A stretch of DNA of 64,000 bases, from positions 576,001 to 640,000 of the forward strand of contig CAVTJJ010000006.1 of NCBI GenBank assembly GCA_963735035.1, given 5' to 3'. This DNA comes from an uncultured candidate division Zixibacteria bacterium. GTDB lineage: Bacteria > Zixibacteria > MSB-5A5 > GN15 > FEB-12. Position numbers and translations under genes: made by a program. The notes beneath the pieces were generated by a model, which did not search any database, had not been told where the DNA came from, and worked only from the letters and a program-made list of their open reading frames with translations. Positions 1 through 64,000 of the stretch are shown here, in pieces (the stretch's first letter is position 1; each line of letters starts with the position of its first letter).

Positions 1-777
1 TTGCAGGGCAAGCCGGAATTCGATCCGCCCGTGACAGATGTCCTTACCGACAAATGGGGCCAGAAAGTCGCGCATTTCCGCTTCACGAATCTGGGGCCGG
101 ACAAGTTCACGAATGTTCGCATGACGGTCGCGGCCAAAATGTACGAGACACGGTATTTCGTATTTCCGGACAAAGTCGGCAAACTGGCGGACATCCCGAA
201 AGACATTCGCGATAAGTATCTTGTGGACGATACCAAGTTCGATATCGGCAGCACTACTATTCGTACCGCGGTGCAGGAAGCTGTCGGGTTGGAAACTAAC
301 CCGTACTGGATCGCGCGCCGCATCATGCAGTACTGCGTCGACAAGCTGACGTATGAACTGTCGGGAGGATGGAATGTCGCACCGGCCATACTGGAGAGAG
401 GGACAGGCTCCTGCTCGGAGTACACGTTCGTTTACATATCGATGTGTCGCGCGGCCGGGTTACCGGCCCGGTACGCCGGAGCGATTGTGGTGCGCAACGA
501 CGATGCCTCGTACGACGACGTCTTCCATCGCTGGGTAGAGGTTTACCTGCCGGGATACGGCTGGGTGCCCGTGGACCCGTCGCGCGGTGACAGCAAATGG
601 CCTTCGGATGTGGCCGGGTCGGTCGGGTATTTGAACAACGGCTGCTTGATCACGACGGTTGGTGGGGGCGGCTCGGAGTATATGGAGTGGGGTTACAACG
701 GCAACGAACGGTGGACGTCGCAAGGGCGGTGCAAGGTGGTGGTGGAGAACATCGGCGAGTGGACACCGCTGGAGTAG
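1..777 (+). CDS. Transglutaminase-like domain protein (5' truncated by window edge)
   Basis: Cys-His-Asp triad motifs GSCSEY, FHRWVEVY and WVPVDP. Confidence 0.85.
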   Translation: MQGKPEFDPPVTDVLTDKWGQKVAHFRFTNLGPDKFTNVRMTVAAKMYETRYFVFPDKVGKLADIPKDIRDKYLVDDTKFDIGSTTIRTAVQEAVGLETNPYWIARRIMQYCVDKLTYELSGGWNVAPAILERGTGSCSEYTFVYISMCRAAGLPARYAGAIVVRNDDASYDDVFHRWVEVYLPGYGWVPVDPSRGDSKWPSDVAGSVGYLNNGCLITTVGGGGSEYMEWGYNGNERWTSQGRCKVVVENIGEWTPLE

Positions 778-791
778 GCTGGGCGGAGACT

Positions 792-854
792 CGGGTGGCC
801 AGCCGCTTGCGGGTGGGGTTGATCAGGTAGGGCGGGTCCGCTTCGAACCCGCCA
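792..854. repeat. REP-like palindrome cluster: GGGTG-footed unit (792-823) and GTAG-footed unit (827-853)
   Basis: GTAGGGCGGGTCCGCTTCGAACCCGCC is identical at 9509-9535 and 11632-11658. The GGGTGG..GCTTGC..GGTGGG unit recurs at 1431-1462 (inverted) and 11673-11706. Confidence 0.85.
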
Positions 855-901
855 CGTGTCTATGAGGGCGGAATGATGCTCTATGTCCTGACAGGAGGTT
901 T

Positions 902-1372
902 ATGATGAAGAGACTATTCGCTTTGGCGCTGTGCGGAACATTATGTATGTCCTGTGGGTGGCTTGGGAACAAGACTGTAACCGACCGATCACTCCGGCTT
1001 CATGTTCTTCAAGACTCAGTAGTTGCGAAGCCCGGCGACACTATCACACTGACTATCAGGCTACAGAACACTGGCGACGCGACAGTCCCAGTCACTACTT
1101 CAGGTTGCGCAATGTCAATTTGGGAGGCCTATCCTTCTCATTTCGGTGTTTTGGGTGTGTGCGATTCCGGATCTCCAGTTCCCTTTACACAATTACCGCC
1201 ACAAGAAACGATTGATCTGCCAACCAGATTTGTGATTAGCGGCCTCAACAGACCGATGAGCTTTGGTGTCAGGTACTCGATGACATATTCGGACGGATCT
1301 CGAAAGGTGAAGTACGACAGTTGGTCAGACAACTCGATAGTGATTACGGGGGGGCGGGTTCTAAGTAGGTAG
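902..1372 (+). CDS. Hypothetical lipoprotein with Ig-like beta-sandwich character
   Basis: RBS AGGAGG upstream; lipobox-like LCMSC; 'PGDTITLTIRLQNTG' Ig-like motif; more AT-rich than its neighbours. Confidence 0.65.
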   Translation: MMKRLFALALCGTLCMSCGWLGNKTVTDRSLRLHVLQDSVVAKPGDTITLTIRLQNTGDATVPVTTSGCAMSIWEAYPSHFGVLGVCDSGSPVPFTQLPPQETIDLPTRFVISGLNRPMSFGVRYSMTYSDGSRKVKYDSWSDNSIVITGGRVLSR

Positions 1373-1398
1373 GAACCCCTGTCGTTTCGACATTCTAC

Positions 1399-1539
1399 CG
1401 GCAGGCGCGGAGGCCTGCCGATCAGGGATCATCTATCCCACCCGCAAGCGGGTGGCCCACCCAGACGCTCCCAGCGCAAGCGCTGGGGCACCCAGGGTAT
1501 GACTATTTGAATGGGCAGACCAGGAGGTCTGCCGCCCAC
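1399..1539. repeat. Mosaic of four REP-like palindromes (1399-1424, 1431-1462, 1470-1493, 1513-1539)
   Basis: 1399-1424 nearly matches 29600-29625; 1513-1539 is identical to 17706-17732; 1431-1462 is an inverted relative of 792-823. Confidence 0.85.
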
Positions 1540-1541
1540 AG

Positions 1542-2486
1542 TCATTTCTTCAACAGTGGATGCGAATTCGCGGCAACGCCTGATGCGGTCGCCACGCGGA
1601 TGTCGTGCGCAAGATTGATCGACGGGCGCGCGTCCTCAAGGCCAAACCCTTGCCCGGCCAAAGTGCGGCGATAGACTTCGGTGTGAAGATCGGTGAACCC
1701 GTCGGAGAACTCGACTTCCTGACCGTCGATAGTAATCGAGCGGTAAGTCGCCTGCTCGGCTTTCAGATTGTTCGGTAGCATGTCGCGATCTATCGACAAA
1801 AACCAGCGTACCCGGGCGCGCTCCAGTTCGAGAAAACCGGCGGTCGAGGTCGTATTCGCGAGATGGACTTCGTTCTTCTGCACCCCGCCGAACAACCAGA
1901 CGAGCAGATCGAAAAAGTGAATGCCGATATTTGTCGCCAGTCCGCCCGAACGTTCGAGCTGGCCTTTCCACGATACGAGATACCATTTGCCGCGCGAGGT
2001 TATATAAGTGAGCAGAACGTCGTGCTTGTCGGTCGGGCGCTCTTTCTGAATTTTCTCCCGAAGTGCGATCAGTGCGGGGTGAACCCGCAACTGCAGAACC
2101 GTGTTGATCTTCCGGCCGCTTTCTTCTTCGAGTTCGGCGAGGGCGTCGATATTCCACGGATTGAGCACGAGCGGTTTTTCGCAGATAGCGTCCGCCCCCA
2201 CCCGCAACGCAAACCGGCAATGGGCGTCGTGAAGGTAGTTCGGGGAACAGATCGATACATAATGTATCTTCCGGTCATCCCCGATGCGGCGCAGTTTGTC
2301 TATGTGGCGGTCGAACCGCTCAAATTCGGTGAAGAAGCTGACGTCGCTGAAAAAGCGGTCGAGAATCCCAACCGAATCGGCCGGATCGACCGCGGCCACC
2401 AGGTTGTGGCCGGTTTCTTTGATCGCTTTCAGATGACGGGGGGCGATGTAACCGCCGACCCCGGTAATGGCAAAATTCTTCGGCAT
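1542..2486 (-). CDS. wbpB: Gfo/Idh/MocA oxidoreductase, WbpB/WlbA-like UDP-GlcNAcA 3-dehydrogenase
   Basis: GVGGYIAPRH, ICSPNYLH, CEKP, NIGIHFFD and FTDLH motifs typical of WbpB. Confidence 0.8.
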   Translation of the reverse strand: MPKNFAITGVGGYIAPRHLKAIKETGHNLVAAVDPADSVGILDRFFSDVSFFTEFERFDRHIDKLRRIGDDRKIHYVSICSPNYLHDAHCRFALRVGADAICEKPLVLNPWNIDALAELEEESGRKINTVLQLRVHPALIALREKIQKERPTDKHDVLLTYITSRGKWYLVSWKGQLERSGGLATNIGIHFFDLLVWLFGGVQKNEVHLANTTSTAGFLELERARVRWFLSIDRDMLPNNLKAEQATYRSITIDGQEVEFSDGFTDLHTEVYRRTLAGQGFGLEDARPSINLAHDIRVATASGVAANSHPLLKK

Positions 2487-2575
2487 CCTGTTTTCGTTTC
2501 CTCTGGCAAATTCGGCAACCGCCGGGCCGCAATATAAGGGTCGGATGATCGGGGCAAAACCGATAATCCGATTTC

Positions 2576-4038
2576 TTATTCTACCCGGAGCGCCTCGATT
2601 GGATCAACTCTGGCAGCCCGGGCCGCCGGATAAGCCCCAGCCGCGACACTGACCGCGAGGCCGAATCCGAGCGCCAGCAGGACCAGCCACCAGGGGAGGG
2701 CGAAAAGCTCGATCTGGTCGAAACCCTCCCTGGCCATGTAATATTGGGCGATGGCCGATGAAAGCCGGCTTATGAGCCAGCCAAGGATCAGGCCCGCTAT
2801 CGATCCTATTATGCCGATCAGTGCGGATTCGAAGAGGTAGAGCGCCTTGATGTCCATTTCCGACGCCCCCAGCGACTTGAGGACACCGATTTCGCGGCGG
2901 CGTTCCATGATCGACATGACCATGACATTTACGATGCCGAGCGAAGCGGTCACCAGCGCGATCAGGCCGACCATGGCCAACGCCATGTCGAAATAGATGA
3001 AGAAGCGGTTGATTTCCTCGAACTGCTGGGCGTAGCTGAAAGAACGGTACCCGTGCGCTTCAATAGTATCGCTTATCGGCTTGAACGAGACGGTCGGGTC
3101 GAGATGCAAGCGTCACGCGAGGATACTGTTTCCGGCTGTCGCTGTTGTTGGTGATTAAGTTGCCGCCGCCGGAGATCGCCGCATATAGTTCGGTCGGATC
3201 GTTGGACAAACCGCCATCGGCGAATCGCTGGGATGTTGCCACCGGGACCAGAATCGGCTCCACGCGGCGATACCCCTCGCCGGCTTTCATTACGCCGACA
3301 ATGGTCAGCGTGTCAGCAACAGTCGCCGGATGGGTGAAGAAGCCTTCGGTGAATCGTCCGAGCGCGCGCCCCAGTTCATCACGCGCCAGCCGCTTGATAT
3401 ATTCGGTAGTGCGGAGGGAATCGATCCATCCCTTGACAAAAATCCGGTCAGCCACTTCGGGTGCGCCGCGAAGGAGAAACACCAGGCCGGAATCGAGACG
3501 GATTCTTTGTACTGAGACGACAATCGACTTGCCTATGACCGAATCGGCGGTCTTGCCCTTGAAGTGATCGAGAAACTCCGACGTCACCACCGCCTCGCGC
3601 GCTGAGTCCGAAGTGAACAGTCGTCCCGGCGTTCATCTGTGAAAACATCCGCGTTTGCGTGGCCACCGACGGCACCGACTGAGCTTTCAGTTTCAGGGCG
3701 GTATCGAGCGCGAGCGCGGTGACATCGTACGAGTCGAACGGATAGGCCAGGTTGACACCGGGCAGAGTCGAAAGCCAGGTGAGGACTGAATCGTTGAGCG
3801 GGGCGGCTTTGAGCGTGTCGGCGGATTCGCGGCCATCTTTGGGGTAGACGTACATGGTCGACAACAGGCCGAGCTGATTGTACTGCTCGGTGACATACTT
3901 CTGATTGCCGGCACCGAACGAAAGCATCGCCACAAACGCGCCGATCGCGATCATTACGCCGGAGATGGTCAGGAACGACCGGAGTTTCATCCGCCAGAGG
4001 TTGCCGAGCGGGATCGTGATCTTGTCGTGGAAAGTCAT
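2576..4038 (-). pseudogene. MacB/FtsX-type ABC permease split by two single-base insertions (about 3626 and 3110); pseudogene or assembly error
   Basis: The N-terminus (RSFLTISGVMIAI), the middle and the C-terminus (ERRREIGVLKSLGA, YPAARAARVDPIEALR) lie in three successive frames. Removing one base at each site restores one continuous ORF. Confidence 0.8.
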
Positions 4039-4724
4039 CGCGCAGCCCCTCCTGCTACTTGTCCGTACACCAGACGGACTGTGCGCTGGGCGTGCGAAGA
4101 CGCCAGGTCGGGATCGTGCGTAACCATGATGACCGTGATCCCCTGGCGGTTGAGATCGGTCAGTATTGCGGCGATCTGAGTGCAGTTGTCGCGGTCAAGG
4201 TTGCCGGTGGGTTCGTCGGCGAAAAGCATCTCAGGTTTCTTCACGAGCGCGCGGGCGATAGCCACCCGCTGCTGCTCGCCGCCGGATAGATCGGCGGGGC
4301 GGTGGTCCAGACGGTCACCGAGGCCCAACTGTTCCAGCGTTTCCGTTGCGCGGCGGACCCGCTCGATCCGGGGCGTCTGGTTAAAATAGAGGGCCAGTTC
4401 GACATTTTGCAGCGCGGTCCGATGAGCGATCAGGTTGAACGACTGGAAAATCATGCCGACCCGATGAGCCCGGTAGGATGCCAGTTCACGGCGCGAAAGC
4501 TCGCTCAAATTGCGGCTGCCGATTTCGATCCGGCCGGAGGTTGGAGTGTCCAGCCCCGCCAACATGGCCAAAAGGGTCGATTTGCCGGAACCGGACGAAC
4601 CCACGAGGGCCAGGAATTCGCCTTTGGCGATAGCCAGGTTCACCCGGTCGACCGCGCGTACCTCGTGCGGGCCGCGCCGGAAGTAGCGGCAGAGATCGGT
4701 GGTTTCTATCAGTGGTTTATCCAT
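4035..4724 (-). CDS. ABC transporter ATP-binding protein (LolD/MacB-like)
   Basis: Walker A GSSGSGKS, signature [18 protein letters not shown]. Confidence 0.95.
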
Positions 4725-4755
4725 ATGGTTGTCCGAGCCTCAAGTCGCGCAGGCC

Positions 4756-4884
4756 GGTTGCGTCAGGTCCTTCGCCGCCAAAGGCGGCGTGAGACCTGAC
4801 GCCGCTGTCACTAAGCCGGTCACTCGTGTCAGTTCACACGTTCCACCTGCCGCAGGCGGGCCGAACGCAGGAACTGACACAACC
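4756..4884. repeat. Inverted REP-like doublet with nested hairpins
   Basis: GGTTGCGTCAGGTCC..GACCTGACGC and GTGTCAGTTC..GGAACTGACACAACC are inverted relatives; internal hairpins CGCCGCC-AAA-GGCGGCG and CCTGCCGCAGG. Confidence 0.75.
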
Positions 4885-5041
4885 AGGCAAGCTTCGGGGT
4901 AGTGAACCGGAGAATATTTGTCGGCTTGGCGGGACCGGTTCAACCAAAACCTCAAGTCAACTGTACGAATCCGTTTGACCCTTGTTGCATCCGGATTTAT
5001 CATGCCCCCACGTATGCTAAGAGGAAACTGACGAGGAACTT

Positions 5042-5575
5042 ATGAATGACCTGGTGCTGAAGCTTCTGCCGGAGATCAAGGAAATTTCGAATCCCGAACT
5101 GCGCGAAAAAGTGATCGCCTGCTGGGACGAGGCGATCCGGTTCCGGGGCTGGACCGAAGAACTTCTGGTCAATATGCCGTTTACGCTTCTGGCCGAGAAT
5201 GTCCAGATAACGTTCATCAGCCATGTGCGGGCAGTGGCGGCGATGTGTATCGCCTGCGACAAAGTGCTTCGCGATTTTCACGGCGACAAGAAGACGCCGG
5301 TAAACCGGGACTTCCTGATAGCGGGGGCATTGCTGGCCGATGTCGGCAAGCTGCTCGAATTCGAGATTGTCAAAGGCAACCCGGTCAAGTCGAGCTACGG
5401 CATGCACATCCGGCATCCGTTCTCAGGTGTCGGTTTAGCTTTCAAGCACGGAGTCCCGTCGGAAGTCATGCATATCATCGCCACACATTCCAAAGAGGGG
5501 ACCGGCGAGAAGCGGAGCCCGGAGAGCATCATCTTCCATCACGCCGATTTCATTGATTTCGAGCTGGTGAAATAG
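5042..5575 (+). CDS. HD/HDIG-fold protein with an altered HD motif (AD)
   Basis: H..., 'GALLADVGK', RH, 'IIATH' and 'HHAD' follow the HD-domain pattern; its stop is 1 nt before the next start. Confidence 0.75.
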   Translation: MNDLVLKLLPEIKEISNPELREKVIACWDEAIRFRGWTEELLVNMPFTLLAENVQITFISHVRAVAAMCIACDKVLRDFHGDKKTPVNRDFLIAGALLADVGKLLEFEIVKGNPVKSSYGMHIRHPFSGVGLAFKHGVPSEVMHIIATHSKEGTGEKRSPESIIFHHADFIDFELVK

Positions 5576-5576
5576 T

Positions 5577-7544
5577 ATGGCGCAAAATCTGGTCGAGAAG
5601 ATTGTGCAGCGCTTTGCGGTCGGGCTGGAGCCGGGGCAGGAAGTTCACGCCGGGGATTTCGCTTCCATCCGTCCAGCGCATGTTATGACCCACGACAACA
5701 CCGGCGCGGTGATTCCGAAATTCAAATCAATCGGCGCCACCAAAGTTCTCAACCCGCGCCAGCCGGTGTTTGCGCTCGATCATAACGTCCAGGACACCAG
5801 CGACGCCAATAAGAAGAAATACGCCGGAATCGAGGCGTTCGCCAAACAGCACGGGATCGATTTCTATCCAGCCGGGCGAGGCATCGGGCACCAGATCATG
5901 TGCGAGGAAGGGTACGCCTGGCCGCAGACCGTGGTGGTGGCCTCGGACTCACATTCCAACATGTACGGCGGGTTGGGGTGTCTCGGGACGCCGATTGTCC
6001 GCACCGACGCCGCTGCGATCTGGGCGACTGGCCGCACCTGGTGGCAGATTCCACCGGTGGCCAGAGTCGAACTGACCGGCAGCCTTCGTCCGGGGGCAAC
6101 CGGGAAGGATGTCATTATCACCCTGTGTGGTTTCTTCAACAAAGACGAGGTCCTGAATCATGCGGTCGAGTTCTGTGGCGACGGGATCGCGGCGCTGTCG
6201 GTGAATGACCGTCTTGCGATCGCCAATATGACCACCGAATGGGGCGCGCTTGTGGGCCTGTTCCCAACGGACAAGACGAGTCTGGACTGGATTAGACGAC
6301 GCTCTGAGGCAGTTCAAAGACGCGGATTGGCGGGGGTTCCGTCGGATGTTGACGCAGCAAACGGATTGCATAGTCGCCTGAATGTTAATAGGATAGAGGC
6401 GTTATCTAACAATATGCTTGAAGCCGGCTCGAACGCCTTCTACGCCAAACAACTCAAGCTCGATCTGGAGACCGTCTCGCCGCACGTCTCCGGGCCACAC
6501 AATGTGAAAACATACACGTCGATCCCAGAGATTCGCAAACGTCAGGTCAAGATCCAGAAGGCGTATCTTGTCTCTTGCGTGAACAGCCGGGTTGAAGATA
6601 TCGCCGCGGCGGCTCGAGTTATCAAAGGCAAGAAAGTTGCGACGGGGGTTGAGTTCTACATTTCGGCCGCGTCGAGCGAAGTCCAGGCCGAGGCCAAACG
6701 CCGGGGCGACTGGCAGACACTTCTTGATGCCGGGGCGCTCGAACTCCCGTCCGGATGCGGGCCGTGCATTGGACTCGGCAAGGGTTTGCTCGCTGACGAT
6801 GAAGTCGGCATTTCGGCGACGAATCGAAACTTCAAGGGGCGCATGGGAGCGCCGACTGCACAGGCGTATCTCGGCTCCCCCGAAGTGGTAGCCGCGTCGG
6901 CGGTGGCCGGATTTATCGACGGCCCTGATTTCGGAAATGTGCCGCAAGTGGAAGCATCGATCTCGGTTGCTTCGCGCCCGGTGAAGCATGTCGCAGTGGC
7001 GGTGCTGAAGGATTTCCCGGTCGAAGCTGTTGGAGAACTCGTGTTCTGTCATCAGGACAATCTTAACACCGACGGCATCTATCCCGGCAAGTACACTTAC
7101 AATGACGATATGACGCCCGCGCAACAGGCGCAGGTAGCGATGGAGAATTACGATCCGGAGTTCGGGAAGATAGTGAACAAGGGTGATATCCTGGTCGGCG
7201 GGTTCAATTTCGGCACTGGCAGTTCGCGCGAGCAGGCCGCGACGGCGCTCAAGTATCGCGGCATTCGTCTCGTGCTGGCTGGTTCGCTCAATCAGACTTA
7301 CCAGCGCAACGCGTTGAATAACGGCTTTCTCGCGCTTGAGGCGCCTGAGTTGTCGCGCGATCTGAAACAACGTTTCGGTTCGGGCAAGCTAACGGTGAAG
7401 ACCGGTATCAAGGCGAAGATTCGATTCGACACGGCAACGCTCGAGATCGACGGCAAAACTTACGCAATTGACCCGGTGGGTGTGGCGGCGCAGGAGTTGG
7501 TAATCGAGGGCGGTCTCGAGAACTGGGTGAAGAAGCGGTTGTAG
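5577..7544 (+). CDS. lysF: Single-chain homoaconitate hydratase (fungal Lys4/LysF-like aconitase family)
   Basis: MTHDN, GRGIGHQIM, ASDSHSNMYGG, TPIVRTDAAAIWATG.TWWQIPP, SCVNSR, CGPCIG and ATNRNFKGRMG, plus a fused swivel domain with GSSREQA. Confidence 0.85.
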   Translation: MAQNLVEKIVQRFAVGLEPGQEVHAGDFASIRPAHVMTHDNTGAVIPKFKSIGATKVLNPRQPVFALDHNVQDTSDANKKKYAGIEAFAKQHGIDFYPAGRGIGHQIMCEEGYAWPQTVVVASDSHSNMYGGLGCLGTPIVRTDAAAIWATGRTWWQIPPVARVELTGSLRPGATGKDVIITLCGFFNKDEVLNHAVEFCGDGIAALSVNDRLAIANMTTEWGALVGLFPTDKTSLDWIRRRSEAVQRRGLAGVPSDVDAANGLHSRLNVNRIEALSNNMLEAGSNAFYAKQLKLDLETVSPHVSGPHNVKTYTSIPEIRKRQVKIQKAYLVSCVNSRVEDIAAAARVIKGKKVATGVEFYISAASSEVQAEAKRRGDWQTLLDAGALELPSGCGPCIGLGKGLLADDEVGISATNRNFKGRMGAPTAQAYLGSPEVVAASAVAGFIDGPDFGNVPQVEASISVASRPVKHVAVAVLKDFPVEAVGELVFCHQDNLNTDGIYPGKYTYNDDMTPAQQAQVAMENYDPEFGKIVNKGDILVGGFNFGTGSSREQAATALKYRGIRLVLAGSLNQTYQRNALNNGFLALEAPELSRDLKQRFGSGKLTVKTGIKAKIRFDTATLEIDGKTYAIDPVGVAAQELVIEGGLENWVKKRL

Positions 7545-7636
7545 ATCGGGTCGAATCGAAGTGTGAAGCGTACTTAGGGCAAGCAGACGCAGGACTTGCC
7601 AACAGGTTTGCATTCAACTGTCTGAAGGAGTTCGAA

Positions 7637-8611
7637 GTGGCACTGCAAGACGTTTATCAGAAGATCAAACCGTCAATCGTAGCATTCGTGTCAACGGTGA
7701 CTTCAGATGTAAGGCGTACTGCCGAAGGCGTGTTACCTCCCATTTTCGGAACCGGTTTCATAGTCGATGGTGAGGGTTTAGTACTGACAAATGACCATGT
7801 TGTTAATGCTATAGAGAAACTCCCTAGACCAAGTGGAATGGATGCGCTCGATGTCGTACGCGTAATGCTTATTTCTCAGCAAGGCGACGAACTACGAACT
7901 GTTATGATGAGAGTGGAGGGAGTTCTATCTGTCGGCACAAAGAAACCTCTGCGTGACGATTTCTTCTTCAAGGAATTGCCTGACCTTGGATTTGTTGCTG
8001 TGTCTTTACGCGGCTTACCGGCAGTAAGCGTGCATGTGAACAGAGATATCCTTGAAGTTGGGCGGGAAATCGCCACTGCTGGTTTTCCGATGGGGAACTG
8101 CGCCATGGAAAGGCAACAGACTCTAGTTCCTAGACAAATCGCGCCAATGCTTCAAAGAGGCATAATATCAGCGTTACAGCCATTTGACGTTCCTCACGCA
8201 ATGAGCTTCAGCATAAATGTGCTGCTTCAGAATGGTGCGAGTGGTTCGCCTGTATTTCTATCGGACACCGGTGAGATCATTGGAGTAGCGTACGAGCGTG
8301 TATTCGAACAGTGTGTCGGACAAGTAGTTGATACGAAAGGTCGGCTCGTTACCGCCTCCGATGGAGAACCGATAGCGGCGATTATGAATGCCCCGACAAA
8401 CTTTTCATATGCGGTACCCACACATTTCCTTGGATTGGGACAGTTGGAAAAGGTAAAGGAGCAGTTTGCACGCATAGTGAAGCCGGGCAGACTTACCATG
8501 GAAGAGTATCTCGCACAGGCAAAGAGCGTTAGGATAGGGGGAACGACAGCGGATTCAGGTCAGGGAGATCTGGTCCTGCCGCAGTACATTATAAATGATA
8601 TGGAGTTGTGA
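7637..8611 (+). CDS. Trypsin-like (S1) serine protease, no signal peptide
   Basis: GTGF, LTNDHV (His), PDLG (Asp), GASGSP (Ser); RBS AAGGAG before the GTG start. Confidence 0.8.
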   Translation: MALQDVYQKIKPSIVAFVSTVTSDVRRTAEGVLPPIFGTGFIVDGEGLVLTNDHVVNAIEKLPRPSGMDALDVVRVMLISQQGDELRTVMMRVEGVLSVGTKKPLRDDFFFKELPDLGFVAVSLRGLPAVSVHVNRDILEVGREIATAGFPMGNCAMERQQTLVPRQIAPMLQRGIISALQPFDVPHAMSFSINVLLQNGASGSPVFLSDTGEIIGVAYERVFEQCVGQVVDTKGRLVTASDGEPIAAIMNAPTNFSYAVPTHFLGLGQLEKVKEQFARIVKPGRLTMEEYLAQAKSVRIGGTTADSGQGDLVLPQYIINDMEL

Positions 8612-8765
8612 TCTGTGGATCCTTCGAATAGTATTGTGAGTCAGCTAAGGAGTGGTGATTTGTTTGTTAGTTGCATTCATGAAGACAGTATCTCGTGGGT
8701 GTGACAGGCACATGTCGAAGCATGAGGTTGTCGACCGACAAAGCTGCAAAATCCGGAAGTGATGA

Positions 8766-9431
8766 ATGAGCGTTCAACAGAAGCCATCAGTCAAGTGGTG
8801 TCGGAGTTGCGGGAGACTGCTTGACCAGTCGGTGAAACTGTGCTATCACTGTGGATCACCGACATCTCGACTAAGCGGCTTCGTTCACAGGCATAGAAGC
8901 TTCTTTGCAGCGCTTGGAGGTATCGCTGGATTGTGTGGCATAGTGCTCGTTATTCTCAACTTCCAAGCGACGCAAGAAGCTGTGGAAATCAGTCGCCAAA
9001 GATACATCGATGAATTTCAGCCGTTGGTGTCGGTGGAGTATCTTGGCGTAGAAACGGTCGGAGAGGCTTTTGTCCTGCGATTTGGATTGTTCAACAAAGG
9101 CAGGGCCGTCGCCTATGATCTGTCTGAAGCCGTCTGCGTTGTCGATAACTGTAAAGACACGCTCTATATTGACACAACGTTCACGGATAGGCTGTTTCCG
9201 TCAGAGCGTGATGCGAAGTCGCTACCGGTCAAGTTTGATATGAAGAGAGTGCTATGCGTGCCGGTAGTGCTAACTTGGCAGGTTCGTTATTGGTGGAATG
9301 GCGAGCCGCAAATCAAAGACTACTTGTGCGTTTGTGACATAACTTACGATGCAGATATGCGCAGACTCCTGGTGAATCAGCGCAGGGACAAAGTGACGGG
9401 GTACTTTGATTCGTTGTCTGGTGGTAAATGA
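8766..9431 (+). CDS. Hypothetical membrane protein with N-terminal zinc ribbon
   Basis: CRSC..CYHC followed by one hydrophobic helix. Confidence 0.6.
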   Translation: MSVQQKPSVKWCRSCGRLLDQSVKLCYHCGSPTSRLSGFVHRHRSFFAALGGIAGLCGIVLVILNFQATQEAVEISRQRYIDEFQPLVSVEYLGVETVGEAFVLRFGLFNKGRAVAYDLSEAVCVVDNCKDTLYIDTTFTDRLFPSERDAKSLPVKFDMKRVLCVPVVLTWQVRYWWNGEPQIKDYLCVCDITYDADMRRLLVNQRRDKVTGYFDSLSGGK

Positions 9432-9460
9432 AGGTTCGTACAGAAGAAACCGATTGAAGG

Positions 9461-9536
9461 TTGTCGAAACCGCAGGGGTTTCGACCTACGACAGGCTCAG
9501 CCTGACTTGTAGGGCGGGTCCGCTTCGAACCCGCCA
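9461..9536. repeat. REP-like mosaic: inverted GTAG unit (9461-9489), GTCA-family half unit and GTAG unit (9509-9535)
   Basis: GTCGAAACC..GGTTTCGACCTAC hairpin; 9489-9535 matches 11612-11658 at 46 of 47 nt. Confidence 0.85.
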
Positions 9537-9637
9537 ATAGGTGTCGAAACTACCCTATCAGACTACTTTCGAACTATGTGGTTCAAGTTCACGTACAGTC
9601 AGGCAGGACCGTTACTGAAATTTGAAAGGATTCTGTC

Positions 9638-11506
9638 ATGAAACAAAGACTAATAGTTCTCAGCACGCTGATTGCCATTGTCGCTCTGTGCAGCGTCGCC
9701 GTCGCACAGGGGAATCTGACCGACCCGTATGAGATTCTCGGTAAGAATCTCCAGGCCCAGGGCGGGCTCGATCGCCTCAAGGCCGAGAAGACTTCCTATA
9801 TGGAAGGCACTCTCGCGGTCGCCGGTCTGACCGGGACACTCAAGGCCTGGTCGAAATATCCTGATCTGCAGCGAACCGAAGTAGATCTCAAGGTCCTCAA
9901 GATGACACAGGGTGATAACGGCACGATAACCTGGGTGCTCGATTCCAACGGCAAGATTCAGAAGGTTACGAAGGAAGACGAAATCACCCTCAAGCGCCGC
10001 GAACTTAAGCGGCGTATGGCCGACAATGAACAGGCTGATCGCAATTCGAAAGTGTTCTCGGTGCAACTGCGAGGCCGCGACAAGGTCAACGATCAGGATT
10101 GCTACGCCGTCGTCATCACTAACAAACTTAACTCCGATACGCTCATCTATTTCATCAACTCGAAGACATTCCTTCTGGAAGCGTCGGATTCGAAACAGGG
10201 CACCGAGGGAACGTACAGTATGATGTCAGACTACCGTCAGGTTGACGGTCTGACGGTCCCGTTTCACACCAGCCAGAAGGAGCACTTGACCGGCCAGGTG
10301 CAGGAGATTACGATTACAAGCTACGGGTCCAATCCGACCGTCGATCCGGCGATGTTCGAGCCGCCGGAGGAGAAGGGGAAAGACTTCGCGTTTGTCGAGG
10401 GAGATCGTTCCGAGAACATTCCGTTCCAATTCATCGGCGCTCACTTATTCATTCCTGTCATAGTCGACTGCAAGGAACGTCTCTGGGTGCTCGATACCGG
10501 CGCCGGTATGACTGTTATCAGCAAGAAGTTCGCAGCTGAACTTGGTCTCAAGATAGAAGGCGATATGCAGGGCGCGGGAGTGGGCGGCAATGTAGCCGTG
10601 AGTTTCACCACCCTTCCGGCGTTCACTATCAAAGGGATCAACTTTGAAAAACAGCAAGTAGCGGTTATTGATATGGACCAGCTCAACCGGATGGTCGGTT
10701 TCGAGACTGCCGGTATTCTCGGTTTTGACTTCTTCTCCCGTTTTGTCACGAAGGTCGATTACGCCAAGGAACTGGTGTCATTCTACGATCCCGAGACATT
10801 CAAGTATTCCGGCGACGGTACCACCCTCGACCTGCATCTCAAGAACCAGACGTTCACAGTGTCGGCGTCGCTTGACGGCCGCTCGTCGGGCGTCTGGCTG
10901 TTCGATGTCGGCGCGACCGGAGTCAGTGTGGAAACTCCCTACGCGAAAAGCGAAGGGTACTACGATAGAAAAGGCGTGGTCGGGCTGGGAGCAGGCGCAG
11001 GGCAGACCTTCGAATCGAAAAACGTCAAGTGCGATAGCATGCAGCTCGCCGGATTCACGCTCTACCAGCCCCGTGTCAGTTTCATCCTCGGGGAGACTCA
11101 GGGCGGTGCGGTACCCGACCAACTGGGCGGGCTCGGCAATACTCTCTTCCGCAATTTCGTAATCTACTGCGACTACAAGAACGAGCGGGTCGTGCTGGAG
11201 AAGGGTACGAAGTTCAATCAATCCTGGCCGGAGGATCACTCAGGCTTGCAGCTGATGTGGGACACGGCTTGGGCCAATATCGAAGTGCAATATGTCCAGG
11301 CAGGGACGCCGGCGCAGAAATCAGGAATCAAGGTTGGTGATGCACTAAAATCGATCAACGGTGTGGACGTTGCCTATTTCGACGGCCTGAATGCCGTGCG
11401 CAAGCTGTTCACCGGAAAGATTGGCGAGAAGTTCGAGATTGTGGTGGACAGAGCCGGACAAGAGATGAAATTGAAATTGGCGCTGGCGGATTTGTTCGCG
11501 AAGTAG
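9638..11506 (+). CDS. Secreted aspartyl protease family protein (N-terminal LolA-like region, two retropepsin-like domains, C-terminal PDZ)
   Basis: Signal peptide; VLDTGA and LFDVGA motifs; GILGFDFF and GGLGNTLF; PDZ motif GTPAQKSGIKVGD. Confidence 0.8.
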   Translation: MKQRLIVLSTLIAIVALCSVAVAQGNLTDPYEILGKNLQAQGGLDRLKAEKTSYMEGTLAVAGLTGTLKAWSKYPDLQRTEVDLKVLKMTQGDNGTITWVLDSNGKIQKVTKEDEITLKRRELKRRMADNEQADRNSKVFSVQLRGRDKVNDQDCYAVVITNKLNSDTLIYFINSKTFLLEASDSKQGTEGTYSMMSDYRQVDGLTVPFHTSQKEHLTGQVQEITITSYGSNPTVDPAMFEPPEEKGKDFAFVEGDRSENIPFQFIGAHLFIPVIVDCKERLWVLDTGAGMTVISKKFAAELGLKIEGDMQGAGVGGNVAVSFTTLPAFTIKGINFEKQQVAVIDMDQLNRMVGFETAGILGFDFFSRFVTKVDYAKELVSFYDPETFKYSGDGTTLDLHLKNQTFTVSASLDGRSSGVWLFDVGATGVSVETPYAKSEGYYDRKGVVGLGAGAGQTFESKNVKCDSMQLAGFTLYQPRVSFILGETQGGAVPDQLGGLGNTLFRNFVIYCDYKNERVVLEKGTKFNQSWPEDHSGLQLMWDTAWANIEVQYVQAGTPAQKSGIKVGDALKSINGVDVAYFDGLNAVRKLFTGKIGEKFEIVVDRAGQEMKLKLALADLFAK

Positions 11507-11520
11507 CGCGACTGCATTTT

Positions 11521-11771
11521 GTAGGCCGGGACCCTTCGGGTTGCGACTTACAATAGCGTATAGTCACCCTGAGCTTGTCGAAGGGTGGCGCGCACTAAGT
11601 AAGTCATGCTTCGACAGGCTCAGCATGACTTGTAGGGCGGGTCCGCTTCGAACCCGCCGATGTGATGTCGCCGGGTGGCCCACCTGCTTGCAGGTGGGGG
11701 ATAGATGTTGTACGTCGCGACCTACCAGAGTCAGAATACAAACGCCGTCAGGCAGAGACGCCTGACGGCAC
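11521..11771. repeat. Large multi-family REP-like mosaic
   Basis: Degenerate GTAG unit at 11521; GTCACCCTGAGCTTGTCGAAG..CTTCGACAGGCTCAGCATGAC pair at 11563-11629; GTAG unit at 11632-11658; GGGTG unit at 11673-11706; GCCGTCAGG..CCTGACGGCAC at 11744-11771. Confidence 0.85.
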
Positions 11772-11800
11772 GATTGATATAACAAGGATTATCTTTACAC

Positions 11801-13171
11801 ATGTCAGACAAATCATTCTCACGGCAGATCGCTGAGTTTGCGGTAGGACTCAGCTATGACAAACTCCCATCCGAAACAGTTCATGAGGTCAAACGGTATC
11901 TCTATGACTCGCTCGGCTGCGCCTACGGCGGTTACCACACCAAGGACGTTGGCATTCTTCGCGCGATCTACAAAGAGATGGGTGGCAAAGCCGAGGCTAC
12001 TCTGTTCGGATTCGGCGACAAGATGCCGGCGGTCAACGCGACCCTGGTCAACTCCCTCATGATACGCGCATTAGATTACAACGACATTTACTGGAAAGAG
12101 GACCCGTCGCATCCGTCCGATATCATCCCGGCCGCGCTCTGCGTCGGCGAGATGGTTGGAGCATCGATGCGTGACGTCATTGTCGGCATCGTCCTGGCCT
12201 ACGAGTTCGAGATGCGCCTCTGCGAGTTCGCGGTGCCGGGTGTTCGCGAGCGGAAATGGCACCACGCCACCCTGACACAATTTGTATCGCCGATTGTGGC
12301 GGGGAAAATGCTTGGTTTGACGGTCGACCAGATGGTACACGCTATCGGCATTAGCGGCTGCCACAGCCATACGATCGGTTGTCCGACCGCCGGGAAGCTG
12401 ACCATGATGAAGAATACGGTCGATCCGATGGCGGTGCAGGCGGGCGTGTTCGCGGCGTTAATGGCTCAGAAAGGTTACTCCGGTACCGAGGCGGTCTTCG
12501 AAGGCAAGGAAGGGTTCATGGATGTCTTCGGACCGAAATGGGATAACGACAAATTACTCGGCGGGTTGGGTAAGAAATTCAAGATTCATGAATGCGGCAT
12601 GAAGGGATTCCCAACCGAAGCGCTCACCCACACGCACTTGACCTGCATGCTGAAAGTCATCCGCGAGAACGACATCAAACCGGAGCAGATCGAATCCGCC
12701 ACCGTTACGACTATAGCGCGTGCCTGTGATATCCTGTTTGACCCGCACAAGTACCGTCCTGAATCGCGCGAGACCGCCGATCATTCGTTGCCGTACTGTC
12801 TCGCTGCTGCGATTGTCGACCGTCAGATTAGCACAGCCTCGTTCTCCGATGAGAAGATGAAGGATCCGCGCATCTGGCAGGTGATCGACAAGATCAAAGG
12901 CGAAGCGTCGCTTGAATTCGAAAAGATGTTCCCTGCTAAGCAGCCGTCGAAAGTGATCGTTCGGACCATGAACGGCAAAGAATATTCGGCCTATCTCGAG
13001 TATCCGAAGGGTGACCCGCGCGAGCCGATGACTGAGGATGATTTGGATGTGAAATTTACGGGGCTGGCCGAGAAGCTCTTGAATGGGGAGCGTCGCAATA
13101 AGATCAAGAATGCGGTGTTCAATTGCGAGAAACTATCGGCTGCGGAGTTCATGCGGACAACAGTGGTCTAA
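11801..13171 (+). CDS. MmgE/PrpD family protein (2-methylcitrate dehydratase-like)
   Basis: LDYNDIY..SHPSD, WHH, ETADHSLPY and PKGDPREP motifs. Confidence 0.85.
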   Translation: MSDKSFSRQIAEFAVGLSYDKLPSETVHEVKRYLYDSLGCAYGGYHTKDVGILRAIYKEMGGKAEATLFGFGDKMPAVNATLVNSLMIRALDYNDIYWKEDPSHPSDIIPAALCVGEMVGASMRDVIVGIVLAYEFEMRLCEFAVPGVRERKWHHATLTQFVSPIVAGKMLGLTVDQMVHAIGISGCHSHTIGCPTAGKLTMMKNTVDPMAVQAGVFAALMAQKGYSGTEAVFEGKEGFMDVFGPKWDNDKLLGGLGKKFKIHECGMKGFPTEALTHTHLTCMLKVIRENDIKPEQIESATVTTIARACDILFDPHKYRPESRETADHSLPYCLAAAIVDRQISTASFSDEKMKDPRIWQVIDKIKGEASLEFEKMFPAKQPSKVIVRTMNGKEYSAYLEYPKGDPREPMTEDDLDVKFTGLAEKLLNGERRNKIKNAVFNCEKLSAAEFMRTTVV

Positions 13172-13203
13172 TTCTCGTAAATCGAAACCCGCGGTAAAAT
13201 AGA

Positions 13204-13232
13204 AAACCCGGCAGATGTGAGCATCTGCCGGG
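13204..13232. terminator. Hairpin between convergent genes, probable terminator
   Basis: CCCGGCAGATG-TGAG-CATCTGCCGGG preceded by an A-tract. Confidence 0.5.
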
Positions 13233-13301
13233 CACTATTCTTCGGAGGTCAGACCCGGCCGACTTTAGAATCTGCCGGGTTTGTATGTGATAACTTCCAA
13301 T

Positions 13302-16300
13302 CTACTTCAGCAGCAGCATCTTCTTCGTCAAGGTCGTTTCACCTGCCACCAGGCGATAGAGATAGACTCCCGTGGAAACCTGCTGTCCACTGTTGTCCGT
13401 ACCGTCCCACTCGACTCGATTGCGACCGGCGGCACAGTATCCGTTGACCAGCGTTCTTACTTCCTGGCCAAGGACATTGTAGATGCTGAGTGTGACCTGC
13501 CCGTCCGACGGCACATCATAGGGGATGGTCGTGGCGGGGTTGAACGGGTTCGGGAAGTTCTGCGCGAGATCGAAAGTCTCCGGAAGACCGCGACTATCCG
13601 ACGAAAGCCGAGTCAACTGAACTCTGGCGCCACTGCCGCTCCAGGCTAGATTGGGATAAGCGCGTTCGCCGTTTACCCTGATCTCCAACTGGTCACCTTC
13701 TTTAGGATAGTGCTTAGACACCGTCCCCGAAGCATCGTTGCCGTAAACAGGTGTAAGTCTGAGAATATTGCCGGAATATACCCCACGCCCGCACATGATC
13801 GAGCCGTCGGTGTAGAACTCGATCATCGAGCCGTCGGCGACCGGTTTGCCATCGACCGTGATATTACTTCCATACACGGACATCCAGTCGCGGGTCATCT
13901 CGGCGAGCGGGAGCTCAGGCGAGCCCGAACCGCCCGGCCACACGATGACACTGTCGGGGTTGGTATGGTCCGGATAAGTGAGCGTCATGAACGTCGGCAC
14001 CTTGGCCCAATACCCAAACGTAGGCCGCAACTCAGTGAGAGTATTGAGACCCCACATATGTGGCAGCCACACCTGGGCGCCCTGGTCGAATCCCATGGCT
14101 TCCTGAAGACTATCAATGATCGACGCGAACCCATTCTCAACCGGCATTGTGCGCTCCGGCCAATATGAGACGAGGTTCCAGCCCGGCTCAAGGCTGATCG
14201 ACTGATCGGTCTGAATCGGGTTACCGCACACCTGTAGGACAGCGTCGCAGTTCATCCGAATCCAGTAGCCGTGATGGTAGTCGACTCCGGTCAAGGTGTT
14301 GAATTCGTCACCGAGGGCGGGATCGAACATCAATCCGCCCTGTTCATACGAAAGCACGACGTCGACACACACAATTATTTCATCGAGGGCCAGACGGATC
14401 CTGCTTTCATCATACGCCACATTCCAACTGACCAGATTCCAGCCGGTATGCAAGGGGATGTCGAGGCAACGGCTCTGGCCGAATTCGCAGACTTCGAAGA
14501 TGTCGCCGTTCGCAGTCCAGTAGACAGGGGTGGTAGGTTGCACCGGCTGCCCGTCGATCATGAACTGGATCAGATCGCCCGGCACACATCCTTCGTCGAC
14601 CTCGGTATACGGATCATCCCGATAGATCGGCATCAAACCGAACGAACCTTCCCAGTATCTGATTGCCTGGCCGCACAGGACGCCCTGGGGATCGTAGGCC
14701 GTTATGACCGAATGCTGTGATGCGGCCACATCGTCGGGTCGGAGCTGGTTACAGAATACGATAATCCACTCGTTCGTGGGAATAGGTTCGCCGCCGCTGC
14801 CGCCGCCATAAGGCACTGCGCCCATATCATTGCGAGAGCCATCCGGATCGTTGAACATAGGATCCGGATCGCCGGTATTGATACATGGAGACCCCTGGCT
14901 CAAAGTCCACTCCTGGACCAATTGCTCGACGTTGAACAACGGATCAGCGCTGATAGCGCCGGGACCGGGATTAGGAATGTTGATGTAATCTCCGTGGGGA
15001 CCGCCGTCGAAATCGCCCTGCCCGAAGACATCGTTGTACCCCATAATGGGTGGCTCTTGTTCAGTCAGACTCTGTTGATGAATGCCATAGTTGGCGTTGA
15101 ACGCCACGATGTTGTTCCGAATGGTCGGTGGTGTAATTGAAAACATCGAAATACCACCATTGGTGCTGTTCACAATCGTATTGTTTTCAATTATCGCCGG
15201 TGCATACCCGAGATTGGCATGGTAGCGGGGATCCCCAGAGGGATCGAAGATCGTATCAAGCGGTCCAGCAAGGCAGATGGCCGCCCAGTTCCAGACATTC
15301 TGGCGCACACAGATGTTGTGTCTGATAGTCGGGGCGGAGTTGGAGCACATGACTGCAATCCAGCCCCCGGCTAGCGTGAACCCATCCAGCACGGCGTCGT
15401 GCGTTTCACCGTGATCGAAAGAGACCAGAGTCATCGTGCGATCATTGGTGATGGTCGTTTGAAGCGGTCCTTCGGTGCTGTGCACAGCTATATTCTTGCC
15501 CAGATAATTCAGTGATTCCTGATATGTTCCGGGGGAGACCAGCACCAGGTCACCGTTGTGAGAGGCATCGATGGCCAGTTGGATGGTCGGATATTCACTG
15601 GGCACATAGAGCGTGTCAGGTTCCACAATGCCTTCAAACGGCATCGCGCCCATGTCATTGCGGGATCCATCGGGATCGTTGTACATCGGGTCCGGATCGC
15701 CGGTATTAATACAGGGCGACCCAGGGCCCAACTTCCACGTAGCTGCGAAATCATTACTGAATAGAGGATCCTGGCTGATTGCTCCCGGTCCGGGGTCAGG
15801 GATGTTGATATAGTCACCGTGCGGACTTCCATCAAAGTCACCCTGGCCAAAGACGTCGTTGTATCCCATAATGGGCGGCTCTTGTTCGGTCAAACTCTGC
15901 TGATGAATACCGTAGTTGGCGTTGAAAGCCACGATATTGTTCCTTAGAGTCGGCGATGTGATGGAAAACATCGAAATTCCGCCGTTGGCACTGTTGACGA
16001 TAGTATTGTTTTCAATTATCGCCGGCGCATATCCGAGATTGGCATGGTAGCGGGGATCACCGGTCGGATCGGCTATCGTATCAAGCGGTCCAGCAAGACA
16101 AATTGCCGACCAGTTCCACACGTTCTGGCCAACGCAGACGTTACGCCTGATGGTTGGGGCGGAGTTGGAGCACAGGACCGCGATCCAGCCCCCACTCAGT
16201 GTAAACCCTTCAAGGACCGCGTCGTGACTTTCACCGTTTTCGAAAGTCACCAGATTCACCGTCCGCTGGTTGGTGATGACAGTCAGCGATGGCCCTTCGG

Positions 16301-17519
16301 CGCTGCGCACCGTGATATTCTTACCGTGGAAGTTAAGAGATTCATTGTAGACGCCGGGAGAGACCAGCACCATGTCGCCGTTACGCGCCGAGTCGATGGC
16401 GGTTTGGATGAACGGGTAGTCCTCGGGGACAAGAATTACCCGAGGTTCGATTGGCTCAGTCTCGAATTCGATGATCGAGCTTAACATCAGGTCTCGCGCC
16501 TGCGCGACCCATTGGCTCGGCTGAGGACAAAGTGGACAGTCTGTCCAAGGCGGACCTACCATCGCCAGAGCGGGATTTGCTTCATCGTACACTGGCTGGC
16601 CAATCGCCCAATTGGTGTACACCATGGGTTCTCGCGTCACCCAGGCCCAGGAGGAATCATCATACCCGCCCAACCAGTGGTTGCCTACCCGACCTATGGG
16701 GAAAATCGGGTCGAAGGAGACGGTGCGGAACGCGAAATCGTCCTCCTGCGAACTGGTGATCGTCGCCAAATGACCGGGAAGGCCATTCTTGGTGAACTGA
16801 GCAGCCGCGATGCGTGCCTGATCCCAGGTCAGCTTGGTCGGGAGGAATCCGTACCAATGGCCGTTGCCTCCCTCTGAGATGGGCCATTCCATCACGCAGA
16901 GGAGGGTATCACTCACCGGGTCGGTGTCGAATTCTATGACCGCTGTCAGGCAATATGCTCCTTCAGTACCGCACATCGTTGGGCGAGAGAACCATTGACC
17001 GGTAGCCGGACAGGTCAGGCATGGATCCCCCGCCGAAAATCCACGCATAGCCAGAGCCTGGATCGTATCCATCTGCAGGGGAAATCCATCAGCCCAGTTG
17101 GCGTAGACAAAGGGTTCGCCTGTGAGCCATTGCCACGATCCCCAGGAAGAGGCGCCAAGCCAGAATTCGTTCCCGAAAGCTTGTTCATACAAGTGACCAG
17201 TTGGAAAGACCCGGGAAAGAATGAATTGGTTCTCGCTTTCGGATGCGACCGTAGCGAGGTGACCAACCACGCCGTCCTTCTGGAAAGAGGCCGCTAATGT
17301 AACCGCCTCATCCCACGAGACAGTCGCGTCCGACAGTCCATACCAGTGGCCATTGCCACCCTCTGAGACTGGCCATTGAGTCAGTTCCCAAACAGTATCA
17401 ACTTGCGCCGTCGCACTCCCCAACATCACTGATAGACACAGGGCCGCCCCTAGAACTACACTAAGAACATGTCGATTCTTACTCTTGGTGGCAGGTCCTG
17501 CAGGTTTCCGGATTGCCAT
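13302..17519 (-). CDS. Large secreted protein: two C-type lectin-like domains, two right-handed beta-helix domains, and a FlgD-Ig/T9SS-type C-terminal domain
   Basis: Signal peptide; GNGHWY..W..A..GHLAT..WLG..W.W.T.EP..Y.NW twice; VP..YP.IQ.AID..SPCINTGDP..DMGA twice; LAQNFPNPFNP...KKMLLLK; RBS AGGAGG. Confidence 0.85.
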   Translation of the reverse strand: MAIRKPAGPATKSKNRHVLSVVLGAALCLSVMLGSATAQVDTVWELTQWPVSEGGNGHWYGLSDATVSWDEAVTLAASFQKDGVVGHLATVASESENQFILSRVFPTGHLYEQAFGNEFWLGASSWGSWQWLTGEPFVYANWADGFPLQMDTIQALAMRGFSAGDPCLTCPATGQWFSRPTMCGTEGAYCLTAVIEFDTDPVSDTLLCVMEWPISEGGNGHWYGFLPTKLTWDQARIAAAQFTKNGLPGHLATITSSQEDDFAFRTVSFDPIFPIGRVGNHWLGGYDDSSWAWVTREPMVYTNWAIGQPVYDEANPALAMVGPPWTDCPLCPQPSQWVAQARDLMLSSIIEFETEPIEPRVILVPEDYPFIQTAIDSARNGDMVLVSPGVYNESLNFHGKNITVRSAEGPSLTVITNQRTVNLVTFENGESHDAVLEGFTLSGGWIAVLCSNSAPTIRRNVCVGQNVWNWSAICLAGPLDTIADPTGDPRYHANLGYAPAIIENNTIVNSANGGISMFSITSPTLRNNIVAFNANYGIHQQSLTEQEPPIMGYNDVFGQGDFDGSPHGDYINIPDPGPGAISQDPLFSNDFAATWKLGPGSPCINTGDPDPMYNDPDGSRNDMGAMPFEGIVEPDTLYVPSEYPTIQLAIDASHNGDLVLVSPGTYQESLNYLGKNIAVHSTEGPLQTTITNDRTMTLVSFDHGETHDAVLDGFTLAGGWIAVMCSNSAPTIRHNICVRQNVWNWAAICLAGPLDTIFDPSGDPRYHANLGYAPAIIENNTIVNSTNGGISMFSITPPTIRNNIVAFNANYGIHQQSLTEQEPPIMGYNDVFGQGDFDGGPHGDYINIPNPGPGAISADPLFNVEQLVQEWTLSQGSPCINTGDPDPMFNDPDGSRNDMGAVPYGGGSGGEPIPTNEWIIVFCNQLRPDDVAASQHSVITAYDPQGVLCGQAIRYWEGSFGLMPIYRDDPYTEVDEGCVPGDLIQFMIDGQPVQPTTPVYWTANGDIFEVCEFGQSRCLDIPLHTGWNLVSWNVAYDESRIRLALDEIIVCVDVVLSYEQGGLMFDPALGDEFNTLTGVDYHHGYWIRMNCDAVLQVCGNPIQTDQSISLEPGWNLVSYWPERTMPVENGFASIIDSLQEAMGFDQGAQVWLPHMWGLNTLTELRPTFGYWAKVPTFMTLTYPDHTNPDSVIVWPGGSGSPELPLAEMTRDWMSVYGSNITVDGKPVADGSMIEFYTDGSIMCGRGVYSGNILRLTPVYGNDASGTVSKHYPKEGDQLEIRVNGERAYPNLAWSGSGARVQLTRLSSDSRGLPETFDLAQNFPNPFNPATTIPYDVPSDGQVTLSIYNVLGQEVRTLVNGYCAAGRNRVEWDGTDNSGQQVSTGVYLYRLVAGETTLTKKMLLLK

Positions 17520-17666
17520 ATAGCACCTCCTGCAGAAAAACAGTTCGATAAGACTTTCCTACCATAGGAAACGTCCCAGGCCCATTTTTGTCAAGACAAA
17601 AGACCTTCCTGACTATGTTCAGACGGGGGAGGGACGGCTATACCTGCGTCCCAACCCAAGGTCGTT

Positions 17667-17780
17667 GTAGGGGGCGGCACACGTCCTCGTGTGCCCCCTC
17701 TCAAGGGGCAGACCAGGAGGTCTGCCGCCCACGGAGAAAAGATCGCTACGGCCTCAAACAAGTCGGGGCATCGCGATGAC
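17667..17780. repeat. REP-like doublet (17667-17732) plus GTCA-family half unit (17740-17780)
   Basis: GTAGGGGGCGGCACAC..GTGTGCCCC followed by an inverted GTGG-footed unit identical to 1513-1539; 17740-17780 resembles 36537-36578. Confidence 0.8.
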
Positions 17781-17806
17781 AGGCTCAATGGGATAACGAT
17801 AAGCCG

Positions 17807-19459
17807 CTAGTCGGGTAGGGCGACCATGCGGTCGAGCTCGGCGGCAATGGCCGCCTGGTCGAGTCGTGTGACAGTTATTGTCACACGCTGGCCGCGACTG
17901 GCCGTCTTGACGGCCTGGTAATGATGATCCGCTTGGCGCGCAATCTGGTGCAGATGCGTGATGACCAGCACCTGACTCGCTTCGGAAAGTTTCTTGATCT
18001 TGGCGCCAACTTCGACCGCCGTCTGTCCCCCGATGCCGGTGTCAACTTCGTCGAAGACCAGCAGGGAGTGCGACGTCTGGTTGTTGCGCTTCTCGGCCGC
18101 CTTGATAGCCAGCAATAGTCGAGATATCTCACCGCCCGAGGCGGTCTTAACCAGTGACTTGAGTGGTTCGCCCGGGTTGGCCGAAAAGAGGAAGCGACAT
18201 GATTCGAGACCGAAAGCGTTCGGCTTGACCATCTGACCCCGCAGTTCTACCCCGTCAGGCTGGTCTTCGTAGATGAACTCCGAGTCAAACTGGCCGCTGT
18301 CAATTGCCAGTTCGGACATTTCTTTGACGACCAGTTTCTGAAGATACTTCGCGGCCTTGCGTCTGACCTCGGACAACTGCAAGGCCTTTGCGGAGTATTT
18401 GTCCCGGCAACTCTGCTCGCGAGATTCAAGCTCGGCCAGCAAACGTGACGTATCGGGCCGGTCGGCCAGTTTGTGCTCGATCTGTTCGAGTTGCTCCAAA
18501 ATGGTTGCTTCGGAGCCGCCGTATTTCTGCTTGAGACGGTAGATCTCTTCGAGGCGCTGATTGATCTCTTCCAACCGTTGGGGATCATCCGGCACTGAAG
18601 CGCCGTACTTCTCGATAAAATTGCGCAGATCTTCGAGCTGGTAGTCGATATCTTCAAGCTGTTTAGACTGAGTGGCGAGTGACGTATCAATTGCAGTCAT
18701 CCGCTCGAGCTCTTTGTGAGCCGTTCGGATCGAATCAATGACGTTCTGATCCTCGCCGCCGAGAACGTTTTCGATCCGGGCCGCTGCTTCGATTAGGGCA
18801 CGGGATGAATCAAGGATGCGGCGTTCCTGATCCAGGTCGGCCTCTTCGCCGATTCTGATCGAAGCAGAGTCGATTTCTTTCTTCTGGAACAGGAGCAGTT
18901 CACGTTCCTTCTCGAGGTCTTCGCGGTGATTGCGGGTCCGGCGAAGTTCTGTTCGGACCGCATCCCATTGGTCAAAGAGAACTGAGACTTCATCGCGGAG
19001 TTTCTGGACGCCGGCGAATGTATCCAAGAACAACAGATGGTTTTCTTCGTCGAGCAACAGGCGTGAAGAATGCTGCCCCATTATTTCAGCCAGGGGAGAG
19101 GCCAGTTCTTTGAGCCGTGCGAGAGTGGCAACCGTGCCGTTAATGCGAACCTTGGAACTGCCATCCTTGAGGATTTCGCGGTTGACTACCAGAGTACCAC
19201 CATTCAGGTAATCAGCGAAGGTTGCTTTGTACTCGGGGCTCATTCTCTCGACCGAAAAAGTCGCCTCGACCACGGCCCGGGTGGAACCGTGACGGATCTG
19301 GTCGCGGTCGGCCCGATCACCCAGCGCGAGTCCAAGCGCCGTCACAATAACTGACTTGCCTGCCCCGGTCTCGCCGGTCAACACCGACATGCCGCGGTCG
19401 AAAGACAATTCAACATCTTCCACCAGGGCGAAATTGCTAATTTTGAGATTCGAGAGCAT
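17807..19459 (-). CDS. recN: DNA repair protein RecN
   Basis: LTGETGAGKS, ASGGEISR, FDEVDTG, ITHLHQ. Confidence 0.95.
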   Translation of the reverse strand: MLSNLKISNFALVEDVELSFDRGMSVLTGETGAGKSVIVTALGLALGDRADRDQIRHGSTRAVVEATFSVERMSPEYKATFADYLNGGTLVVNREILKDGSSKVRINGTVATLARLKELASPLAEIMGQHSSRLLLDEENHLLFLDTFAGVQKLRDEVSVLFDQWDAVRTELRRTRNHREDLEKERELLLFQKKEIDSASIRIGEEADLDQERRILDSSRALIEAAARIENVLGGEDQNVIDSIRTAHKELERMTAIDTSLATQSKQLEDIDYQLEDLRNFIEKYGASVPDDPQRLEEINQRLEEIYRLKQKYGGSEATILEQLEQIEHKLADRPDTSRLLAELESREQSCRDKYSAKALQLSEVRRKAAKYLQKLVVKEMSELAIDSGQFDSEFIYEDQPDGVELRGQMVKPNAFGLESCRFLFSANPGEPLKSLVKTASGGEISRLLLAIKAAEKRNNQTSHSLLVFDEVDTGIGGQTAVEVGAKIKKLSEASQVLVITHLHQIARQADHHYQAVKTASRGQRVTITVTRLDQAAIAAELDRMVALPD

Positions 19460-19462
19460 AGC

Positions 19463-21184
19463 CTACAGTCCGTACTGTTTCATTTCAGCCATAAGGTCGT
19501 CGGCCCGCTTCTGGTCACCCTCGGCCTCGGCCTTGTGGATGGCATCCTTGAGCCGTTTTCTGACATGGGCCTGCTTCCTGCGGACAAATTCCTGCACCAC
19601 CATCTTGACCTGGGCGTCGACCTGATCCGAGGGCCATTCGCGCGACGCCAATTCGGCCACCACCGAACTCATGTCATCTCCTGGCATATTGCTGATGAGA
19701 CGATGGATGTCTATGTCGCCGGTCTGACTATACTGGGTAGCCATGGCCGCGTACAGACGGGACAGCAGTCGAGAGTCGAAATCTTCGGCGGCCACCGCAT
19801 GAAAGACAAAGTCGATTCCGCCCGGTCGTTCGAGCAACAATGAGATAAGCTCAAGCTCGTGAGTGTTCATCCGTGCGACGGTTTTTTGTCCGGGGGGAGG
19901 TGTCGTCGTCCTGGCGGGGAGAGCGGTCTGAAGGAGCGATTCATTCACGCCCAGCTTCTGGGCCGTCTCCTGCATGAACAACTCTCGGCGGGTCGGGTCG
20001 GCTATCCGCGACGCCAAACCTGCTAATTCCTTAACCAGCTTTTCACGTTCGATAATCCCCGCGCCGGCGATATCGATTTGCTTCACTCGGTATTCAATAA
20101 ACGGCAGAGCCGCCTGGCGTAATTCTTCAATCTTGTCGGCTCCCATAGTGCGAGCGACTGAATCTGGGTCCTCACCCGGCGGTGCGGTAACTACTTTGAC
20201 ATCGAGCCCGGCGTCGTAAAGTGAATCTACCGATCTAAGCGCCGCCGACCGTCCAGCTGAATCGGCATCGAAGAATAGATACACCTGTTCGGCGAATCGT
20301 GACAACAGCCGCGCCTGCTGCGGTGTGAAAGCGGTCCCCGACGACGCCACCACATTGGTCACGCCAAGTTGATAGAGGGAGATGAAATCAAAATATCCCT
20401 CGACCACATAGACGAAATGGCTCGTGCGAATACTCTCCTTGGCGAAATTTAGCCCATACAGTACCCGGCTCTTGTTGTAGAGCGGCGTTTCGGGCGAATT
20501 GATATACTTGGCCGGCTCGCCTTTCTTGAGTGTGCGACCGCCGAAAGCGATAGGCCGATTGGTCAGGTTATAGATCGGAATCATCAATCGCTGGCGAAAT
20601 CGATCGAAATAGGTGCCCTTGCGTTCTGATTTCAAAACCAGCCCGGCCTTGACCAGTTCTTCGATCTTGAGACCTTTGGAAAGAGCCAGCTTCAGGAAAC
20701 CGTCCCATTCTTCGCCCGCTAGTCCCAGACGAAAAGTCTCGATAGATGCGTCAGAGATACCGCGCTTGTCCTTCAGGTAATCTTCGAGCACCATCGCATA
20801 GCGACTCTGAAACAATTGCTTGTGGAAAAACTCGACCGCCAGTTCGTGGGCATAGTTGAAACGCTCGATTTCATCCTGCTGCTGGTCAGTGCGCGCCTCG
20901 CGAATAGTTATGTGCGCCCGCTCGGCCAGATATCGAACCGTGTCTCCGAATGACATCCCCTCGTGTTCCATCAGGAAGCTGAACACATTGCCGCCTTTGC
21001 CACAGCCAAAGCAATGATAGAGCTGCCGATCCGACGAGACCTTGAACGAGGGCGATTTCTCCTGATGAAAGGGACAGCAGGCCCACATGTCGCGCCCTTT
21101 CTTTTTCAGGCGGACATATTCGCCGACTATCTGGGTGATGTCGGTCGCTTCGCGAACCTGCTCTATGGTCTCCTGGGGGATCAT
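19463..21184 (-). CDS. dnaG: DNA primase
   Basis: CPFHQEKSPSF..CFGC zinc finger, KYINSPET, VEGYFD, FDADSAG. Confidence 0.97.
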   Translation of the reverse strand: MIPQETIEQVREATDITQIVGEYVRLKKKGRDMWACCPFHQEKSPSFKVSSDRQLYHCFGCGKGGNVFSFLMEHEGMSFGDTVRYLAERAHITIREARTDQQQDEIERFNYAHELAVEFFHKQLFQSRYAMVLEDYLKDKRGISDASIETFRLGLAGEEWDGFLKLALSKGLKIEELVKAGLVLKSERKGTYFDRFRQRLMIPIYNLTNRPIAFGGRTLKKGEPAKYINSPETPLYNKSRVLYGLNFAKESIRTSHFVYVVEGYFDFISLYQLGVTNVVASSGTAFTPQQARLLSRFAEQVYLFFDADSAGRSAALRSVDSLYDAGLDVKVVTAPPGEDPDSVARTMGADKIEELRQAALPFIEYRVKQIDIAGAGIIEREKLVKELAGLASRIADPTRRELFMQETAQKLGVNESLLQTALPARTTTPPPGQKTVARMNTHELELISLLLERPGGIDFVFHAVAAEDFDSRLLSRLYAAMATQYSQTGDIDIHRLISNMPGDDMSSVVAELASREWPSDQVDAQVKMVVQEFVRRKQAHVRKRLKDAIHKAEAEGDQKRADDLMAEMKQYGL

Positions 21185-23547
21185 GATTTCAGTTTGACCA
21201 CCGTGACTCCGGCGCCACCCTCGTTCCAGTTACCGAGAGTCATCGAATCGACTTCCTTGTGGTTCTTCAGATACTCGGTCAAGCCGCGTCGCAACGCTCC
21301 GGTCCCTTTACCGTGAATCACGTACACCTGGGGGACGCCGGCCATGACAGCCTGGTCGATAAACCGGTCCAGCGCCTCAATGGCTTCTTCAACAATCATT
21401 CCGCGCAGATGAATCTCGCGTGGGACATCGCTGGCCGGGGGAGTCTTGGCTACCGGCATCGCAGTCCCAGTCGATGCTTTGGCGTCCAGTTTCTCCAGGT
21501 CACGGATTCTGACTACAGTATTCACAGCTCCGACCAGCACGCGGGCCTTGTCGTCGCCGATCAACTCCGTGATGTCGCCGTCCCGACCCAGGGTAATAAT
21601 CCTGACCCGGTCATTGACAGCGAAGCGATCGAGGCGAACTATCTTTTCAACCGGCTTGGACGTCTTCTGCCGCAACCTGGTGGAGTGATCGCTGGAACTC
21701 CGGATGAACCGATGAGCCGCTTTGACCTCTTCGGTTCCGGCCTGACTCTTGCGGATATCGGCCACTAGCCGTTCCAATTCGGCGCGGGTGCCGGAGAGAA
21801 GATCATCGGTTTCGGCGAGAGCGTCCTGCTTGCGCTGGTCGATCTCGCGTTCGAGCTTCTCAGACTGGCTGCGATAGAATCGCTCTAGTTCTTCGGCCTT
21901 CAAGAGACGATCAGCGAGCGCATTGCGATCATCGCGAATTTGGGCCAGTTCTTTCTCGAGTGAAGCGATAAGTTCTCCAAGAGAACGCTCGCCGCTGCCA
22001 ACGAGTCTCGCAGCGTGCTCGCAAATCGACGCCGGTATGCCTAATCGTCCCGCAATTTCCACGGCATACGATGAACCAGGCAGGCCAATTTGCAGACGAT
22101 AGGTAGGCGCCAGGGTCTCGCGATTGAATTCGAGCGAGGCGTTTTCGATCTCCGGATGATCGAGCGCCAGCGTCTTGAGCTGCGAGTAGTGGGTCGAAGC
22201 AATCAACTTCGTGCCCTTCTTGACCATGTCAAGAATGACCGCTTCGGCCAAAGCCGCGCCTTCTTTGGGGTCGGTACCCGCACCGATCTCGTCGAGAAGA
22301 GCCAACGAGTCCACGGAGACGTTGGCCACGGCTTCGGAGATGTTGCGTATGTGCGACGAAAAAGTCGAGAGTGACAACTCGATAGACTGCTCATCGCCGA
22401 TGTCGGCAAAGATCTGACGGAATATCCCGTAAGTGCTCGATTCGGACGCCGGTACCGGAAGGCCGGACTGTACCATAAGTGCAGTCAATCCAAGCGTCTT
22501 GAGGGCAATCGTCTTACCACCAGTGTTCGGGCCGGTAATTAGTATGGCCTGCCGATTCGAGTTGAGACTTACGGTAAGCGGTACTACTTTCTCAATGGAG
22601 CCGAATTTGCGTATTAGCAGCGGATGGCGCGCCTCATGGATATCGAATTCCGGAGCATCCTGGACTTTGGGCCGGAACGCTTTGGTCTCGGCGGCGAGTT
22701 TCCCGGCAGCATAGCGGGCATCGAGCTCGCCGACGAGTTGCGCGTTTTCCAGAAGAGCATCAGCGCGCTGGCCGATTTCAGTTGTCAGGGCGGTCAAAAT
22801 GCGGATAATTTCGACATGCTCCTCCTGCATGAGCATGTTGATCCGATTGTTCACCTCGACCGTCTCGCGCGGCTCGACATAGAACGTCGCTCCGGACTGA
22901 CTCCGGTCATGAAGAATCCCTTCGTCGGCGTGGTACTGTCCGGCCACCACCGGAATGACATAGCGGCCATTGCGCTGCGTGACAACATCATCCTGCCAGC
23001 CTGATTGTTTCTGTTGGGCAGAGAGGATCTTGCCGAGTTGATCGATAATCCGGCGCTTGGAATCAAACAAGTTGGAGCGAATGCGGCGAAGCTGGGTCGA
23101 GGCGGAGTCTTTGACTATCCCATCCGAATCAATGATCCGGTGAATCTCTTTCTTCAGCTCGGGAAACGCGCGGAGTTCTTTCAGAAAGGGGACAACGGCA
23201 GGGAAGTTGGCCCGATTTTCGGAGTCGTAATCGTGCAGGGCTATTGATACATCGATCAACTCCAGCACTTTCAAGATCTCTTCCGGATCGAGATGGACAC
23301 CCCCGACTTGCGATTTAGCCAGCAGGTTGCGGCAGTCTTCAAGGCGGCTCAGGGGAAAGGCCCGACCGAAATTGAAGATATCTTTGAGCTGAGCGACCTC
23401 GTCCAGCCGGGTCTCGATAGCTTCCCGATTGAACATCGGCGCAAAACGATCCACTTCCGGCGGACCATAGACCGTCACACACCGCTCCTTGATGAGGGCG
23501 ATAATTTTGGAGAACTCCAGGACTTCCAGGGTATGCGGACTGATCAT
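21181..23547 (-). CDS. mutS2: Endonuclease MutS2
   Basis: ITGPNTGGKT, DEIGAGTDP and a C-terminal Smr domain (IHGKGTG). Confidence 0.95.
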   Translation of the reverse strand: MISPHTLEVLEFSKIIALIKERCVTVYGPPEVDRFAPMFNREAIETRLDEVAQLKDIFNFGRAFPLSRLEDCRNLLAKSQVGGVHLDPEEILKVLELIDVSIALHDYDSENRANFPAVVPFLKELRAFPELKKEIHRIIDSDGIVKDSASTQLRRIRSNLFDSKRRIIDQLGKILSAQQKQSGWQDDVVTQRNGRYVIPVVAGQYHADEGILHDRSQSGATFYVEPRETVEVNNRINMLMQEEHVEIIRILTALTTEIGQRADALLENAQLVGELDARYAAGKLAAETKAFRPKVQDAPEFDIHEARHPLLIRKFGSIEKVVPLTVSLNSNRQAILITGPNTGGKTIALKTLGLTALMVQSGLPVPASESSTYGIFRQIFADIGDEQSIELSLSTFSSHIRNISEAVANVSVDSLALLDEIGAGTDPKEGAALAEAVILDMVKKGTKLIASTHYSQLKTLALDHPEIENASLEFNRETLAPTYRLQIGLPGSSYAVEIAGRLGIPASICEHAARLVGSGERSLGELIASLEKELAQIRDDRNALADRLLKAEELERFYRSQSEKLEREIDQRKQDALAETDDLLSGTRAELERLVADIRKSQAGTEEVKAAHRFIRSSSDHSTRLRQKTSKPVEKIVRLDRFAVNDRVRIITLGRDGDITELIGDDKARVLVGAVNTVVRIRDLEKLDAKASTGTAMPVAKTPPASDVPREIHLRGMIVEEAIEALDRFIDQAVMAGVPQVYVIHGKGTGALRRGLTEYLKNHKEVDSMTLGNWNEGGAGVTVVKLKS

Positions 23548-23567
23548 ACGGTCATACGCTCTATAAG

Positions 23568-23598
23568 AAAAAGAAAAAGCCGGCCACCCGGCCGGCTC
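23568..23598 (-). terminator. Possible intrinsic terminator downstream of cvpA
   Basis: AGCCGGCC-ACCC-GGCCGGCT stem with a U-tract on the minus strand. Confidence 0.5.
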
Positions 23599-23633
23599 TA
23601 ATATATGCCATGCTTGGGCAAACCAAAACCGAT

Positions 23634-24284
23634 TTAGCTGCCTTCCTTCTGGGTGCCGTCATCACTCAACTTGAAGAAACGATCAAGCTGGTACATGACC
23701 CGATAAACATCGGCTCGCTCGGTCGACAACTCTTCGCCCCGCGTGCCCTGGGCCGGGGCGGTTACCAGGGTATTCTCGATCTGCGCCATGAAATCGGGGT
23801 GGTTGGGATGAAGCATTGACGTCGATTCGAAAATCAGCGGGACCGTCTTGGCCATGGTTGGCCCGAAGAACGAGGCCTCGAAATCGGTGTAGAACCTGTC
23901 CGGCATCGGCAGGAGGAACATCAGGAAGGTCAGGAACCCGACCGCGGCCCAACCGCGAAGGAACCCCACCAGGGCGCCGCCCATTTGATCGCGTCGCTTG
24001 CTCCCTTTGATATCGGCAATCTTGTAGAAGAGATATCCCAGCAGCTTAAACAGGCCGTAAGATCCGGCCAGCAGAAGCACGAACGAGAGGAAGGCCGAGA
24101 CCAAAATCGACGTGCCCAGGCTGTCGTAAATGTAGATTACCAGCTTGTCTATGTAATTGACAGTCAGGATGATGGCCGCGAAAAAGACCAGGAAGGCGCT
24201 TGTTTCGCGAACCAACCCTTTTTTGGAGCCGACTATTACGGCGGTCAGCAACAGTACACCAAGGACAGCGTCAACCCAGTTCAT
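23634..24284 (-). CDS. cvpA: CvpA family membrane protein
   Basis: MNWVD start, KKGLVRE, four TM helices, D..GGA..GFLRG; typical position next to yqeY and mutS2. Confidence 0.8.
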   Translation of the reverse strand: MNWVDAVLGVLLLTAVIVGSKKGLVRETSAFLVFFAAIILTVNYIDKLVIYIYDSLGTSILVSAFLSFVLLLAGSYGLFKLLGYLFYKIADIKGSKRRDQMGGALVGFLRGWAAVGFLTFLMFLLPMPDRFYTDFEASFFGPTMAKTVPLIFESTSMLHPNHPDFMAQIENTLVTAPAQGTRGEELSTERADVYRVMYQLDRFFKLSDDGTQKEGS

Positions 24285-24342
24285 ATCACATCTCCCTGTG
24301 AGGGTTATACTACCACACAGACGAGTATAGGCCGTTTTTTAA

Positions 24343-24789
24343 TTACTTGGCAAGCAATTCCGCGATGAGCTTGTTGACCAGCTTGCCGTCGGCCATACCC
24401 TTGATCTTGGGCATCAGGACCTTCATGACCGCCCCCATTTGTTTGGGAGAATCGGCCCCGACTTCGGCGACTGCATCGGCGCACATTTGACGCAACTCGT
24501 CTTCGCTCAATTGCTTAGGGAGGTACAAAGAAATAACTTCGAGCTCGAAAGTCTCGCTCTTGACCAGGTCTTCGCGGCCTCCGGCGCGGAACTGCTCGAT
24601 AGAGTCCCGACGCTTCTTGGCGGCGCTGGCCAAAACTTCGATTTCCTGCTCTTCGACAAGGTCCTTGCCGACCTCGATCTTGCGGTACTTCAGATCAGAC
24701 TTAAGGCCCCGAAGGACGGTCAGACGTTCTTTGTCGCCGCCCTTGAGGGCCTTAATCGAGTCTTTATCGATCTGCTCGAATATGGACAT
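24343..24789 (-). CDS. yqeY: GatB/YqeY domain protein
   Basis: KKRRDSIEQF..GGREDL, YLPKQLSE, MGAVM; follows rpsU. Confidence 0.92.
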   Translation of the reverse strand: MSIFEQIDKDSIKALKGGDKERLTVLRGLKSDLKYRKIEVGKDLVEEQEIEVLASAAKKRRDSIEQFRAGGREDLVKSETFELEVISLYLPKQLSEDELRQMCADAVAEVGADSPKQMGAVMKVLMPKIKGMADGKLVNKLIAELLAK

Positions 24790-24795
24790 ACGAGC

Positions 24796-24999
24796 TTATG
24801 GTCTTCTATTTTCCAAGAACCTGGCACGCCTCGTTTTGCGCTTAGCGGCCGCCATCTTACGTTTGCGGGTCTCAGACGGCTTCTCGAAATGTTGATGCTT
24901 TTTGTAATCCGAGAGGATGCCAGATTTCTCGCAGAACTTGTTAAAACGACGAAGGGCTCTTTCGAAAGATTCATCGTCACGTACTCTAACTCCGGTCAA
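24796..24999 (-). CDS. rpsU: 30S ribosomal protein S21
   Basis: [20 protein letters not shown] start with SD AGGAGGTGA. Confidence 0.95.
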
Positions 25000-25156
25000 T
25001 TGCAGTCACCTCCTTTTCCGGTGTTTCAAGGTTTCGCGGTCGTTCCCCAAGAGGAAACCACCACCCAAGCCTTAAATATATCGGCCCTAATAACTTCTGT
25101 CAACAGCCGAATGACACTTTTCGGTTCGATTTTTCCCGGAGCCTGACTGGTAGGTG

Positions 25157-25225
25157 TAGTGGTGTCAGCCGTCTCTGGCTGACACCGGTAACAACACGCT
25201 GTCAGGCAGGGACACCTGACAGCAC
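25157..25225. repeat. Inverted REP-like doublet
   Basis: GTAGTGGTGTCAGCC-GTCTCT-GGCTGACACC and GCTGTCAGG-CAGGGACA-CCTGACAGCAC; the second resembles 11744-11771. Confidence 0.75.
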
Positions 25226-25266
25226 AAAGCAAGAGCCGTAATTGGCTTTTCTGAACTGGGCCGGAC

Positions 25267-25599
25267 TTACTTTTCCAGGTATTTCAAGCGGTCCGCCCCC
25301 CGATTGGACAGAAAATGGATATGAAAATGGGGGACTTCCTGCCCCAGACCGTTATTTATGCCCAACTGGTAGTGGTCCCTGATGCCCAGTTTCGTGGCCA
25401 CGACCTTGGCGGTATCAAAGCAGGCCTGAAGCATTTCTGGCGGTGTGTGCTGGAAATCGGGGTATTCAGGTTTTGAGATAATCAGCAGATGGACCGGGGC
25501 TTTGGGGCGATGGTCGGCGATTACTATCACCTGGTCGGACTCATAGAATATTTTGGCGGGCAGTTCGCGCTGGATTATGCGGGTGAAGATGGTGGACAT
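25267..25599 (-). CDS. HIT family nucleotide-binding protein
   Basis: TIFTRII.RELPA and the HFHIH histidine triad; start moved to the ATG at 25599. Confidence 0.9.
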   Translation of the reverse strand: MSTIFTRIIQRELPAKIFYESDQVIVIADHRPKAPVHLLIISKPEYPDFQHTPPEMLQACFDTAKVVATKLGIRDHYQLGINNGLGQEVPHFHIHFLSNRGADRLKYLEK

Positions 25600-25606
25600 G
25601 GGGGGG

Positions 25607-25635
25607 AAGATAGGCGGTGGGGCTCTGTCTGCCAA
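25607..25635 (-). promoter_or_regulatory. Putative sigma70 promoter giving a leaderless HIT mRNA
   Basis: TTGGCA-17nt-TATCTT-7nt-ATG on the minus strand, with no SD. Confidence 0.5.
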
Positions 25636-25681
25636 GCCGGGATTTGCCTTGTGTGGCGCGAACGTGCGGCTATATTTCAGC

Positions 25682-26743
25682 ATGATTCGGACACTTAGAC
25701 GGGGCGTGACGTCCGTGCTGCTTTTGGCAACCTCCGTTTTGGGAAGTGAAGCGGTCGGCGCTAAACCCGACCTGGAAGGAAGCTTCGATCCGCGTGTCCG
25801 CAACGACACCCTTTATGTAGTCTTTCGTGTTAGCACCTTCAACCTCGCTACCGATTCGATTAAAATCGAAAGCACGAAAGTGTTCCCTCCCACTGATTCC
25901 GGGACCGAGATCGGGACGCTGGTGGATACAAGTCGTTCGACCGTGGAAGTGTGGGGCACGCTTGAAGTACCCCTGAATCGAAAACCGGATTATAGCCGCT
26001 GGTCCGTTTCGGCCTTCGGTCGGGTCGGTGACTCAAATGTTGTTGTCTCCCGGTGGCAGAGGATGCGGCTGAACGATCTCGGTATCCGCTATCCCATGGC
26101 GTTCGGATTCGGTTATCTCGACGGTAACTTCGGCTCCGGACTGTCGCAGGAAGGGATAGTATGGTCATTCGAAACGGGCCTGTCCTATCACACTGACTAT
26201 TTCCGTTTCGCTTTCGAGACCACCCCCACCGGGAATTGGCGGAAGACCAACGAGACCTCGTTCTCGGAAGGAATCCAACTTAGAACCACGGTGTTCCCAT
26301 ACCGGCGCGAGTTTTGGAGGCCAGCGCTGACTCTTGGCGCATACCAGACCACCATTAAATTGGAGCGGGGCGACCGCAAATTCGACCGCCGGCTCTGGGG
26401 CCTGGAGTCTGGTCTGAGTGTCACCGGTCCGTTCGAGAGGTTCGGTTACGCCTACTGCACGTCTCACGGCGGTTATCACAGGTTTGATGCGTCGTTTTAT
26501 CTTGGACGGATGGGGCCTTCCTACCTGGGCACGCGTTACTCCATATTGCTGCAAGACAAGGTGGTGGTCTATCGGATTCAAGTGGACTGGGAAATCCTGA
26601 TGATCGGCGACGGTGACGCGGATACGCTGGATCGGATCAACCGTCGTCCGTGGTGGCACAAGGCGCTGGCGGGTTCTTCTTTTGTCACGTTTGTCCCGAT
26701 TCTGGCGGTAGGGGGGCTACTCTACCTATGCGGGGTGCACTGA
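25682..26743 (+). CDS. Hypothetical exported, beta-strand-rich protein with C-terminal hydrophobic helix
   Basis: Signal-like N-terminus from the ATG at 25682; amphipathic aromatic strands; hydrophobic tail. Confidence 0.55.
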   Translation: MIRTLRRGVTSVLLLATSVLGSEAVGAKPDLEGSFDPRVRNDTLYVVFRVSTFNLATDSIKIESTKVFPPTDSGTEIGTLVDTSRSTVEVWGTLEVPLNRKPDYSRWSVSAFGRVGDSNVVVSRWQRMRLNDLGIRYPMAFGFGYLDGNFGSGLSQEGIVWSFETGLSYHTDYFRFAFETTPTGNWRKTNETSFSEGIQLRTTVFPYRREFWRPALTLGAYQTTIKLERGDRKFDRRLWGLESGLSVTGPFERFGYAYCTSHGGYHRFDASFYLGRMGPSYLGTRYSILLQDKVVVYRIQVDWEILMIGDGDADTLDRINRRPWWHKALAGSSFVTFVPILAVGGLLYLCGVH

Positions 26744-26857
26744 GATTCCACTGGCCTCTTGCCAAGTCGAGGTCGATTCGTTAGATTTCAGATTGCGTCG
26801 GTGAGCGATGCTGATTTTGGAAATATGGATTGTTCTGGATAACGGAGGTATGCTGGC

Positions 26858-27610
26858 ATGTCAGGTCACTCAAAATGGGCCACAATTAAGCGCAAAAAAG
26901 GCAAGTTGGATGCGGAGCGCGGGAAAAAGTTCACCCACCTTATTAAGGAAGTGACTGTCGCCGCCCGCGAAGGCGGGGGAGACCCCGATGGCAACCCGCG
27001 ACTCCGAACGGCAATCGCCGCTGCCAAGGCCGACAACATGCCGGCCGACAACATCAAACGCGCCATCCTCAAAGGGACCGGCCAACTTCCGGGGGTATCA
27101 TACGAAGCCATCACCTACGAAGGCTACGGGCCGGGCGGTGTGGCGCTTTATCTCGAAGTCCTGACTGACAATAAGAACCGGATCGTCTCCGAAATCCGTC
27201 ACACTCTCACCAAATACGGCGGCAACCTTGGTTCCAGCGGGTGTGTGGCCTGGATGTTTGCCAAGCGGGGCGTGATTACGGTTGATCTCGACGCGGCCAA
27301 TGAAGATGCCCTGCTGGAAGTGGCTCTCGAAGCAGGCGCCGAAGACCTCAAGAGCGATACGGGTGCTTTCGAAATAGTAATGGACCCGACCGTGCTCGAC
27401 GATGTTCGTCAGGCGATCGAAGGCAAAGGGATCAAGATCGCTTCCGCCGAAGTCACCATGGTGCCGCAGAACACGACTACGCTCACCAAGGAAAGCGACG
27501 CCAGCTCTATGCTGAAGATGCTCGATATTCTGGAAGACATGGATGATATCCAGAAAGTGTATTCCAACTTCGACATCGATCAGAAGCTGATGGAGAAGCT
27601 GGCGGGATAA
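26858..27610 (+). CDS. yebC: YebC/PmpR family protein
   Basis: MSGHSKWATIKRKK, YEGYGPGG, TDNKNR. Confidence 0.97.
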   Translation: MSGHSKWATIKRKKGKLDAERGKKFTHLIKEVTVAAREGGGDPDGNPRLRTAIAAAKADNMPADNIKRAILKGTGQLPGVSYEAITYEGYGPGGVALYLEVLTDNKNRIVSEIRHTLTKYGGNLGSSGCVAWMFAKRGVITVDLDAANEDALLEVALEAGAEDLKSDTGAFEIVMDPTVLDDVRQAIEGKGIKIASAEVTMVPQNTTTLTKESDASSMLKMLDILEDMDDIQKVYSNFDIDQKLMEKLAG

Positions 27611-27618
27611 TCGGGAGA

Positions 27619-27673
27619 GTGGGGCAGACGAGGACCCCCGATCATGTCGGGGGCAGGCTCTGCCGTCCACTAC
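27619..27673. repeat. REP-like palindrome with nested CCCCCGATCATGTCGGGGG hairpin
   Basis: GTGGGGCAGA..TCTGCCGTCCACTAC arms; the internal module is shared with 36549-36566 and 29636-29657. Confidence 0.7.
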
Positions 27674-27684
27674 AAACAGACCTG

Positions 27685-27725
27685 AAAGGTCACTCTGAGT
27701 CACGCTCGGGGTGGCCTTTTTTTGT
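27685..27725 (+). terminator. Intrinsic terminator after yebC
   Basis: AGGTCACTCTGAG-TCACG-CTCGGGGTGGCCT followed by a T-tract. Confidence 0.75.
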
Positions 27726-27786
27726 TTCGTGGGGCTATACTCGAAGAATCACAAGTTCGCGGCCTGAAAGTGAAGAGGGCGTAGCC

Positions 27787-27933
27787 CCGTCATCCCGACG
27801 GAAGTCGGGACCCAGTTGTGTTGAATAGAGAACGAAAGCCGATGCTCAAGCCCCCCTTGCGAAGAGAGTCTTCGATCATTGCTACGATGATTCTGCAACC
27901 ATAACTGGGCACCGGTTTTCACCGGTGTGACGG
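27787..27933. repeat. CGTC-family REPIN-like inverted doublet
   Basis: The left arm CCGTCATCCCGACGGAAGTCGGGACCCAGTTGTG matches the reverse complement of the right arm, CCGTCACACCGGTGAAAACCGGTGCCCAGTTATG. Confidence 0.8.
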
Positions 27934-27963
27934 CCTGGCGGCCGTCTCTCGGGTTTCGCCCCC

Positions 27964-29529
27964 CTATTTCAGCAGCACCATCTTCCTTGATTGCACCGCA
28001 TCCCCCGCTGTCAGTTTGTACAGATAGATACCAGAAGCCACCGCGTGACCGATTCTGTCCTTTCCATCCCACTCCACACGATACGTTCCACCCGACAATT
28101 CACGGTTCACCAGAACCCGCATCTCATTGCCAATGATATTGTAAATCGCCAGTCGAGCCGGGCTCTTTTCCGGCAAGCCAAACTCAATCTGGGTGCTCAC
28201 ATTGAACGGATTCGGATAGTTCTGCTTCAATACAAAGTCGGTTGGAAGAACCGGATCATAGTCATAGTCCACATCCAGAGAGCCGGACCAGCCCGAGTAT
28301 ATGAACACCAATCCTCGATGTAAGTGATCTTCGGCGCCAAAGGCAAAGTCATCTATCCCATCCCCGTTGAAATCGCCTATCCCGGTAGCAGAGCGTCCCA
28401 CCTCATACTGTATATCGGGGATATCTGAATTGTGTATACGCACATCTGGTAGGCTGTCGGCATCCGGTCCGCCCAGGAAGATTTCAACCCAACCGGTGCC
28501 GGAAAATGGAAGCGGATTTCCCCTGACTAGATCATCATATCCATCGTTGTTCACGTCTCCGGCACAAGCAACAGCATCCGCCCTTCCAAGTATCGCCAGG
28601 TCTGGCACTGTATCAAAAGCAGGTCCCCCAAAATAGATGAAGGCAGTTGAGTCGTCGGATGGATGCGTTCCGACATAAAGATCCTCATAACCGTCTCCGT
28701 TGAAGTCGAGACACGTCATCCGGTCACCCCAGGAATCATAATTAAGCGAATATGCGCCCGGTCTGGTAATGATCATACTTGGAATCGTGTCGAAAGACCC
28801 TCCCCCGAAATAAACGTAAACCTGTCCGTTCTGGTTGTACTGGGGAGCAGGCCGAAAATTCACTGCAAGGTCAATCTTGCCGTCACCGTTGAAGTCCCCC
28901 GGAATCATCTGTTCAGCAAACACAAAGCTCGGAAGGCTAAGACTCGCCGGAGGAGCAATCCTTCGATCAGGCATCGAGTCCGGTTCCGGCTGCAATTCAA
29001 AGAACAGAAAGGACTGGTAGTCACTCGCAGCGTAGATCAATTCGTCCAGGCCATTTCCGTCGATGTCGTGTCCCCATACTCCTTCCCCCCGAGGTTGATA
29101 CGTGTCGCTGCCTAACCAAATACCGATGATTCCATCATTGGTCGGACCACCCCAATATACTGCTGCGCGCCACATGCCACCTACTCCCGTCCCCGTAGAG
29201 AAGTCACGGAAGCCATCACCATTCAAGTCGCCAAGGTTAGACAGGTAGAAATACACCGAATCACCGATGACCAAATCGGGCACTGTATCGAGCGTCGGAC
29301 CGCCGTAGAAGAGCTTGGCGCGGTACACAGGAGGCTGAGGTATAGTCCCCCAATCATAAACGAGAATATCGTCGTACCCGTCACCATTCTGGTCCCCCAG
29401 AGGGATTATCTCCCAACCCAAAAGCGTGTTTGGTTCACCCCGTATGATGCCAATGAGGTTCGGCAACTGGGCGCTCGCTGCACTGGCACAGAGAAGAAAA
29501 CAGAGTGTGAGTAACGGTCGGAGTTTCAT
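27964..29529 (-). CDS. Secreted FG-GAP/VCBS-repeat protein with FlgD-Ig/T9SS-type C-terminal domain
   Basis: Signal peptide MKLRPLL..; repeated GD(Q/L/F/V)NGDG.DD motifs; LKQNYPNPFN..SRKMVLLK. Confidence 0.85.
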   Translation of the reverse strand: MKLRPLLTLCFLLCASAASAQLPNLIGIIRGEPNTLLGWEIIPLGDQNGDGYDDILVYDWGTIPQPPVYRAKLFYGGPTLDTVPDLVIGDSVYFYLSNLGDLNGDGFRDFSTGTGVGGMWRAAVYWGGPTNDGIIGIWLGSDTYQPRGEGVWGHDIDGNGLDELIYAASDYQSFLFFELQPEPDSMPDRRIAPPASLSLPSFVFAEQMIPGDFNGDGKIDLAVNFRPAPQYNQNGQVYVYFGGGSFDTIPSMIITRPGAYSLNYDSWGDRMTCLDFNGDGYEDLYVGTHPSDDSTAFIYFGGPAFDTVPDLAILGRADAVACAGDVNNDGYDDLVRGNPLPFSGTGWVEIFLGGPDADSLPDVRIHNSDIPDIQYEVGRSATGIGDFNGDGIDDFAFGAEDHLHRGLVFIYSGWSGSLDVDYDYDPVLPTDFVLKQNYPNPFNVSTQIEFGLPEKSPARLAIYNIIGNEMRVLVNRELSGGTYRVEWDGKDRIGHAVASGIYLYKLTAGDAVQSRKMVLLK

Positions 29530-29599
29530 TTCATAACCCCCGATACAATATAGCATTGACTGCGCAATTGTCCATTAGAAAAGCTGGGGGATATCCTTG

Positions 29600-29703
29600 C
29601 GGCAGGCACAGAGGCCTGCCGATCACAAATGCTGCCGAATTGAGTCGGGGGCAGGCTCTCCCGCCCACAAAACAATGTCAGGCGTCGAGTCCGCCTGACC
29701 TAC
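29600..29703. repeat. REP-like mosaic (29600-29625, 29636-29668, 29677-29703)
   Basis: The first unit nearly matches 1399-1424; the second matches the right part of 27619-27673; the third is a GTAG-footed GTCAGGCG..CGCCTGAC hairpin on the minus strand. Confidence 0.8.
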
Positions 29704-29716
29704 GAGCCCCCCAAAG

Positions 29717-29748
29717 AAAAAGGAGATCGACGAATCGATCTCCTTTTT
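29717..29748 (-). terminator. Intrinsic terminator of the RRM gene (symmetrical)
   Basis: AAAAAGGAGATCGA-CGAA-TCGATCTCCTTTTT. Confidence 0.8.
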
Positions 29749-29768
29749 GACTTTCAAAGCGATTAAGC

Positions 29769-30125
29769 TTAGTAGCCGCGTCCGCCGCCACCGAAGTTGC
29801 GACGTCCACCGCCGCCGCCGCTGCCGCCACCACCACGGTGACCGCCGCCGCCGCCGCTACGACCGCCGCCGCCACCACCTTCGGTGCGCGGGCGAGCTTC
29901 GTTGACGTTCAGCGTCCGGCCGTTCAATTCCTGACCGTTCAGGCCGCTGATGGCCGCAATCGCGGCACTCTTCTCGGGCATCTCGACAAAAGCAAACCCA
30001 CGGGACTCGCCGCTGAATTTGTCGCTGATGATTGCAGCACTAGTGACTTCGCCAAAAGCGGAAAAAGCCTGCCGCAATTGATCTTCTGTCGTGTCAAACG
30101 ACAGGTTACCCACGTAGATATTCAT
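29769..30125 (-). CDS. RRM RNA-binding protein with Gly/Arg-rich tail
   Basis: RNP2 IYVGNL, RNP1 RGFAFVEM, VNEARPR. Confidence 0.95.
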   Translation of the reverse strand: MNIYVGNLSFDTTEDQLRQAFSAFGEVTSAAIISDKFSGESRGFAFVEMPEKSAAIAAISGLNGQELNGRTLNVNEARPRTEGGGGGGRSGGGGGHRGGGGSGGGGGRRNFGGGGRGY

Positions 30126-30538
30126 TCTACTCTCCGATTTAGTTCGCCCGATTCCGTGTTTTGCGGTTTACCGAGACAAACTTGTTCTTGCGCATTATTG
30201 CGCGGCGGTCCCGAATTTCAGCCTATGGGAGGATCTGTCGAATGAAAACACAGTCTTGACCAAAGCGATAACCGAAACCAATTATTGACAGTCCAATATA
30301 TCGGATGATAAATCAGATGTCCATAGCCATTTATAACTATTTTCGTCCCCAGGAGTTTCAGGAATATGATGTTTTCGGGTCCAGAAACCCCGTTTCCGAC
30401 TCCATTGTTCTTCCCCAAAGCAGTGGCAAAAGTGCCACACCCCCGAGATAATTCATCGAAAAGGGCTGTATTTCCGCCCCTAAACCGTCATTCCGTCACT
30501 TCTTGCGATACCCGACCTGTTCATTCAGTTATCAACCC

Positions 30539-31003
30539 TCAAGTCGATTTCTTCAGAAGGGCAATCTGCCCGGCGTGATACAGGTTGTGCTGCACGATAC
30601 CGTGCAACGAAACATAGACGGTCGAAAACCCTTCCATAATGGGCTCGTCCAGACGGGCTTCATCCACTTGCCTGATCCTGGCGGCCAAGGCATCATACGC
30701 CGATTCCAGGGTGTCCAGAGTTGATCTCCAGGATCGTTCGTCCACTTTCAGAGGCATGGCGGGCCAGTCTTCTTCCGGTGGCAGGTCCCGACGCCCTTCA
30801 CCCACAAGACGGGCGCTTATTTGATTCATCCAAACGGTGACGTGTAGTACGATCTCCCAAATGGTGTGGGCTTCGGGGATGGGTCGGGATACCGCTTGTG
30901 ACGAGGTAAGGTCTTTCAACAATTCTACGAGGGCCGGCCCGTGCCAGGCGCCGCCATGGACCGAGCGGCAGAGTTGGTCGATTATTTTATCGCTCTCACG
31001 CAT
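30539..31003 (-). CDS. DinB family protein
   Basis: AWHGP, HTIWEIVLH, HNLYHAGQI; RBS AAGGAG before the ATG at 31003. Confidence 0.85.
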   Translation of the reverse strand: MRESDKIIDQLCRSVHGGAWHGPALVELLKDLTSSQAVSRPIPEAHTIWEIVLHVTVWMNQISARLVGEGRRDLPPEEDWPAMPLKVDERSWRSTLDTLESAYDALAARIRQVDEARLDEPIMEGFSTVYVSLHGIVQHNLYHAGQIALLKKST

Positions 31004-31089
31004 GATTCTCGCTCCTTCAATTGTTAGTCGCATAACAACGAAGCGCGGGGAGAAGTGCCAATCACATTTGCGTTGGAGAGGTGGTGGGC

Positions 31090-31902
31090 TCAGCCCATTA
31101 TGGCTTTGCGAAGGCGGACCTTGTCGCCGATTTCGCACATGAAAGCATGATCTTCGGGGGAGAGGGGGCCCTGATTCAAAGCGGCGACGTTTGCTTCAAG
31201 CTGCTTCAGATTCGTAGGCGCGTTCAGGCAAACGTGGACGTTGGGGTTCGAAAGCACGAAACGGTAGCACTCGCCCGCCGTGGGAAGACGTCCGTCTTTG
31301 GGCCAGCCTTTGGGGCGACGCAACAGGTAGGTCCAGCGGGTGGCAGTGTATCCCACGACGCCCGGGTGGTGGGCTTCAAGATGAGGGAAAATATCCTGCT
31401 CTGCACCCCGATGAGCGGCGTTATACCGGATCATGGTCACATCGGGCCAACCATCCTCGGCCAGTCTGCCGACAAACTTTCGATCATGGCACGAGAGCCC
31501 TATGAAGCGAACCTTGCCCTCCTGGCGAAACTTTATGAATTCCTCCCGGACTTCATCGGTCAGTTGCTTCTCCTTGTTCACTCCCAGGAACAGGAAGACA
31601 TCGATATACTCGCTGCCGATCTGACGCAGCCGCTTTTCCAGAGAACGGCGAAGATTGGGGTATCCCACGATCAGATTGTACGCCCCGGTCGATATGACTA
31701 ATTTCTGGCGCTCCGACGCTGGGAGTTCCCGAAGTGTCTTGGTTAGATGCGTGTCGAAGCCGTAGCCAAAGAAATAGTTGATTCCCCGGTCGAGGGCCGT
31801 CCGCACAACATTGCGTCCGGGACGGTAGGTCGCCGCGAAACCGAGACGATGTACCTGAAGGCCGGTTCGGCCCAAAGTGGTATGAGTGAAATCGGAAGTC
31901 AT
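31090..31902 (-). CDS. Aldo/keto reductase family protein
   Basis: LGRTGLQV, EYIDVF, EGKVRFIGLSCH, LSNPNV. Confidence 0.85.
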   Translation of the reverse strand: MTSDFTHTTLGRTGLQVHRLGFAATYRPGRNVVRTALDRGINYFFGYGFDTHLTKTLRELPASERQKLVISTGAYNLIVGYPNLRRSLEKRLRQIGSEYIDVFLFLGVNKEKQLTDEVREEFIKFRQEGKVRFIGLSCHDRKFVGRLAEDGWPDVTMIRYNAAHRGAEQDIFPHLEAHHPGVVGYTATRWTYLLRRPKGWPKDGRLPTAGECYRFVLSNPNVHVCLNAPTNLKQLEANVAALNQGPLSPEDHAFMCEIGDKVRLRKAIMG

Positions 31903-32121
31903 AATCGAACCACAAGTCTAATACATCGGTGCCCTCATTGCCAAGTCAAAAGTTTGCGAGTGTAAAAACAAGTCCTGTGGAAAATTTGCCGAATCACTAA
32001 GGGGGTTGTCTTTTTCTCATTCCGGATGCATATTGGAAAATGTCTTCGTTGATGTGGCAATGGCGCGATGCGGTGCGGACGGCGGAATGTCGACCGGGGC
32101 GCCGGAAAGGATAAATTCGTG

Positions 32122-33327
32122 TTGGCTGAAGTCAAGCAGCAGGTCAATCCAGATAAATGGCCGATTGCGCCGCATGTCAAGAACCTTGAGGCGTCTATAA
32201 TTCGTGAGATTCTGAAGGTCACGTCTCAACCGGGAATAATCTCATTCGCCGGGGGATTACCTGCCCCGGAACTATTCCCGCTGAAAGATCTCGCCCGGAT
32301 CTCCGCCGAAGTTATCGAGAAATACGGCTCGAATTGTCTTCAATATTCCCTTACGATGGGTATCGTGCAGCTTCGTGAGAAAATTGCCGAGATGGCCACC
32401 CGGGCCGGCTCGCCCACGAAGATCGAAAATCTACTGATCACGTCGGGGTCACAGCAAGGTATCGAGTTATTGGCGCGCGTGTTTGTAGACAAAGGCGATT
32501 ATATCATTACCGAGAATCCCACCTATGTCGGTGCGCTGCAGGCTTTCCAGTATTACCAGGCCCGATATGCCCCGGTGGAGATTGACGACGACGGCATGAT
32601 TGTCGATCAGGTCGAAGAGAAGATCAAGAAGTACAGCCCCAAGATGATCTATACCGTCTCGAATTTCCAGAACCCAACCGGTATTACGATGTCGCTCGAA
32701 CGACGCCGTCAACTGCTGGCTCTGGCCTCGCGTTACGGGATTCCGGTAATCGACGACAACCCCTACAGCGATATCCGCTTCTCGGGAGAGCCGGTGCGGA
32801 CTTTGAAGTCGATAGGTGGCGATGAGGTCATAGCGCTCAAGACGTTCTCCAAGACGCTGACTCCGGGACTTCGCATCGGCTGGATCAATGGTCCGGCGAG
32901 CATTGTTCGTCAGTTTGAAAAAGTGAAACAATGCACCGATCTTCACACGAGCACCTACGGGCAGTACATAATCTACGAATATATCCAACAGGGCCTGCTG
33001 GAGCCGCAGATCGAGCGTCTCCGACGCGACTATCTGGCCAAACGCGACACTATGATGAAGGCGATGGAAGAGAAGTTCCCTAAAGAAATCACCTGGACCA
33101 AGCCGGACGGCGGCTTGTTCCTGTGGGTCACGCTGCCTGAGCACATGTCGGCCAAAGCGCTGTTGCCCAAGGCTATCGAGCGCAAGGTGGCGTATGTATA
33201 TGGCGAGCCGTTCTTCCCCAATGGCGGCGGCGTGAACACGCTTCGAATGAACTTCTCGAACGCTTCTCTGGAAGGGATTGTCGAAGGAGTCGGCAGGCTA
33301 GGCAAGCTGTTCAAAGAGAATATGTAA
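32122..33327 (+). CDS. PLP-dependent class I aminotransferase, LysN/Aro8 (2-aminoadipate transaminase-like)
   Basis: SIIREILK, ISFAGGLP, FQNPTG, DDNPY, TFSKTLTPGLRIGW; start estimated from the RBS GAAAGGA. Confidence 0.85.
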   Translation: MAEVKQQVNPDKWPIAPHVKNLEASIIREILKVTSQPGIISFAGGLPAPELFPLKDLARISAEVIEKYGSNCLQYSLTMGIVQLREKIAEMATRAGSPTKIENLLITSGSQQGIELLARVFVDKGDYIITENPTYVGALQAFQYYQARYAPVEIDDDGMIVDQVEEKIKKYSPKMIYTVSNFQNPTGITMSLERRRQLLALASRYGIPVIDDNPYSDIRFSGEPVRTLKSIGGDEVIALKTFSKTLTPGLRIGWINGPASIVRQFEKVKQCTDLHTSTYGQYIIYEYIQQGLLEPQIERLRRDYLAKRDTMMKAMEEKFPKEITWTKPDGGLFLWVTLPEHMSAKALLPKAIERKVAYVYGEPFFPNGGGVNTLRMNFSNASLEGIVEGVGRLGKLFKENM

Positions 33328-33377
33328 GCGTGTGAAGACTTTGGCGGGCCGAAAGCTCAGTCCGCCTGAACTTGCTA

Positions 33378-33410
33378 AGCCGTGGCTTTCCAAGCTGCGG
33401 CTTTTTTCTT
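33378..33410 (+). terminator. Probable intrinsic terminator
   Basis: AGCCGTGGCTT-TCC-AAGCTGCGGCT followed by a T-tract. Confidence 0.6.
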
Positions 33411-33445
33411 GAATTTCGAGGGCGGTTTGGATTTATAGGATCGAT

Positions 33446-34288
33446 ATGATAGTCAATTTCCATAAATACCACGCGCTCTGGAACGACTTTGTCGTTCTCG
33501 ACCAATCCGCCAACCGACGGCTGACCCTGAGCCGCCTGCCCGCTTTGGCGCGAGCAGTCTGCGATCCCCGAACGGGGATTGGCGCCGATGGCATCCTTTG
33601 GCTTACGACCAGCCGCAAAGCCGAGAGGCGGATGCATGTTTTCAACGCCGATGGCAGTTGGGCCGAGAAGTCCGGCAACGGGCTCAGAATTACGGCCGTT
33701 CACCTTAAGGGGACCAATCCGTCACAGCGACATTTCGATATCGAAACCGCGACTTCCGTGGATCGCACCCGCATCCTCAAGAAGATCGAAGGCGGGTACA
33801 TAGTCCGGGCAGAGCTGGGTAAGCCGGTATTCGAAGTTGCCACTCTCCCAATGAAGTCGCGCAGCAAGTATGTCATTAACGGCTCGGTCAAGATCAGCAA
33901 GACCAAGATAACGATGACCTGTTTGTCGGTGGGGAATCCGCACGCCGTCATATTTGTCGAGAATTTCGATTTTGACTGGAAGACGCTGGGGGCCGAAATA
34001 GAAGTCGCCCGGAATTTTCCACGTGGCACTAATGTTGAATTCGTTCGCGTGATCAACCGCAGTCACATAAAGCTGGCGGAATGGGAGAGAGGTGCCGGCG
34101 CGACCGGGTCTTCGGGGACCGGGGCGGCCGGAGCGGTCTGTGCCGCGGTCGTGCTCGGCCTAACCGAGCGCAAGTGTCGGGTCGAGTTTGAAGCCGGTGA
34201 GCTCGAAATTGACTGGCGAGCCGATGACATTGTCGAATTGACCGGACCGGTTCAGTTCATCATGCGGGGCGAATTCGAATATCTCTGA
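33446..34288 (+). CDS. dapF: Diaminopimelate epimerase (DapF)-fold protein with a Ser/Ser active site
   Basis: KYH..NDF, GIGADG, FNADGS, GNPH, TNVEF and ERGAG motifs; Ser at both catalytic Cys positions. Confidence 0.75.
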   Translation: MIVNFHKYHALWNDFVVLDQSANRRLTLSRLPALARAVCDPRTGIGADGILWLTTSRKAERRMHVFNADGSWAEKSGNGLRITAVHLKGTNPSQRHFDIETATSVDRTRILKKIEGGYIVRAELGKPVFEVATLPMKSRSKYVINGSVKISKTKITMTCLSVGNPHAVIFVENFDFDWKTLGAEIEVARNFPRGTNVEFVRVINRSHIKLAEWERGAGATGSSGTGAAGAVCAAVVLGLTERKCRVEFEAGELEIDWRADDIVELTGPVQFIMRGEFEYL

Positions 34289-34350
34289 ACTTCCGAACGG
34301 CCAGGCGATAGCAACGGTTAGTCGCACGTCCCGTCGTATCATTCTATAAT

Positions 34351-34917
34351 ATGATCATAGTGCTCGATAATTACGACTCGTTTACCTATAACCTGGTACA
34401 GTATCTGGCCGAACTGGGAGCGGAATTGAAAGTCGTCCGAAACGATGAGATGTCGACCGCGGAGATATTGAACTTGAATCCATCCGGAATCGTGCTGTCG
34501 CCGGGGCCGGGGCGCCCCGAAGAAGCCGGCATTATGAATTCGCTCATACAGGAAGCGGCCGGAATCGTGCCAATGCTGGGCGTTTGTTTGGGATGTCAGG
34601 CCATGGCGCAGGTCTACGGCGGTCGAGTGGGGTATGCACCGAGCCTTATGCACGGGAAGACATCGGAGATCCAGCACGACGGATCGCAATTGTTTCGCGG
34701 AGTAGAATCACCGTTCACAGCTATGCGATATCATTCGCTGGCCGTGGAACGCGATTCACTTCTGGCGGAAGTAGTAGTAAACGCCTGGACCAACGACGGC
34801 GTGGTGATGGCTTTATCGCACCGGGAGCTTCCGCTCTACGGTGTTCAGTTCCACCCGGAGTCGATCCTGACTGATTCCGGCAAGACGATTCTCGCTAACT
34901 TCCTCGAAATTGTATAG
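34351..34917 (+). CDS. Anthranilate/aminodeoxychorismate synthase component II (TrpG/PabA)
   Basis: DNYDSFTYN, SPGPG, GVCLG, RYHS, QFHPES. Confidence 0.92.
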   Translation: MIIVLDNYDSFTYNLVQYLAELGAELKVVRNDEMSTAEILNLNPSGIVLSPGPGRPEEAGIMNSLIQEAAGIVPMLGVCLGCQAMAQVYGGRVGYAPSLMHGKTSEIQHDGSQLFRGVESPFTAMRYHSLAVERDSLLAEVVVNAWTNDGVVMALSHRELPLYGVQFHPESILTDSGKTILANFLEIV

Positions 34918-34997
34918 TCCAGGTTTGTGTCTGAGACAAAATATGGGCTGCCATTGACTATATTACCGGGCTTGGCGCAACCGTACGTTGACATATA

Positions 34998-36327
34998 ATG
35001 ATTGTTGAGTCACCACAGAAACCGGGTAGTTCCGAATCGAAAGGCTGGCTGGAGCGGATTCGGTCCGGTGCGACCGAGTATGCGGCGTCGGTGCGAATGT
35101 TCTCGCCCAATGCCCGGCTATATCTGATAGGTTCGTTCCTAATCGGATTCAACAATGCGGTCTTCGAATTGCTGCTGAATCTCTATCTGAAGCAGCTCGG
35201 TTATGTCGAAGGACAGATCGGGCTGGTGCAATCGAGCCGGGCGCTCGGTATGACTCTGGTGGCTATTCCGGCCGCGATGCTTCTGAGTCGGGTCAAGCTC
35301 AAACCGCTCCTGCTGACGTTCTGTGTCTTGCTGGCGATGTTTTCGTTCGGGTTGACGACCTGGACGCAACTGCAGTTCCTGCTCGGTTTCGGACTCCTGA
35401 CCGGGATGGCTTTCGCGTTCTTCCGGGTGGCAGGGGGGCCGTTCTACATGAGGAATTCCACCCCGGCCGAGCGGACTCATCTATTCTCGTTCTCATTTGG
35501 GGTACATCTTCTGGCGGGGATCATCGGATCGTGGGGCGCCGGACGACTGGTCAAGCTGCTGTCTGAGCAGACCGGTGACATAATTCTGGGATATCAGTAC
35601 ACCCTCTATGTAGGTTTGGCGGTAAGTCTGCTGGCCGTCATCCCGATGGGGTTGATCAAAGCGACCGAGCCGTCGTCGGATGAAAATCGAATCCATATCT
35701 CAATCGAGCAGTTCCGACGGCGGGGCGGATTCTACATGAAGCTCATGACAGTCAATCTACTGGTCGGGATCGGGGCCGGGCTGATAATTCCGTTCCTGAA
35801 CTTGTATTTCCGCGACCGTTTTGAACTTCCCCCGGAACAGATCGCTTTCTATTTCATGCTGCTGACTTTGGGAATGCTGGCCGGAACGCTGCTCGGACCG
35901 CTTGTCACACCGCGACTGGGTTTGGTGCGCACGATAGTCTCTGACCCAGTTGGCGTCGATTCCGTTCATGATTACGCTGGCTTACACGCATTCGCTCTAT
36001 CTGGCCGTGCCCGCATTCTTGCTGAGAGGGGCGCTGATGAACATGGGTGTCCCTATAAACAACAATTTCAGCATGGAGCTGTCCGAGAAGGGCGAACAGG
36101 GGTTGGTGAATGCCATCCTGATGATCTCCTGGACAGGGTCATGGATGTTTTCGGTGGCCGCGGGCGGGGAGATCATCCAGCATTACGGTTACACCGTGGT
36201 GCTGAACATTGCCGTAGTGCTGTATGTGGCGGCGTCGCTGGCGTACTATGCATTCTTCTCCAAGGTCGAGAAGCGCCACGCGGAGGGGGTTGGCTGGTAT
36301 ATCTCCGATGAGGCCCGCCAGGAATAG
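34998..36327 (+). pseudogene. MFS transporter with a single-base insertion near 35940; pseudogene or assembly error
   Basis: TM helices continue in a second frame (..RTIV|LTQLASIPF..) to the stop at 36327. Confidence 0.75.
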
Positions 36328-36456
36328 TCGCCCGGCAAAGTCGCTGTATTGGAACGGCTTGGGGAGGTCTGTCGGGGCGATATTAGTGTTTGCCAACGGT
36401 CATGTTTCGTGAGATATTAGCCTCCCTTGAAGGAGTGTTGAAGAAGTCCGCATCGT

Positions 36457-36578
36457 GTCATTGCGAGCGGAGCCGGCTCCCGTTAGGCGGGCCGCGTAGC
36501 GCGGCAATCTCAAAGTTGTAACTGTAGAGCAATTTGAGATCGCCACGGCCCCGATCAAGTCGGGGGCCTCGCGATGAC
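36457..36578. repeat. GTCA-family inverted repeat pair upstream of argS
   Basis: GTCATTGCGAG..GCGGCAATCTCAAA pairs with TTTGAGATCGCC..CTCGCGATGAC; nested small hairpins. Confidence 0.8.
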
Positions 36579-36626
36579 GTACTTGAAGTTTCTTCAGCCG
36601 GCATTTATAGATTGGTAGCAACATCG

Positions 36627-38438
36627 ATGACGCAGGATATATACAGAGAGAAATTCGCCCAGGCGACAGCGGCTGCTTTTCGCCAGGTTTACCCGGACGT
36701 ATTCCAGACACAGGGCGACCAGGGTCCGTTTAGTGCGGCTACAATACTATCGGAGCTGATTCCCCCCAAAGATCCAGCCATGGGTCGTTTCTGTCTGCCG
36801 GTTTTCAAGCAGGCCCGCCTGTTTTCACAATCTCCGCCGCAGATTAGCGCGGCTGTCGCACCGGTCGTAAACGTGTTCCTGAAGCAATTGGGGGCGGCGG
36901 CGACAGTGTGCGAAGCGGTCGGTGGCTATCTAAACGCTCGAATTGATCCGGTTGCATTCACTCAGGAGACTCTGACTTCGATACTAACTAAGGGGAGTCA
37001 CTACGGCGACAGCACGCTGGGAGGCGGGAAGGTCTATCTCGTCGAATATTCCTCGCCGAATATCGCCAAGCCGTTCGGAATCGGGCATCTCCGCTCTACT
37101 ATTATTGGTCATTCCCTCAGGCGCATCAATCTGAAGCTCGGTTACAAGGCGCTGGGTATCAATTATCCGGGCGACTGGGGGACGCAGTTCGGCAAGATGA
37201 TTGTCGCTTTCCGGAAATGGGGCAATACTGACACGCTCGAAGGCGACGCGGTCAAGAAGCTACTAGAACTTTATGTCAGATTTCACCGCGAGGCGCATGA
37301 GAACCCGGCTCTCGACGACGAAGCCCGCCGGGCGTTCAAAGACCTTGAAGACGGCCATGCTGATGCGGTTGCCCTGTGGGAGAAGTTCAAGAAGATATCG
37401 TACGCCGAATTTGATCGCATCTACGGGATGCTCGGTATCGAATTCGACTGGACTTACGGCGAATCAGTTCTGAACGAGCGGATGGAGCCCATGATCCAGC
37501 GCTTGGACAAAGCCGGGCTGACATCGCGGTCGCAGGGAGCGCTGGTGGTCGAACTGGGTGACCCCAATCTTCCGCCGCTCTTGTTGCGCAAATCCGACGG
37601 CGCCACACTCTATGCTACGCGCGATCTGGCGGGTATCATCTACCGTTGCGAGAAATATCCGGATCTTTACAAGTCGCTCTACGTCGTGAATGTCGCCCAG
37701 TCCGATCATTTCAAGCAGTGCTTCAAGGTCATAGCCAAGCTGGAAGAGGCTGAGGGGGTACCGGTCGGTCAACGAATGCACGAGCGAATCGTGCATGTCG
37801 ATTTCGGCTGGGTCAGATTCGACGGCCAAATGATGTCGACCCGTGAGGGCAACACGGTGCTCCTCGAAGACGTAATTGACGAGGCCACCCGCCAATCGAG
37901 CGCGTTGATGAAAGAGAAGAACCCCGATCTGGCCAATGCCGATGAGATCGCCCGGATGGTTGGTGTGGGGGCGGTCATCTTCTCGCAAATTTCAGTTCGA
38001 CGTCAGCGTGACATCGATTTCCGCTGGGCGGACGTGCTCAATTTCGACGGCGAGACCGGGCCGTATTTGCAGTACACGCACGCGCGGCTGGCATCGGTCA
38101 TCAGGCGATACGGCAAACCGGTGAGGGAGTCGGTAGATTTCAGCCTTCTCAATCAACCGGAAGAACAGCGGGTTATCGAATTACTCGCGGATTTCCCCGG
38201 CGTGATAGTTGACGCGGGAGAACAATACGAACCGTATTTTATTTCCAGTCACCTGTTGAAACTGGCGTCGGCGTACAACAAAGTGTACCAACGCAAGGAC
38301 GATCAGGGTCGAATAGACAAGATTCTTTCGGACGATCCGGCGCTCACTGACGCGAGGCTGGCGCTAGTCAAGTCGGTGCAGACTGTGATAGACATAGGTT
38401 TGCACTTGCTGGGTTTGCGCGCGCCGGAGGCAATGTAG
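36627..38438 (+). CDS. argS: Arginine--tRNA ligase
   Basis: EYSSPNIAKP, GHLRSTIIG, GDWGTQFG, TLYATRD, MSTREG, GPYLQYTHAR. Confidence 0.97.
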   Translation: MTQDIYREKFAQATAAAFRQVYPDVFQTQGDQGPFSAATILSELIPPKDPAMGRFCLPVFKQARLFSQSPPQISAAVAPVVNVFLKQLGAAATVCEAVGGYLNARIDPVAFTQETLTSILTKGSHYGDSTLGGGKVYLVEYSSPNIAKPFGIGHLRSTIIGHSLRRINLKLGYKALGINYPGDWGTQFGKMIVAFRKWGNTDTLEGDAVKKLLELYVRFHREAHENPALDDEARRAFKDLEDGHADAVALWEKFKKISYAEFDRIYGMLGIEFDWTYGESVLNERMEPMIQRLDKAGLTSRSQGALVVELGDPNLPPLLLRKSDGATLYATRDLAGIIYRCEKYPDLYKSLYVVNVAQSDHFKQCFKVIAKLEEAEGVPVGQRMHERIVHVDFGWVRFDGQMMSTREGNTVLLEDVIDEATRQSSALMKEKNPDLANADEIARMVGVGAVIFSQISVRRQRDIDFRWADVLNFDGETGPYLQYTHARLASVIRRYGKPVRESVDFSLLNQPEEQRVIELLADFPGVIVDAGEQYEPYFISSHLLKLASAYNKVYQRKDDQGRIDKILSDDPALTDARLALVKSVQTVIDIGLHLLGLRAPEAM

Positions 38439-38538
38439 ATTTGGGATACCGGGTCCGTACCGGGTAATATCTGGCAATGGAAATTGATTTCACAATTTTG
38501 ACGCGGTGTTCGGGCAGGGCTGACCGGAGGAACAATCA

Positions 38539-39555
38539 ATGCTGATTGTGATGTCGCGCTCCGCCACTCCGGACCTCGTGGCGCGGGTATGCGAAGAAGT
38601 TGAGAAGATGGGGCTGGCGGCTCATCCGATGTTCGGCTCCCAACGTGTCGCTATCGGGATCACCGGCAACAAGAAGCAGGTGGATTCGGACCGAATCGCG
38701 AATCTGCCTGGCGTGCAGGAAGTCATTCACGTTACCAGACCGTATCATCTCGTCAGCCGCGAGAATCACCCCGAGGATACGATTGTCGATATCGGTGGCG
38801 TTAAGGTCGGCGGGCGAGAGTTCACAATTATGGCGGGTCCGTGTTCGGTCGAGAGTGAAAGCCAATGTTTCACTGTCGCTGAAGCGGTTGCGAAGTCGGG
38901 TGTGAAGATTTTTCGCGGCGGAGCCTATAAACCGCGAAGCTCGCCGTACACTTTTCAGGGCCTGGGTGAAAAGGGTCTCGAAATTCTGGCGAAAGTAAGA
39001 GAGCGTTTTGGGTTGAAGATAGTCACAGAAGCGATCGATACGGAAACAATCGGTCTAGTGTCTCAATACGCCGACATCATCCAGGTCGGCGCCCGCAATA
39101 TGCAAAACTATTCGTTGTTAAAGAAAGCCGGTCGCACCGGCAAGCCGGTGCTGCTGAAACGGGGTCATTCGGCCACTCTGGATGAGTTGCTTCTTTCGGC
39201 GGAGTACATTCTGGCCGAGAACAATCCAAACGTTATTCTGTGTGAGCGGGGTGTCCGCACGCTGGCCAACCACAGCCGCAACACGTTAGACCTGTCAGCG
39301 GTGCCGTTCATCAAGGGCAATAGTCACCTGCCTATTATAGCCGACCCGAGTCATGGGACCGGGCGTCGCGAGAAAGTCCTGCCACTGTCGCGTGCTTCTA
39401 TTGCAGTTGGGGCCGACGGACTCATGGTCGAAGTGCATAACCAACCCGATCAGGCTCTGTCCGACGGGGCTCAGTCGATTACCTGTGAGATGTTCGTACA
39501 ACTTATGAAAGACATGCGCCGAATCGCGCCTGTGGTTGACAAAATATGTCCGTGA
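38539..39555 (+). CDS. aroF: DAHP synthase (type I-beta with N-terminal regulatory domain)
   Basis: AGPCSVES, GGAYKPRSSPY, GARNMQN, DPSHGTG. Confidence 0.93.
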   Translation: MLIVMSRSATPDLVARVCEEVEKMGLAAHPMFGSQRVAIGITGNKKQVDSDRIANLPGVQEVIHVTRPYHLVSRENHPEDTIVDIGGVKVGGREFTIMAGPCSVESESQCFTVAEAVAKSGVKIFRGGAYKPRSSPYTFQGLGEKGLEILAKVRERFGLKIVTEAIDTETIGLVSQYADIIQVGARNMQNYSLLKKAGRTGKPVLLKRGHSATLDELLLSAEYILAENNPNVILCERGVRTLANHSRNTLDLSAVPFIKGNSHLPIIADPSHGTGRREKVLPLSRASIAVGADGLMVEVHNQPDQALSDGAQSITCEMFVQLMKDMRRIAPVVDKICP

Positions 39556-40898
39556 AGAAGGATCTCAAACCGGTCAGAAAAGTACACGGCACGGTGCGGA
39601 TGCCGGGGGATAAGTCTATCGCGCAGCGGGCGGCGCTGATATCGGCTCTGGCCACCGCGCCATTGACGGTACAACACTATCCCGACGGCGCCGACAGCCA
39701 GACCGCTTTGAGTGCCGCTCGGATGCTGGGTGTGCAGATACAGAAAAGTGACGATGGTTCACTGACCCTGACACCGCCACCTTCGATCAATCTTCCATTT
39801 GACTCGGTCATTGATTGCGCCAATTCCGGTACTACGGCTAGACTCTTGGCCGGTCTCATCGCCGGAACGAATCAGAGGACTGTGTTATCCGGTGACGAGT
39901 CCCTTTCGAGCCGACCGATGAAGCGGATAGTGGAGCCGCTCTGTGCGATGGGTGCCGAAGTCGTGGCTACCGAAGGACACCTGCCTCTGATGGTGCAGGG
40001 GAAGACATTGCTGCCATTTGAGTATCGTCTGCCGGTACCATCGGCACAAGTAAAGTCGGCCATTCTGCTGGCTGGAATCTCCGCCGGTTGCTCGATCAGA
40101 ATACTCGAGGATGTCATCAGCCGCGATCACACCGAGTTGATGCTGGCACATTTGGGGACCGCAATTGAAATGCGTGAGATTAACGCGGTGCTGCAGATCG
40201 ATCCCGATGATCCCCGAAAGAAACGCCGCATCATGCCGGAATCTTTCCGAAACGAGGTCAAGCTCGGCTCGCGAACGCGGCCGGGTGGCGGGGTGATCAA
40301 TATCCCAGGCGACATATCAACGGCAGCGTTCTTCTTTGCGGCGGCAGCCCTGACCGGTGGTACGGTTACAGTCGAACAGGTGGGATTGAACCCCACGCGG
40401 ACGGCGTTTCTCGACCATTTGAAATCAATTGGTTGTGAAGTATCGATTGCCGACCGAGTAGTAATCAGCGGCGAACCACGTGGCACGGTGACTGTCACAG
40501 GCGGCGAACTCAAGGGGCGCAACATATCAGGCGAGAACACGGTCGCACTCATTGACGAAATACCGATTGTGGCGGTATTGGCTGGATTTGCAAAGGGCGA
40601 GACGATCATCCGCGATGCCGCCGAGTTGCGTCACAAAGAGTCTGACCGTCTCGAAGCGATAGATTTCAATCTACGCCAGATGGGTGTACCCTGTGGCACA
40701 CTCGAGGACGGTTTGATTATAGAAGGTCGCAAGGACCCGAGCGGCAGCGATTTCAAATCGTACGGGGATCACCGTATCGCCATGGCCTGTGCGATAGCGG
40801 CTCTGGCGGCAGTGGGACCATCGACCATTGACGATTCATCGGTAGTGAGCGTCTCCTGTCCGACTTTCTTTGACATTTTGACTCAGATTGTGCAATGA
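39546..40898 (+). CDS. aroA: EPSP synthase
   Basis: PGDKS, NSGTT, SAQVKSA, RDHTE, KESDR, DHRIAM. Confidence 0.95.
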   Translation: MSVKKDLKPVRKVHGTVRMPGDKSIAQRAALISALATAPLTVQHYPDGADSQTALSAARMLGVQIQKSDDGSLTLTPPPSINLPFDSVIDCANSGTTARLLAGLIAGTNQRTVLSGDESLSSRPMKRIVEPLCAMGAEVVATEGHLPLMVQGKTLLPFEYRLPVPSAQVKSAILLAGISAGCSIRILEDVISRDHTELMLAHLGTAIEMREINAVLQIDPDDPRKKRRIMPESFRNEVKLGSRTRPGGGVINIPGDISTAAFFFAAAALTGGTVTVEQVGLNPTRTAFLDHLKSIGCEVSIADRVVISGEPRGTVTVTGGELKGRNISGENTVALIDEIPIVAVLAGFAKGETIIRDAAELRHKESDRLEAIDFNLRQMGVPCGTLEDGLIIEGRKDPSGSDFKSYGDHRIAMACAIAALAAVGPSTIDDSSVVSVSCPTFFDILTQIVQ

Positions 40899-41734
40899 AA
40901 CCACTCCGGTTTGGACTCGTTGGTGAGAATGTCGGCTATTCGCTGTCGCCGGATATCTTCCTGGCGATGCTCGCCCAACTTGAACTGAAGGGTTGCTTTG
41001 ACGTTCACTCGGTCGCGAGACAACAACTCGGACCTTGCGTGCGGCAACTGGTCGAAACCGGTTGCTCCGGCTTCTCGGTGACCATTCCCCACAAGGAACA
41101 GATAGGACAATTTCTGGATGCCACCGATGACAGCGCCAAGGCTGCGGGTGCGATCAATTCTGTCAGTATTCGCAATGGTTCGTTAACGGGCCACAATACC
41201 GATCGCGAGGGATTTACCTATTCATTGCGACGGCAGGGTTTCACCGGCTGCAAACGTGCGCTCATTCTTGGCCGGGGTGGCGCTGCGAGAGCAGTGATGG
41301 CCGGCCTTCGTCACGATTTCGACGTAACAAAGTTTGTGGTGTGTGGTCGGACTAACGGCGATGAGGCCGATCAGGCGGATAGACTTCAAGCGCTAAGAGA
41401 GCATCTCCAGGCTGACATTAAGGCCGTGCCGCTCGAAGAGTGCGCCGGTGATATGAGTGCCGAGTTGATCGTCAATTGTACTCCACTGGGTGGACCGAAT
41501 CATGCTGACAAGAGCGCTGTCCCGGAACGCCTCGATTGGCAATCGGTCTCTCTGTACTATGATCTGAACTACAACGTGGGCAATCGCATGGTAGCCGAGG
41601 CGCAACGTCACGGTGTGGTCGCTACGGACGGCTCCACTATGCTGGTGGCACAAGCGGTCAGGTCGTTTGAGCTGTGGACCGGACATCGGGCCGACTTCGA
41701 AATGGTCTACAAGAAAGTCTTCCCCAATAACTAA
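40895..41734 (+). CDS. aroE: Shikimate dehydrogenase
   Basis: SLSP, VTIPHK, GHNTD, GRGGAA, NCTP. Confidence 0.92.
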   Translation: MKPLRFGLVGENVGYSLSPDIFLAMLAQLELKGCFDVHSVARQQLGPCVRQLVETGCSGFSVTIPHKEQIGQFLDATDDSAKAAGAINSVSIRNGSLTGHNTDREGFTYSLRRQGFTGCKRALILGRGGAARAVMAGLRHDFDVTKFVVCGRTNGDEADQADRLQALREHLQADIKAVPLEECAGDMSAELIVNCTPLGGPNHADKSAVPERLDWQSVSLYYDLNYNVGNRMVAEAQRHGVVATDGSTMLVAQAVRSFELWTGHRADFEMVYKKVFPNN

Positions 41735-41749
41735 TCCGAAGGTGCTCGT

Positions 41750-42304
41750 TTGACTCAGGCTGGAAAACGATGGGTGTTTCTAATCGGTTTCTCCGGTTCG
41801 GGCAAAACGACCGTGGGCCCATTGTTGGCTGCCAGGATGAAGCTCCCGTTCAATGATCTGGACAGTGTTATCGAGAAACAGTCAGGGAGATTGGTCACTG
41901 ACATATTTGCGGATTCAGGGGAGAAGGTGTTCCGTCGGATGGAACTTACTGAGCTCAAGCGACTCCTATCAAGTGGAAGAGGGGGCGTAGTCGCGCTGGG
42001 CGGTGGAGCGTACGAGAATGAGAGCATCCGCGACACGGCTATGAATTATGGCTACACAGTGTATCTGAGTTGCTCAGCCAGAGAGCTATATAGAAGATTG
42101 CGAACGTCGGAAGATCGGCCACTTTTGCGGGTGACGTCCCGACAAGGTGAAACGGTCAGGCAAGCCCGGATGCGGCGGATCAAGACGCTGGTGAAGAAGC
42201 GTCTTGCTAATTACTGTCGCGCCGATTTCATTGTCTCGACTACGAAAAGGACGCCGAGCCAGGTAGTCAGACACCTTCAGAAGATTCTGAGTGAGTTCGA
42301 ATGA
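41750..42304 (+). CDS. aroK: Shikimate kinase
   Basis: GFSGSGKTT, GEKVFR, ALGGG, RPLL. Confidence 0.92.
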   Translation: MTQAGKRWVFLIGFSGSGKTTVGPLLAARMKLPFNDLDSVIEKQSGRLVTDIFADSGEKVFRRMELTELKRLLSSGRGGVVALGGGAYENESIRDTAMNYGYTVYLSCSARELYRRLRTSEDRPLLRVTSRQGETVRQARMRRIKTLVKKRLANYCRADFIVSTTKRTPSQVVRHLQKILSEFE

Positions 42305-43413
42305 AGCAATTGATTGTCAAGATATCGGGGCGCGAGTATCCGGTACTCATCGGAGAGAATCTCGCGCCGTCGCTTAAGAAGCTGCTGCTCAAGAATGTTG
42401 GACGGGGACGTCCGTTTGTCTTCTTCGATGCCAATCTATACGCTCTTCATGGCCGTACTCTGGAGCGACAGCTTAGCTCTCCAAATTCTCACACTATCGA
42501 ATTCGTGGTACCGTCGGGCGAAAAGGCCAAATCTTCTTCGGTACTCGCTGGAATCTATGACTTTCTCTTGGCCAATGAGATTACCCGGGATGATTTCATC
42601 ATCGCCTGTGGCGGCGGAGTTACCAGCGATCTGGTCGGCTATGCGGCCGCTACAACCCTGCGGGGCATTCGGTGGGGTGTTGTGCCGACCACGCTCTTGA
42701 GCATGGTCGATGCCTCAATCGGCGGCAAGACGGGGATCAATCATGCACGTGGCAAGAATCTGATCGGCGCTTTCTGGCAGCCATCGTTTGTGTGTTCTGA
42801 TCTCCGATATCTGATGACTCTGGACGAGCGCCAGATGTGGGCGGGGCTTGGTGAAGTTGCCAAGACAGCCGGATTGGCTGGGGGCAAAGCAGTTCAGAAT
42901 CTGGCTCGCTTCCTGGATCGACATCGGCTTTACGATTTAGGTGGACTTTCCCACTTGGTCTGGCAAACGTCAGCGTACAAAGCACAAATCGTTGCGAGTG
43001 ACGAACGTGACGCTGGAACGCGTATGATTCTGAATTACGGCCACACCTTTGCGCACGGTATCGAGAAAGCGCTCGGTTACGGTCGTTTGCTCCATGGCGA
43101 GGCAGTTATAATCGGGACTGAAGCGGCTTTGGCACTTGGAGAAAGACGCGGGCATAGTTCAGCGGCTTTGTCGGGCTATCGCTCAATAGTAACGTCGATG
43201 TTGAGTCACCTCCCGAAGCACCGGATCGACCCGGATAAAGTATGGCAGGCGATGGCGCTCGACAAGAAGCGCACGGCTCGGGACTTTCGATTTGTCATTC
43301 TGAAATCGCTCGGCAAGCCGATAGTTGTCGATGATATCAAGTTCTCTATGGCGAAGGCCGCGTTGGATGAGGCTCTCGAGACGTATCACAAGATTGGACG
43401 AAGTCATGCCTAA
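42301..43413 (+). CDS. aroB: 3-dehydroquinate synthase
   Basis: GGGVTSD, PTTLL..VDASIGGKT, LNYGHT, HGEAV. Confidence 0.95.
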   Translation: MKQLIVKISGREYPVLIGENLAPSLKKLLLKNVGRGRPFVFFDANLYALHGRTLERQLSSPNSHTIEFVVPSGEKAKSSSVLAGIYDFLLANEITRDDFIIACGGGVTSDLVGYAAATTLRGIRWGVVPTTLLSMVDASIGGKTGINHARGKNLIGAFWQPSFVCSDLRYLMTLDERQMWAGLGEVAKTAGLAGGKAVQNLARFLDRHRLYDLGGLSHLVWQTSAYKAQIVASDERDAGTRMILNYGHTFAHGIEKALGYGRLLHGEAVIIGTEAALALGERRGHSSAALSGYRSIVTSMLSHLPKHRIDPDKVWQAMALDKKRTARDFRFVILKSLGKPIVVDDIKFSMAKAALDEALETYHKIGRSHA

Positions 43414-43834
43414 GATTTTGCTGGTAAACGGACCGAATCTGAATCTCCTCGGAAAACGGAACCCTGAGATCTATGGGACGACAACATTGCCGGAGATTGT
43501 TGATCGACTCACCCAGGCAGCAAGAGTCGCCGGATACGAATTGCTCGCGTTTCAGTCCAACCACGAAGGGGCTATCATTGATTTTCTGCACAAGGAAGCC
43601 CCGTCCGCGAATGGATTAATCATCAATCCCGGGGCGCTCGGCCACTACAGCTATTCCTTGCGAGACGCCATCGAAGCAGTCGCGATCAAGAGTATCGAAG
43701 TGCATATCAGCAATGTTCACGCCCGCGAAGAATTCCGCCGCCAACTTGTTCTAACTCCGGTCTGCGTCGAGCAGATTGTCGGCCAGGGAGTCGAGGGGTA
43801 TTTCGTGGCACTTCGGAAACTCATCGGAACCTAA
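43406..43834 (+). CDS. aroQ: Type II 3-dehydroquinate dehydratase
   Basis: NGPNLNLLGKR, SNHEG, INPG, EVHISN. Confidence 0.95.
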   Translation: MPKILLVNGPNLNLLGKRNPEIYGTTTLPEIVDRLTQAARVAGYELLAFQSNHEGAIIDFLHKEAPSANGLIINPGALGHYSYSLRDAIEAVAIKSIEVHISNVHAREEFRRQLVLTPVCVEQIVGQGVEGYFVALRKLIGT

Positions 43835-43916
43835 TCCGGTTCCTACTCGACCAAGGTAGTCGCCATGCTGACTACCACTCAATAATTGCGAATACTTGCC
43901 TTCACACAGTAGAACT

Positions 43917-45290
43917 ATGAGTGACGTTCAAGCCAAGGCGGTGAAGAATCGGGACTTGATCACATCAGGCCCGATTGTCAAAGCCGTATTCTCGCTAGCG
44001 ATCCCGGTGCTGCTCGGGATGCTGATGGAGGTCGCGCTGGCTGTCACGAACTTCTTCTGGGTCGGCTGGCTGGGGCCGTCGGCTCAGGACGCGGTAACAT
44101 CGTCGCTTGTCATGGTATGGACGGTGTTTGCCCTGACCACGATTGTCGGGATCGGAGTCACAGCGCTCGTCGCCCGACACGTAGGAGCCGGTGAATTCGA
44201 TATGGCGGCCGACTACGCCCGCCAGGCGCTCTGGCTGGCGACCATCGTGGGTGGTACGGTAAGTGTCTTGGGAATGCTGTTCGCGCCCCAGCTATTAGCG
44301 CTGATGCAGACCGGGGAAGCTACCCGGGTGCAGTCGGTCGCGTATCTGCGGATATTCTTCGCGGGCTCCTGGCTGATCTTTCTCGCCGATGGAACTTATG
44401 CGGTCTTTCGCGCTTCGGGTGACACCAAAACGCCGGTGCGGGTGGGAATCGCCGTAGTCGTAATCAATATGCTTCTCGACCCACTGTTCATTTTCGGGTG
44501 GGGCCCCGTTCCTGCCTTCGGAGTGCCGGGGGCCGCTGTCGCTACGACCATCTCTCTGCTCATCGGTGCCGGTCTGATTGTGCGGTCACTGCTTAGAGGT
44601 GGCGTCGGTTTTCAGATCGGAAATCCCTGGGCCGTACGTCCGAAAGCGGCCAGTTTCGGCAGGATCGTGAAAATCGGATTCCCGGTCACCAGCCAGCAGG
44701 TCGTCTTCGTAATGGTCTACTGGTTCCTGATCGGGTTCGTGCATCGATTTGGCGAAACAGCCGGTGCTGCGATGGGTATCGGCAATCGGATGGAAGCGTT
44801 TTCGTACCTTACCTGCTACGGTTTCTCGATTGCCGCGTCGACTCTGGTGGGACAGAATTTGGGGGCGGGTCAGCCGGAGCGCGCCGCCCGTTGCGCCTGG
44901 GGGGCGGTCTGTCTGGGTCTGGCTCTGACCTTGATCTTCTCGGCCGCTTTCATAGGCATACCGGGCGCCATCGTCGGAGTCTTCACGGACGATCCGGCAG
45001 TCCGCCACATCGCGATTGACTATCTGGTCATTCTGGGACTGTCTCAGGCGGCGATGGCATTCGAAATCATCCTGGAGGGGGCCTTTTCAGGAGCCGGAAA
45101 TACGATCCCCCCGATGGTCGTGATGCTTCCTGGATCGATTCTGCGCATTCCCCTCGCCTGGTACCTGGCTTTCCAACTCGACTGGGGGATCAACGGAATC
45201 TGGTGTACCCTGACCATCACAACCGGTCTCAAAGCGGTACTTCTGGCCTGGTGGTTCTCACTCGGCCGCTGGAAACGCCGGCCGTTGTGA
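43917..45290 (+). CDS. MATE family efflux transporter
   Basis: About 12 TM helices; GDTKTP, LDPLFIFG, VGQNLGAG. Confidence 0.92.
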   Translation: MSDVQAKAVKNRDLITSGPIVKAVFSLAIPVLLGMLMEVALAVTNFFWVGWLGPSAQDAVTSSLVMVWTVFALTTIVGIGVTALVARHVGAGEFDMAADYARQALWLATIVGGTVSVLGMLFAPQLLALMQTGEATRVQSVAYLRIFFAGSWLIFLADGTYAVFRASGDTKTPVRVGIAVVVINMLLDPLFIFGWGPVPAFGVPGAAVATTISLLIGAGLIVRSLLRGGVGFQIGNPWAVRPKAASFGRIVKIGFPVTSQQVVFVMVYWFLIGFVHRFGETAGAAMGIGNRMEAFSYLTCYGFSIAASTLVGQNLGAGQPERAARCAWGAVCLGLALTLIFSAAFIGIPGAIVGVFTDDPAVRHIAIDYLVILGLSQAAMAFEIILEGAFSGAGNTIPPMVVMLPGSILRIPLAWYLAFQLDWGINGIWCTLTITTGLKAVLLAWWFSLGRWKRRPL

Positions 45291-45332
45291 TATTCTGTTG
45301 ACCGGTCCGAAGGCGACCGGTTTATTCTCGAC

Positions 45333-46274
45333 ATGAACCCGGTAGGTCTGGCTTTACATCTGGCGGAGAAGTCGCATCCGGCCCCGTTGGGGCACCCCGA
45401 AAATTTCGGGCGGCTGGCGCTTGTCCCGGCCGCGCTGGAGCGACCTGAAATTGCGGCTCTGACTGCACCGATACCTCAAAACCAGTACGACCTCAAAGTG
45501 CTTGGCCGTGTACATCACCCGGACTATATCGACCGGCTGAAGTCCTACAAGATTGCCGAGACCGATTATGTCGATCCCGACACCTACCACGGGCCCTTGT
45601 CGTTCGAGGCCTCTTGCGATGTCACCTGGGCGGTCTTGAGTGGGGTGGATGCGGCGTTTGGGCCCGGTCCAAGCGTTTCGTTTGTGCTGGGACGTCCCCC
45701 GGGGCACCATGCTGAAGCTGATATCGGCATGGGGTTCTGCCTGGTCAACCACTCGGCCGTGGCCGCGCAGTATGCTATCGATGTCCACAAATGTCGGCGC
45801 GTGGCTGTGGTCGACTTTGACATCCACCACGGCAACGGCATTCAGCATATATTTTATGAGCGCAGCGATGTGCTCTATATCTCAACGCACCAGTCTCCAT
45901 TCTATCCGGGAACCGGTTCCTCGGGAGAAGAGGGCGCGCACGAAGGCCACGGGTACACGGCCAACTTCCCATTTTGGGCAGGGGCAGGCAACACCGAGTT
46001 GGTGAACGTCTTTAAGGGTAAGATCACCGAACTGCTCGATAGTTACGGGCCGGATATCATACTCGTTTCGGCTGGATTCGATGGGCACTATCTCGATCCT
46101 CTCGGCGGGTTCAAGATGACCGGCGAAGGCTTTCGTCTCATAGGGGTCTGCCTGCGCGAGGCCGCCGACCGGCTGTGCGGCTCGCGCCTGGTTTCGACCC
46201 TGGAAGGGGGATACCATCCCGAAGCCAACGTTGACTCGATAACAAATTATATTAGAGGAATAGCATTAGCATGA
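45333..46274 (+). CDS. Histone deacetylase family protein
   Basis: RPPGHHA, GFC, DFDIHHGNG, SAGFD, LEGGY. Confidence 0.93.
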   Translation: MNPVGLALHLAEKSHPAPLGHPENFGRLALVPAALERPEIAALTAPIPQNQYDLKVLGRVHHPDYIDRLKSYKIAETDYVDPDTYHGPLSFEASCDVTWAVLSGVDAAFGPGPSVSFVLGRPPGHHAEADIGMGFCLVNHSAVAAQYAIDVHKCRRVAVVDFDIHHGNGIQHIFYERSDVLYISTHQSPFYPGTGSSGEEGAHEGHGYTANFPFWAGAGNTELVNVFKGKITELLDSYGPDIILVSAGFDGHYLDPLGGFKMTGEGFRLIGVCLREAADRLCGSRLVSTLEGGYHPEANVDSITNYIRGIALA

Positions 46275-47041
46275 GCACCAGGTACGTAAGATATCGACTG
46301 ACGAATGAAACCCGCGAAGTCTATGGTATAGTCAAGGGCGATTCGGTTTCTGAACTCGATGCCGCCCCATGGGCGGGAGGGAAGCCCACCGGCAAGACTA
46401 CACCGCTTTCTGGTGTGACGCTTCTGGCGCCGGTACAGCCTTCGAAAATTGTCTGTATTGGGCTCAATTATCATGCCCACGTACAGGCCTCGTTCTCGGC
46501 CGACAAACCGCCCGAATATCCGCTGATCTTCCTCAAGCCGCCATCATCGATAATCGGACCCAACGACAAGATCGTCCATCCCCCACAATCGGAGCGGGTT
46601 GATTATGAGGCGGAGCTGGGTATAGTGATTGGTCGGCAAGGGAGCCATATCCCCCTCGAAGATATCGAAAAGTACATCTTTGGTTTCACCTGTGTCAACG
46701 ATGTCACCGCGCGGGACCTGCAAAATAAAGATGGTCAGTGGTCGCGGGCCAAGGGGTTTGATACTTTTTGCCCCGTGGGCCCGTGGATTGTTGACGAGTT
46801 GAACTTCCGCGATGTATTGGTCGAGGGAATTCATAACGGCGAAACAAAACAATCGGGGCGCACGTCGCTGATGATCTTCGACATCCCGTTCCTGATACAT
46901 TACATATCGCAGGTTATGACCTTGAATCCGGGCGATTTGATTTCCACCGGGACGCCATCGGGTATCGCCCCGATGAAATCGGGTGATACGATTGAAGTGC
47001 GGGTGGAAGGCATAGGGAGTCTCAAGAACAGCATGGCTTGA
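46271..47041 (+). CDS. Fumarylacetoacetate hydrolase family protein
   Basis: GLNY, DYEAEL, NDVTARD, AKGFDTF, TGTP. Confidence 0.92.
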   Translation: MSTRYVRYRLTNETREVYGIVKGDSVSELDAAPWAGGKPTGKTTPLSGVTLLAPVQPSKIVCIGLNYHAHVQASFSADKPPEYPLIFLKPPSSIIGPNDKIVHPPQSERVDYEAELGIVIGRQGSHIPLEDIEKYIFGFTCVNDVTARDLQNKDGQWSRAKGFDTFCPVGPWIVDELNFRDVLVEGIHNGETKQSGRTSLMIFDIPFLIHYISQVMTLNPGDLISTGTPSGIAPMKSGDTIEVRVEGIGSLKNSMA

Positions 47042-47064
47042 AAGCCCATGTTGCGTCGGAGAGA

Positions 47065-48261
47065 ATGCAAGTGACCGAACGGCTCTACTACAAAGACGCT
47101 GATTTGTTGGAATTCGATGCGACCATCGTTGAGTCAGGTCGGGTCGATTCGCACGCCTATGTCGTGCTCGACCGTTCAGCGTTCTATCCGACTTCCGGCG
47201 GGCAGAGCCACGACACCGGATTTCTGAACGACAAGCAGGTGATCGACGTAATCGAAACCGAGGACAGCGTCGTTCGGCATATTATGTCAGACGAGATCGG
47301 TCCGTCGGGAACGCGTGTACATGGTGCGGTTGACAAGAACCGACGTCAGCGCAATCGCCAGAATCACACCGCCCAGCACATATTGTCAGCGGCGTTTGCC
47401 CGGCTTTACGGCTATCGCACGATGTCGGTTCATCTCGGAGAAGAATACGGCGCCGTCGAATTGCAGGTCGAGGCCGTTTCTGATGAACAGTTGCGAGAAG
47501 TCGAATCCGCGGCCAATCAGATCATAGCGGACAATGTCCTGGTTGAAGTGATGTTTGTCGATAGCCGTCAGGCGGAGTCCTTGCCGTTGCGCAAGGAGTC
47601 GCAACGCGAGGGAGAGCTTCGCATCATCCGGATCGGCGAATTCGACTACTCTGCTTGCGGCGGGACACACTGCAGCACGTCGGGCGGTGTCGGGTTGGTC
47701 AAGATCATTGGCGCGGACAAGATGCGCGGTCGCGCCCTGGTGAAGTATCTGGCGGGACATCTGGCGGTGGCCGATTACGCGCGACGATTCGACATCACCG
47801 ACGCCCTGGCGAAAACGTTCACCTGTCATTACACCGATCTGTCAAGCAAGATCACCAAGGTCCAGGAAGAGTCATCACACCTGCGACACCAATTGATCGA
47901 CGCCCAAAAGGAGCTGCTTCCGATCAAAGCCGAGCACCTTTCCCAGAACTCGATCGTCTGTGGTCGGTACAAGCTGGTAATGGAGCGAGTTTCCGGAGTT
48001 GATTCATCGGCGATCTCATGTTTGGCCGGCATGGTAGCGGACAGCGCCGGCGGTCTGGCGGTTCTCTTTGTGGATGATAAGATTTTATTGGCCGCGGCGG
48101 GTGGGTCAGGTTTGCACGCGGGCAATCTGGCCCGACAATTGTCCACCCAGACAGGTCTGAAGGGGGGCGGGAACGAACGCGCCGCACAGATAGGCGGTGT
48201 ACAGGAAGCTCAGATCGCGGCAATTCAAGACGCTGTCAGGACTTTTCTCCAGAATGAATAG
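47065..48261 (+). CDS. Alanyl-tRNA editing protein (AlaX family, with C-terminal DHHA1-like region)
   Basis: FYPTSGGQ, HTAQH and CGGTH zinc motifs, KGGG. Confidence 0.88.
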   Translation: MQVTERLYYKDADLLEFDATIVESGRVDSHAYVVLDRSAFYPTSGGQSHDTGFLNDKQVIDVIETEDSVVRHIMSDEIGPSGTRVHGAVDKNRRQRNRQNHTAQHILSAAFARLYGYRTMSVHLGEEYGAVELQVEAVSDEQLREVESAANQIIADNVLVEVMFVDSRQAESLPLRKESQREGELRIIRIGEFDYSACGGTHCSTSGGVGLVKIIGADKMRGRALVKYLAGHLAVADYARRFDITDALAKTFTCHYTDLSSKITKVQEESSHLRHQLIDAQKELLPIKAEHLSQNSIVCGRYKLVMERVSGVDSSAISCLAGMVADSAGGLAVLFVDDKILLAAAGGSGLHAGNLARQLSTQTGLKGGGNERAAQIGGVQEAQIAAIQDAVRTFLQNE

Positions 48262-51200
48262 ACTTCAAATTATACTGGCCGTCCTGACGACGTTATTCCT
48301 GACCGCGTTGTCTCAGAGCGCTCAACCGCCGAAGAAACTGGATCTTCAATACGCCGACAAGACCGAGTTCATCTTCTCCAAGTTACAGGACACAACTTTC
48401 GTAACGGGGGCGGTGGTATTTCAGACTGAAACGGGCATGGTCTACTGCGATTCCGCGATGTGGTCCCGAGGCGATATGGCGGTGCTCTGGGGGCGGGTTA
48501 TCATAGATGACAAAGAATACCACCTGGCTGCCGATTCCGTGCGCTACGATCTGAGGACCGGACAGGCGGTGGCAAGAGGAAGTTATGTCGAGCTTTGGTC
48601 GCACAGCGATTCTTTGTTTGCGGTCGGAACGCATGCCTTCTTCGACCGTGGTCAAAAGTATTTCTACATGCTCGAACGCCCGACCGTATATCTGAATTAT
48701 CCCGATAGCGGTCGTATGATAGAAATCATCGCTGATTATGTGCAATATGACGGGTTGGGGGGTGAGGCGGAGGCCGAAGGAAATGTCAAGATATCATCGA
48801 AGGAGTTCAATTCGACCTCTGGTTGCGCCGTCATGTACCCGCAGCGGCATTCGCTCGACCTTTTCGAAAGTCCCGTGATCAGCCGCAAGAAATCGGAAAT
48901 TAGCGGACGGTTCATAACTGTCGCGTCGGACGAACACTCGATCAGACAGGTCGATGTGATCGACTCCGCCACCGGTGTGTTCCTGGAGCCGGCTGTTTGG
49001 AGCGATTCGGTGTTTGACCGCTCGAAACTGTCCGGACGGCGGATCTTAATGGACTTTCTCGCCGGCGACCTTCAATCAGTAACCTGTTACGGCCAGGCTT
49101 ATTCCTGGTACAATCCGGCCGCTCCAGCCACCCACGAACAGCAGGAAAACTCGGTGTCCGGCGACACGATACGATTCCTGGTAAACAACGAAGCCTTGCG
49201 CAGTGTGGAAGTTGTCGGCGGGGCGGTGGGACGGTATCTGTCCACCAAGAAGATTGTCAGTGATACGACGGTAGTGACGAAAGTCGATACGGTTAATTAC
49301 CAGGCCGACGACATCAGCTACAATCTCAACGATTCGCTGATTACGCTGAAGTCCCGTGCCAAGACCCAATCCGGCACGGTAGCTCTTGAAGCCTATCGGA
49401 TTCAGTTGAATACCAAAGAGCGTATCATAGAAGCGTACTCCGGTGCGATTGTAAGCGATTCGTCCACGAAGAATGAGTACTTCGGCCCCGATTTGCAGCC
49501 GAACGATGTTCCTGTGTCATTGGCCGACCGGGACCAGAGGTTGCAGGGGGATTATCTTCGCTATTCGATCGACACCGAGAAGGGTCGGATTGTTACCTCC
49601 AAGTCGAGCTACCAGTCCGGGTTATTCTATGGCCAGGAATTGCATCGGCAGCACAAAGACATCTACTACCTGGAAAACGGCAAGTACACCACTTGCGACG
49701 CCGCTGAACCACACTTTCATTTCAGTTCACGCAATCTGAAGTTGATCGAAGGGAAGCGGCTGATCGCCAGGCCAGTGGTTATGAACATTGGCCGCCTGCC
49801 GATTCTGGCCGTACCGTACTACGTCTTCCCGCTCGAAAAGGGACGCCATTCCGGGATTCTTCCATTTACTCTCGGAAATCTTGAGCGGGGCGAAAGGTAC
49901 ATTCGTAACGTTGGCTATTTCTGGGCCGCATCCGATTACTGGGATTGGCGCGGGGCACTGGATTATTTCGAGCAGAGCGACCGCCTCAACATGTCCAGCG
50001 CCGTTAACTACAACAAGCTGTACGCTTTCAACGGATCCGTGCAGGGCAACTGGGGGCGGGAAACCAATCTTGATCGCAACTATCGGGAAGTCCGCAAATC
50101 GCGCTGGACGCTCAAAGCGACACACAATCAGGATTTTACGCCCAGCTTCAAGATCAGCGCCACGGGCGACATACGTTCGGACTCCAGATACTACAACGAT
50201 TATTCGACCAATATGGCTGATCGTCTCAATCGCGATGTGCGGTCCTCAATTAACTTTACCAAGAGATTCGGCAAGCAAGTGTCATTGTCGGGAATATTCT
50301 CACATGACAATCAATTAGATGTCCAGTCGCGTACGGATCATCTCCCGTCGATGAGTCTCAACCTTCCGACCGTGAGCCCGTTTGGAAGCGGGGGACTGGA
50401 TGAGCAAGGCAACCCCGTCCGACGCTGGTACAACTCCTTGATCGTGACTTACCGGCCCAAGCTGGAGAATTTCTCGAGCCGCGTAACCAAAGACTCCCTC
50501 GGCCGCGCCTGGGCCGACACCGTCTATCTGGATAGCGCGAACAATCCTGATTCTATTCAGGTCACCCGGCATCAGGACACTCTGTCGTACCGCAGCCGGA
50601 AGAAGTACACACGCGTGGATCATTCTTTAAGCGTCAATTTCCCGATGACGATTGCCAGGTACTTCACTCTTAATCCTTCCGTAGCATACTCAGAGAACTG
50701 GATGCTCGTGCATCAGACCGACCAGTCCCGGGCGTTGAACATCGACGCTTCGACCGGTTACCGCACTTACGCCTACAGCGTTGGGACCTCGCTTTCGACC
50801 AAACTCTACGGGACGGTGTATCCGAAGATCCTGGGCCTGGAGGGTTTCCGCCAGGTGATTACTCCTACCGTGTCGTACCGGTTTTCACCCAAAGCCGATC
50901 GGCACCCGCTCATTTCTACTTATACGGGTGCTTCGGCTCGGTCTTCAGCACGAAGCCGGGACATGACGTTCTCGCTGGAGCATTTGTATCAAGCGAAGTT
51001 TCGATTCGGTGAGAAGGAGAGAGACCTGGATCTGCTTTCGGTTAGACACTCGTTCAGTTACGATTTTGAAGAGCCAAAACGGAAAGTGTCGAGTCTTAGT
51101 TCATCAATGACCTCGAATCTCTTGAAGAACATTCGCCTGACCGCCGACATGAGTCATTCATTCTACAAGTCCCCGACCAGCGACGAGTTTGATCTCCTGA

Positions 51201-51700
51201 ATCCACATTTAACCAATTTTCAGATCAATGCGGTCCTGAGTCTGCGGGGGAGCAGGTTCCTGTTCGATGAACCGGTGTTGCGGGCTCCCCGCATGGGAGA
51301 TTCCACCGCGCCGCAGGGGCAGTCGCTAGCCCTTCCGGGACCGGTCAGCCCGGTGGCGAAGGGATGGAACATGTCCGCTACCTACAGCTATGCGGAGGGC
51401 GGTAAGTTCGGTGGGATCTTCAGAAAGACCAGCGCGATACGGCTGAGCCTCGACTTCAATCTGACTTCTACTACACAGGTGAGATACTCCCAATATTACG
51501 ACATTGCCCATCAGATGACGGTGTCCAATGAAGTGAACATAGTCAAGACCCTTCACTGCTGGACTGGAACATTTCATTGGGTGCCAACGGGTTCCACCAA
51601 GGGGTGGGGCTTCATGCTGTATGTCACTGCAATGCCGGAAATAAAGATCGACAATTCCCAAAGCTCACTCAACGCAACCTATTTCCAGGGCCTCCAGTAA
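48254..51700 (+). CDS. lptD: LPS-assembly protein LptD-like (OstA repeats plus beta-barrel)
   Basis: Signal peptide, OstA-like N-terminus, YTTC..PHF, LHCW near the C-terminus. Confidence 0.8.
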   Translation: MNRLQIILAVLTTLFLTALSQSAQPPKKLDLQYADKTEFIFSKLQDTTFVTGAVVFQTETGMVYCDSAMWSRGDMAVLWGRVIIDDKEYHLAADSVRYDLRTGQAVARGSYVELWSHSDSLFAVGTHAFFDRGQKYFYMLERPTVYLNYPDSGRMIEIIADYVQYDGLGGEAEAEGNVKISSKEFNSTSGCAVMYPQRHSLDLFESPVISRKKSEISGRFITVASDEHSIRQVDVIDSATGVFLEPAVWSDSVFDRSKLSGRRILMDFLAGDLQSVTCYGQAYSWYNPAAPATHEQQENSVSGDTIRFLVNNEALRSVEVVGGAVGRYLSTKKIVSDTTVVTKVDTVNYQADDISYNLNDSLITLKSRAKTQSGTVALEAYRIQLNTKERIIEAYSGAIVSDSSTKNEYFGPDLQPNDVPVSLADRDQRLQGDYLRYSIDTEKGRIVTSKSSYQSGLFYGQELHRQHKDIYYLENGKYTTCDAAEPHFHFSSRNLKLIEGKRLIARPVVMNIGRLPILAVPYYVFPLEKGRHSGILPFTLGNLERGERYIRNVGYFWAASDYWDWRGALDYFEQSDRLNMSSAVNYNKLYAFNGSVQGNWGRETNLDRNYREVRKSRWTLKATHNQDFTPSFKISATGDIRSDSRYYNDYSTNMADRLNRDVRSSINFTKRFGKQVSLSGIFSHDNQLDVQSRTDHLPSMSLNLPTVSPFGSGGLDEQGNPVRRWYNSLIVTYRPKLENFSSRVTKDSLGRAWADTVYLDSANNPDSIQVTRHQDTLSYRSRKKYTRVDHSLSVNFPMTIARYFTLNPSVAYSENWMLVHQTDQSRALNIDASTGYRTYAYSVGTSLSTKLYGTVYPKILGLEGFRQVITPTVSYRFSPKADRHPLISTYTGASARSSARSRDMTFSLEHLYQAKFRFGEKERDLDLLSVRHSFSYDFEEPKRKVSSLSSSMTSNLLKNIRLTADMSHSFYKSPTSDEFDLLNPHLTNFQINAVLSLRGSRFLFDEPVLRAPRMGDSTAPQGQSLALPGPVSPVAKGWNMSATYSYAEGGKFGGIFRKTSAIRLSLDFNLTSTTQVRYSQYYDIAHQMTVSNEVNIVKTLHCWTGTFHWVPTGSTKGWGFMLYVTAMPEIKIDNSQSSLNATYFQGLQ

Positions 51701-51849
51701 TTGGCTTTATCTAGGCAGGGTTCGGACCGGAATAGCCTGCAAGAAGCCGATTTTCAGCCGGTTTATTGTTGACAGTTCGCCCATATCCGGGGTTCTTGAG
51801 TCAATGATAAGTTGGTAGCGTTACACCTCACTTTAGAAAGGAATGGGCC

Positions 51850-52125
51850 ATGACCAAGGACGAAATGATAGCAATCATGGCTGAGTCATCCGGCATCACC
51901 AGAAAGCAGGCGACTCAGGCTCTGGAATCGTTTATGGACAACGTAACCACGAGCTTAAAGATGGGAACTAAGGTCAGTTTTTCCGGATTTGGAACCTTTG
52001 CCATTTCCAATCGCAAGGCTCGCACCGGGCGTAATCCCCAGACGGGCGCCGCGATTAGTATTCCGGCTTCGAAAGTGCCGGTTTTCCGCGCGGGTAAGAA
52101 CCTCAAGGAGGCGGTGCGGAAATAG
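51850..52125 (+). CDS. hup: HU family DNA-binding protein
   Basis: GFGTF, RKARTGRNPQTG, PVFRAGK. Confidence 0.95.
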   Translation: MTKDEMIAIMAESSGITRKQATQALESFMDNVTTSLKMGTKVSFSGFGTFAISNRKARTGRNPQTGAAISIPASKVPVFRAGKNLKEAVRK

Positions 52126-52144
52126 AGCCGATAATTTGATCCGC

Positions 52145-52178
52145 AGGAGGCAGGTTCGGCAGGCCTGCCTCCTTTTTT
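52145..52178 (+). terminator. Intrinsic terminator after HU
   Basis: AGGAGGCAGG..CCTGCCTCCT followed by a T-tract. Confidence 0.8.
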
Positions 52179-52227
52179 GACTCGAACCTGCCGTTTCGGA
52201 TGTACTCCTCACGCGATCAGTTTCGTT

Positions 52228-54534
52228 ATGGGCAAACGCAAAGAATCCAAAGTTGACCATCGCTGGCGCCGTCTCATCGGAGGCCTGATCTTTATCGTAG
52301 CCGTGCTAATCCTCGTAGCCCTGGCGACCCACGATGGGTCCGACGACGCCCGTATCAAAGGCGAACTCGATCGCTACCTCGACCCGTTCGAGGTGCAATA
52401 CCACAATCAGGGCGGAATGCTGGGGGCCTATTTATCGTATGCCCTGATGGTAGTTCTGGGCTGGCTCTCGTTCTTCATTCCGATTGGACTTATGCTCGTG
52501 TCAATTCGGCTGTTCTCAGCGGAACTGGCCGCCCGAATGAAACTGACCGGCCTGGTCTCGTTTTCTGTCGCCGTCTTTATTACAGTGATATACGATGTGT
52601 CGCAGGTTGGATCGCCGCACCTCGGTTCCGAGACCGGGGCGATTGGCGGCTATCTGATGGTCAAGCTGACCGGGCTGAGCCTTCGCCTTCTCGGTACCGC
52701 CGGTACCTACGTAGTATGTGCCGGTTTGATCGTGGTGCTGTTGCTGACTTTTACTTCGATTCATCACCTGTTGAAGTTTCGCAAGAAGGAAAAGGATTCC
52801 GATGCGGAGCCGGGGCGTCTTAGTCGCTGGGCCGGCGTTGTCTGGGCGGCTATTATGAAGTTCTTCTCGTTTGGCTGGCTGTCCGGGGGAGCCCGTGATT
52901 CCGAAGACGATGACACACTTCGCGAATCCGAAGAAGAACTCGAGATTGAGGAAATAGAGGAAGAAGAACCGGAAGAGACTGGTGCGGTCAATGGCACTCG
53001 AAGCGTCTCGCCGGCCAAGCCACCCCGCAAACGGGCCACCCTCATACGACCGGCCGAAAAGGTTCAAGTGGCTTCGGTCAACTACACCTACCCGGGCCTT
53101 GACCTGCTGAATGACCCGCCGCCGACATCGCAGACGGTCACCGACGAAGAACTTCAGATGACCGCTCGAATGCTCAAAGAGACGCTTGAGACGTTCCAAG
53201 TAACGGTCGAGGGACCAATAAGTTACTACCCAGGTCCAATCATCACTCGATATGAGTTCAAGCCCGGCTCGGGTGTGAAAGTCAATCGAATTGTCAGCCT
53301 GGCCGACGATCTGGCGCTGGCCCTGAAAGCCAAACGAATCAGAATAGTGGCCCCAATTCCAGGCAAGGCGGCGGTCGGGGTCGAGATACCCAACCGTCAT
53401 GCCCAGTCGGTCTACCTCAAAGAGATTTTGAATTCGGAAGAGTTCCAGGATCAGAAGCTCAGGTTGCCACTGACTTTGGGCAAGACCATCAGCGGGCGTC
53501 CGTTCGTAGCCGACCTGGCCAAGATGCCGCATCTGCTGATAGCGGGTGCCACCGGTTCAGGCAAATCGGTCTGCATGAACGTGCTGATCACTTCGCTTAT
53601 ATACAAGTTTCACCCCCTGCATATCCGGTTCGTGTTTATCGATCCCAAGATGTTGGAGTTGTCGGTTTACTCCAATATCCCTCATTTGGGCCGCCCGGTG
53701 GTCACTAGCCCCAAACGGGCTGAGCAGGTACTCTCAGACATAGTTGCAGAAATGGAGAAACGGTACCGGCGTCTGGCCGAGAGCGGCGTGCGCAATATTG
53801 AGGACTTCAACAACCGCCAGAAGCAGGAAGAGACCAAGCTGCCATATATCGTTGTGTGCGTGGATGAGTTGGCCGATTTGATGATGTCCGCGACTTCGAA
53901 CAAGGTTGAGTTGTTGATTACTCGTCTGGCCCAGATGGCGCGAGCAGTCGGTATACACCTGGTGCTGGCCACCCAGCGGCCGTCGGTGGACGTCATTACC
54001 GGCCTTATCAAAGCGAATTTCCCGGCTCGTATAGCTTTCCAGGTAGCCAGTAAAGTCGACTCGCGCACTATTATAGATGCCAACGGAGCGGAGAAGTTGC
54101 TGGGCGCAGGGGATATGCTGTTCCTGAGCACCGGCCAGCCCGAACCTACCCGGCTCCACGGCGCCTATATCTCAAGCGAAGAAACCGATAGAATCGTGAG
54201 TTTCATCAAGGAACAGGGCCTTCCAATGATGGCGCTCGAGGGCATCTCTCAGGCCACCGGCGACAACGTTGAAGCCGAAGTTGACCTGGGCGATCCACTC
54301 TTCCGCGAGGCTTGCGAAGTGGTCATCCGTCACAAGCAGGGTTCCGTGTCGCTTCTGCAGCGTCGGCTTGGTATCGGGTATCAGCGCGCCGCCCGCTTGA
54401 TTGACAAACTGGAGCGGGCCGGGGTGGTGTCGCCGTTCGACGGCTCCAAGGCGCGAGAAGTGATTGTGGACCAGGCCTATGTTGACACCATGTTCTCCGG
54501 CCAGGCGGGCGAGCCGGCCGACCGACCCTCCTGA
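52228..54534 (+). CDS. ftsK: DNA translocase FtsK
   Basis: N-terminal TM helices, GATGSGKS, DELADLM, TQRPSVD and gamma domain LQRRL.IGY.RAA. Confidence 0.96.
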   Translation: MGKRKESKVDHRWRRLIGGLIFIVAVLILVALATHDGSDDARIKGELDRYLDPFEVQYHNQGGMLGAYLSYALMVVLGWLSFFIPIGLMLVSIRLFSAELAARMKLTGLVSFSVAVFITVIYDVSQVGSPHLGSETGAIGGYLMVKLTGLSLRLLGTAGTYVVCAGLIVVLLLTFTSIHHLLKFRKKEKDSDAEPGRLSRWAGVVWAAIMKFFSFGWLSGGARDSEDDDTLRESEEELEIEEIEEEEPEETGAVNGTRSVSPAKPPRKRATLIRPAEKVQVASVNYTYPGLDLLNDPPPTSQTVTDEELQMTARMLKETLETFQVTVEGPISYYPGPIITRYEFKPGSGVKVNRIVSLADDLALALKAKRIRIVAPIPGKAAVGVEIPNRHAQSVYLKEILNSEEFQDQKLRLPLTLGKTISGRPFVADLAKMPHLLIAGATGSGKSVCMNVLITSLIYKFHPLHIRFVFIDPKMLELSVYSNIPHLGRPVVTSPKRAEQVLSDIVAEMEKRYRRLAESGVRNIEDFNNRQKQEETKLPYIVVCVDELADLMMSATSNKVELLITRLAQMARAVGIHLVLATQRPSVDVITGLIKANFPARIAFQVASKVDSRTIIDANGAEKLLGAGDMLFLSTGQPEPTRLHGAYISSEETDRIVSFIKEQGLPMMALEGISQATGDNVEAEVDLGDPLFREACEVVIRHKQGSVSLLQRRLGIGYQRAARLIDKLERAGVVSPFDGSKAREVIVDQAYVDTMFSGQAGEPADRPS

Positions 54535-54566
54535 GTCTCCCCGCATTGAGGGGTGTATAAGCTGCA

Positions 54567-55178
54567 ATGACTAAATCGACGTTCATACTACTCGCATTAT
54601 TATTGGCTGCGGCCAACTCTTTCGGACAGGTGGATCCGTTCGCAGGCGTCAAAGCCTCTATGAGCAAGGCCGCCTGTTGCCATTATGAATTTCTTTCCAT
54701 CGTTGAGTCCAAGGTGTTTGAGACAATCGACACGACTCAGGGTACGGCCGTGATAGCCTCCGATGGACGGTACTACATTACCATCGGACCCGACGAATAC
54801 TTGAAGACTTCGGACTCCCTTTATAGTTACTCGCAAACCGAGAGCCAGTTGACCGTTGAGTCGACACCCCCGGGCACGCAGTCGCAGGAGAGTGTTTCGT
54901 TTATCACCCGCCTGGACGACTACTACAGCACTCAGGTTCGGGTTCCTCAGCGCCATTATTTCCTGAGACGAACCGATACCGCCGCAGTCGATCTACCGGA
55001 TTCGTTGACCGTTGTAATGACCGAGGGGAAAGCCCGCCTGGACCGCTTGGTCTACTTCGACGCCAACGACGACCTCAATCAGATAGTTTTCAAGAAATGC
55101 GAATATCTGGACAAGTGCGACGAGAAGGCTCTCGTTCCGCATTTCCCCGGCTCGGCCGAAATTATCCACATTCGGTAG
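54567..55178 (+). CDS. lolA: LolA-like outer-membrane lipoprotein carrier
   Basis: Signal peptide, size, and conserved position after ftsK; sequence is divergent. Confidence 0.6.
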   Translation: MTKSTFILLALLLAAANSFGQVDPFAGVKASMSKAACCHYEFLSIVESKVFETIDTTQGTAVIASDGRYYITIGPDEYLKTSDSLYSYSQTESQLTVESTPPGTQSQESVSFITRLDDYYSTQVRVPQRHYFLRRTDTAAVDLPDSLTVVMTEGKARLDRLVYFDANDDLNQIVFKKCEYLDKCDEKALVPHFPGSAEIIHIR

Positions 55179-55186
55179 ACTGTCCC

Positions 55187-56515
55187 GTGAAATTCTACGT
55201 ACAGAAGCTGGGGTGTCCGAAGAACGACGTTGACGCGGACTATATTACGGCGCGTCTGATTGAGGCCGGACATCGCCCGGTTGATGATCCTTCCAAAGCG
55301 GATACAATCGTAGTGAATACGTGTGGCTTCGTTAGAGACGCCAAGGAAGAATCAATCGATTCCATACTTGAGCTTGCGCAGCTTAAGAAGAGCGGGCGAC
55401 TGAAGAAGATTTACGCTTCGGGGTGCCTAACTCAACGGTACGGCGACGAACTGCTGTCCGAGATGCACGAGTTGGACGGCGCTTTCGGTATCGGGGCCCT
55501 TGATGCGATTGCCGAGGCTGTGACCGGCGGCACGTCAAACCGCAAGGCGGTCCGTCAGGATATTCGCAAGCTCACCTATCTTGATTGGAGAAGCCGCGCT
55601 GTTACAGATCGTTTCCCTTACGCCTATATCAAGATTTCCGATGGCTGCGACCGCAAGTGTAGCTATTGTGCGATTCCCCAGATGCGGGGGAAGTACCGAA
55701 GCCGCCCCGCCAAATCCATTTTGAACGAAGCTCGTTATCTGGCGGAACAGGGGAAGAAGGAACTGATTCTGGTGTCGCAGGAGGCCACCCTCTGGGGCAG
55801 TGATCTAACTGGCCGCCCGACTCTGGTCAAACTTCTGGATCAACTTAGTGCGGTCGACGGCATCGAATGGATCAGGCTCTTGTACCTGCACCCCGCCCGG
55901 ACCGGCTCCGATCTGATCGAAAGAATGAATGGAGATGGCAAGGTCCTCGGATACTTCGACCTTCCATTGCAGCACGTCAGTACCCCGATTCTTCGCCGTA
56001 TGAAACGGGAGTCCAACCGTTCTACAATCGAAAGGCTTCTTTCTGATATTCGAGCTCGGGCGCCAAAAGCTACTATCAGGGTCAGCTTCATGGTCGGCTT
56101 TCCGGGCGAGACCGAGGCGCAATTCAAGGAGCTTTGTGAATTTGTCGAGGAACAGCGTTTCGACCGCCTGGGCGCTTTCATTTTTTCACCCGAGGAAGAA
56201 ACGGCGGCGGCGATTCTGCCCAAACAGGTTTCGCAAAAGGTCAAGATGCGTCGCCTGGATTGCCTTATGACGCTGCAGCAGAGCATAGCTTTCGAAAAGA
56301 ATAACTCCTTGATTGGGACTGAGGTCGACGTTATCATTGACTCCAGGCAGTCGGGGAGCTCGGCGCTCGGGCGGACCCCCGGCGACTGCCCGGAGATTGA
56401 CCAGATGGTTGCGGTTCGCGGACGTGGCCTGCGCGTCGGCGACATATGCCGCGTAGAAATCACCGACGCAGAGGGATATGATTTGACAGGCAGAAAGGTG
56501 ACCGGCAAAATATGA
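55187..56515 (+). CDS. rimO: Ribosomal protein S12 methylthiotransferase RimO
   Basis: LGCPKNDVD, NTCGF, CDRKCSYC radical SAM motif, PEID and a TRAM domain. Confidence 0.92.
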   Translation: MKFYVQKLGCPKNDVDADYITARLIEAGHRPVDDPSKADTIVVNTCGFVRDAKEESIDSILELAQLKKSGRLKKIYASGCLTQRYGDELLSEMHELDGAFGIGALDAIAEAVTGGTSNRKAVRQDIRKLTYLDWRSRAVTDRFPYAYIKISDGCDRKCSYCAIPQMRGKYRSRPAKSILNEARYLAEQGKKELILVSQEATLWGSDLTGRPTLVKLLDQLSAVDGIEWIRLLYLHPARTGSDLIERMNGDGKVLGYFDLPLQHVSTPILRRMKRESNRSTIERLLSDIRARAPKATIRVSFMVGFPGETEAQFKELCEFVEEQRFDRLGAFIFSPEEETAAAILPKQVSQKVKMRRLDCLMTLQQSIAFEKNNSLIGTEVDVIIDSRQSGSSALGRTPGDCPEIDQMVAVRGRGLRVGDICRVEITDAEGYDLTGRKVTGKI

Positions 56516-57156
56516 TACAGTTCGAAAAACTGGGAATCTTCTTATCGCGCCCCATCGCATTTCTGCTGGTCCTGATTTACTTTCTTCAATCGGGGCTGCT
56601 GGTATATCTGATCGCCAATAAATTCGATCTCGAGGAACAGATCTCGTTTCAGCAAAAGCGCATTCGTGAGGTCGAAGAACGGATACAGATTCTAAAGGCG
56701 ATCGATGATTTCCAGATCGGCTTCAATCAGCAGGAAGCCAACAAGCTGGGTGACGTCATCTATTCCGAAAGCAAGAAATATGGCTATGATCCCATGTTTA
56801 TACTGGCGATCATTTTGACCGAGTCATCGTTCAAGAAGGACCAGGCATCGTCAGCCGGCGCTCTCGGATTGATGCAGGTCGTGCCTTATGTCGGCGCCGA
56901 TGTCGCCCCCCGTGCGGGGGTCAACTGGGACGGCAAAGCCACCCTGGAAGAACCGGAGTCGAATATCAAAGTGGGGACCCGTCTGCTGTTCGAGCAGATT
57001 CTGAAATTCGGCGACGTGAAGAAAGCGCTGGTTTCCTACAACATGGGGGAGACGGCTCTTCGCGACCTGATGAAACATAATCAGCCGCTGCCGAAACGAT
57101 ACCTGCGGACGATCGAAGAGAATTATCGCATGCTCAAGGAGACTTACAAGGTTTGA
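56512..57156 (+). CDS. Membrane-anchored lytic transglycosylase (SLT domain)
   Basis: TESSF, GALGLMQ, SYNMG; N-terminal TM helix and coiled coil. Confidence 0.88.
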   Translation: MIQFEKLGIFLSRPIAFLLVLIYFLQSGLLVYLIANKFDLEEQISFQQKRIREVEERIQILKAIDDFQIGFNQQEANKLGDVIYSESKKYGYDPMFILAIILTESSFKKDQASSAGALGLMQVVPYVGADVAPRAGVNWDGKATLEEPESNIKVGTRLLFEQILKFGDVKKALVSYNMGETALRDLMKHNQPLPKRYLRTIEENYRMLKETYKV

Positions 57157-58079
57157 CAACTCTGCGTTCGAAACTGCTCTGGCTGTTGCCGATCCTTGTG
57201 CTGGTCGGGTGCGGCGGTGGCCCCAAACTCGCCAATCTGGGTTCCCGGGAACTATTCCAGCTCGGCATGAACAAGTATGCCAAAGGTAAGTATCTCGGTG
57301 CGATTGAAGCGCTTCAGATGGCGATCTTCAACTACCCCGGCGAGACTCAGGTCGATACGGCCCAGTACTATCTGGCCCTTTCATATTACGGCAATCATGA
57401 TTATGTACTGGGACAAGTCGAATTCAATCGCCTGCTCACCAATTACCCGGCGTCGGCTTTTGCCCCCAATGCGCAGCTCATGAAGGCCGTTTGTTTCTTC
57501 AAAGGCACACCCAAACACTATGCTTTGGACCAGACTGATCTCGTAACAGCTATCACACAATTCGAGGATTTCCTTCAGGATCATCCCGAATCAGAAGCGG
57601 TTCCGGAGGCCAAACAGTACTTGAAGGACGCGCAGAGCCGCATGGCCCGGAAATACTACGAAAGTGGAATTGTCTACATTCGGGTGCGTGACTTCAATGC
57701 CGCCAGAACTTATTTCCAGAAAGTGGTGGACGAATACACCAATACGGAATACGCGTCCGATGCCACTTATCAGATTGCCGAAACATACTATCAGCAAAAG
57801 AACTGGGATAAAGCCGAAGAGCAGTTCAGCAATTTCGGAGTCGTATGGCCGCAGCACAAATGGACCGCCCAGGCGGCCAAGCAAGCTTCCGAGGCCTCCT
57901 ACAAAGGCGGCATGGCGGCCCTCAAGGCGGGAGATACCGCTCTGGCTCGGAAACGACTTGAGAGATTCGTGCTGATCTGCGGGCCGGACAACGGCAAGCT
58001 CAAGAAGGTCAACGCCACATTGCAGCAGATCGGCAACACCCCGGTTGTGGAGACAGATACCACCCATGCCGGCTCCTGA
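57153..58079 (+). CDS. bamD: Outer membrane protein assembly factor BamD
   Basis: Lipobox LVGC, TPR repeats, LDQT motif. Confidence 0.85.
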   Translation: MTTLRSKLLWLLPILVLVGCGGGPKLANLGSRELFQLGMNKYAKGKYLGAIEALQMAIFNYPGETQVDTAQYYLALSYYGNHDYVLGQVEFNRLLTNYPASAFAPNAQLMKAVCFFKGTPKHYALDQTDLVTAITQFEDFLQDHPESEAVPEAKQYLKDAQSRMARKYYESGIVYIRVRDFNAARTYFQKVVDEYTNTEYASDATYQIAETYYQQKNWDKAEEQFSNFGVVWPQHKWTAQAAKQASEASYKGGMAALKAGDTALARKRLERFVLICGPDNGKLKKVNATLQQIGNTPVVETDTTHAGS

Positions 58080-58674
58080 GCCGGGGGGACGCTGGGGGAT
58101 TCTCGGAGGGGCGTTCGACCCCATTCATCTCGGCCACCTGAATCTGGCTCGCGAAGTTCGACTTCTGAGACATCTGGACGGCATTCTATTAGTGCCGACA
58201 TATGCTCCGCCTCACCGCCCGGTCCACCCGATTGCATCGTATGAAGATCGAATAGAAATGACTCGTCTGGCCATACAGGACCAGACTGGTATGGAAGTAA
58301 GTCGCGTAGAAGAACGGACCGGTCGACCAAGTTTTACGATCGACACGGTGCGGGTACTTAAGACTGTCCATCCCGGAGTTGAATTCGAATTAGTAATGGG
58401 CGCCGACCAGCTCAGCCAGCTACAAACCTGGCATCGCTGGCGCGATCTTCTTGATGAAGTTTTGCTGGTCGTTGGGGGTCGCCCTGGAGTGAACATGCCT
58501 GAGGTGAGCGGTGTTAAGTCGGACAGGATAATTGTGTTGAACACCCCGCTCGTGCTTGCTTCATCGACCCAGGTGCGGGCGCGTATTACAGCCGGTGCCA
58601 ATTCCGATGAGTTAACGGCTATGGTTCCGGCTGAAGTAGCGAAGTATATTCAGTCCAGGAACCTTTACCGATGA
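58066..58674 (+). CDS. nadD: Nicotinate-nucleotide adenylyltransferase
   Basis: GGAFDPIHLGH, SFTIDT, MGAD, SSTQVR. Confidence 0.93.
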   Translation: MPAPEPGGRWGILGGAFDPIHLGHLNLAREVRLLRHLDGILLVPTYAPPHRPVHPIASYEDRIEMTRLAIQDQTGMEVSRVEERTGRPSFTIDTVRVLKTVHPGVEFELVMGADQLSQLQTWHRWRDLLDEVLLVVGGRPGVNMPEVSGVKSDRIIVLNTPLVLASSTQVRARITAGANSDELTAMVPAEVAKYIQSRNLYR

Positions 58675-61397
58675 GTCCTGAGAAGCGAAAACGCATCTAT
58701 CTGGTCGATGGCTCGGCGATCTTCTACCGTGCCTATTTTGCGTTTATCCGCAATCCGCTGATCAATTCCAAAGGGGAGAATACATCGGCCTCGTTCGGCC
58801 TGGTTAATTCGTTGCTGAAGATTATGCGGGAGGAAGAACCGGAGTATCTGGCGATTGCATTCGACACCGGCAAGCCGACTTTCCGCCACGAGATGTACGC
58901 GGATTACAAGTCCACTCGCGCCAAGATGCCCGACGATCTGGTGTCCCAACTACCCCGTATCCAGCAGGTAGTGGCGGCGCTGAACATCCCGGCTCTCGAC
59001 ATGGAAGGTTTCGAAGCTGACGATCTGATCGGCACGTTGGCAGTCAAGGCCGTACGCGAAGGATTCGATGTCTGGTGTGTGACGGGTGATAAAGACTTCT
59101 TCCAACTGGTCAATGACCATGTAAGCATCTATGTCCCGCGCAAAGCTTCCGAGGCTCCCGAACGGATGGGACGGGAAGAGGTCAAAGAGAAATTCGGGGT
59201 ATATCCGGAGACGGTCATTGACAAACTCGCCCTGATGGGTGATTCATCGGACAACATCCCCGGCGTACCCGGTATCGGTCCCAAGACGGCCGACAAGCTT
59301 CTGGAGCAATTTGGCACGCTTGATGGCGTCCTCGAAAACTGCGACAAGATCATGCCCGCGGGCGTTCAGCAGAAGGTCAAAGGTAACGTAGATAAGGCGA
59401 GACTTTCGAAAGTCCTGGCCACGATTCATACGGACGCACCTATCTCGGTAGACCTTGAGACTCTGAAACGCCGTTCGCCCGATTTCGCCAGGGTGAAACA
59501 ACTCTTTACTGAGTTGGAATTTACCTCCCTGCTTAAACAGGTTTTGCCCGAGACCGTCGCAGCGACACCGGACAAGACTTCTGCAACTGCCACCAAAGCC
59601 TTTTATCACACCGTTGCGACCTTGGCTGATCTCAAGAAGCTAGTCGCTATCATGAACAAGACGGATATTATTGCAGTAGACACCGAGACCACTTCCACCG
59701 ACGCTCTCACCGCTCAATTAGTTGGTGTATCGCTATCTGACCGATCCGGCGTTGGTTACTACATTCCGGTAGGTCATACTACCGACTCTGAGAAGAACCT
59801 GCTCCTGGATGACGCGATATCCCTGCTGAAGACATTGTTGGAAAATTCCGCCGTCCGCAAGTTGGGGCAGAACATCAAGTATGATTTCCATGTGTTGAGA
59901 CGTTACGGCATCGAGATCGCCCCGATATCGTTCGACACGATGATTGCCTCGTACGTAATCAATCCGACCCTGCGTCAGCACTCACTCGACGCCCAGGCGT
60001 TGCGACATTTCGATTATCAGATGCAACCGATTACCGATCTCATCGGCAGTGGCAAGGGGCAGAAGACGTTTGATATCGTACCGGTCGACAAAGCGACCTT
60101 CTATTCCGGCGAGGATGCTGATTTCACGTTCCGGCTGCACGGTGTGCTGGCGCCTGAAATCGAGAAACTCGAACTCAAGAACCTTTATTATGACATCGAG
60201 CTGCCTTTGATCAAGGTACTCGCCAACATGGAACAGGCCGGTGTCAGGATTGATGATGTCTTCCTGGGCGAGTTGAGCGCTCAGATGGAATCAGGTCTGG
60301 CGGAAGTCGAAGGCCAGATTTACAAAATGGCGGGCGGGCAGTTCAACATCAACTCCACTCAGCAGCTGGGGCATATCCTATTCGAAAAGCTTGCGCTGCC
60401 TACGAAAGGCAAGACCGCCAAGAAGACTGGGTTCTCGACAGACGTGCGCGTCTTGGAAGAGCTGGCGCTCGTGCATGAATTCCCGAAACTCATTCTGAAC
60501 TACCGCCAACTGAACAAACTGAAGAGCACCTATGTTGATGCCTTGCCACGTTTGATCAATCCCGAGACGGGACGTGTACACACTACTTTCAATCAGACCA
60601 TCGCGGCTACCGGGCGGTTATCATCGACCGACCCCAATCTTCAGAATATCCCGATTCGTACCGACGAAGGCCGGGAAATCCGAAAAGCCTTTGTCCCGCG
60701 TGATGCCGATCATGTATTACTCGCGGCCGACTACAGCCAGATCGAGCTTCGCATTCTGGCGCACTATACCGGCGACGTCGGTTTGATCAAGGCGTTCCGG
60801 AATGCCGAAGACATCCATGCCCGCACCGCGGCTGAAGTGTTTGGGGTGAACATTACCGACGTGACCTCCAAGATGCGACGCGTCGCCAAAACGGCCAATT
60901 TTGCGGTGATATACGGAGTGTCGGCTTTCGGGCTGTCGCAGCAGACGGAGATGAGCTTAGAGGAGTCCAAGCAATTCATCAATACTTACTTTGCCCGCTA
61001 TCCCGGCATCAAGAAGTACATTGACGATACCATTGCTTTCGCCCGCCGTACCGGCTATGTGACCACGCTGTACAACAGGCGGCGCTACCTACCGGAGATC
61101 AACGATAAGAATTGCAATATCCGTCAGTTCGCCGAGCGCACCGCTATCAACACGCCGATTCAGGGCACCGCGGCGGACATAATAAAGGTGGCCATGATTG
61201 ATATCGACCGGCGTCTGCAGCCGATGCGCTCCAGGATGGTATTACAAGTGCACGATGAGCTCGTTTGCGATGTCCATAAAGACGAACTTGAGGAAGTGAC
61301 CCGGCTGGTGCGAACCGGACTGGAGCAGGCAGCGACGTTGAAAGTGCCACTGGTGGCCGATATGGGAACTGGCCAGAACTGGCTTGAAGCGAAGTAG
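58671..61397 (+). CDS. polA: DNA polymerase I
   Basis: 5'-3' exonuclease domain, DTET, GRLSSTDPNLQNIP, DYSQIELR, QVHDE. Confidence 0.98.
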   Translation: MSPEKRKRIYLVDGSAIFYRAYFAFIRNPLINSKGENTSASFGLVNSLLKIMREEEPEYLAIAFDTGKPTFRHEMYADYKSTRAKMPDDLVSQLPRIQQVVAALNIPALDMEGFEADDLIGTLAVKAVREGFDVWCVTGDKDFFQLVNDHVSIYVPRKASEAPERMGREEVKEKFGVYPETVIDKLALMGDSSDNIPGVPGIGPKTADKLLEQFGTLDGVLENCDKIMPAGVQQKVKGNVDKARLSKVLATIHTDAPISVDLETLKRRSPDFARVKQLFTELEFTSLLKQVLPETVAATPDKTSATATKAFYHTVATLADLKKLVAIMNKTDIIAVDTETTSTDALTAQLVGVSLSDRSGVGYYIPVGHTTDSEKNLLLDDAISLLKTLLENSAVRKLGQNIKYDFHVLRRYGIEIAPISFDTMIASYVINPTLRQHSLDAQALRHFDYQMQPITDLIGSGKGQKTFDIVPVDKATFYSGEDADFTFRLHGVLAPEIEKLELKNLYYDIELPLIKVLANMEQAGVRIDDVFLGELSAQMESGLAEVEGQIYKMAGGQFNINSTQQLGHILFEKLALPTKGKTAKKTGFSTDVRVLEELALVHEFPKLILNYRQLNKLKSTYVDALPRLINPETGRVHTTFNQTIAATGRLSSTDPNLQNIPIRTDEGREIRKAFVPRDADHVLLAADYSQIELRILAHYTGDVGLIKAFRNAEDIHARTAAEVFGVNITDVTSKMRRVAKTANFAVIYGVSAFGLSQQTEMSLEESKQFINTYFARYPGIKKYIDDTIAFARRTGYVTTLYNRRRYLPEINDKNCNIRQFAERTAINTPIQGTAADIIKVAMIDIDRRLQPMRSRMVLQVHDELVCDVHKDELEEVTRLVRTGLEQAATLKVPLVADMGTGQNWLEAK

Positions 61398-61418
61398 CCG
61401 ATAACCCCGTGAGTAATT

Positions 61419-62009
61419 GTGAATATGATCATCGGTCTGGCAGGACAAATTGGTTCAGGCAAGAGCAGTGTCGCCAAGATATTGGCGCGGTTCGGTGCGA
61501 TTGTCATAAGTGCCGATCAGATCGGGCACGAGGTCGTAGATAGATCGCAGGCACTTCGACTCAAACTCGTTCGCGCGTTCGGTCCCACTATTATCGATTC
61601 GAGAGGGATTATCCGCCGCAAGAAGCTGGCGGAGCTGGCCTTTGCCGGTGAAGATTCTCGCATCAAGCTGAATTCGCTCGTGCATCCATACTTGCTGGCC
61701 GAGTTAAGAAAACAATTACGCCAGGCAAAGCGCGGGGGAAAAATCGTTGTGATTGACGCCGCTCTCCTGCTGTATTGGAAGATGGATCGCGAAGTTGACT
61801 GCGTGATTGTCGTCCATGCTTCCCGTCAGCTACGCCTGAATCGTCTTCAAGCGCGGGGAGTAGATCGCAAGGATGCTCTGGCGAGGGAGAGGGCCCAGTT
61901 GCCGTACAGCGAATATCTCGGTCGCGCCGATCATGTTATTCTCAACAACGGCACAAAGGCCGACCTCAGTCGGAAAGTACGCACCCTGCTATCACGTCTC
62001 GATTCCTAA
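61419..62009 (+). CDS. coaE: Dephospho-CoA kinase
   Basis: GQIGSGKSS, LVHP; follows polA. Confidence 0.92.
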   Translation: MNMIIGLAGQIGSGKSSVAKILARFGAIVISADQIGHEVVDRSQALRLKLVRAFGPTIIDSRGIIRRKKLAELAFAGEDSRIKLNSLVHPYLLAELRKQLRQAKRGGKIVVIDAALLLYWKMDREVDCVIVVHASRQLRLNRLQARGVDRKDALARERAQLPYSEYLGRADHVILNNGTKADLSRKVRTLLSRLDS

Positions 62010-62085
62010 TTCATTTGACAGTCTGGCCATTCGGCCGCTTATTCCTAATCGCTGCAATTGGTAATGCAGGTAACGAGGAACCGCC

Positions 62086-64000
62086 GTGCCGCTTATTGAT
62101 TCCACTACGGGCAACATTGTCCGCGAATACACCATAGACGAACTATGCGAGCGAGCTCGCTACATGCGGGGTCTCAACCTGATCGCCCTCTGCGCGGCCG
62201 GCTCGGGACATTCGGGTGGAACCCTCGGCGTGATGGACATCGCCGCCGCGCTCTACCTCAAAGTAGCCAGACACGACCCGAAGAAACCTGACTGGCCCGA
62301 CCGTGACCGGATTATCTGGTCGGCAGGACACAAAGCCCCCGCACTCTACACTGCCCTGGCGGTCTCCGGATACTTCGATCAGAACGAAATAGTTCGGCTT
62401 CGGCAACTTGGTTCACCGTTTCAAGGCCACCCGCACCGACTGGAGCTCGGTGGTGTAGAATTTTCCACTGGTTCATTAGGGCAGGGGCTGTCGCTTGGAG
62501 TCGGCACGGCCCTCTCCTGCCGACTCGATAAGAATGAATACCGGGTTTTCGTGATCTGTACCGATGGCGAGCAGCAGGAAGGTTCGATCTGGGAGGCCGC
62601 CATGTCGGCCGCGCACTATCACTTGGGCAATCTTATCGCCCTGATAGATTTAAATCGGCTCCAGATTGATGGCCCGGTCAAGGATGTCATGAACATCGAG
62701 CCGCTCGCCGACAAGTACCGCGCTTTCGGCTGGGATGTGGTTAGCGCCGACGGCCATGATATGGGCGACCTTGTCGCCAAGCTTGAGACTGCCTGCAATC
62801 GACCATTAAAAGGCAAGCCTGCGGCCATAATATGCCACACCAACAAGGGGCACGGCGTTTCCTTCATGGAGAACGTGGTCGGCTGGCATGGGAAGGCGCC
62901 CAACCGCGAAGAACTCAACCGGGCCCTGACAGAGCTCAAACTGAAGGACGCTTTCGAGGTCGATCGGATGCTATCCTATGCGCGTGAGTGCGAAGTTCGT
63001 GTTGAAGAAGGTCTCGCTACGGCACTTCCGAAATACTCCCGCGATTTCTGGTGGAACGCCGGTCCACGGATGAAAGTCGAGATGAAGCCGACCCGTATCG
63101 GTTTCGGCGTGGCGCTGGAAAAGCACGGCGACGATCCCAGAATTGTCTGTCTCGGCGCTGACATCTCGGACTCAATTTGCATCTCTGAATTCTACAAGAA
63201 CCATCCGGAACGCCGCGAACGGTTCATCTCAGTCGGGATCGCTGAACAAAACGCGACTACTATTGCGGCCGGTTTGGCCAAGGAAGGGAAGATTCCGGTT
63301 TTCGGGACTTACGGAGTCTTCTCGTCCGCCAGAAATCTCGACCAGGTTCGGGTGTCGGTCTGCTATGCCAACCTCAATGTCCTGATTGTTGGAGCTCACG
63401 GTGGGGTCTCGGTCGGCCCCGACGGCGCCACGCATCAGGAATTGGAGTCCCTTTTTCAGATGACCGGACTCCCCAATATGCACGTGGGCGTTCCCTGTGA
63501 CGCTTTCGAGACCGAAAAGATGACCCGCGCCATGCTGTTCGACGTCCTTGGCCCCAAGTACCTTCGTCTGGCTCGCGAGGCGACCCCGGTCATGACGTCA
63601 GAAGATACCCCGTTCAAGTTCGGCGAGGGGTTGATTTTCAGATATCGACAGGAGTCTGACCGGCTGGTTGACGCTTTCGAGGCCATTCCGGCCGGGTCAT
63701 ACCGCTCCGAAGGCGAGGCGGTCACAATAGTCTCCTGTGGCCCGGAGACAGCCGAGGCGCTCCGGGCGGCCTATATCCTACGCACTGACCTTGACCTTCA
63801 GGCCCGCGTGTTGCATCTTCATACTTTGAAGCCGCTAGACAAGGCGGCGGTCGCCAGAGCGGCCTTGGAAACCGGAGCGGTCATAACCGCCGAAGAACAC
63901 CAGATTGGTGGTCTCGGAAATCTAGTAGTGGCCGTGCTGGCGGAGCAGTCCGGAAAGACCAGAAAGCCGTGCCGTTTCGCCATGATCGGCGTTCCGGATC
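62086..64000 (+). CDS. tkt: Transketolase, with N- and C-terminal sections in one ORF; runs off the window end and is missing from the ORF track
   Basis: Read by hand from the GTG at 62086 (RBS GAGGA): GSGHSGG, QGHP, TGSLGQG, DGEQQEG, GIAEQN, GPDGATHQ, TAEEH. Confidence 0.9.
   Translation, partial: MPLIDSTTGNIVREYTIDELCERARYMRGLNLIALCAAGSGHSGGTLGVMDIAAALYLKVARHDPKKPDWPDRDRIIWSAGHKAPALYTALAVSGYFDQNEIVRLRQLGSPFQGHPHRLELGGVEFSTGSLGQGLSLGVGTALSCRLDKNEYRVFVICTDGEQQEGSIWEAAMSAAHYHLGNLIALIDLNRLQIDGPVKDVMNIEPLADKYRAFGWDVVSADGHDMGDLVAKLETACNRPLKGKPAAIICHTNKGHGVSFMENVVGWHGKAPNREELNRALTELKLKDAFEVDRMLSYARECEVRVEEGLATALPKYSRDFWWNAGPRMKVEMKPTRIGFGVALEKHGDDPRIVCLGADISDSICISEFYKNHPERRERFISVGIAEQNATTIAAGLAKEGKIPVFGTYGVFSSARNLDQVRVSVCYANLNVLIVGAHGGVSVGPDGATHQELESLFQMTGLPNMHVGVPCDAFETEKMTRAMLFDVLGPKYLRLAREATPVMTSEDTPFKFGEGLIFRYRQESDRLVDAFEAIPAGSYRSEGEAVTIVSCGPETAEALRAAYILRTDLDLQARVLHLHTLKPLDKAAVARAALETGAVITAEEHQIGGLGNLVVAVLAEQSGKTRKPCRFAMIGVPD

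Follow-up and report, generated by a model that had tools for sequence, protein, structure and literature searches.

IS200/IS605 elements, which move by peel-and-paste, combine an HUH Y1 enzyme with left and right subterminal hairpins that lie on the same strand. Among the hairpin repeats of bacterial genomes, mixed clusters of unrelated REP families and hybrid dimers have been published, as have tandem REP arrays that include flanking sequence (described in parts of PMC3116915 and PMC3733652). A different layout, in which a GIY-YIG gene has hairpins on both sides, is described for the Ssn nucleases in part of PMC11893778. Here, we analyze a 64,000-nucleotide stretch of DNA (the window) from a Zixibacteria genome of 3.61 Mb (G000; coding share 87.5%, non-coding 12.5%, from gene calls by an ORF and codon-bias heuristic). 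A preliminary description of the window had proposed that its palindrome mosaics form a repeat-bounded system of gene cassettes. The mosaics probably consist of two known types of small, non-autonomous hairpin repeat that accumulate locally in spacers. Such repeats are probably ordinary and selfish, served by nuclease genes of their own elsewhere in the genome, and do not amount to a demonstrated device for gene capture.

The seven mosaics that had been listed exist, at 792-854, 1399-1539, 9461-9536, 11521-11771, 17667-17780, 27619-27945, and 29600-29705. The 27-nt GTAGGGCGGG... unit occurs in three identical copies, the GGGCAGACC... unit in two identical copies, and the CGGCAGGC... unit in two copies, all as claimed. 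Further mosaics that had been overlooked lie at 4756-4884, 13204-13237, and 36456-36579, together with a hairpin doublet at 25152-25227. When folded as single-stranded DNA, 12 of 13 mosaic segments were better than shuffles (z -2.4 to -7.3), the exception being 792-856 (z -1.1).

Four of the families that flank RAYT loci are found within the window. Mosaic 1 (792-854) consists of a GGGTGG..GCTTGC.. hairpin at 803-817 and a GTAG-footed REP at 827-854, the family of which has 49 islands genome-wide. Mosaic 2 (1399-1540; z -3.9) contains four hairpins: those at 1399-1424 and 1469-1492 are cognate to the RAYTs at C3:433872 and C3:165068, respectively, that at 1435-1451 is of the GGGTGG type, and that at 1513-1540 is a GTGG-footed REP on the minus strand. 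The divergent spacer at 4756-4884 has two long nested hairpins (z -6.4), the first from the family flanking the RAYT at C4:7938. Mosaic 3 (9461-9537) joins a minus-strand GTAG REP (9463-9489; cognate RAYT at C6:22346) to a 53-nt composite that is the direct-repeat partner, at 94%, of 11609-11661. Mosaic 4 (11521-11772) has five hairpin units, and part of it (11563-11638) is also found in the aconitase-prpD gap of G002, a genome of the same genus. The single REP at 13204-13237, in the convergent spacer after prpD (z -7.3), belongs to the most abundant family, which is cognate to the RAYTs at C3:865293 and C4:1466611. At 17667-17736, a REPIN-like doublet (z -5.4) pairs a GTAG-footed REP on the plus strand with a related, inverted GTGG-footed REP on the minus strand; doublets also occur in the CGGCAGG family, and a module of ~110 nt from this locus recurs elsewhere in the genome with 78-87% identity. 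The doublet at 25152-25227, between conserved genes, is low-copy in G000 and multi-copy in G001 and G010; a check of its sequence ruled out a tRNA. Mosaic 5 (27619-27945) contains a nested REP (27620-27665) and hairpin ends at 27786-27819 and 27912-27945, which match the sequences flanking the small GIY-YIG gene at C3:918016 on either side and here lie ~85 nt apart without an intervening gene. Mosaic 6 (29600-29705; z -3.2) has three hairpins from three families, and the composite hairpin of ~125 nt at 36456-36579, upstream of argS (z -4.9), is from the family found on both sides of the GIY-YIG gene at C4:993345. Mosaics are indeed absent from 38.5-64 kb, but this region is uninformative because, by ORF-based gene calls, only a single spacer there reaches 100 nt (total 149 nt); the first 38.5 kb has 16 such spacers, 9 of them with repeats.

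Across the whole of G000, 1,835 14-mers with at least eight copies define 2,434 islands and 134 k-mer families; several of these 134 components are halves of a single element. The intergenic share of short-repeat islands is 80% (1,923/2,404), within the 12.5% of the DNA that is non-coding. Six motifs searched genome-wide have 1-20 exact and 12-87 near copies (up to 4 mismatches) each, so they are not chance occurrences. The elements are short, GC-rich imperfect palindromes in high copy number that are extragenic and fold as hairpins, and their description as REP-like is upheld. A GTAG or GTGG foot can be read directly on the families GTAGGGCGGG, GTAGGTCGAAAC, GTAGGTCAGGC, and GTGGGCGGCAG, whereas the two most abundant RAYT-cognate families start with GTGCCCGG and TGATCGG. 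High-copy hairpin islands occupy 512 intergenic regions, and the occupied fraction rises with spacer length. Two or more families occur together in 361 of these 512 spacers; the expectation that REPs usually form arrays of one family fails here, and mixing is already in print in parts of PMC3116915 and PMC3733652. The most frequent cross-family adjacencies are mostly fixed composites or close to random expectation. The fixed ones can far exceed expectation (for example, 47 observed vs 3.4 expected), which is a BIME-type feature, and one ~250-nt block, in which five families keep a set order, has copies in three spacers.

The preliminary description suggested that an HUH enzyme is encoded elsewhere, and seven RAYT genes are present, each flanked by its own family, with one hairpin family surrounding each locus. 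They score 93-134 bits against NF047646 (NCBIfam cut-off 80), and the H-x-H (HUH) motif and the Y-x-H-x-N-P motif with the catalytic Tyr are invariant in six aligned RAYTs; RAYT matches occur in 21/21 genomes searched, G000 among them. Its guess of GIY-YIG genes flanked by the repeats proved correct for all five small genes of this type, which have high-copy hairpin families within 400 nt, while a search of the genome for the DUF559 genes that it also named found none. These five single-domain genes have open frames of 92-147 aa, or 80-130 aa when counted from the first start codon (one gene looks truncated), and exceed the PF01541 cut-off, as does UvrC. No NCBIfam model exceeded its cut-off for the five proteins, and a relative of solved structure was not found by sequence. 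By layout and the PF01541 match they can be termed Ssn-like, as candidate members of CDD cd10448. Many abundant families have no adjacent RAYT or GIY-YIG gene (134 k-mer families vs 12 nuclease genes); neither the three-copy GTAG-footed GTAGGGCGGG unit nor the GGGCAGACC unit has a RAYT (within 700 nt) or GIY-YIG neighbour. As a model, the first kind of repeat would be REP/REPIN elements, with cognate single-strand HUH tyrosine transposases (RAYTs) at seven other loci, and the second would be CGTCAT/TGTCAT-footed hairpins, like published Ssn-related motifs, that bracket the five small GIY-YIG genes. Both may be copied via single-stranded DNA by the RAYT and GIY-YIG nucleases.

The position of the hairpins allows a different reading, in which they are kept by the host mainly for transcription termination or stabilization of upstream mRNA, rather than by mobility. 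Roles of REPs in termination and mRNA decay are described in parts of PMC3733652 and 10.64898/2026.03.23.713779. All seven listed mosaics touch at least one gene 3′ end, and island density per kb is highest in convergent spacers (7.0, followed by 3.8 in tandem and 3.1 in divergent spacers), but repeats are also found in divergent, promoter-only spacers such as 4756-4884. Similarly, two families have an orientation bias relative to flanking genes (70:32 and 34:13), whereas 9 of the 11 motifs tested have none. Families co-occur in the same permissive spacers and occupancy turns over fast between species: of 103 orthologous spacers that carry repeats, 28 do so in G000 as well as G002, 35 in G000 only, and 40 in G002 only, which is poor conservation for elements with a role at 3′ ends. 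Furthermore, dedicated nuclease genes are flanked by their own family and therefore point to mobility. We consider host selection unlikely as the main reason for the hairpins.

The mosaics had also been described as bordering non-core genes, which holds for three of the four genes named (902, 9638, and 27964) and fails for the fourth, 13302-17519, which is syntenic in both same-genus genomes. G002, 56% of which was compared, lacks 902-1372, 9638-11506 (along with 7637-9431), and 27964-29556 at the corresponding positions. The ORF at 902-1372 (plus strand, 156 aa, GC 50%) has a lipoprotein-like N-terminus, no Pfam family, and a codon score below that of every gene of at least 150 aa; one continuous repeat mosaic stands at its site in G002. 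The insert at 7637-11506 (plus strand) has three genes, for a trypsin-like peptidase, a zinc-ribbon protein, and an Asp-protease/PDZ protein, and is absent between aconitase and prpD in G001, G002, G004, G010, and G011. Its first two genes have a GC content of 49-50% and codon scores in the lowest 3%, and its left border has no repeat. At 27964-29556 (minus strand), an FG-GAP protein with a T9SS sorting tail is encoded, and the corresponding gap in G002 is instead filled by two ORFs, one for a small exported protein and one DinB-like. Empty or alternative-cargo sites in relatives, as had been anticipated, do exist. The conserved genes prpD, recN, and argS are likewise bordered by mosaics, and neither side of the strain-specific gene 25553-26743 carries a high-copy repeat.

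In a crude comparison across the genome, strain-specific genes have repeats beside them more often than other genes do (OR 2.85), but this part of the claim loses significance with covariates: total spacer length and orientation gave an OR of 1.27 (0.78-2.07, p=0.33), and repeat-free spacer length gave 1.53 (CI 0.98-2.41, p=0.062). Two empty-site tests gave ORs of 1.46 and 1.37, both non-significant. All adjusted ORs exceed 1 and one is borderline, which is compatible with a modest true link. The result comes close to repeats being spread by intergenic length beside syntenic genes, the outcome that the preliminary description had set against its own proposal. An association of repeats with accessory genes can arise spuriously from spacer length and gene orientation. 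Most strain-specific genes are monocistronic and have long spacers on both sides; they therefore end up bordered by mosaics, which need not have delivered them.

Repeats shared between neighbouring spacers are strongly dependent on orientation. Among 305 pairs of repeat-bearing spacers separated by 1-3 genes, 31 have a direct repeat (60 bits or more) in common, compared with 1.51% across all pairs (binomial p 1.6e-16), and the excess declines with distance; inverted sharing stays at background (5/305 vs 1.43%). The two copies are mutual best matches in the genome in 23 of the 31 pairs, with 13 existing solely as that pair. Both copies are fully intergenic in 25, and 30 enclose a credible gene, with varied functions. 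Sister direct repeats bracket single genes at 7-22x the background rate, and the window gene 9638-11506 is one such gene. A reciprocal best hit in the fetched portion of G002 exists for 3/26 bracketed single genes; the figures are higher for genes flanked by repeats that form no direct pair (47/148, p=0.036) and for repeat-free genes (907/2,141, p=0.001). Passive piling-up alone does not predict direct bracketing of poorly conserved single genes. These observations, together with the different cargo at two window sites in G002, would be expected if direct mosaic blocks were homology arms or nuclease ends between which single genes are inserted, excised, or swapped. However, direct tandem arrays of blocks are equally common within single spacers (54/512; inverted 0/512), and because of this one local-duplication process could explain both patterns. 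At two empty sites read in G002, a single copy of the repeat was absent and other repeats were present, and orthologues of the 622-aa gene (9638-11506) in G007, G004, and G015 lie beside 0-2 hairpins rather than mosaics. The neighbour excess was not reproduced in G002 (1/63, from few pairs), no bracketed gene was found at two loci, and the counts of bracketed genes in collinear context are small (4 absent, 3 present). Gene capture or shuffling by the mosaics, as originally proposed, is not supported. Repeat-bounded cassettes seem quite improbable, and we give equally little credence to whole multi-family blocks being the copied unit, with direct sister-block pairs marking single genes gained or lost. 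For selfish repeats piling up in spacers, new copies or whole mosaic blocks may tend to land close by with their orientation kept. Were the blocks recombination arms or RAYT/GIY-YIG ends, they would represent a dispersed, integrase-free mechanism of cassette exchange made from REP-type repeats. Orientation-specific block duplication, if general, would bear on whether REP-type repeats shape gene content or fill space.

An apparently exotic cassette system is in this way converted into a well-characterized example of two known hairpin-repeat systems side by side. Imperfect palindromes between single genes, often of unknown function, are also a feature of integron attC arrays. An integron cassette array does not fit: the bracketed genes are scattered across ~27 loci of four contigs, lie on either strand, and do not form one co-oriented array; a block recurs in no more than three consecutive spacers. 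The hairpin arrangement of IS200/IS605 resembles a gene bracketed by direct hairpin blocks; unlike in those elements, the bracketed genes here are ordinary cargo without a transposase or defined cleavage sites. For the first kind of repeat, the comparison is with REP/REPIN-RAYT systems and BIMEs (the E. coli REPtron, P. fluorescens SBW25 REPINs, and the multi-class S. maltophilia repeats). Shared features are GC-rich imperfect palindromes in hundreds of copies that are extragenic and prefer gene 3′ ends, GTAG/GTGG feet on several families, RAYT genes (HUH and Tyr) flanked by their own family, tandem arrays with flanking sequence, and clusters of unrelated families. The differences are that far more families (134 k-mer components) and seven RAYTs occur in one 3.6-Mb genome, and that many abundant families lack a RAYT next to them. 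The relevant part of PMC3733652 lists phyla with GTAG repeats, and the host phylum, Zixibacteria, is not one of them. For the second kind of repeat, the comparison is with the Ssn family of GIY-YIG single-strand nucleases with NTS/SRM hairpins, and with Neisseria dRS3/NIME arrays (both described in part of PMC11893778). Small single-domain GIY-YIG genes, dispersed CGTCAT-type-footed hairpins on both sides, and clustering of hairpins around genes are common to both, and the family TGTCATTCCTGCG..GCAGGAA resembles, by eye, the NTS consensus given in that part of PMC11893778. The genome differs from the Ssn systems in having five GIY-YIG paralogues with five different hairpin families, and its GIY-YIG hairpins share spacers with RAYT-type REPs. 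RAYT/REP and GIY-YIG/hairpin systems, whether selfish or domesticated, coexist in this uncultivated lineage of the FCB group.

Every palindrome named in the preliminary description was found at its place when the sequence was read directly, and its copy counts were correct, with three identical copies of GTAGGGCGGG..., two identical copies of GGGCAGACC..., two copies of CGGCAGGC... and four of GGGTGG..GCTTGC.... The list of mosaics was real throughout but incomplete, omitting those at 4756-4884, 13204-13237 and 36456-36579 (a composite) and a hairpin doublet at 25152-25227. This doublet is low-copy in the source genome (G000), with many matches in the relatives G001 and G010; three of the G010 matches lie less than 1 kb from a match to a REP-associated tyrosine transposase (RAYT) in that genome. 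Folded as single-stranded DNA, 12 of 13 mosaic segments were better than their own shuffles (z −2.4 to −7.3), and segment 792-856 was not (z −1.1). An Rfam search of window positions 1-40,000 matched no family, and a tRNA search of 24-31 kb found none. The block at 38.5-64 kb is repeat-free, as had been reported, but its emptiness is uninformative because it contains only one spacer of at least 100 nt.

The source genome comprises 3.61 Mb in six contigs at 55% GC, the window lying on contig C6 (576001-640000). Throughout this genome, each typed motif is present in 1-20 exact copies and 12-87 near ones. De novo counting identified 1,835 canonical 14-mers with at least eight exact copies, a threshold that low-copy variants escape, and these formed 2,434 islands in 134 k-mer families, several of which are halves of one longer element. 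Exclusion of two long-repeat families left 2,404 islands, and 1,923 of them lie in spacers, though 87.5% of the genome is coding according to heuristic gene calls (open reading frames plus codon bias; the caller missed ORF 902-1372). Islands are densest in convergent spacers (7.0 per kb), with 3.8 per kb in tandem spacers and 3.1 per kb in divergent ones. Occupancy climbs steadily with spacer length, reaching 63%, 39% and 24%, respectively, at 200-300 nt. At least two families are present in 361 of 512 occupied spacers, and mixing is therefore the rule in this genome. Certain families adjoin each other in fixed composites (47 observed adjacencies against 3.4 expected), and other pairings are about as frequent as chance predicts (28 against 20). 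On contig C4, a three-family unit occurs in ∼2.5 tandem copies with a period of ∼124 nt (C4:1029624-1029972); it contains the GTAGGGCGGG unit, so that this ‘orphan’ family travels in a composite with a RAYT-cognate family.

The proposal that mosaics border non-core genes holds for 902-1372, 9638-11506 and 27964-29556, which are missing at the corresponding sites of the same-genus relative G002 (protein identity ∼74%), as is 25553-26743. It does not hold for the 1405-aa gene at 13302-17519, which is syntenic in both congeners, and conserved genes, such as prpD, recN and argS, are also bordered by repeats. Aconitase adjoins prpD in G002, G001, G004, G010 and G011, and the source genome has three extra genes there (7637-11506). 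The left edge of this insert lacks a repeat, and gene 25553-26743 lacks one on both sides. The ORFs at 902-1372, 7637-8611 and 8766-9431 are 49-50% GC, their codon scores fall within the bottom 3% of genes, and the 622-aa gene at 9638-11506 has full-length orthologues in only five of 20 relatives, neither congener among them. The ‘empty’ sites in G002 are repeat mosaics too, and two of them hold other cargo. In the G002 aconitase-prpD gap (locus L013, G002:C18 ∼3400-4220), another small ORF has the same two-hairpin composite on both sides in direct orientation.

Other features of the window were observed in passing. A MacB/FtsX-type permease on the minus strand (2576-4038) is split into three overlapping ORFs and is one gene in G002; the interval has two extra ORFs in the source genome and none in G002, and the split looks like frameshifts, a pseudogene or an assembly error. 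The ABC-transporter block at 2576-4724, which lies between the GFO-family oxidoreductase and the gene at 5042, is present in G002; in G001 and G004 it is absent here, and the flanking genes adjoin. Within the 1405-aa gene, of beta-helix/T9SS-tail type, 14802-16066 is a tandem duplication with a period of ∼825 nt and 81-82% identity. A GCC/GCG-rich simple repeat at 29806-29879 encodes the glycine-rich tail of an RRM-domain protein.

The link to accessory genes was assessed genome-wide using 1.79 Mb (56%) of one congener, G002, with genes called in the same way, giving 1,208 reciprocal best hits and 1,050 collinear intervals. Repeats occur in 56 of 215 spacers beside genes specific to the source genome compared with 63 of 572 conserved adjacencies (odds ratio 2.85, p = 6e-7). 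The former spacers are longer (median 149 versus 57.5 nt) and more often convergent, and the enrichment is not significant once log length and orientation are included as covariates (1.27, 0.78-2.07, p = 0.33); with repeat-free length as the covariate the ratio is 1.53 (0.98-2.41, p = 0.062). Tests of empty sites gave non-significant ratios of 1.46 and 1.37. These results largely match what the preliminary description had named as evidence against its own proposal, namely repeats spread in proportion to intergenic length beside genes syntenic in relatives, and there may still be a modest true effect. Repeat occupancy turns over fast: among orthologous spacers, repeats are present in both genomes at 28, in the source genome alone at 35 and in G002 alone at 40, the relatives compared being kin rather than independent samples.

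An unexpected pattern emerges from direct repeats across genes. Among 305 pairs of neighbouring occupied spacers (one to three genes apart), 31 have a direct repeat in common that scores 60 bits or more, where the rate over all pairs is 1.51%. For a score of at least 80 bits, the count is 21 of 305 and the overall rate 0.31%. Inverted matches are at background (5/305 versus 1.43%), and the direct excess fades over ∼10 kb. In 23 of the 31 pairs the copies are mutual best matches in the genome, 13 existing only as that pair; both copies are wholly intergenic in 25, and a credible gene, of varied function, is enclosed in 30. Whole blocks can be copied, as with a ∼250-nt stretch whose five families keep the same order in each of three successive spacers. 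Orientation bias of the repeats was considered as a cause, and is too weak, with two of 11 motifs biased in a test where short motifs with one mismatch also match by chance inside genes. Replichore bias was likewise rejected, direct and inverted matches occurring at similar rates more than 20 kb apart. Such direct arrays are as frequent within one spacer (54/512, inverted 0), which makes one local, orientation-preserving duplication process the simplest reading.

Genes bracketed in this way are poorly conserved. Among single genes enclosed by such a pair, reciprocal best hits in the sequence fetched from G002 exist for three of 26. Repeat-flanked genes lacking a sister pair have one in 47 of 148 cases (p = 0.036), genes with repeats on just one side in 231 of 611, and genes with no flanking repeat in 907 of 2,141 (p = 0.001 against the bracketed genes). 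The window gene 9638-11506 is one of those bracketed, as is a second RRM gene (C5:88571). It had been suggested that the mosaics capture and shuffle genes, and in a sharpened form this idea can be tied to the direct-repeat brackets, but we consider it improbable. The two G002 empty sites that were read carry unrelated repeats and no single-copy scar of precise loop-out, and our own hairpin scan placed orthologues of the 622-aa gene in other genomes outside mosaics. Gene capture is not supported as originally stated. In G002, one of 63 neighbouring pairs shares a direct repeat, a sample too small to decide. A search for public sequencing runs covering 7000-13500 returned none.

The expectation that the enzyme is encoded elsewhere was borne out. 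Seven loci in the source genome score 93-134 bits against the NCBIfam model NF047646 (REP-associated tyrosine transposase), above its curated cut-off of 80, and in the six that were aligned neither the HUH motif nor the catalytic tyrosine varies. Each locus is surrounded by one repeat family. In the window, RAYT-cognate families occur at 1399-1424 and 29600-29627, at 1469-1492, at 9463-9489 and at 13204-13237, and besides these four a RAYT-flanking family occurs at 4756-4771. All 21 genomes searched, the source genome included, have RAYT matches (1-13 per genome), and the closest outside relatives are in metagenome-assembled genomes labelled Zixibacteria and Ignavibacteria.

The suggestion of GIY-YIG enzymes also proved apt, that of DUF559 genes did not, none being found in the source genome. 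Apart from UvrC, the genome has five small GIY-YIG genes that stand alone (C4:993345, C5:31487, C6:20161, C3:441868 and C3:918016). High-copy hairpins with feet of the CGTCAT/TGTCAT type bracket all five, with a different family at each gene. Two of the five are also among the genes bracketed by sister direct repeats, and the copy at C3:918016 appears truncated. The five proteins matched no NCBIfam family above its cut-off and no PDB relative by sequence search. Two of the GIY-YIG-linked families are present in the window, one being the composite at 36456-36579. The other comprises two ends at 27786-27819 and 27912-27945, which match the flanks of C3:918016 and lie ∼85 nt apart with no gene between, resembling a gene-less derivative.

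The mosaics belong to known kinds, REP/RAYT and Ssn-like hairpin systems, rather than to a new one. Earlier reports already describe mixed-family REP clusters and hybrid dimers, and they note that REPs favour convergent spacers and are hot spots of insertion and recombination (PMC3116915, PMC3733652, PMC1525189); also known are tandem REPIN arrays that include flanking sequence (PMC3116915). A literature search pairing GIY-YIG with REP or palindromic repeats found nothing relevant. The gene-hairpin layout seen here, with GIY-YIG genes bracketed by hairpins, is described for the single-strand nucleases of the Ssn family, also GIY-YIG proteins, and the NTS/SRM hairpins that go with them; in Neisseria these hairpins “surround key genes” (PMC11893778).
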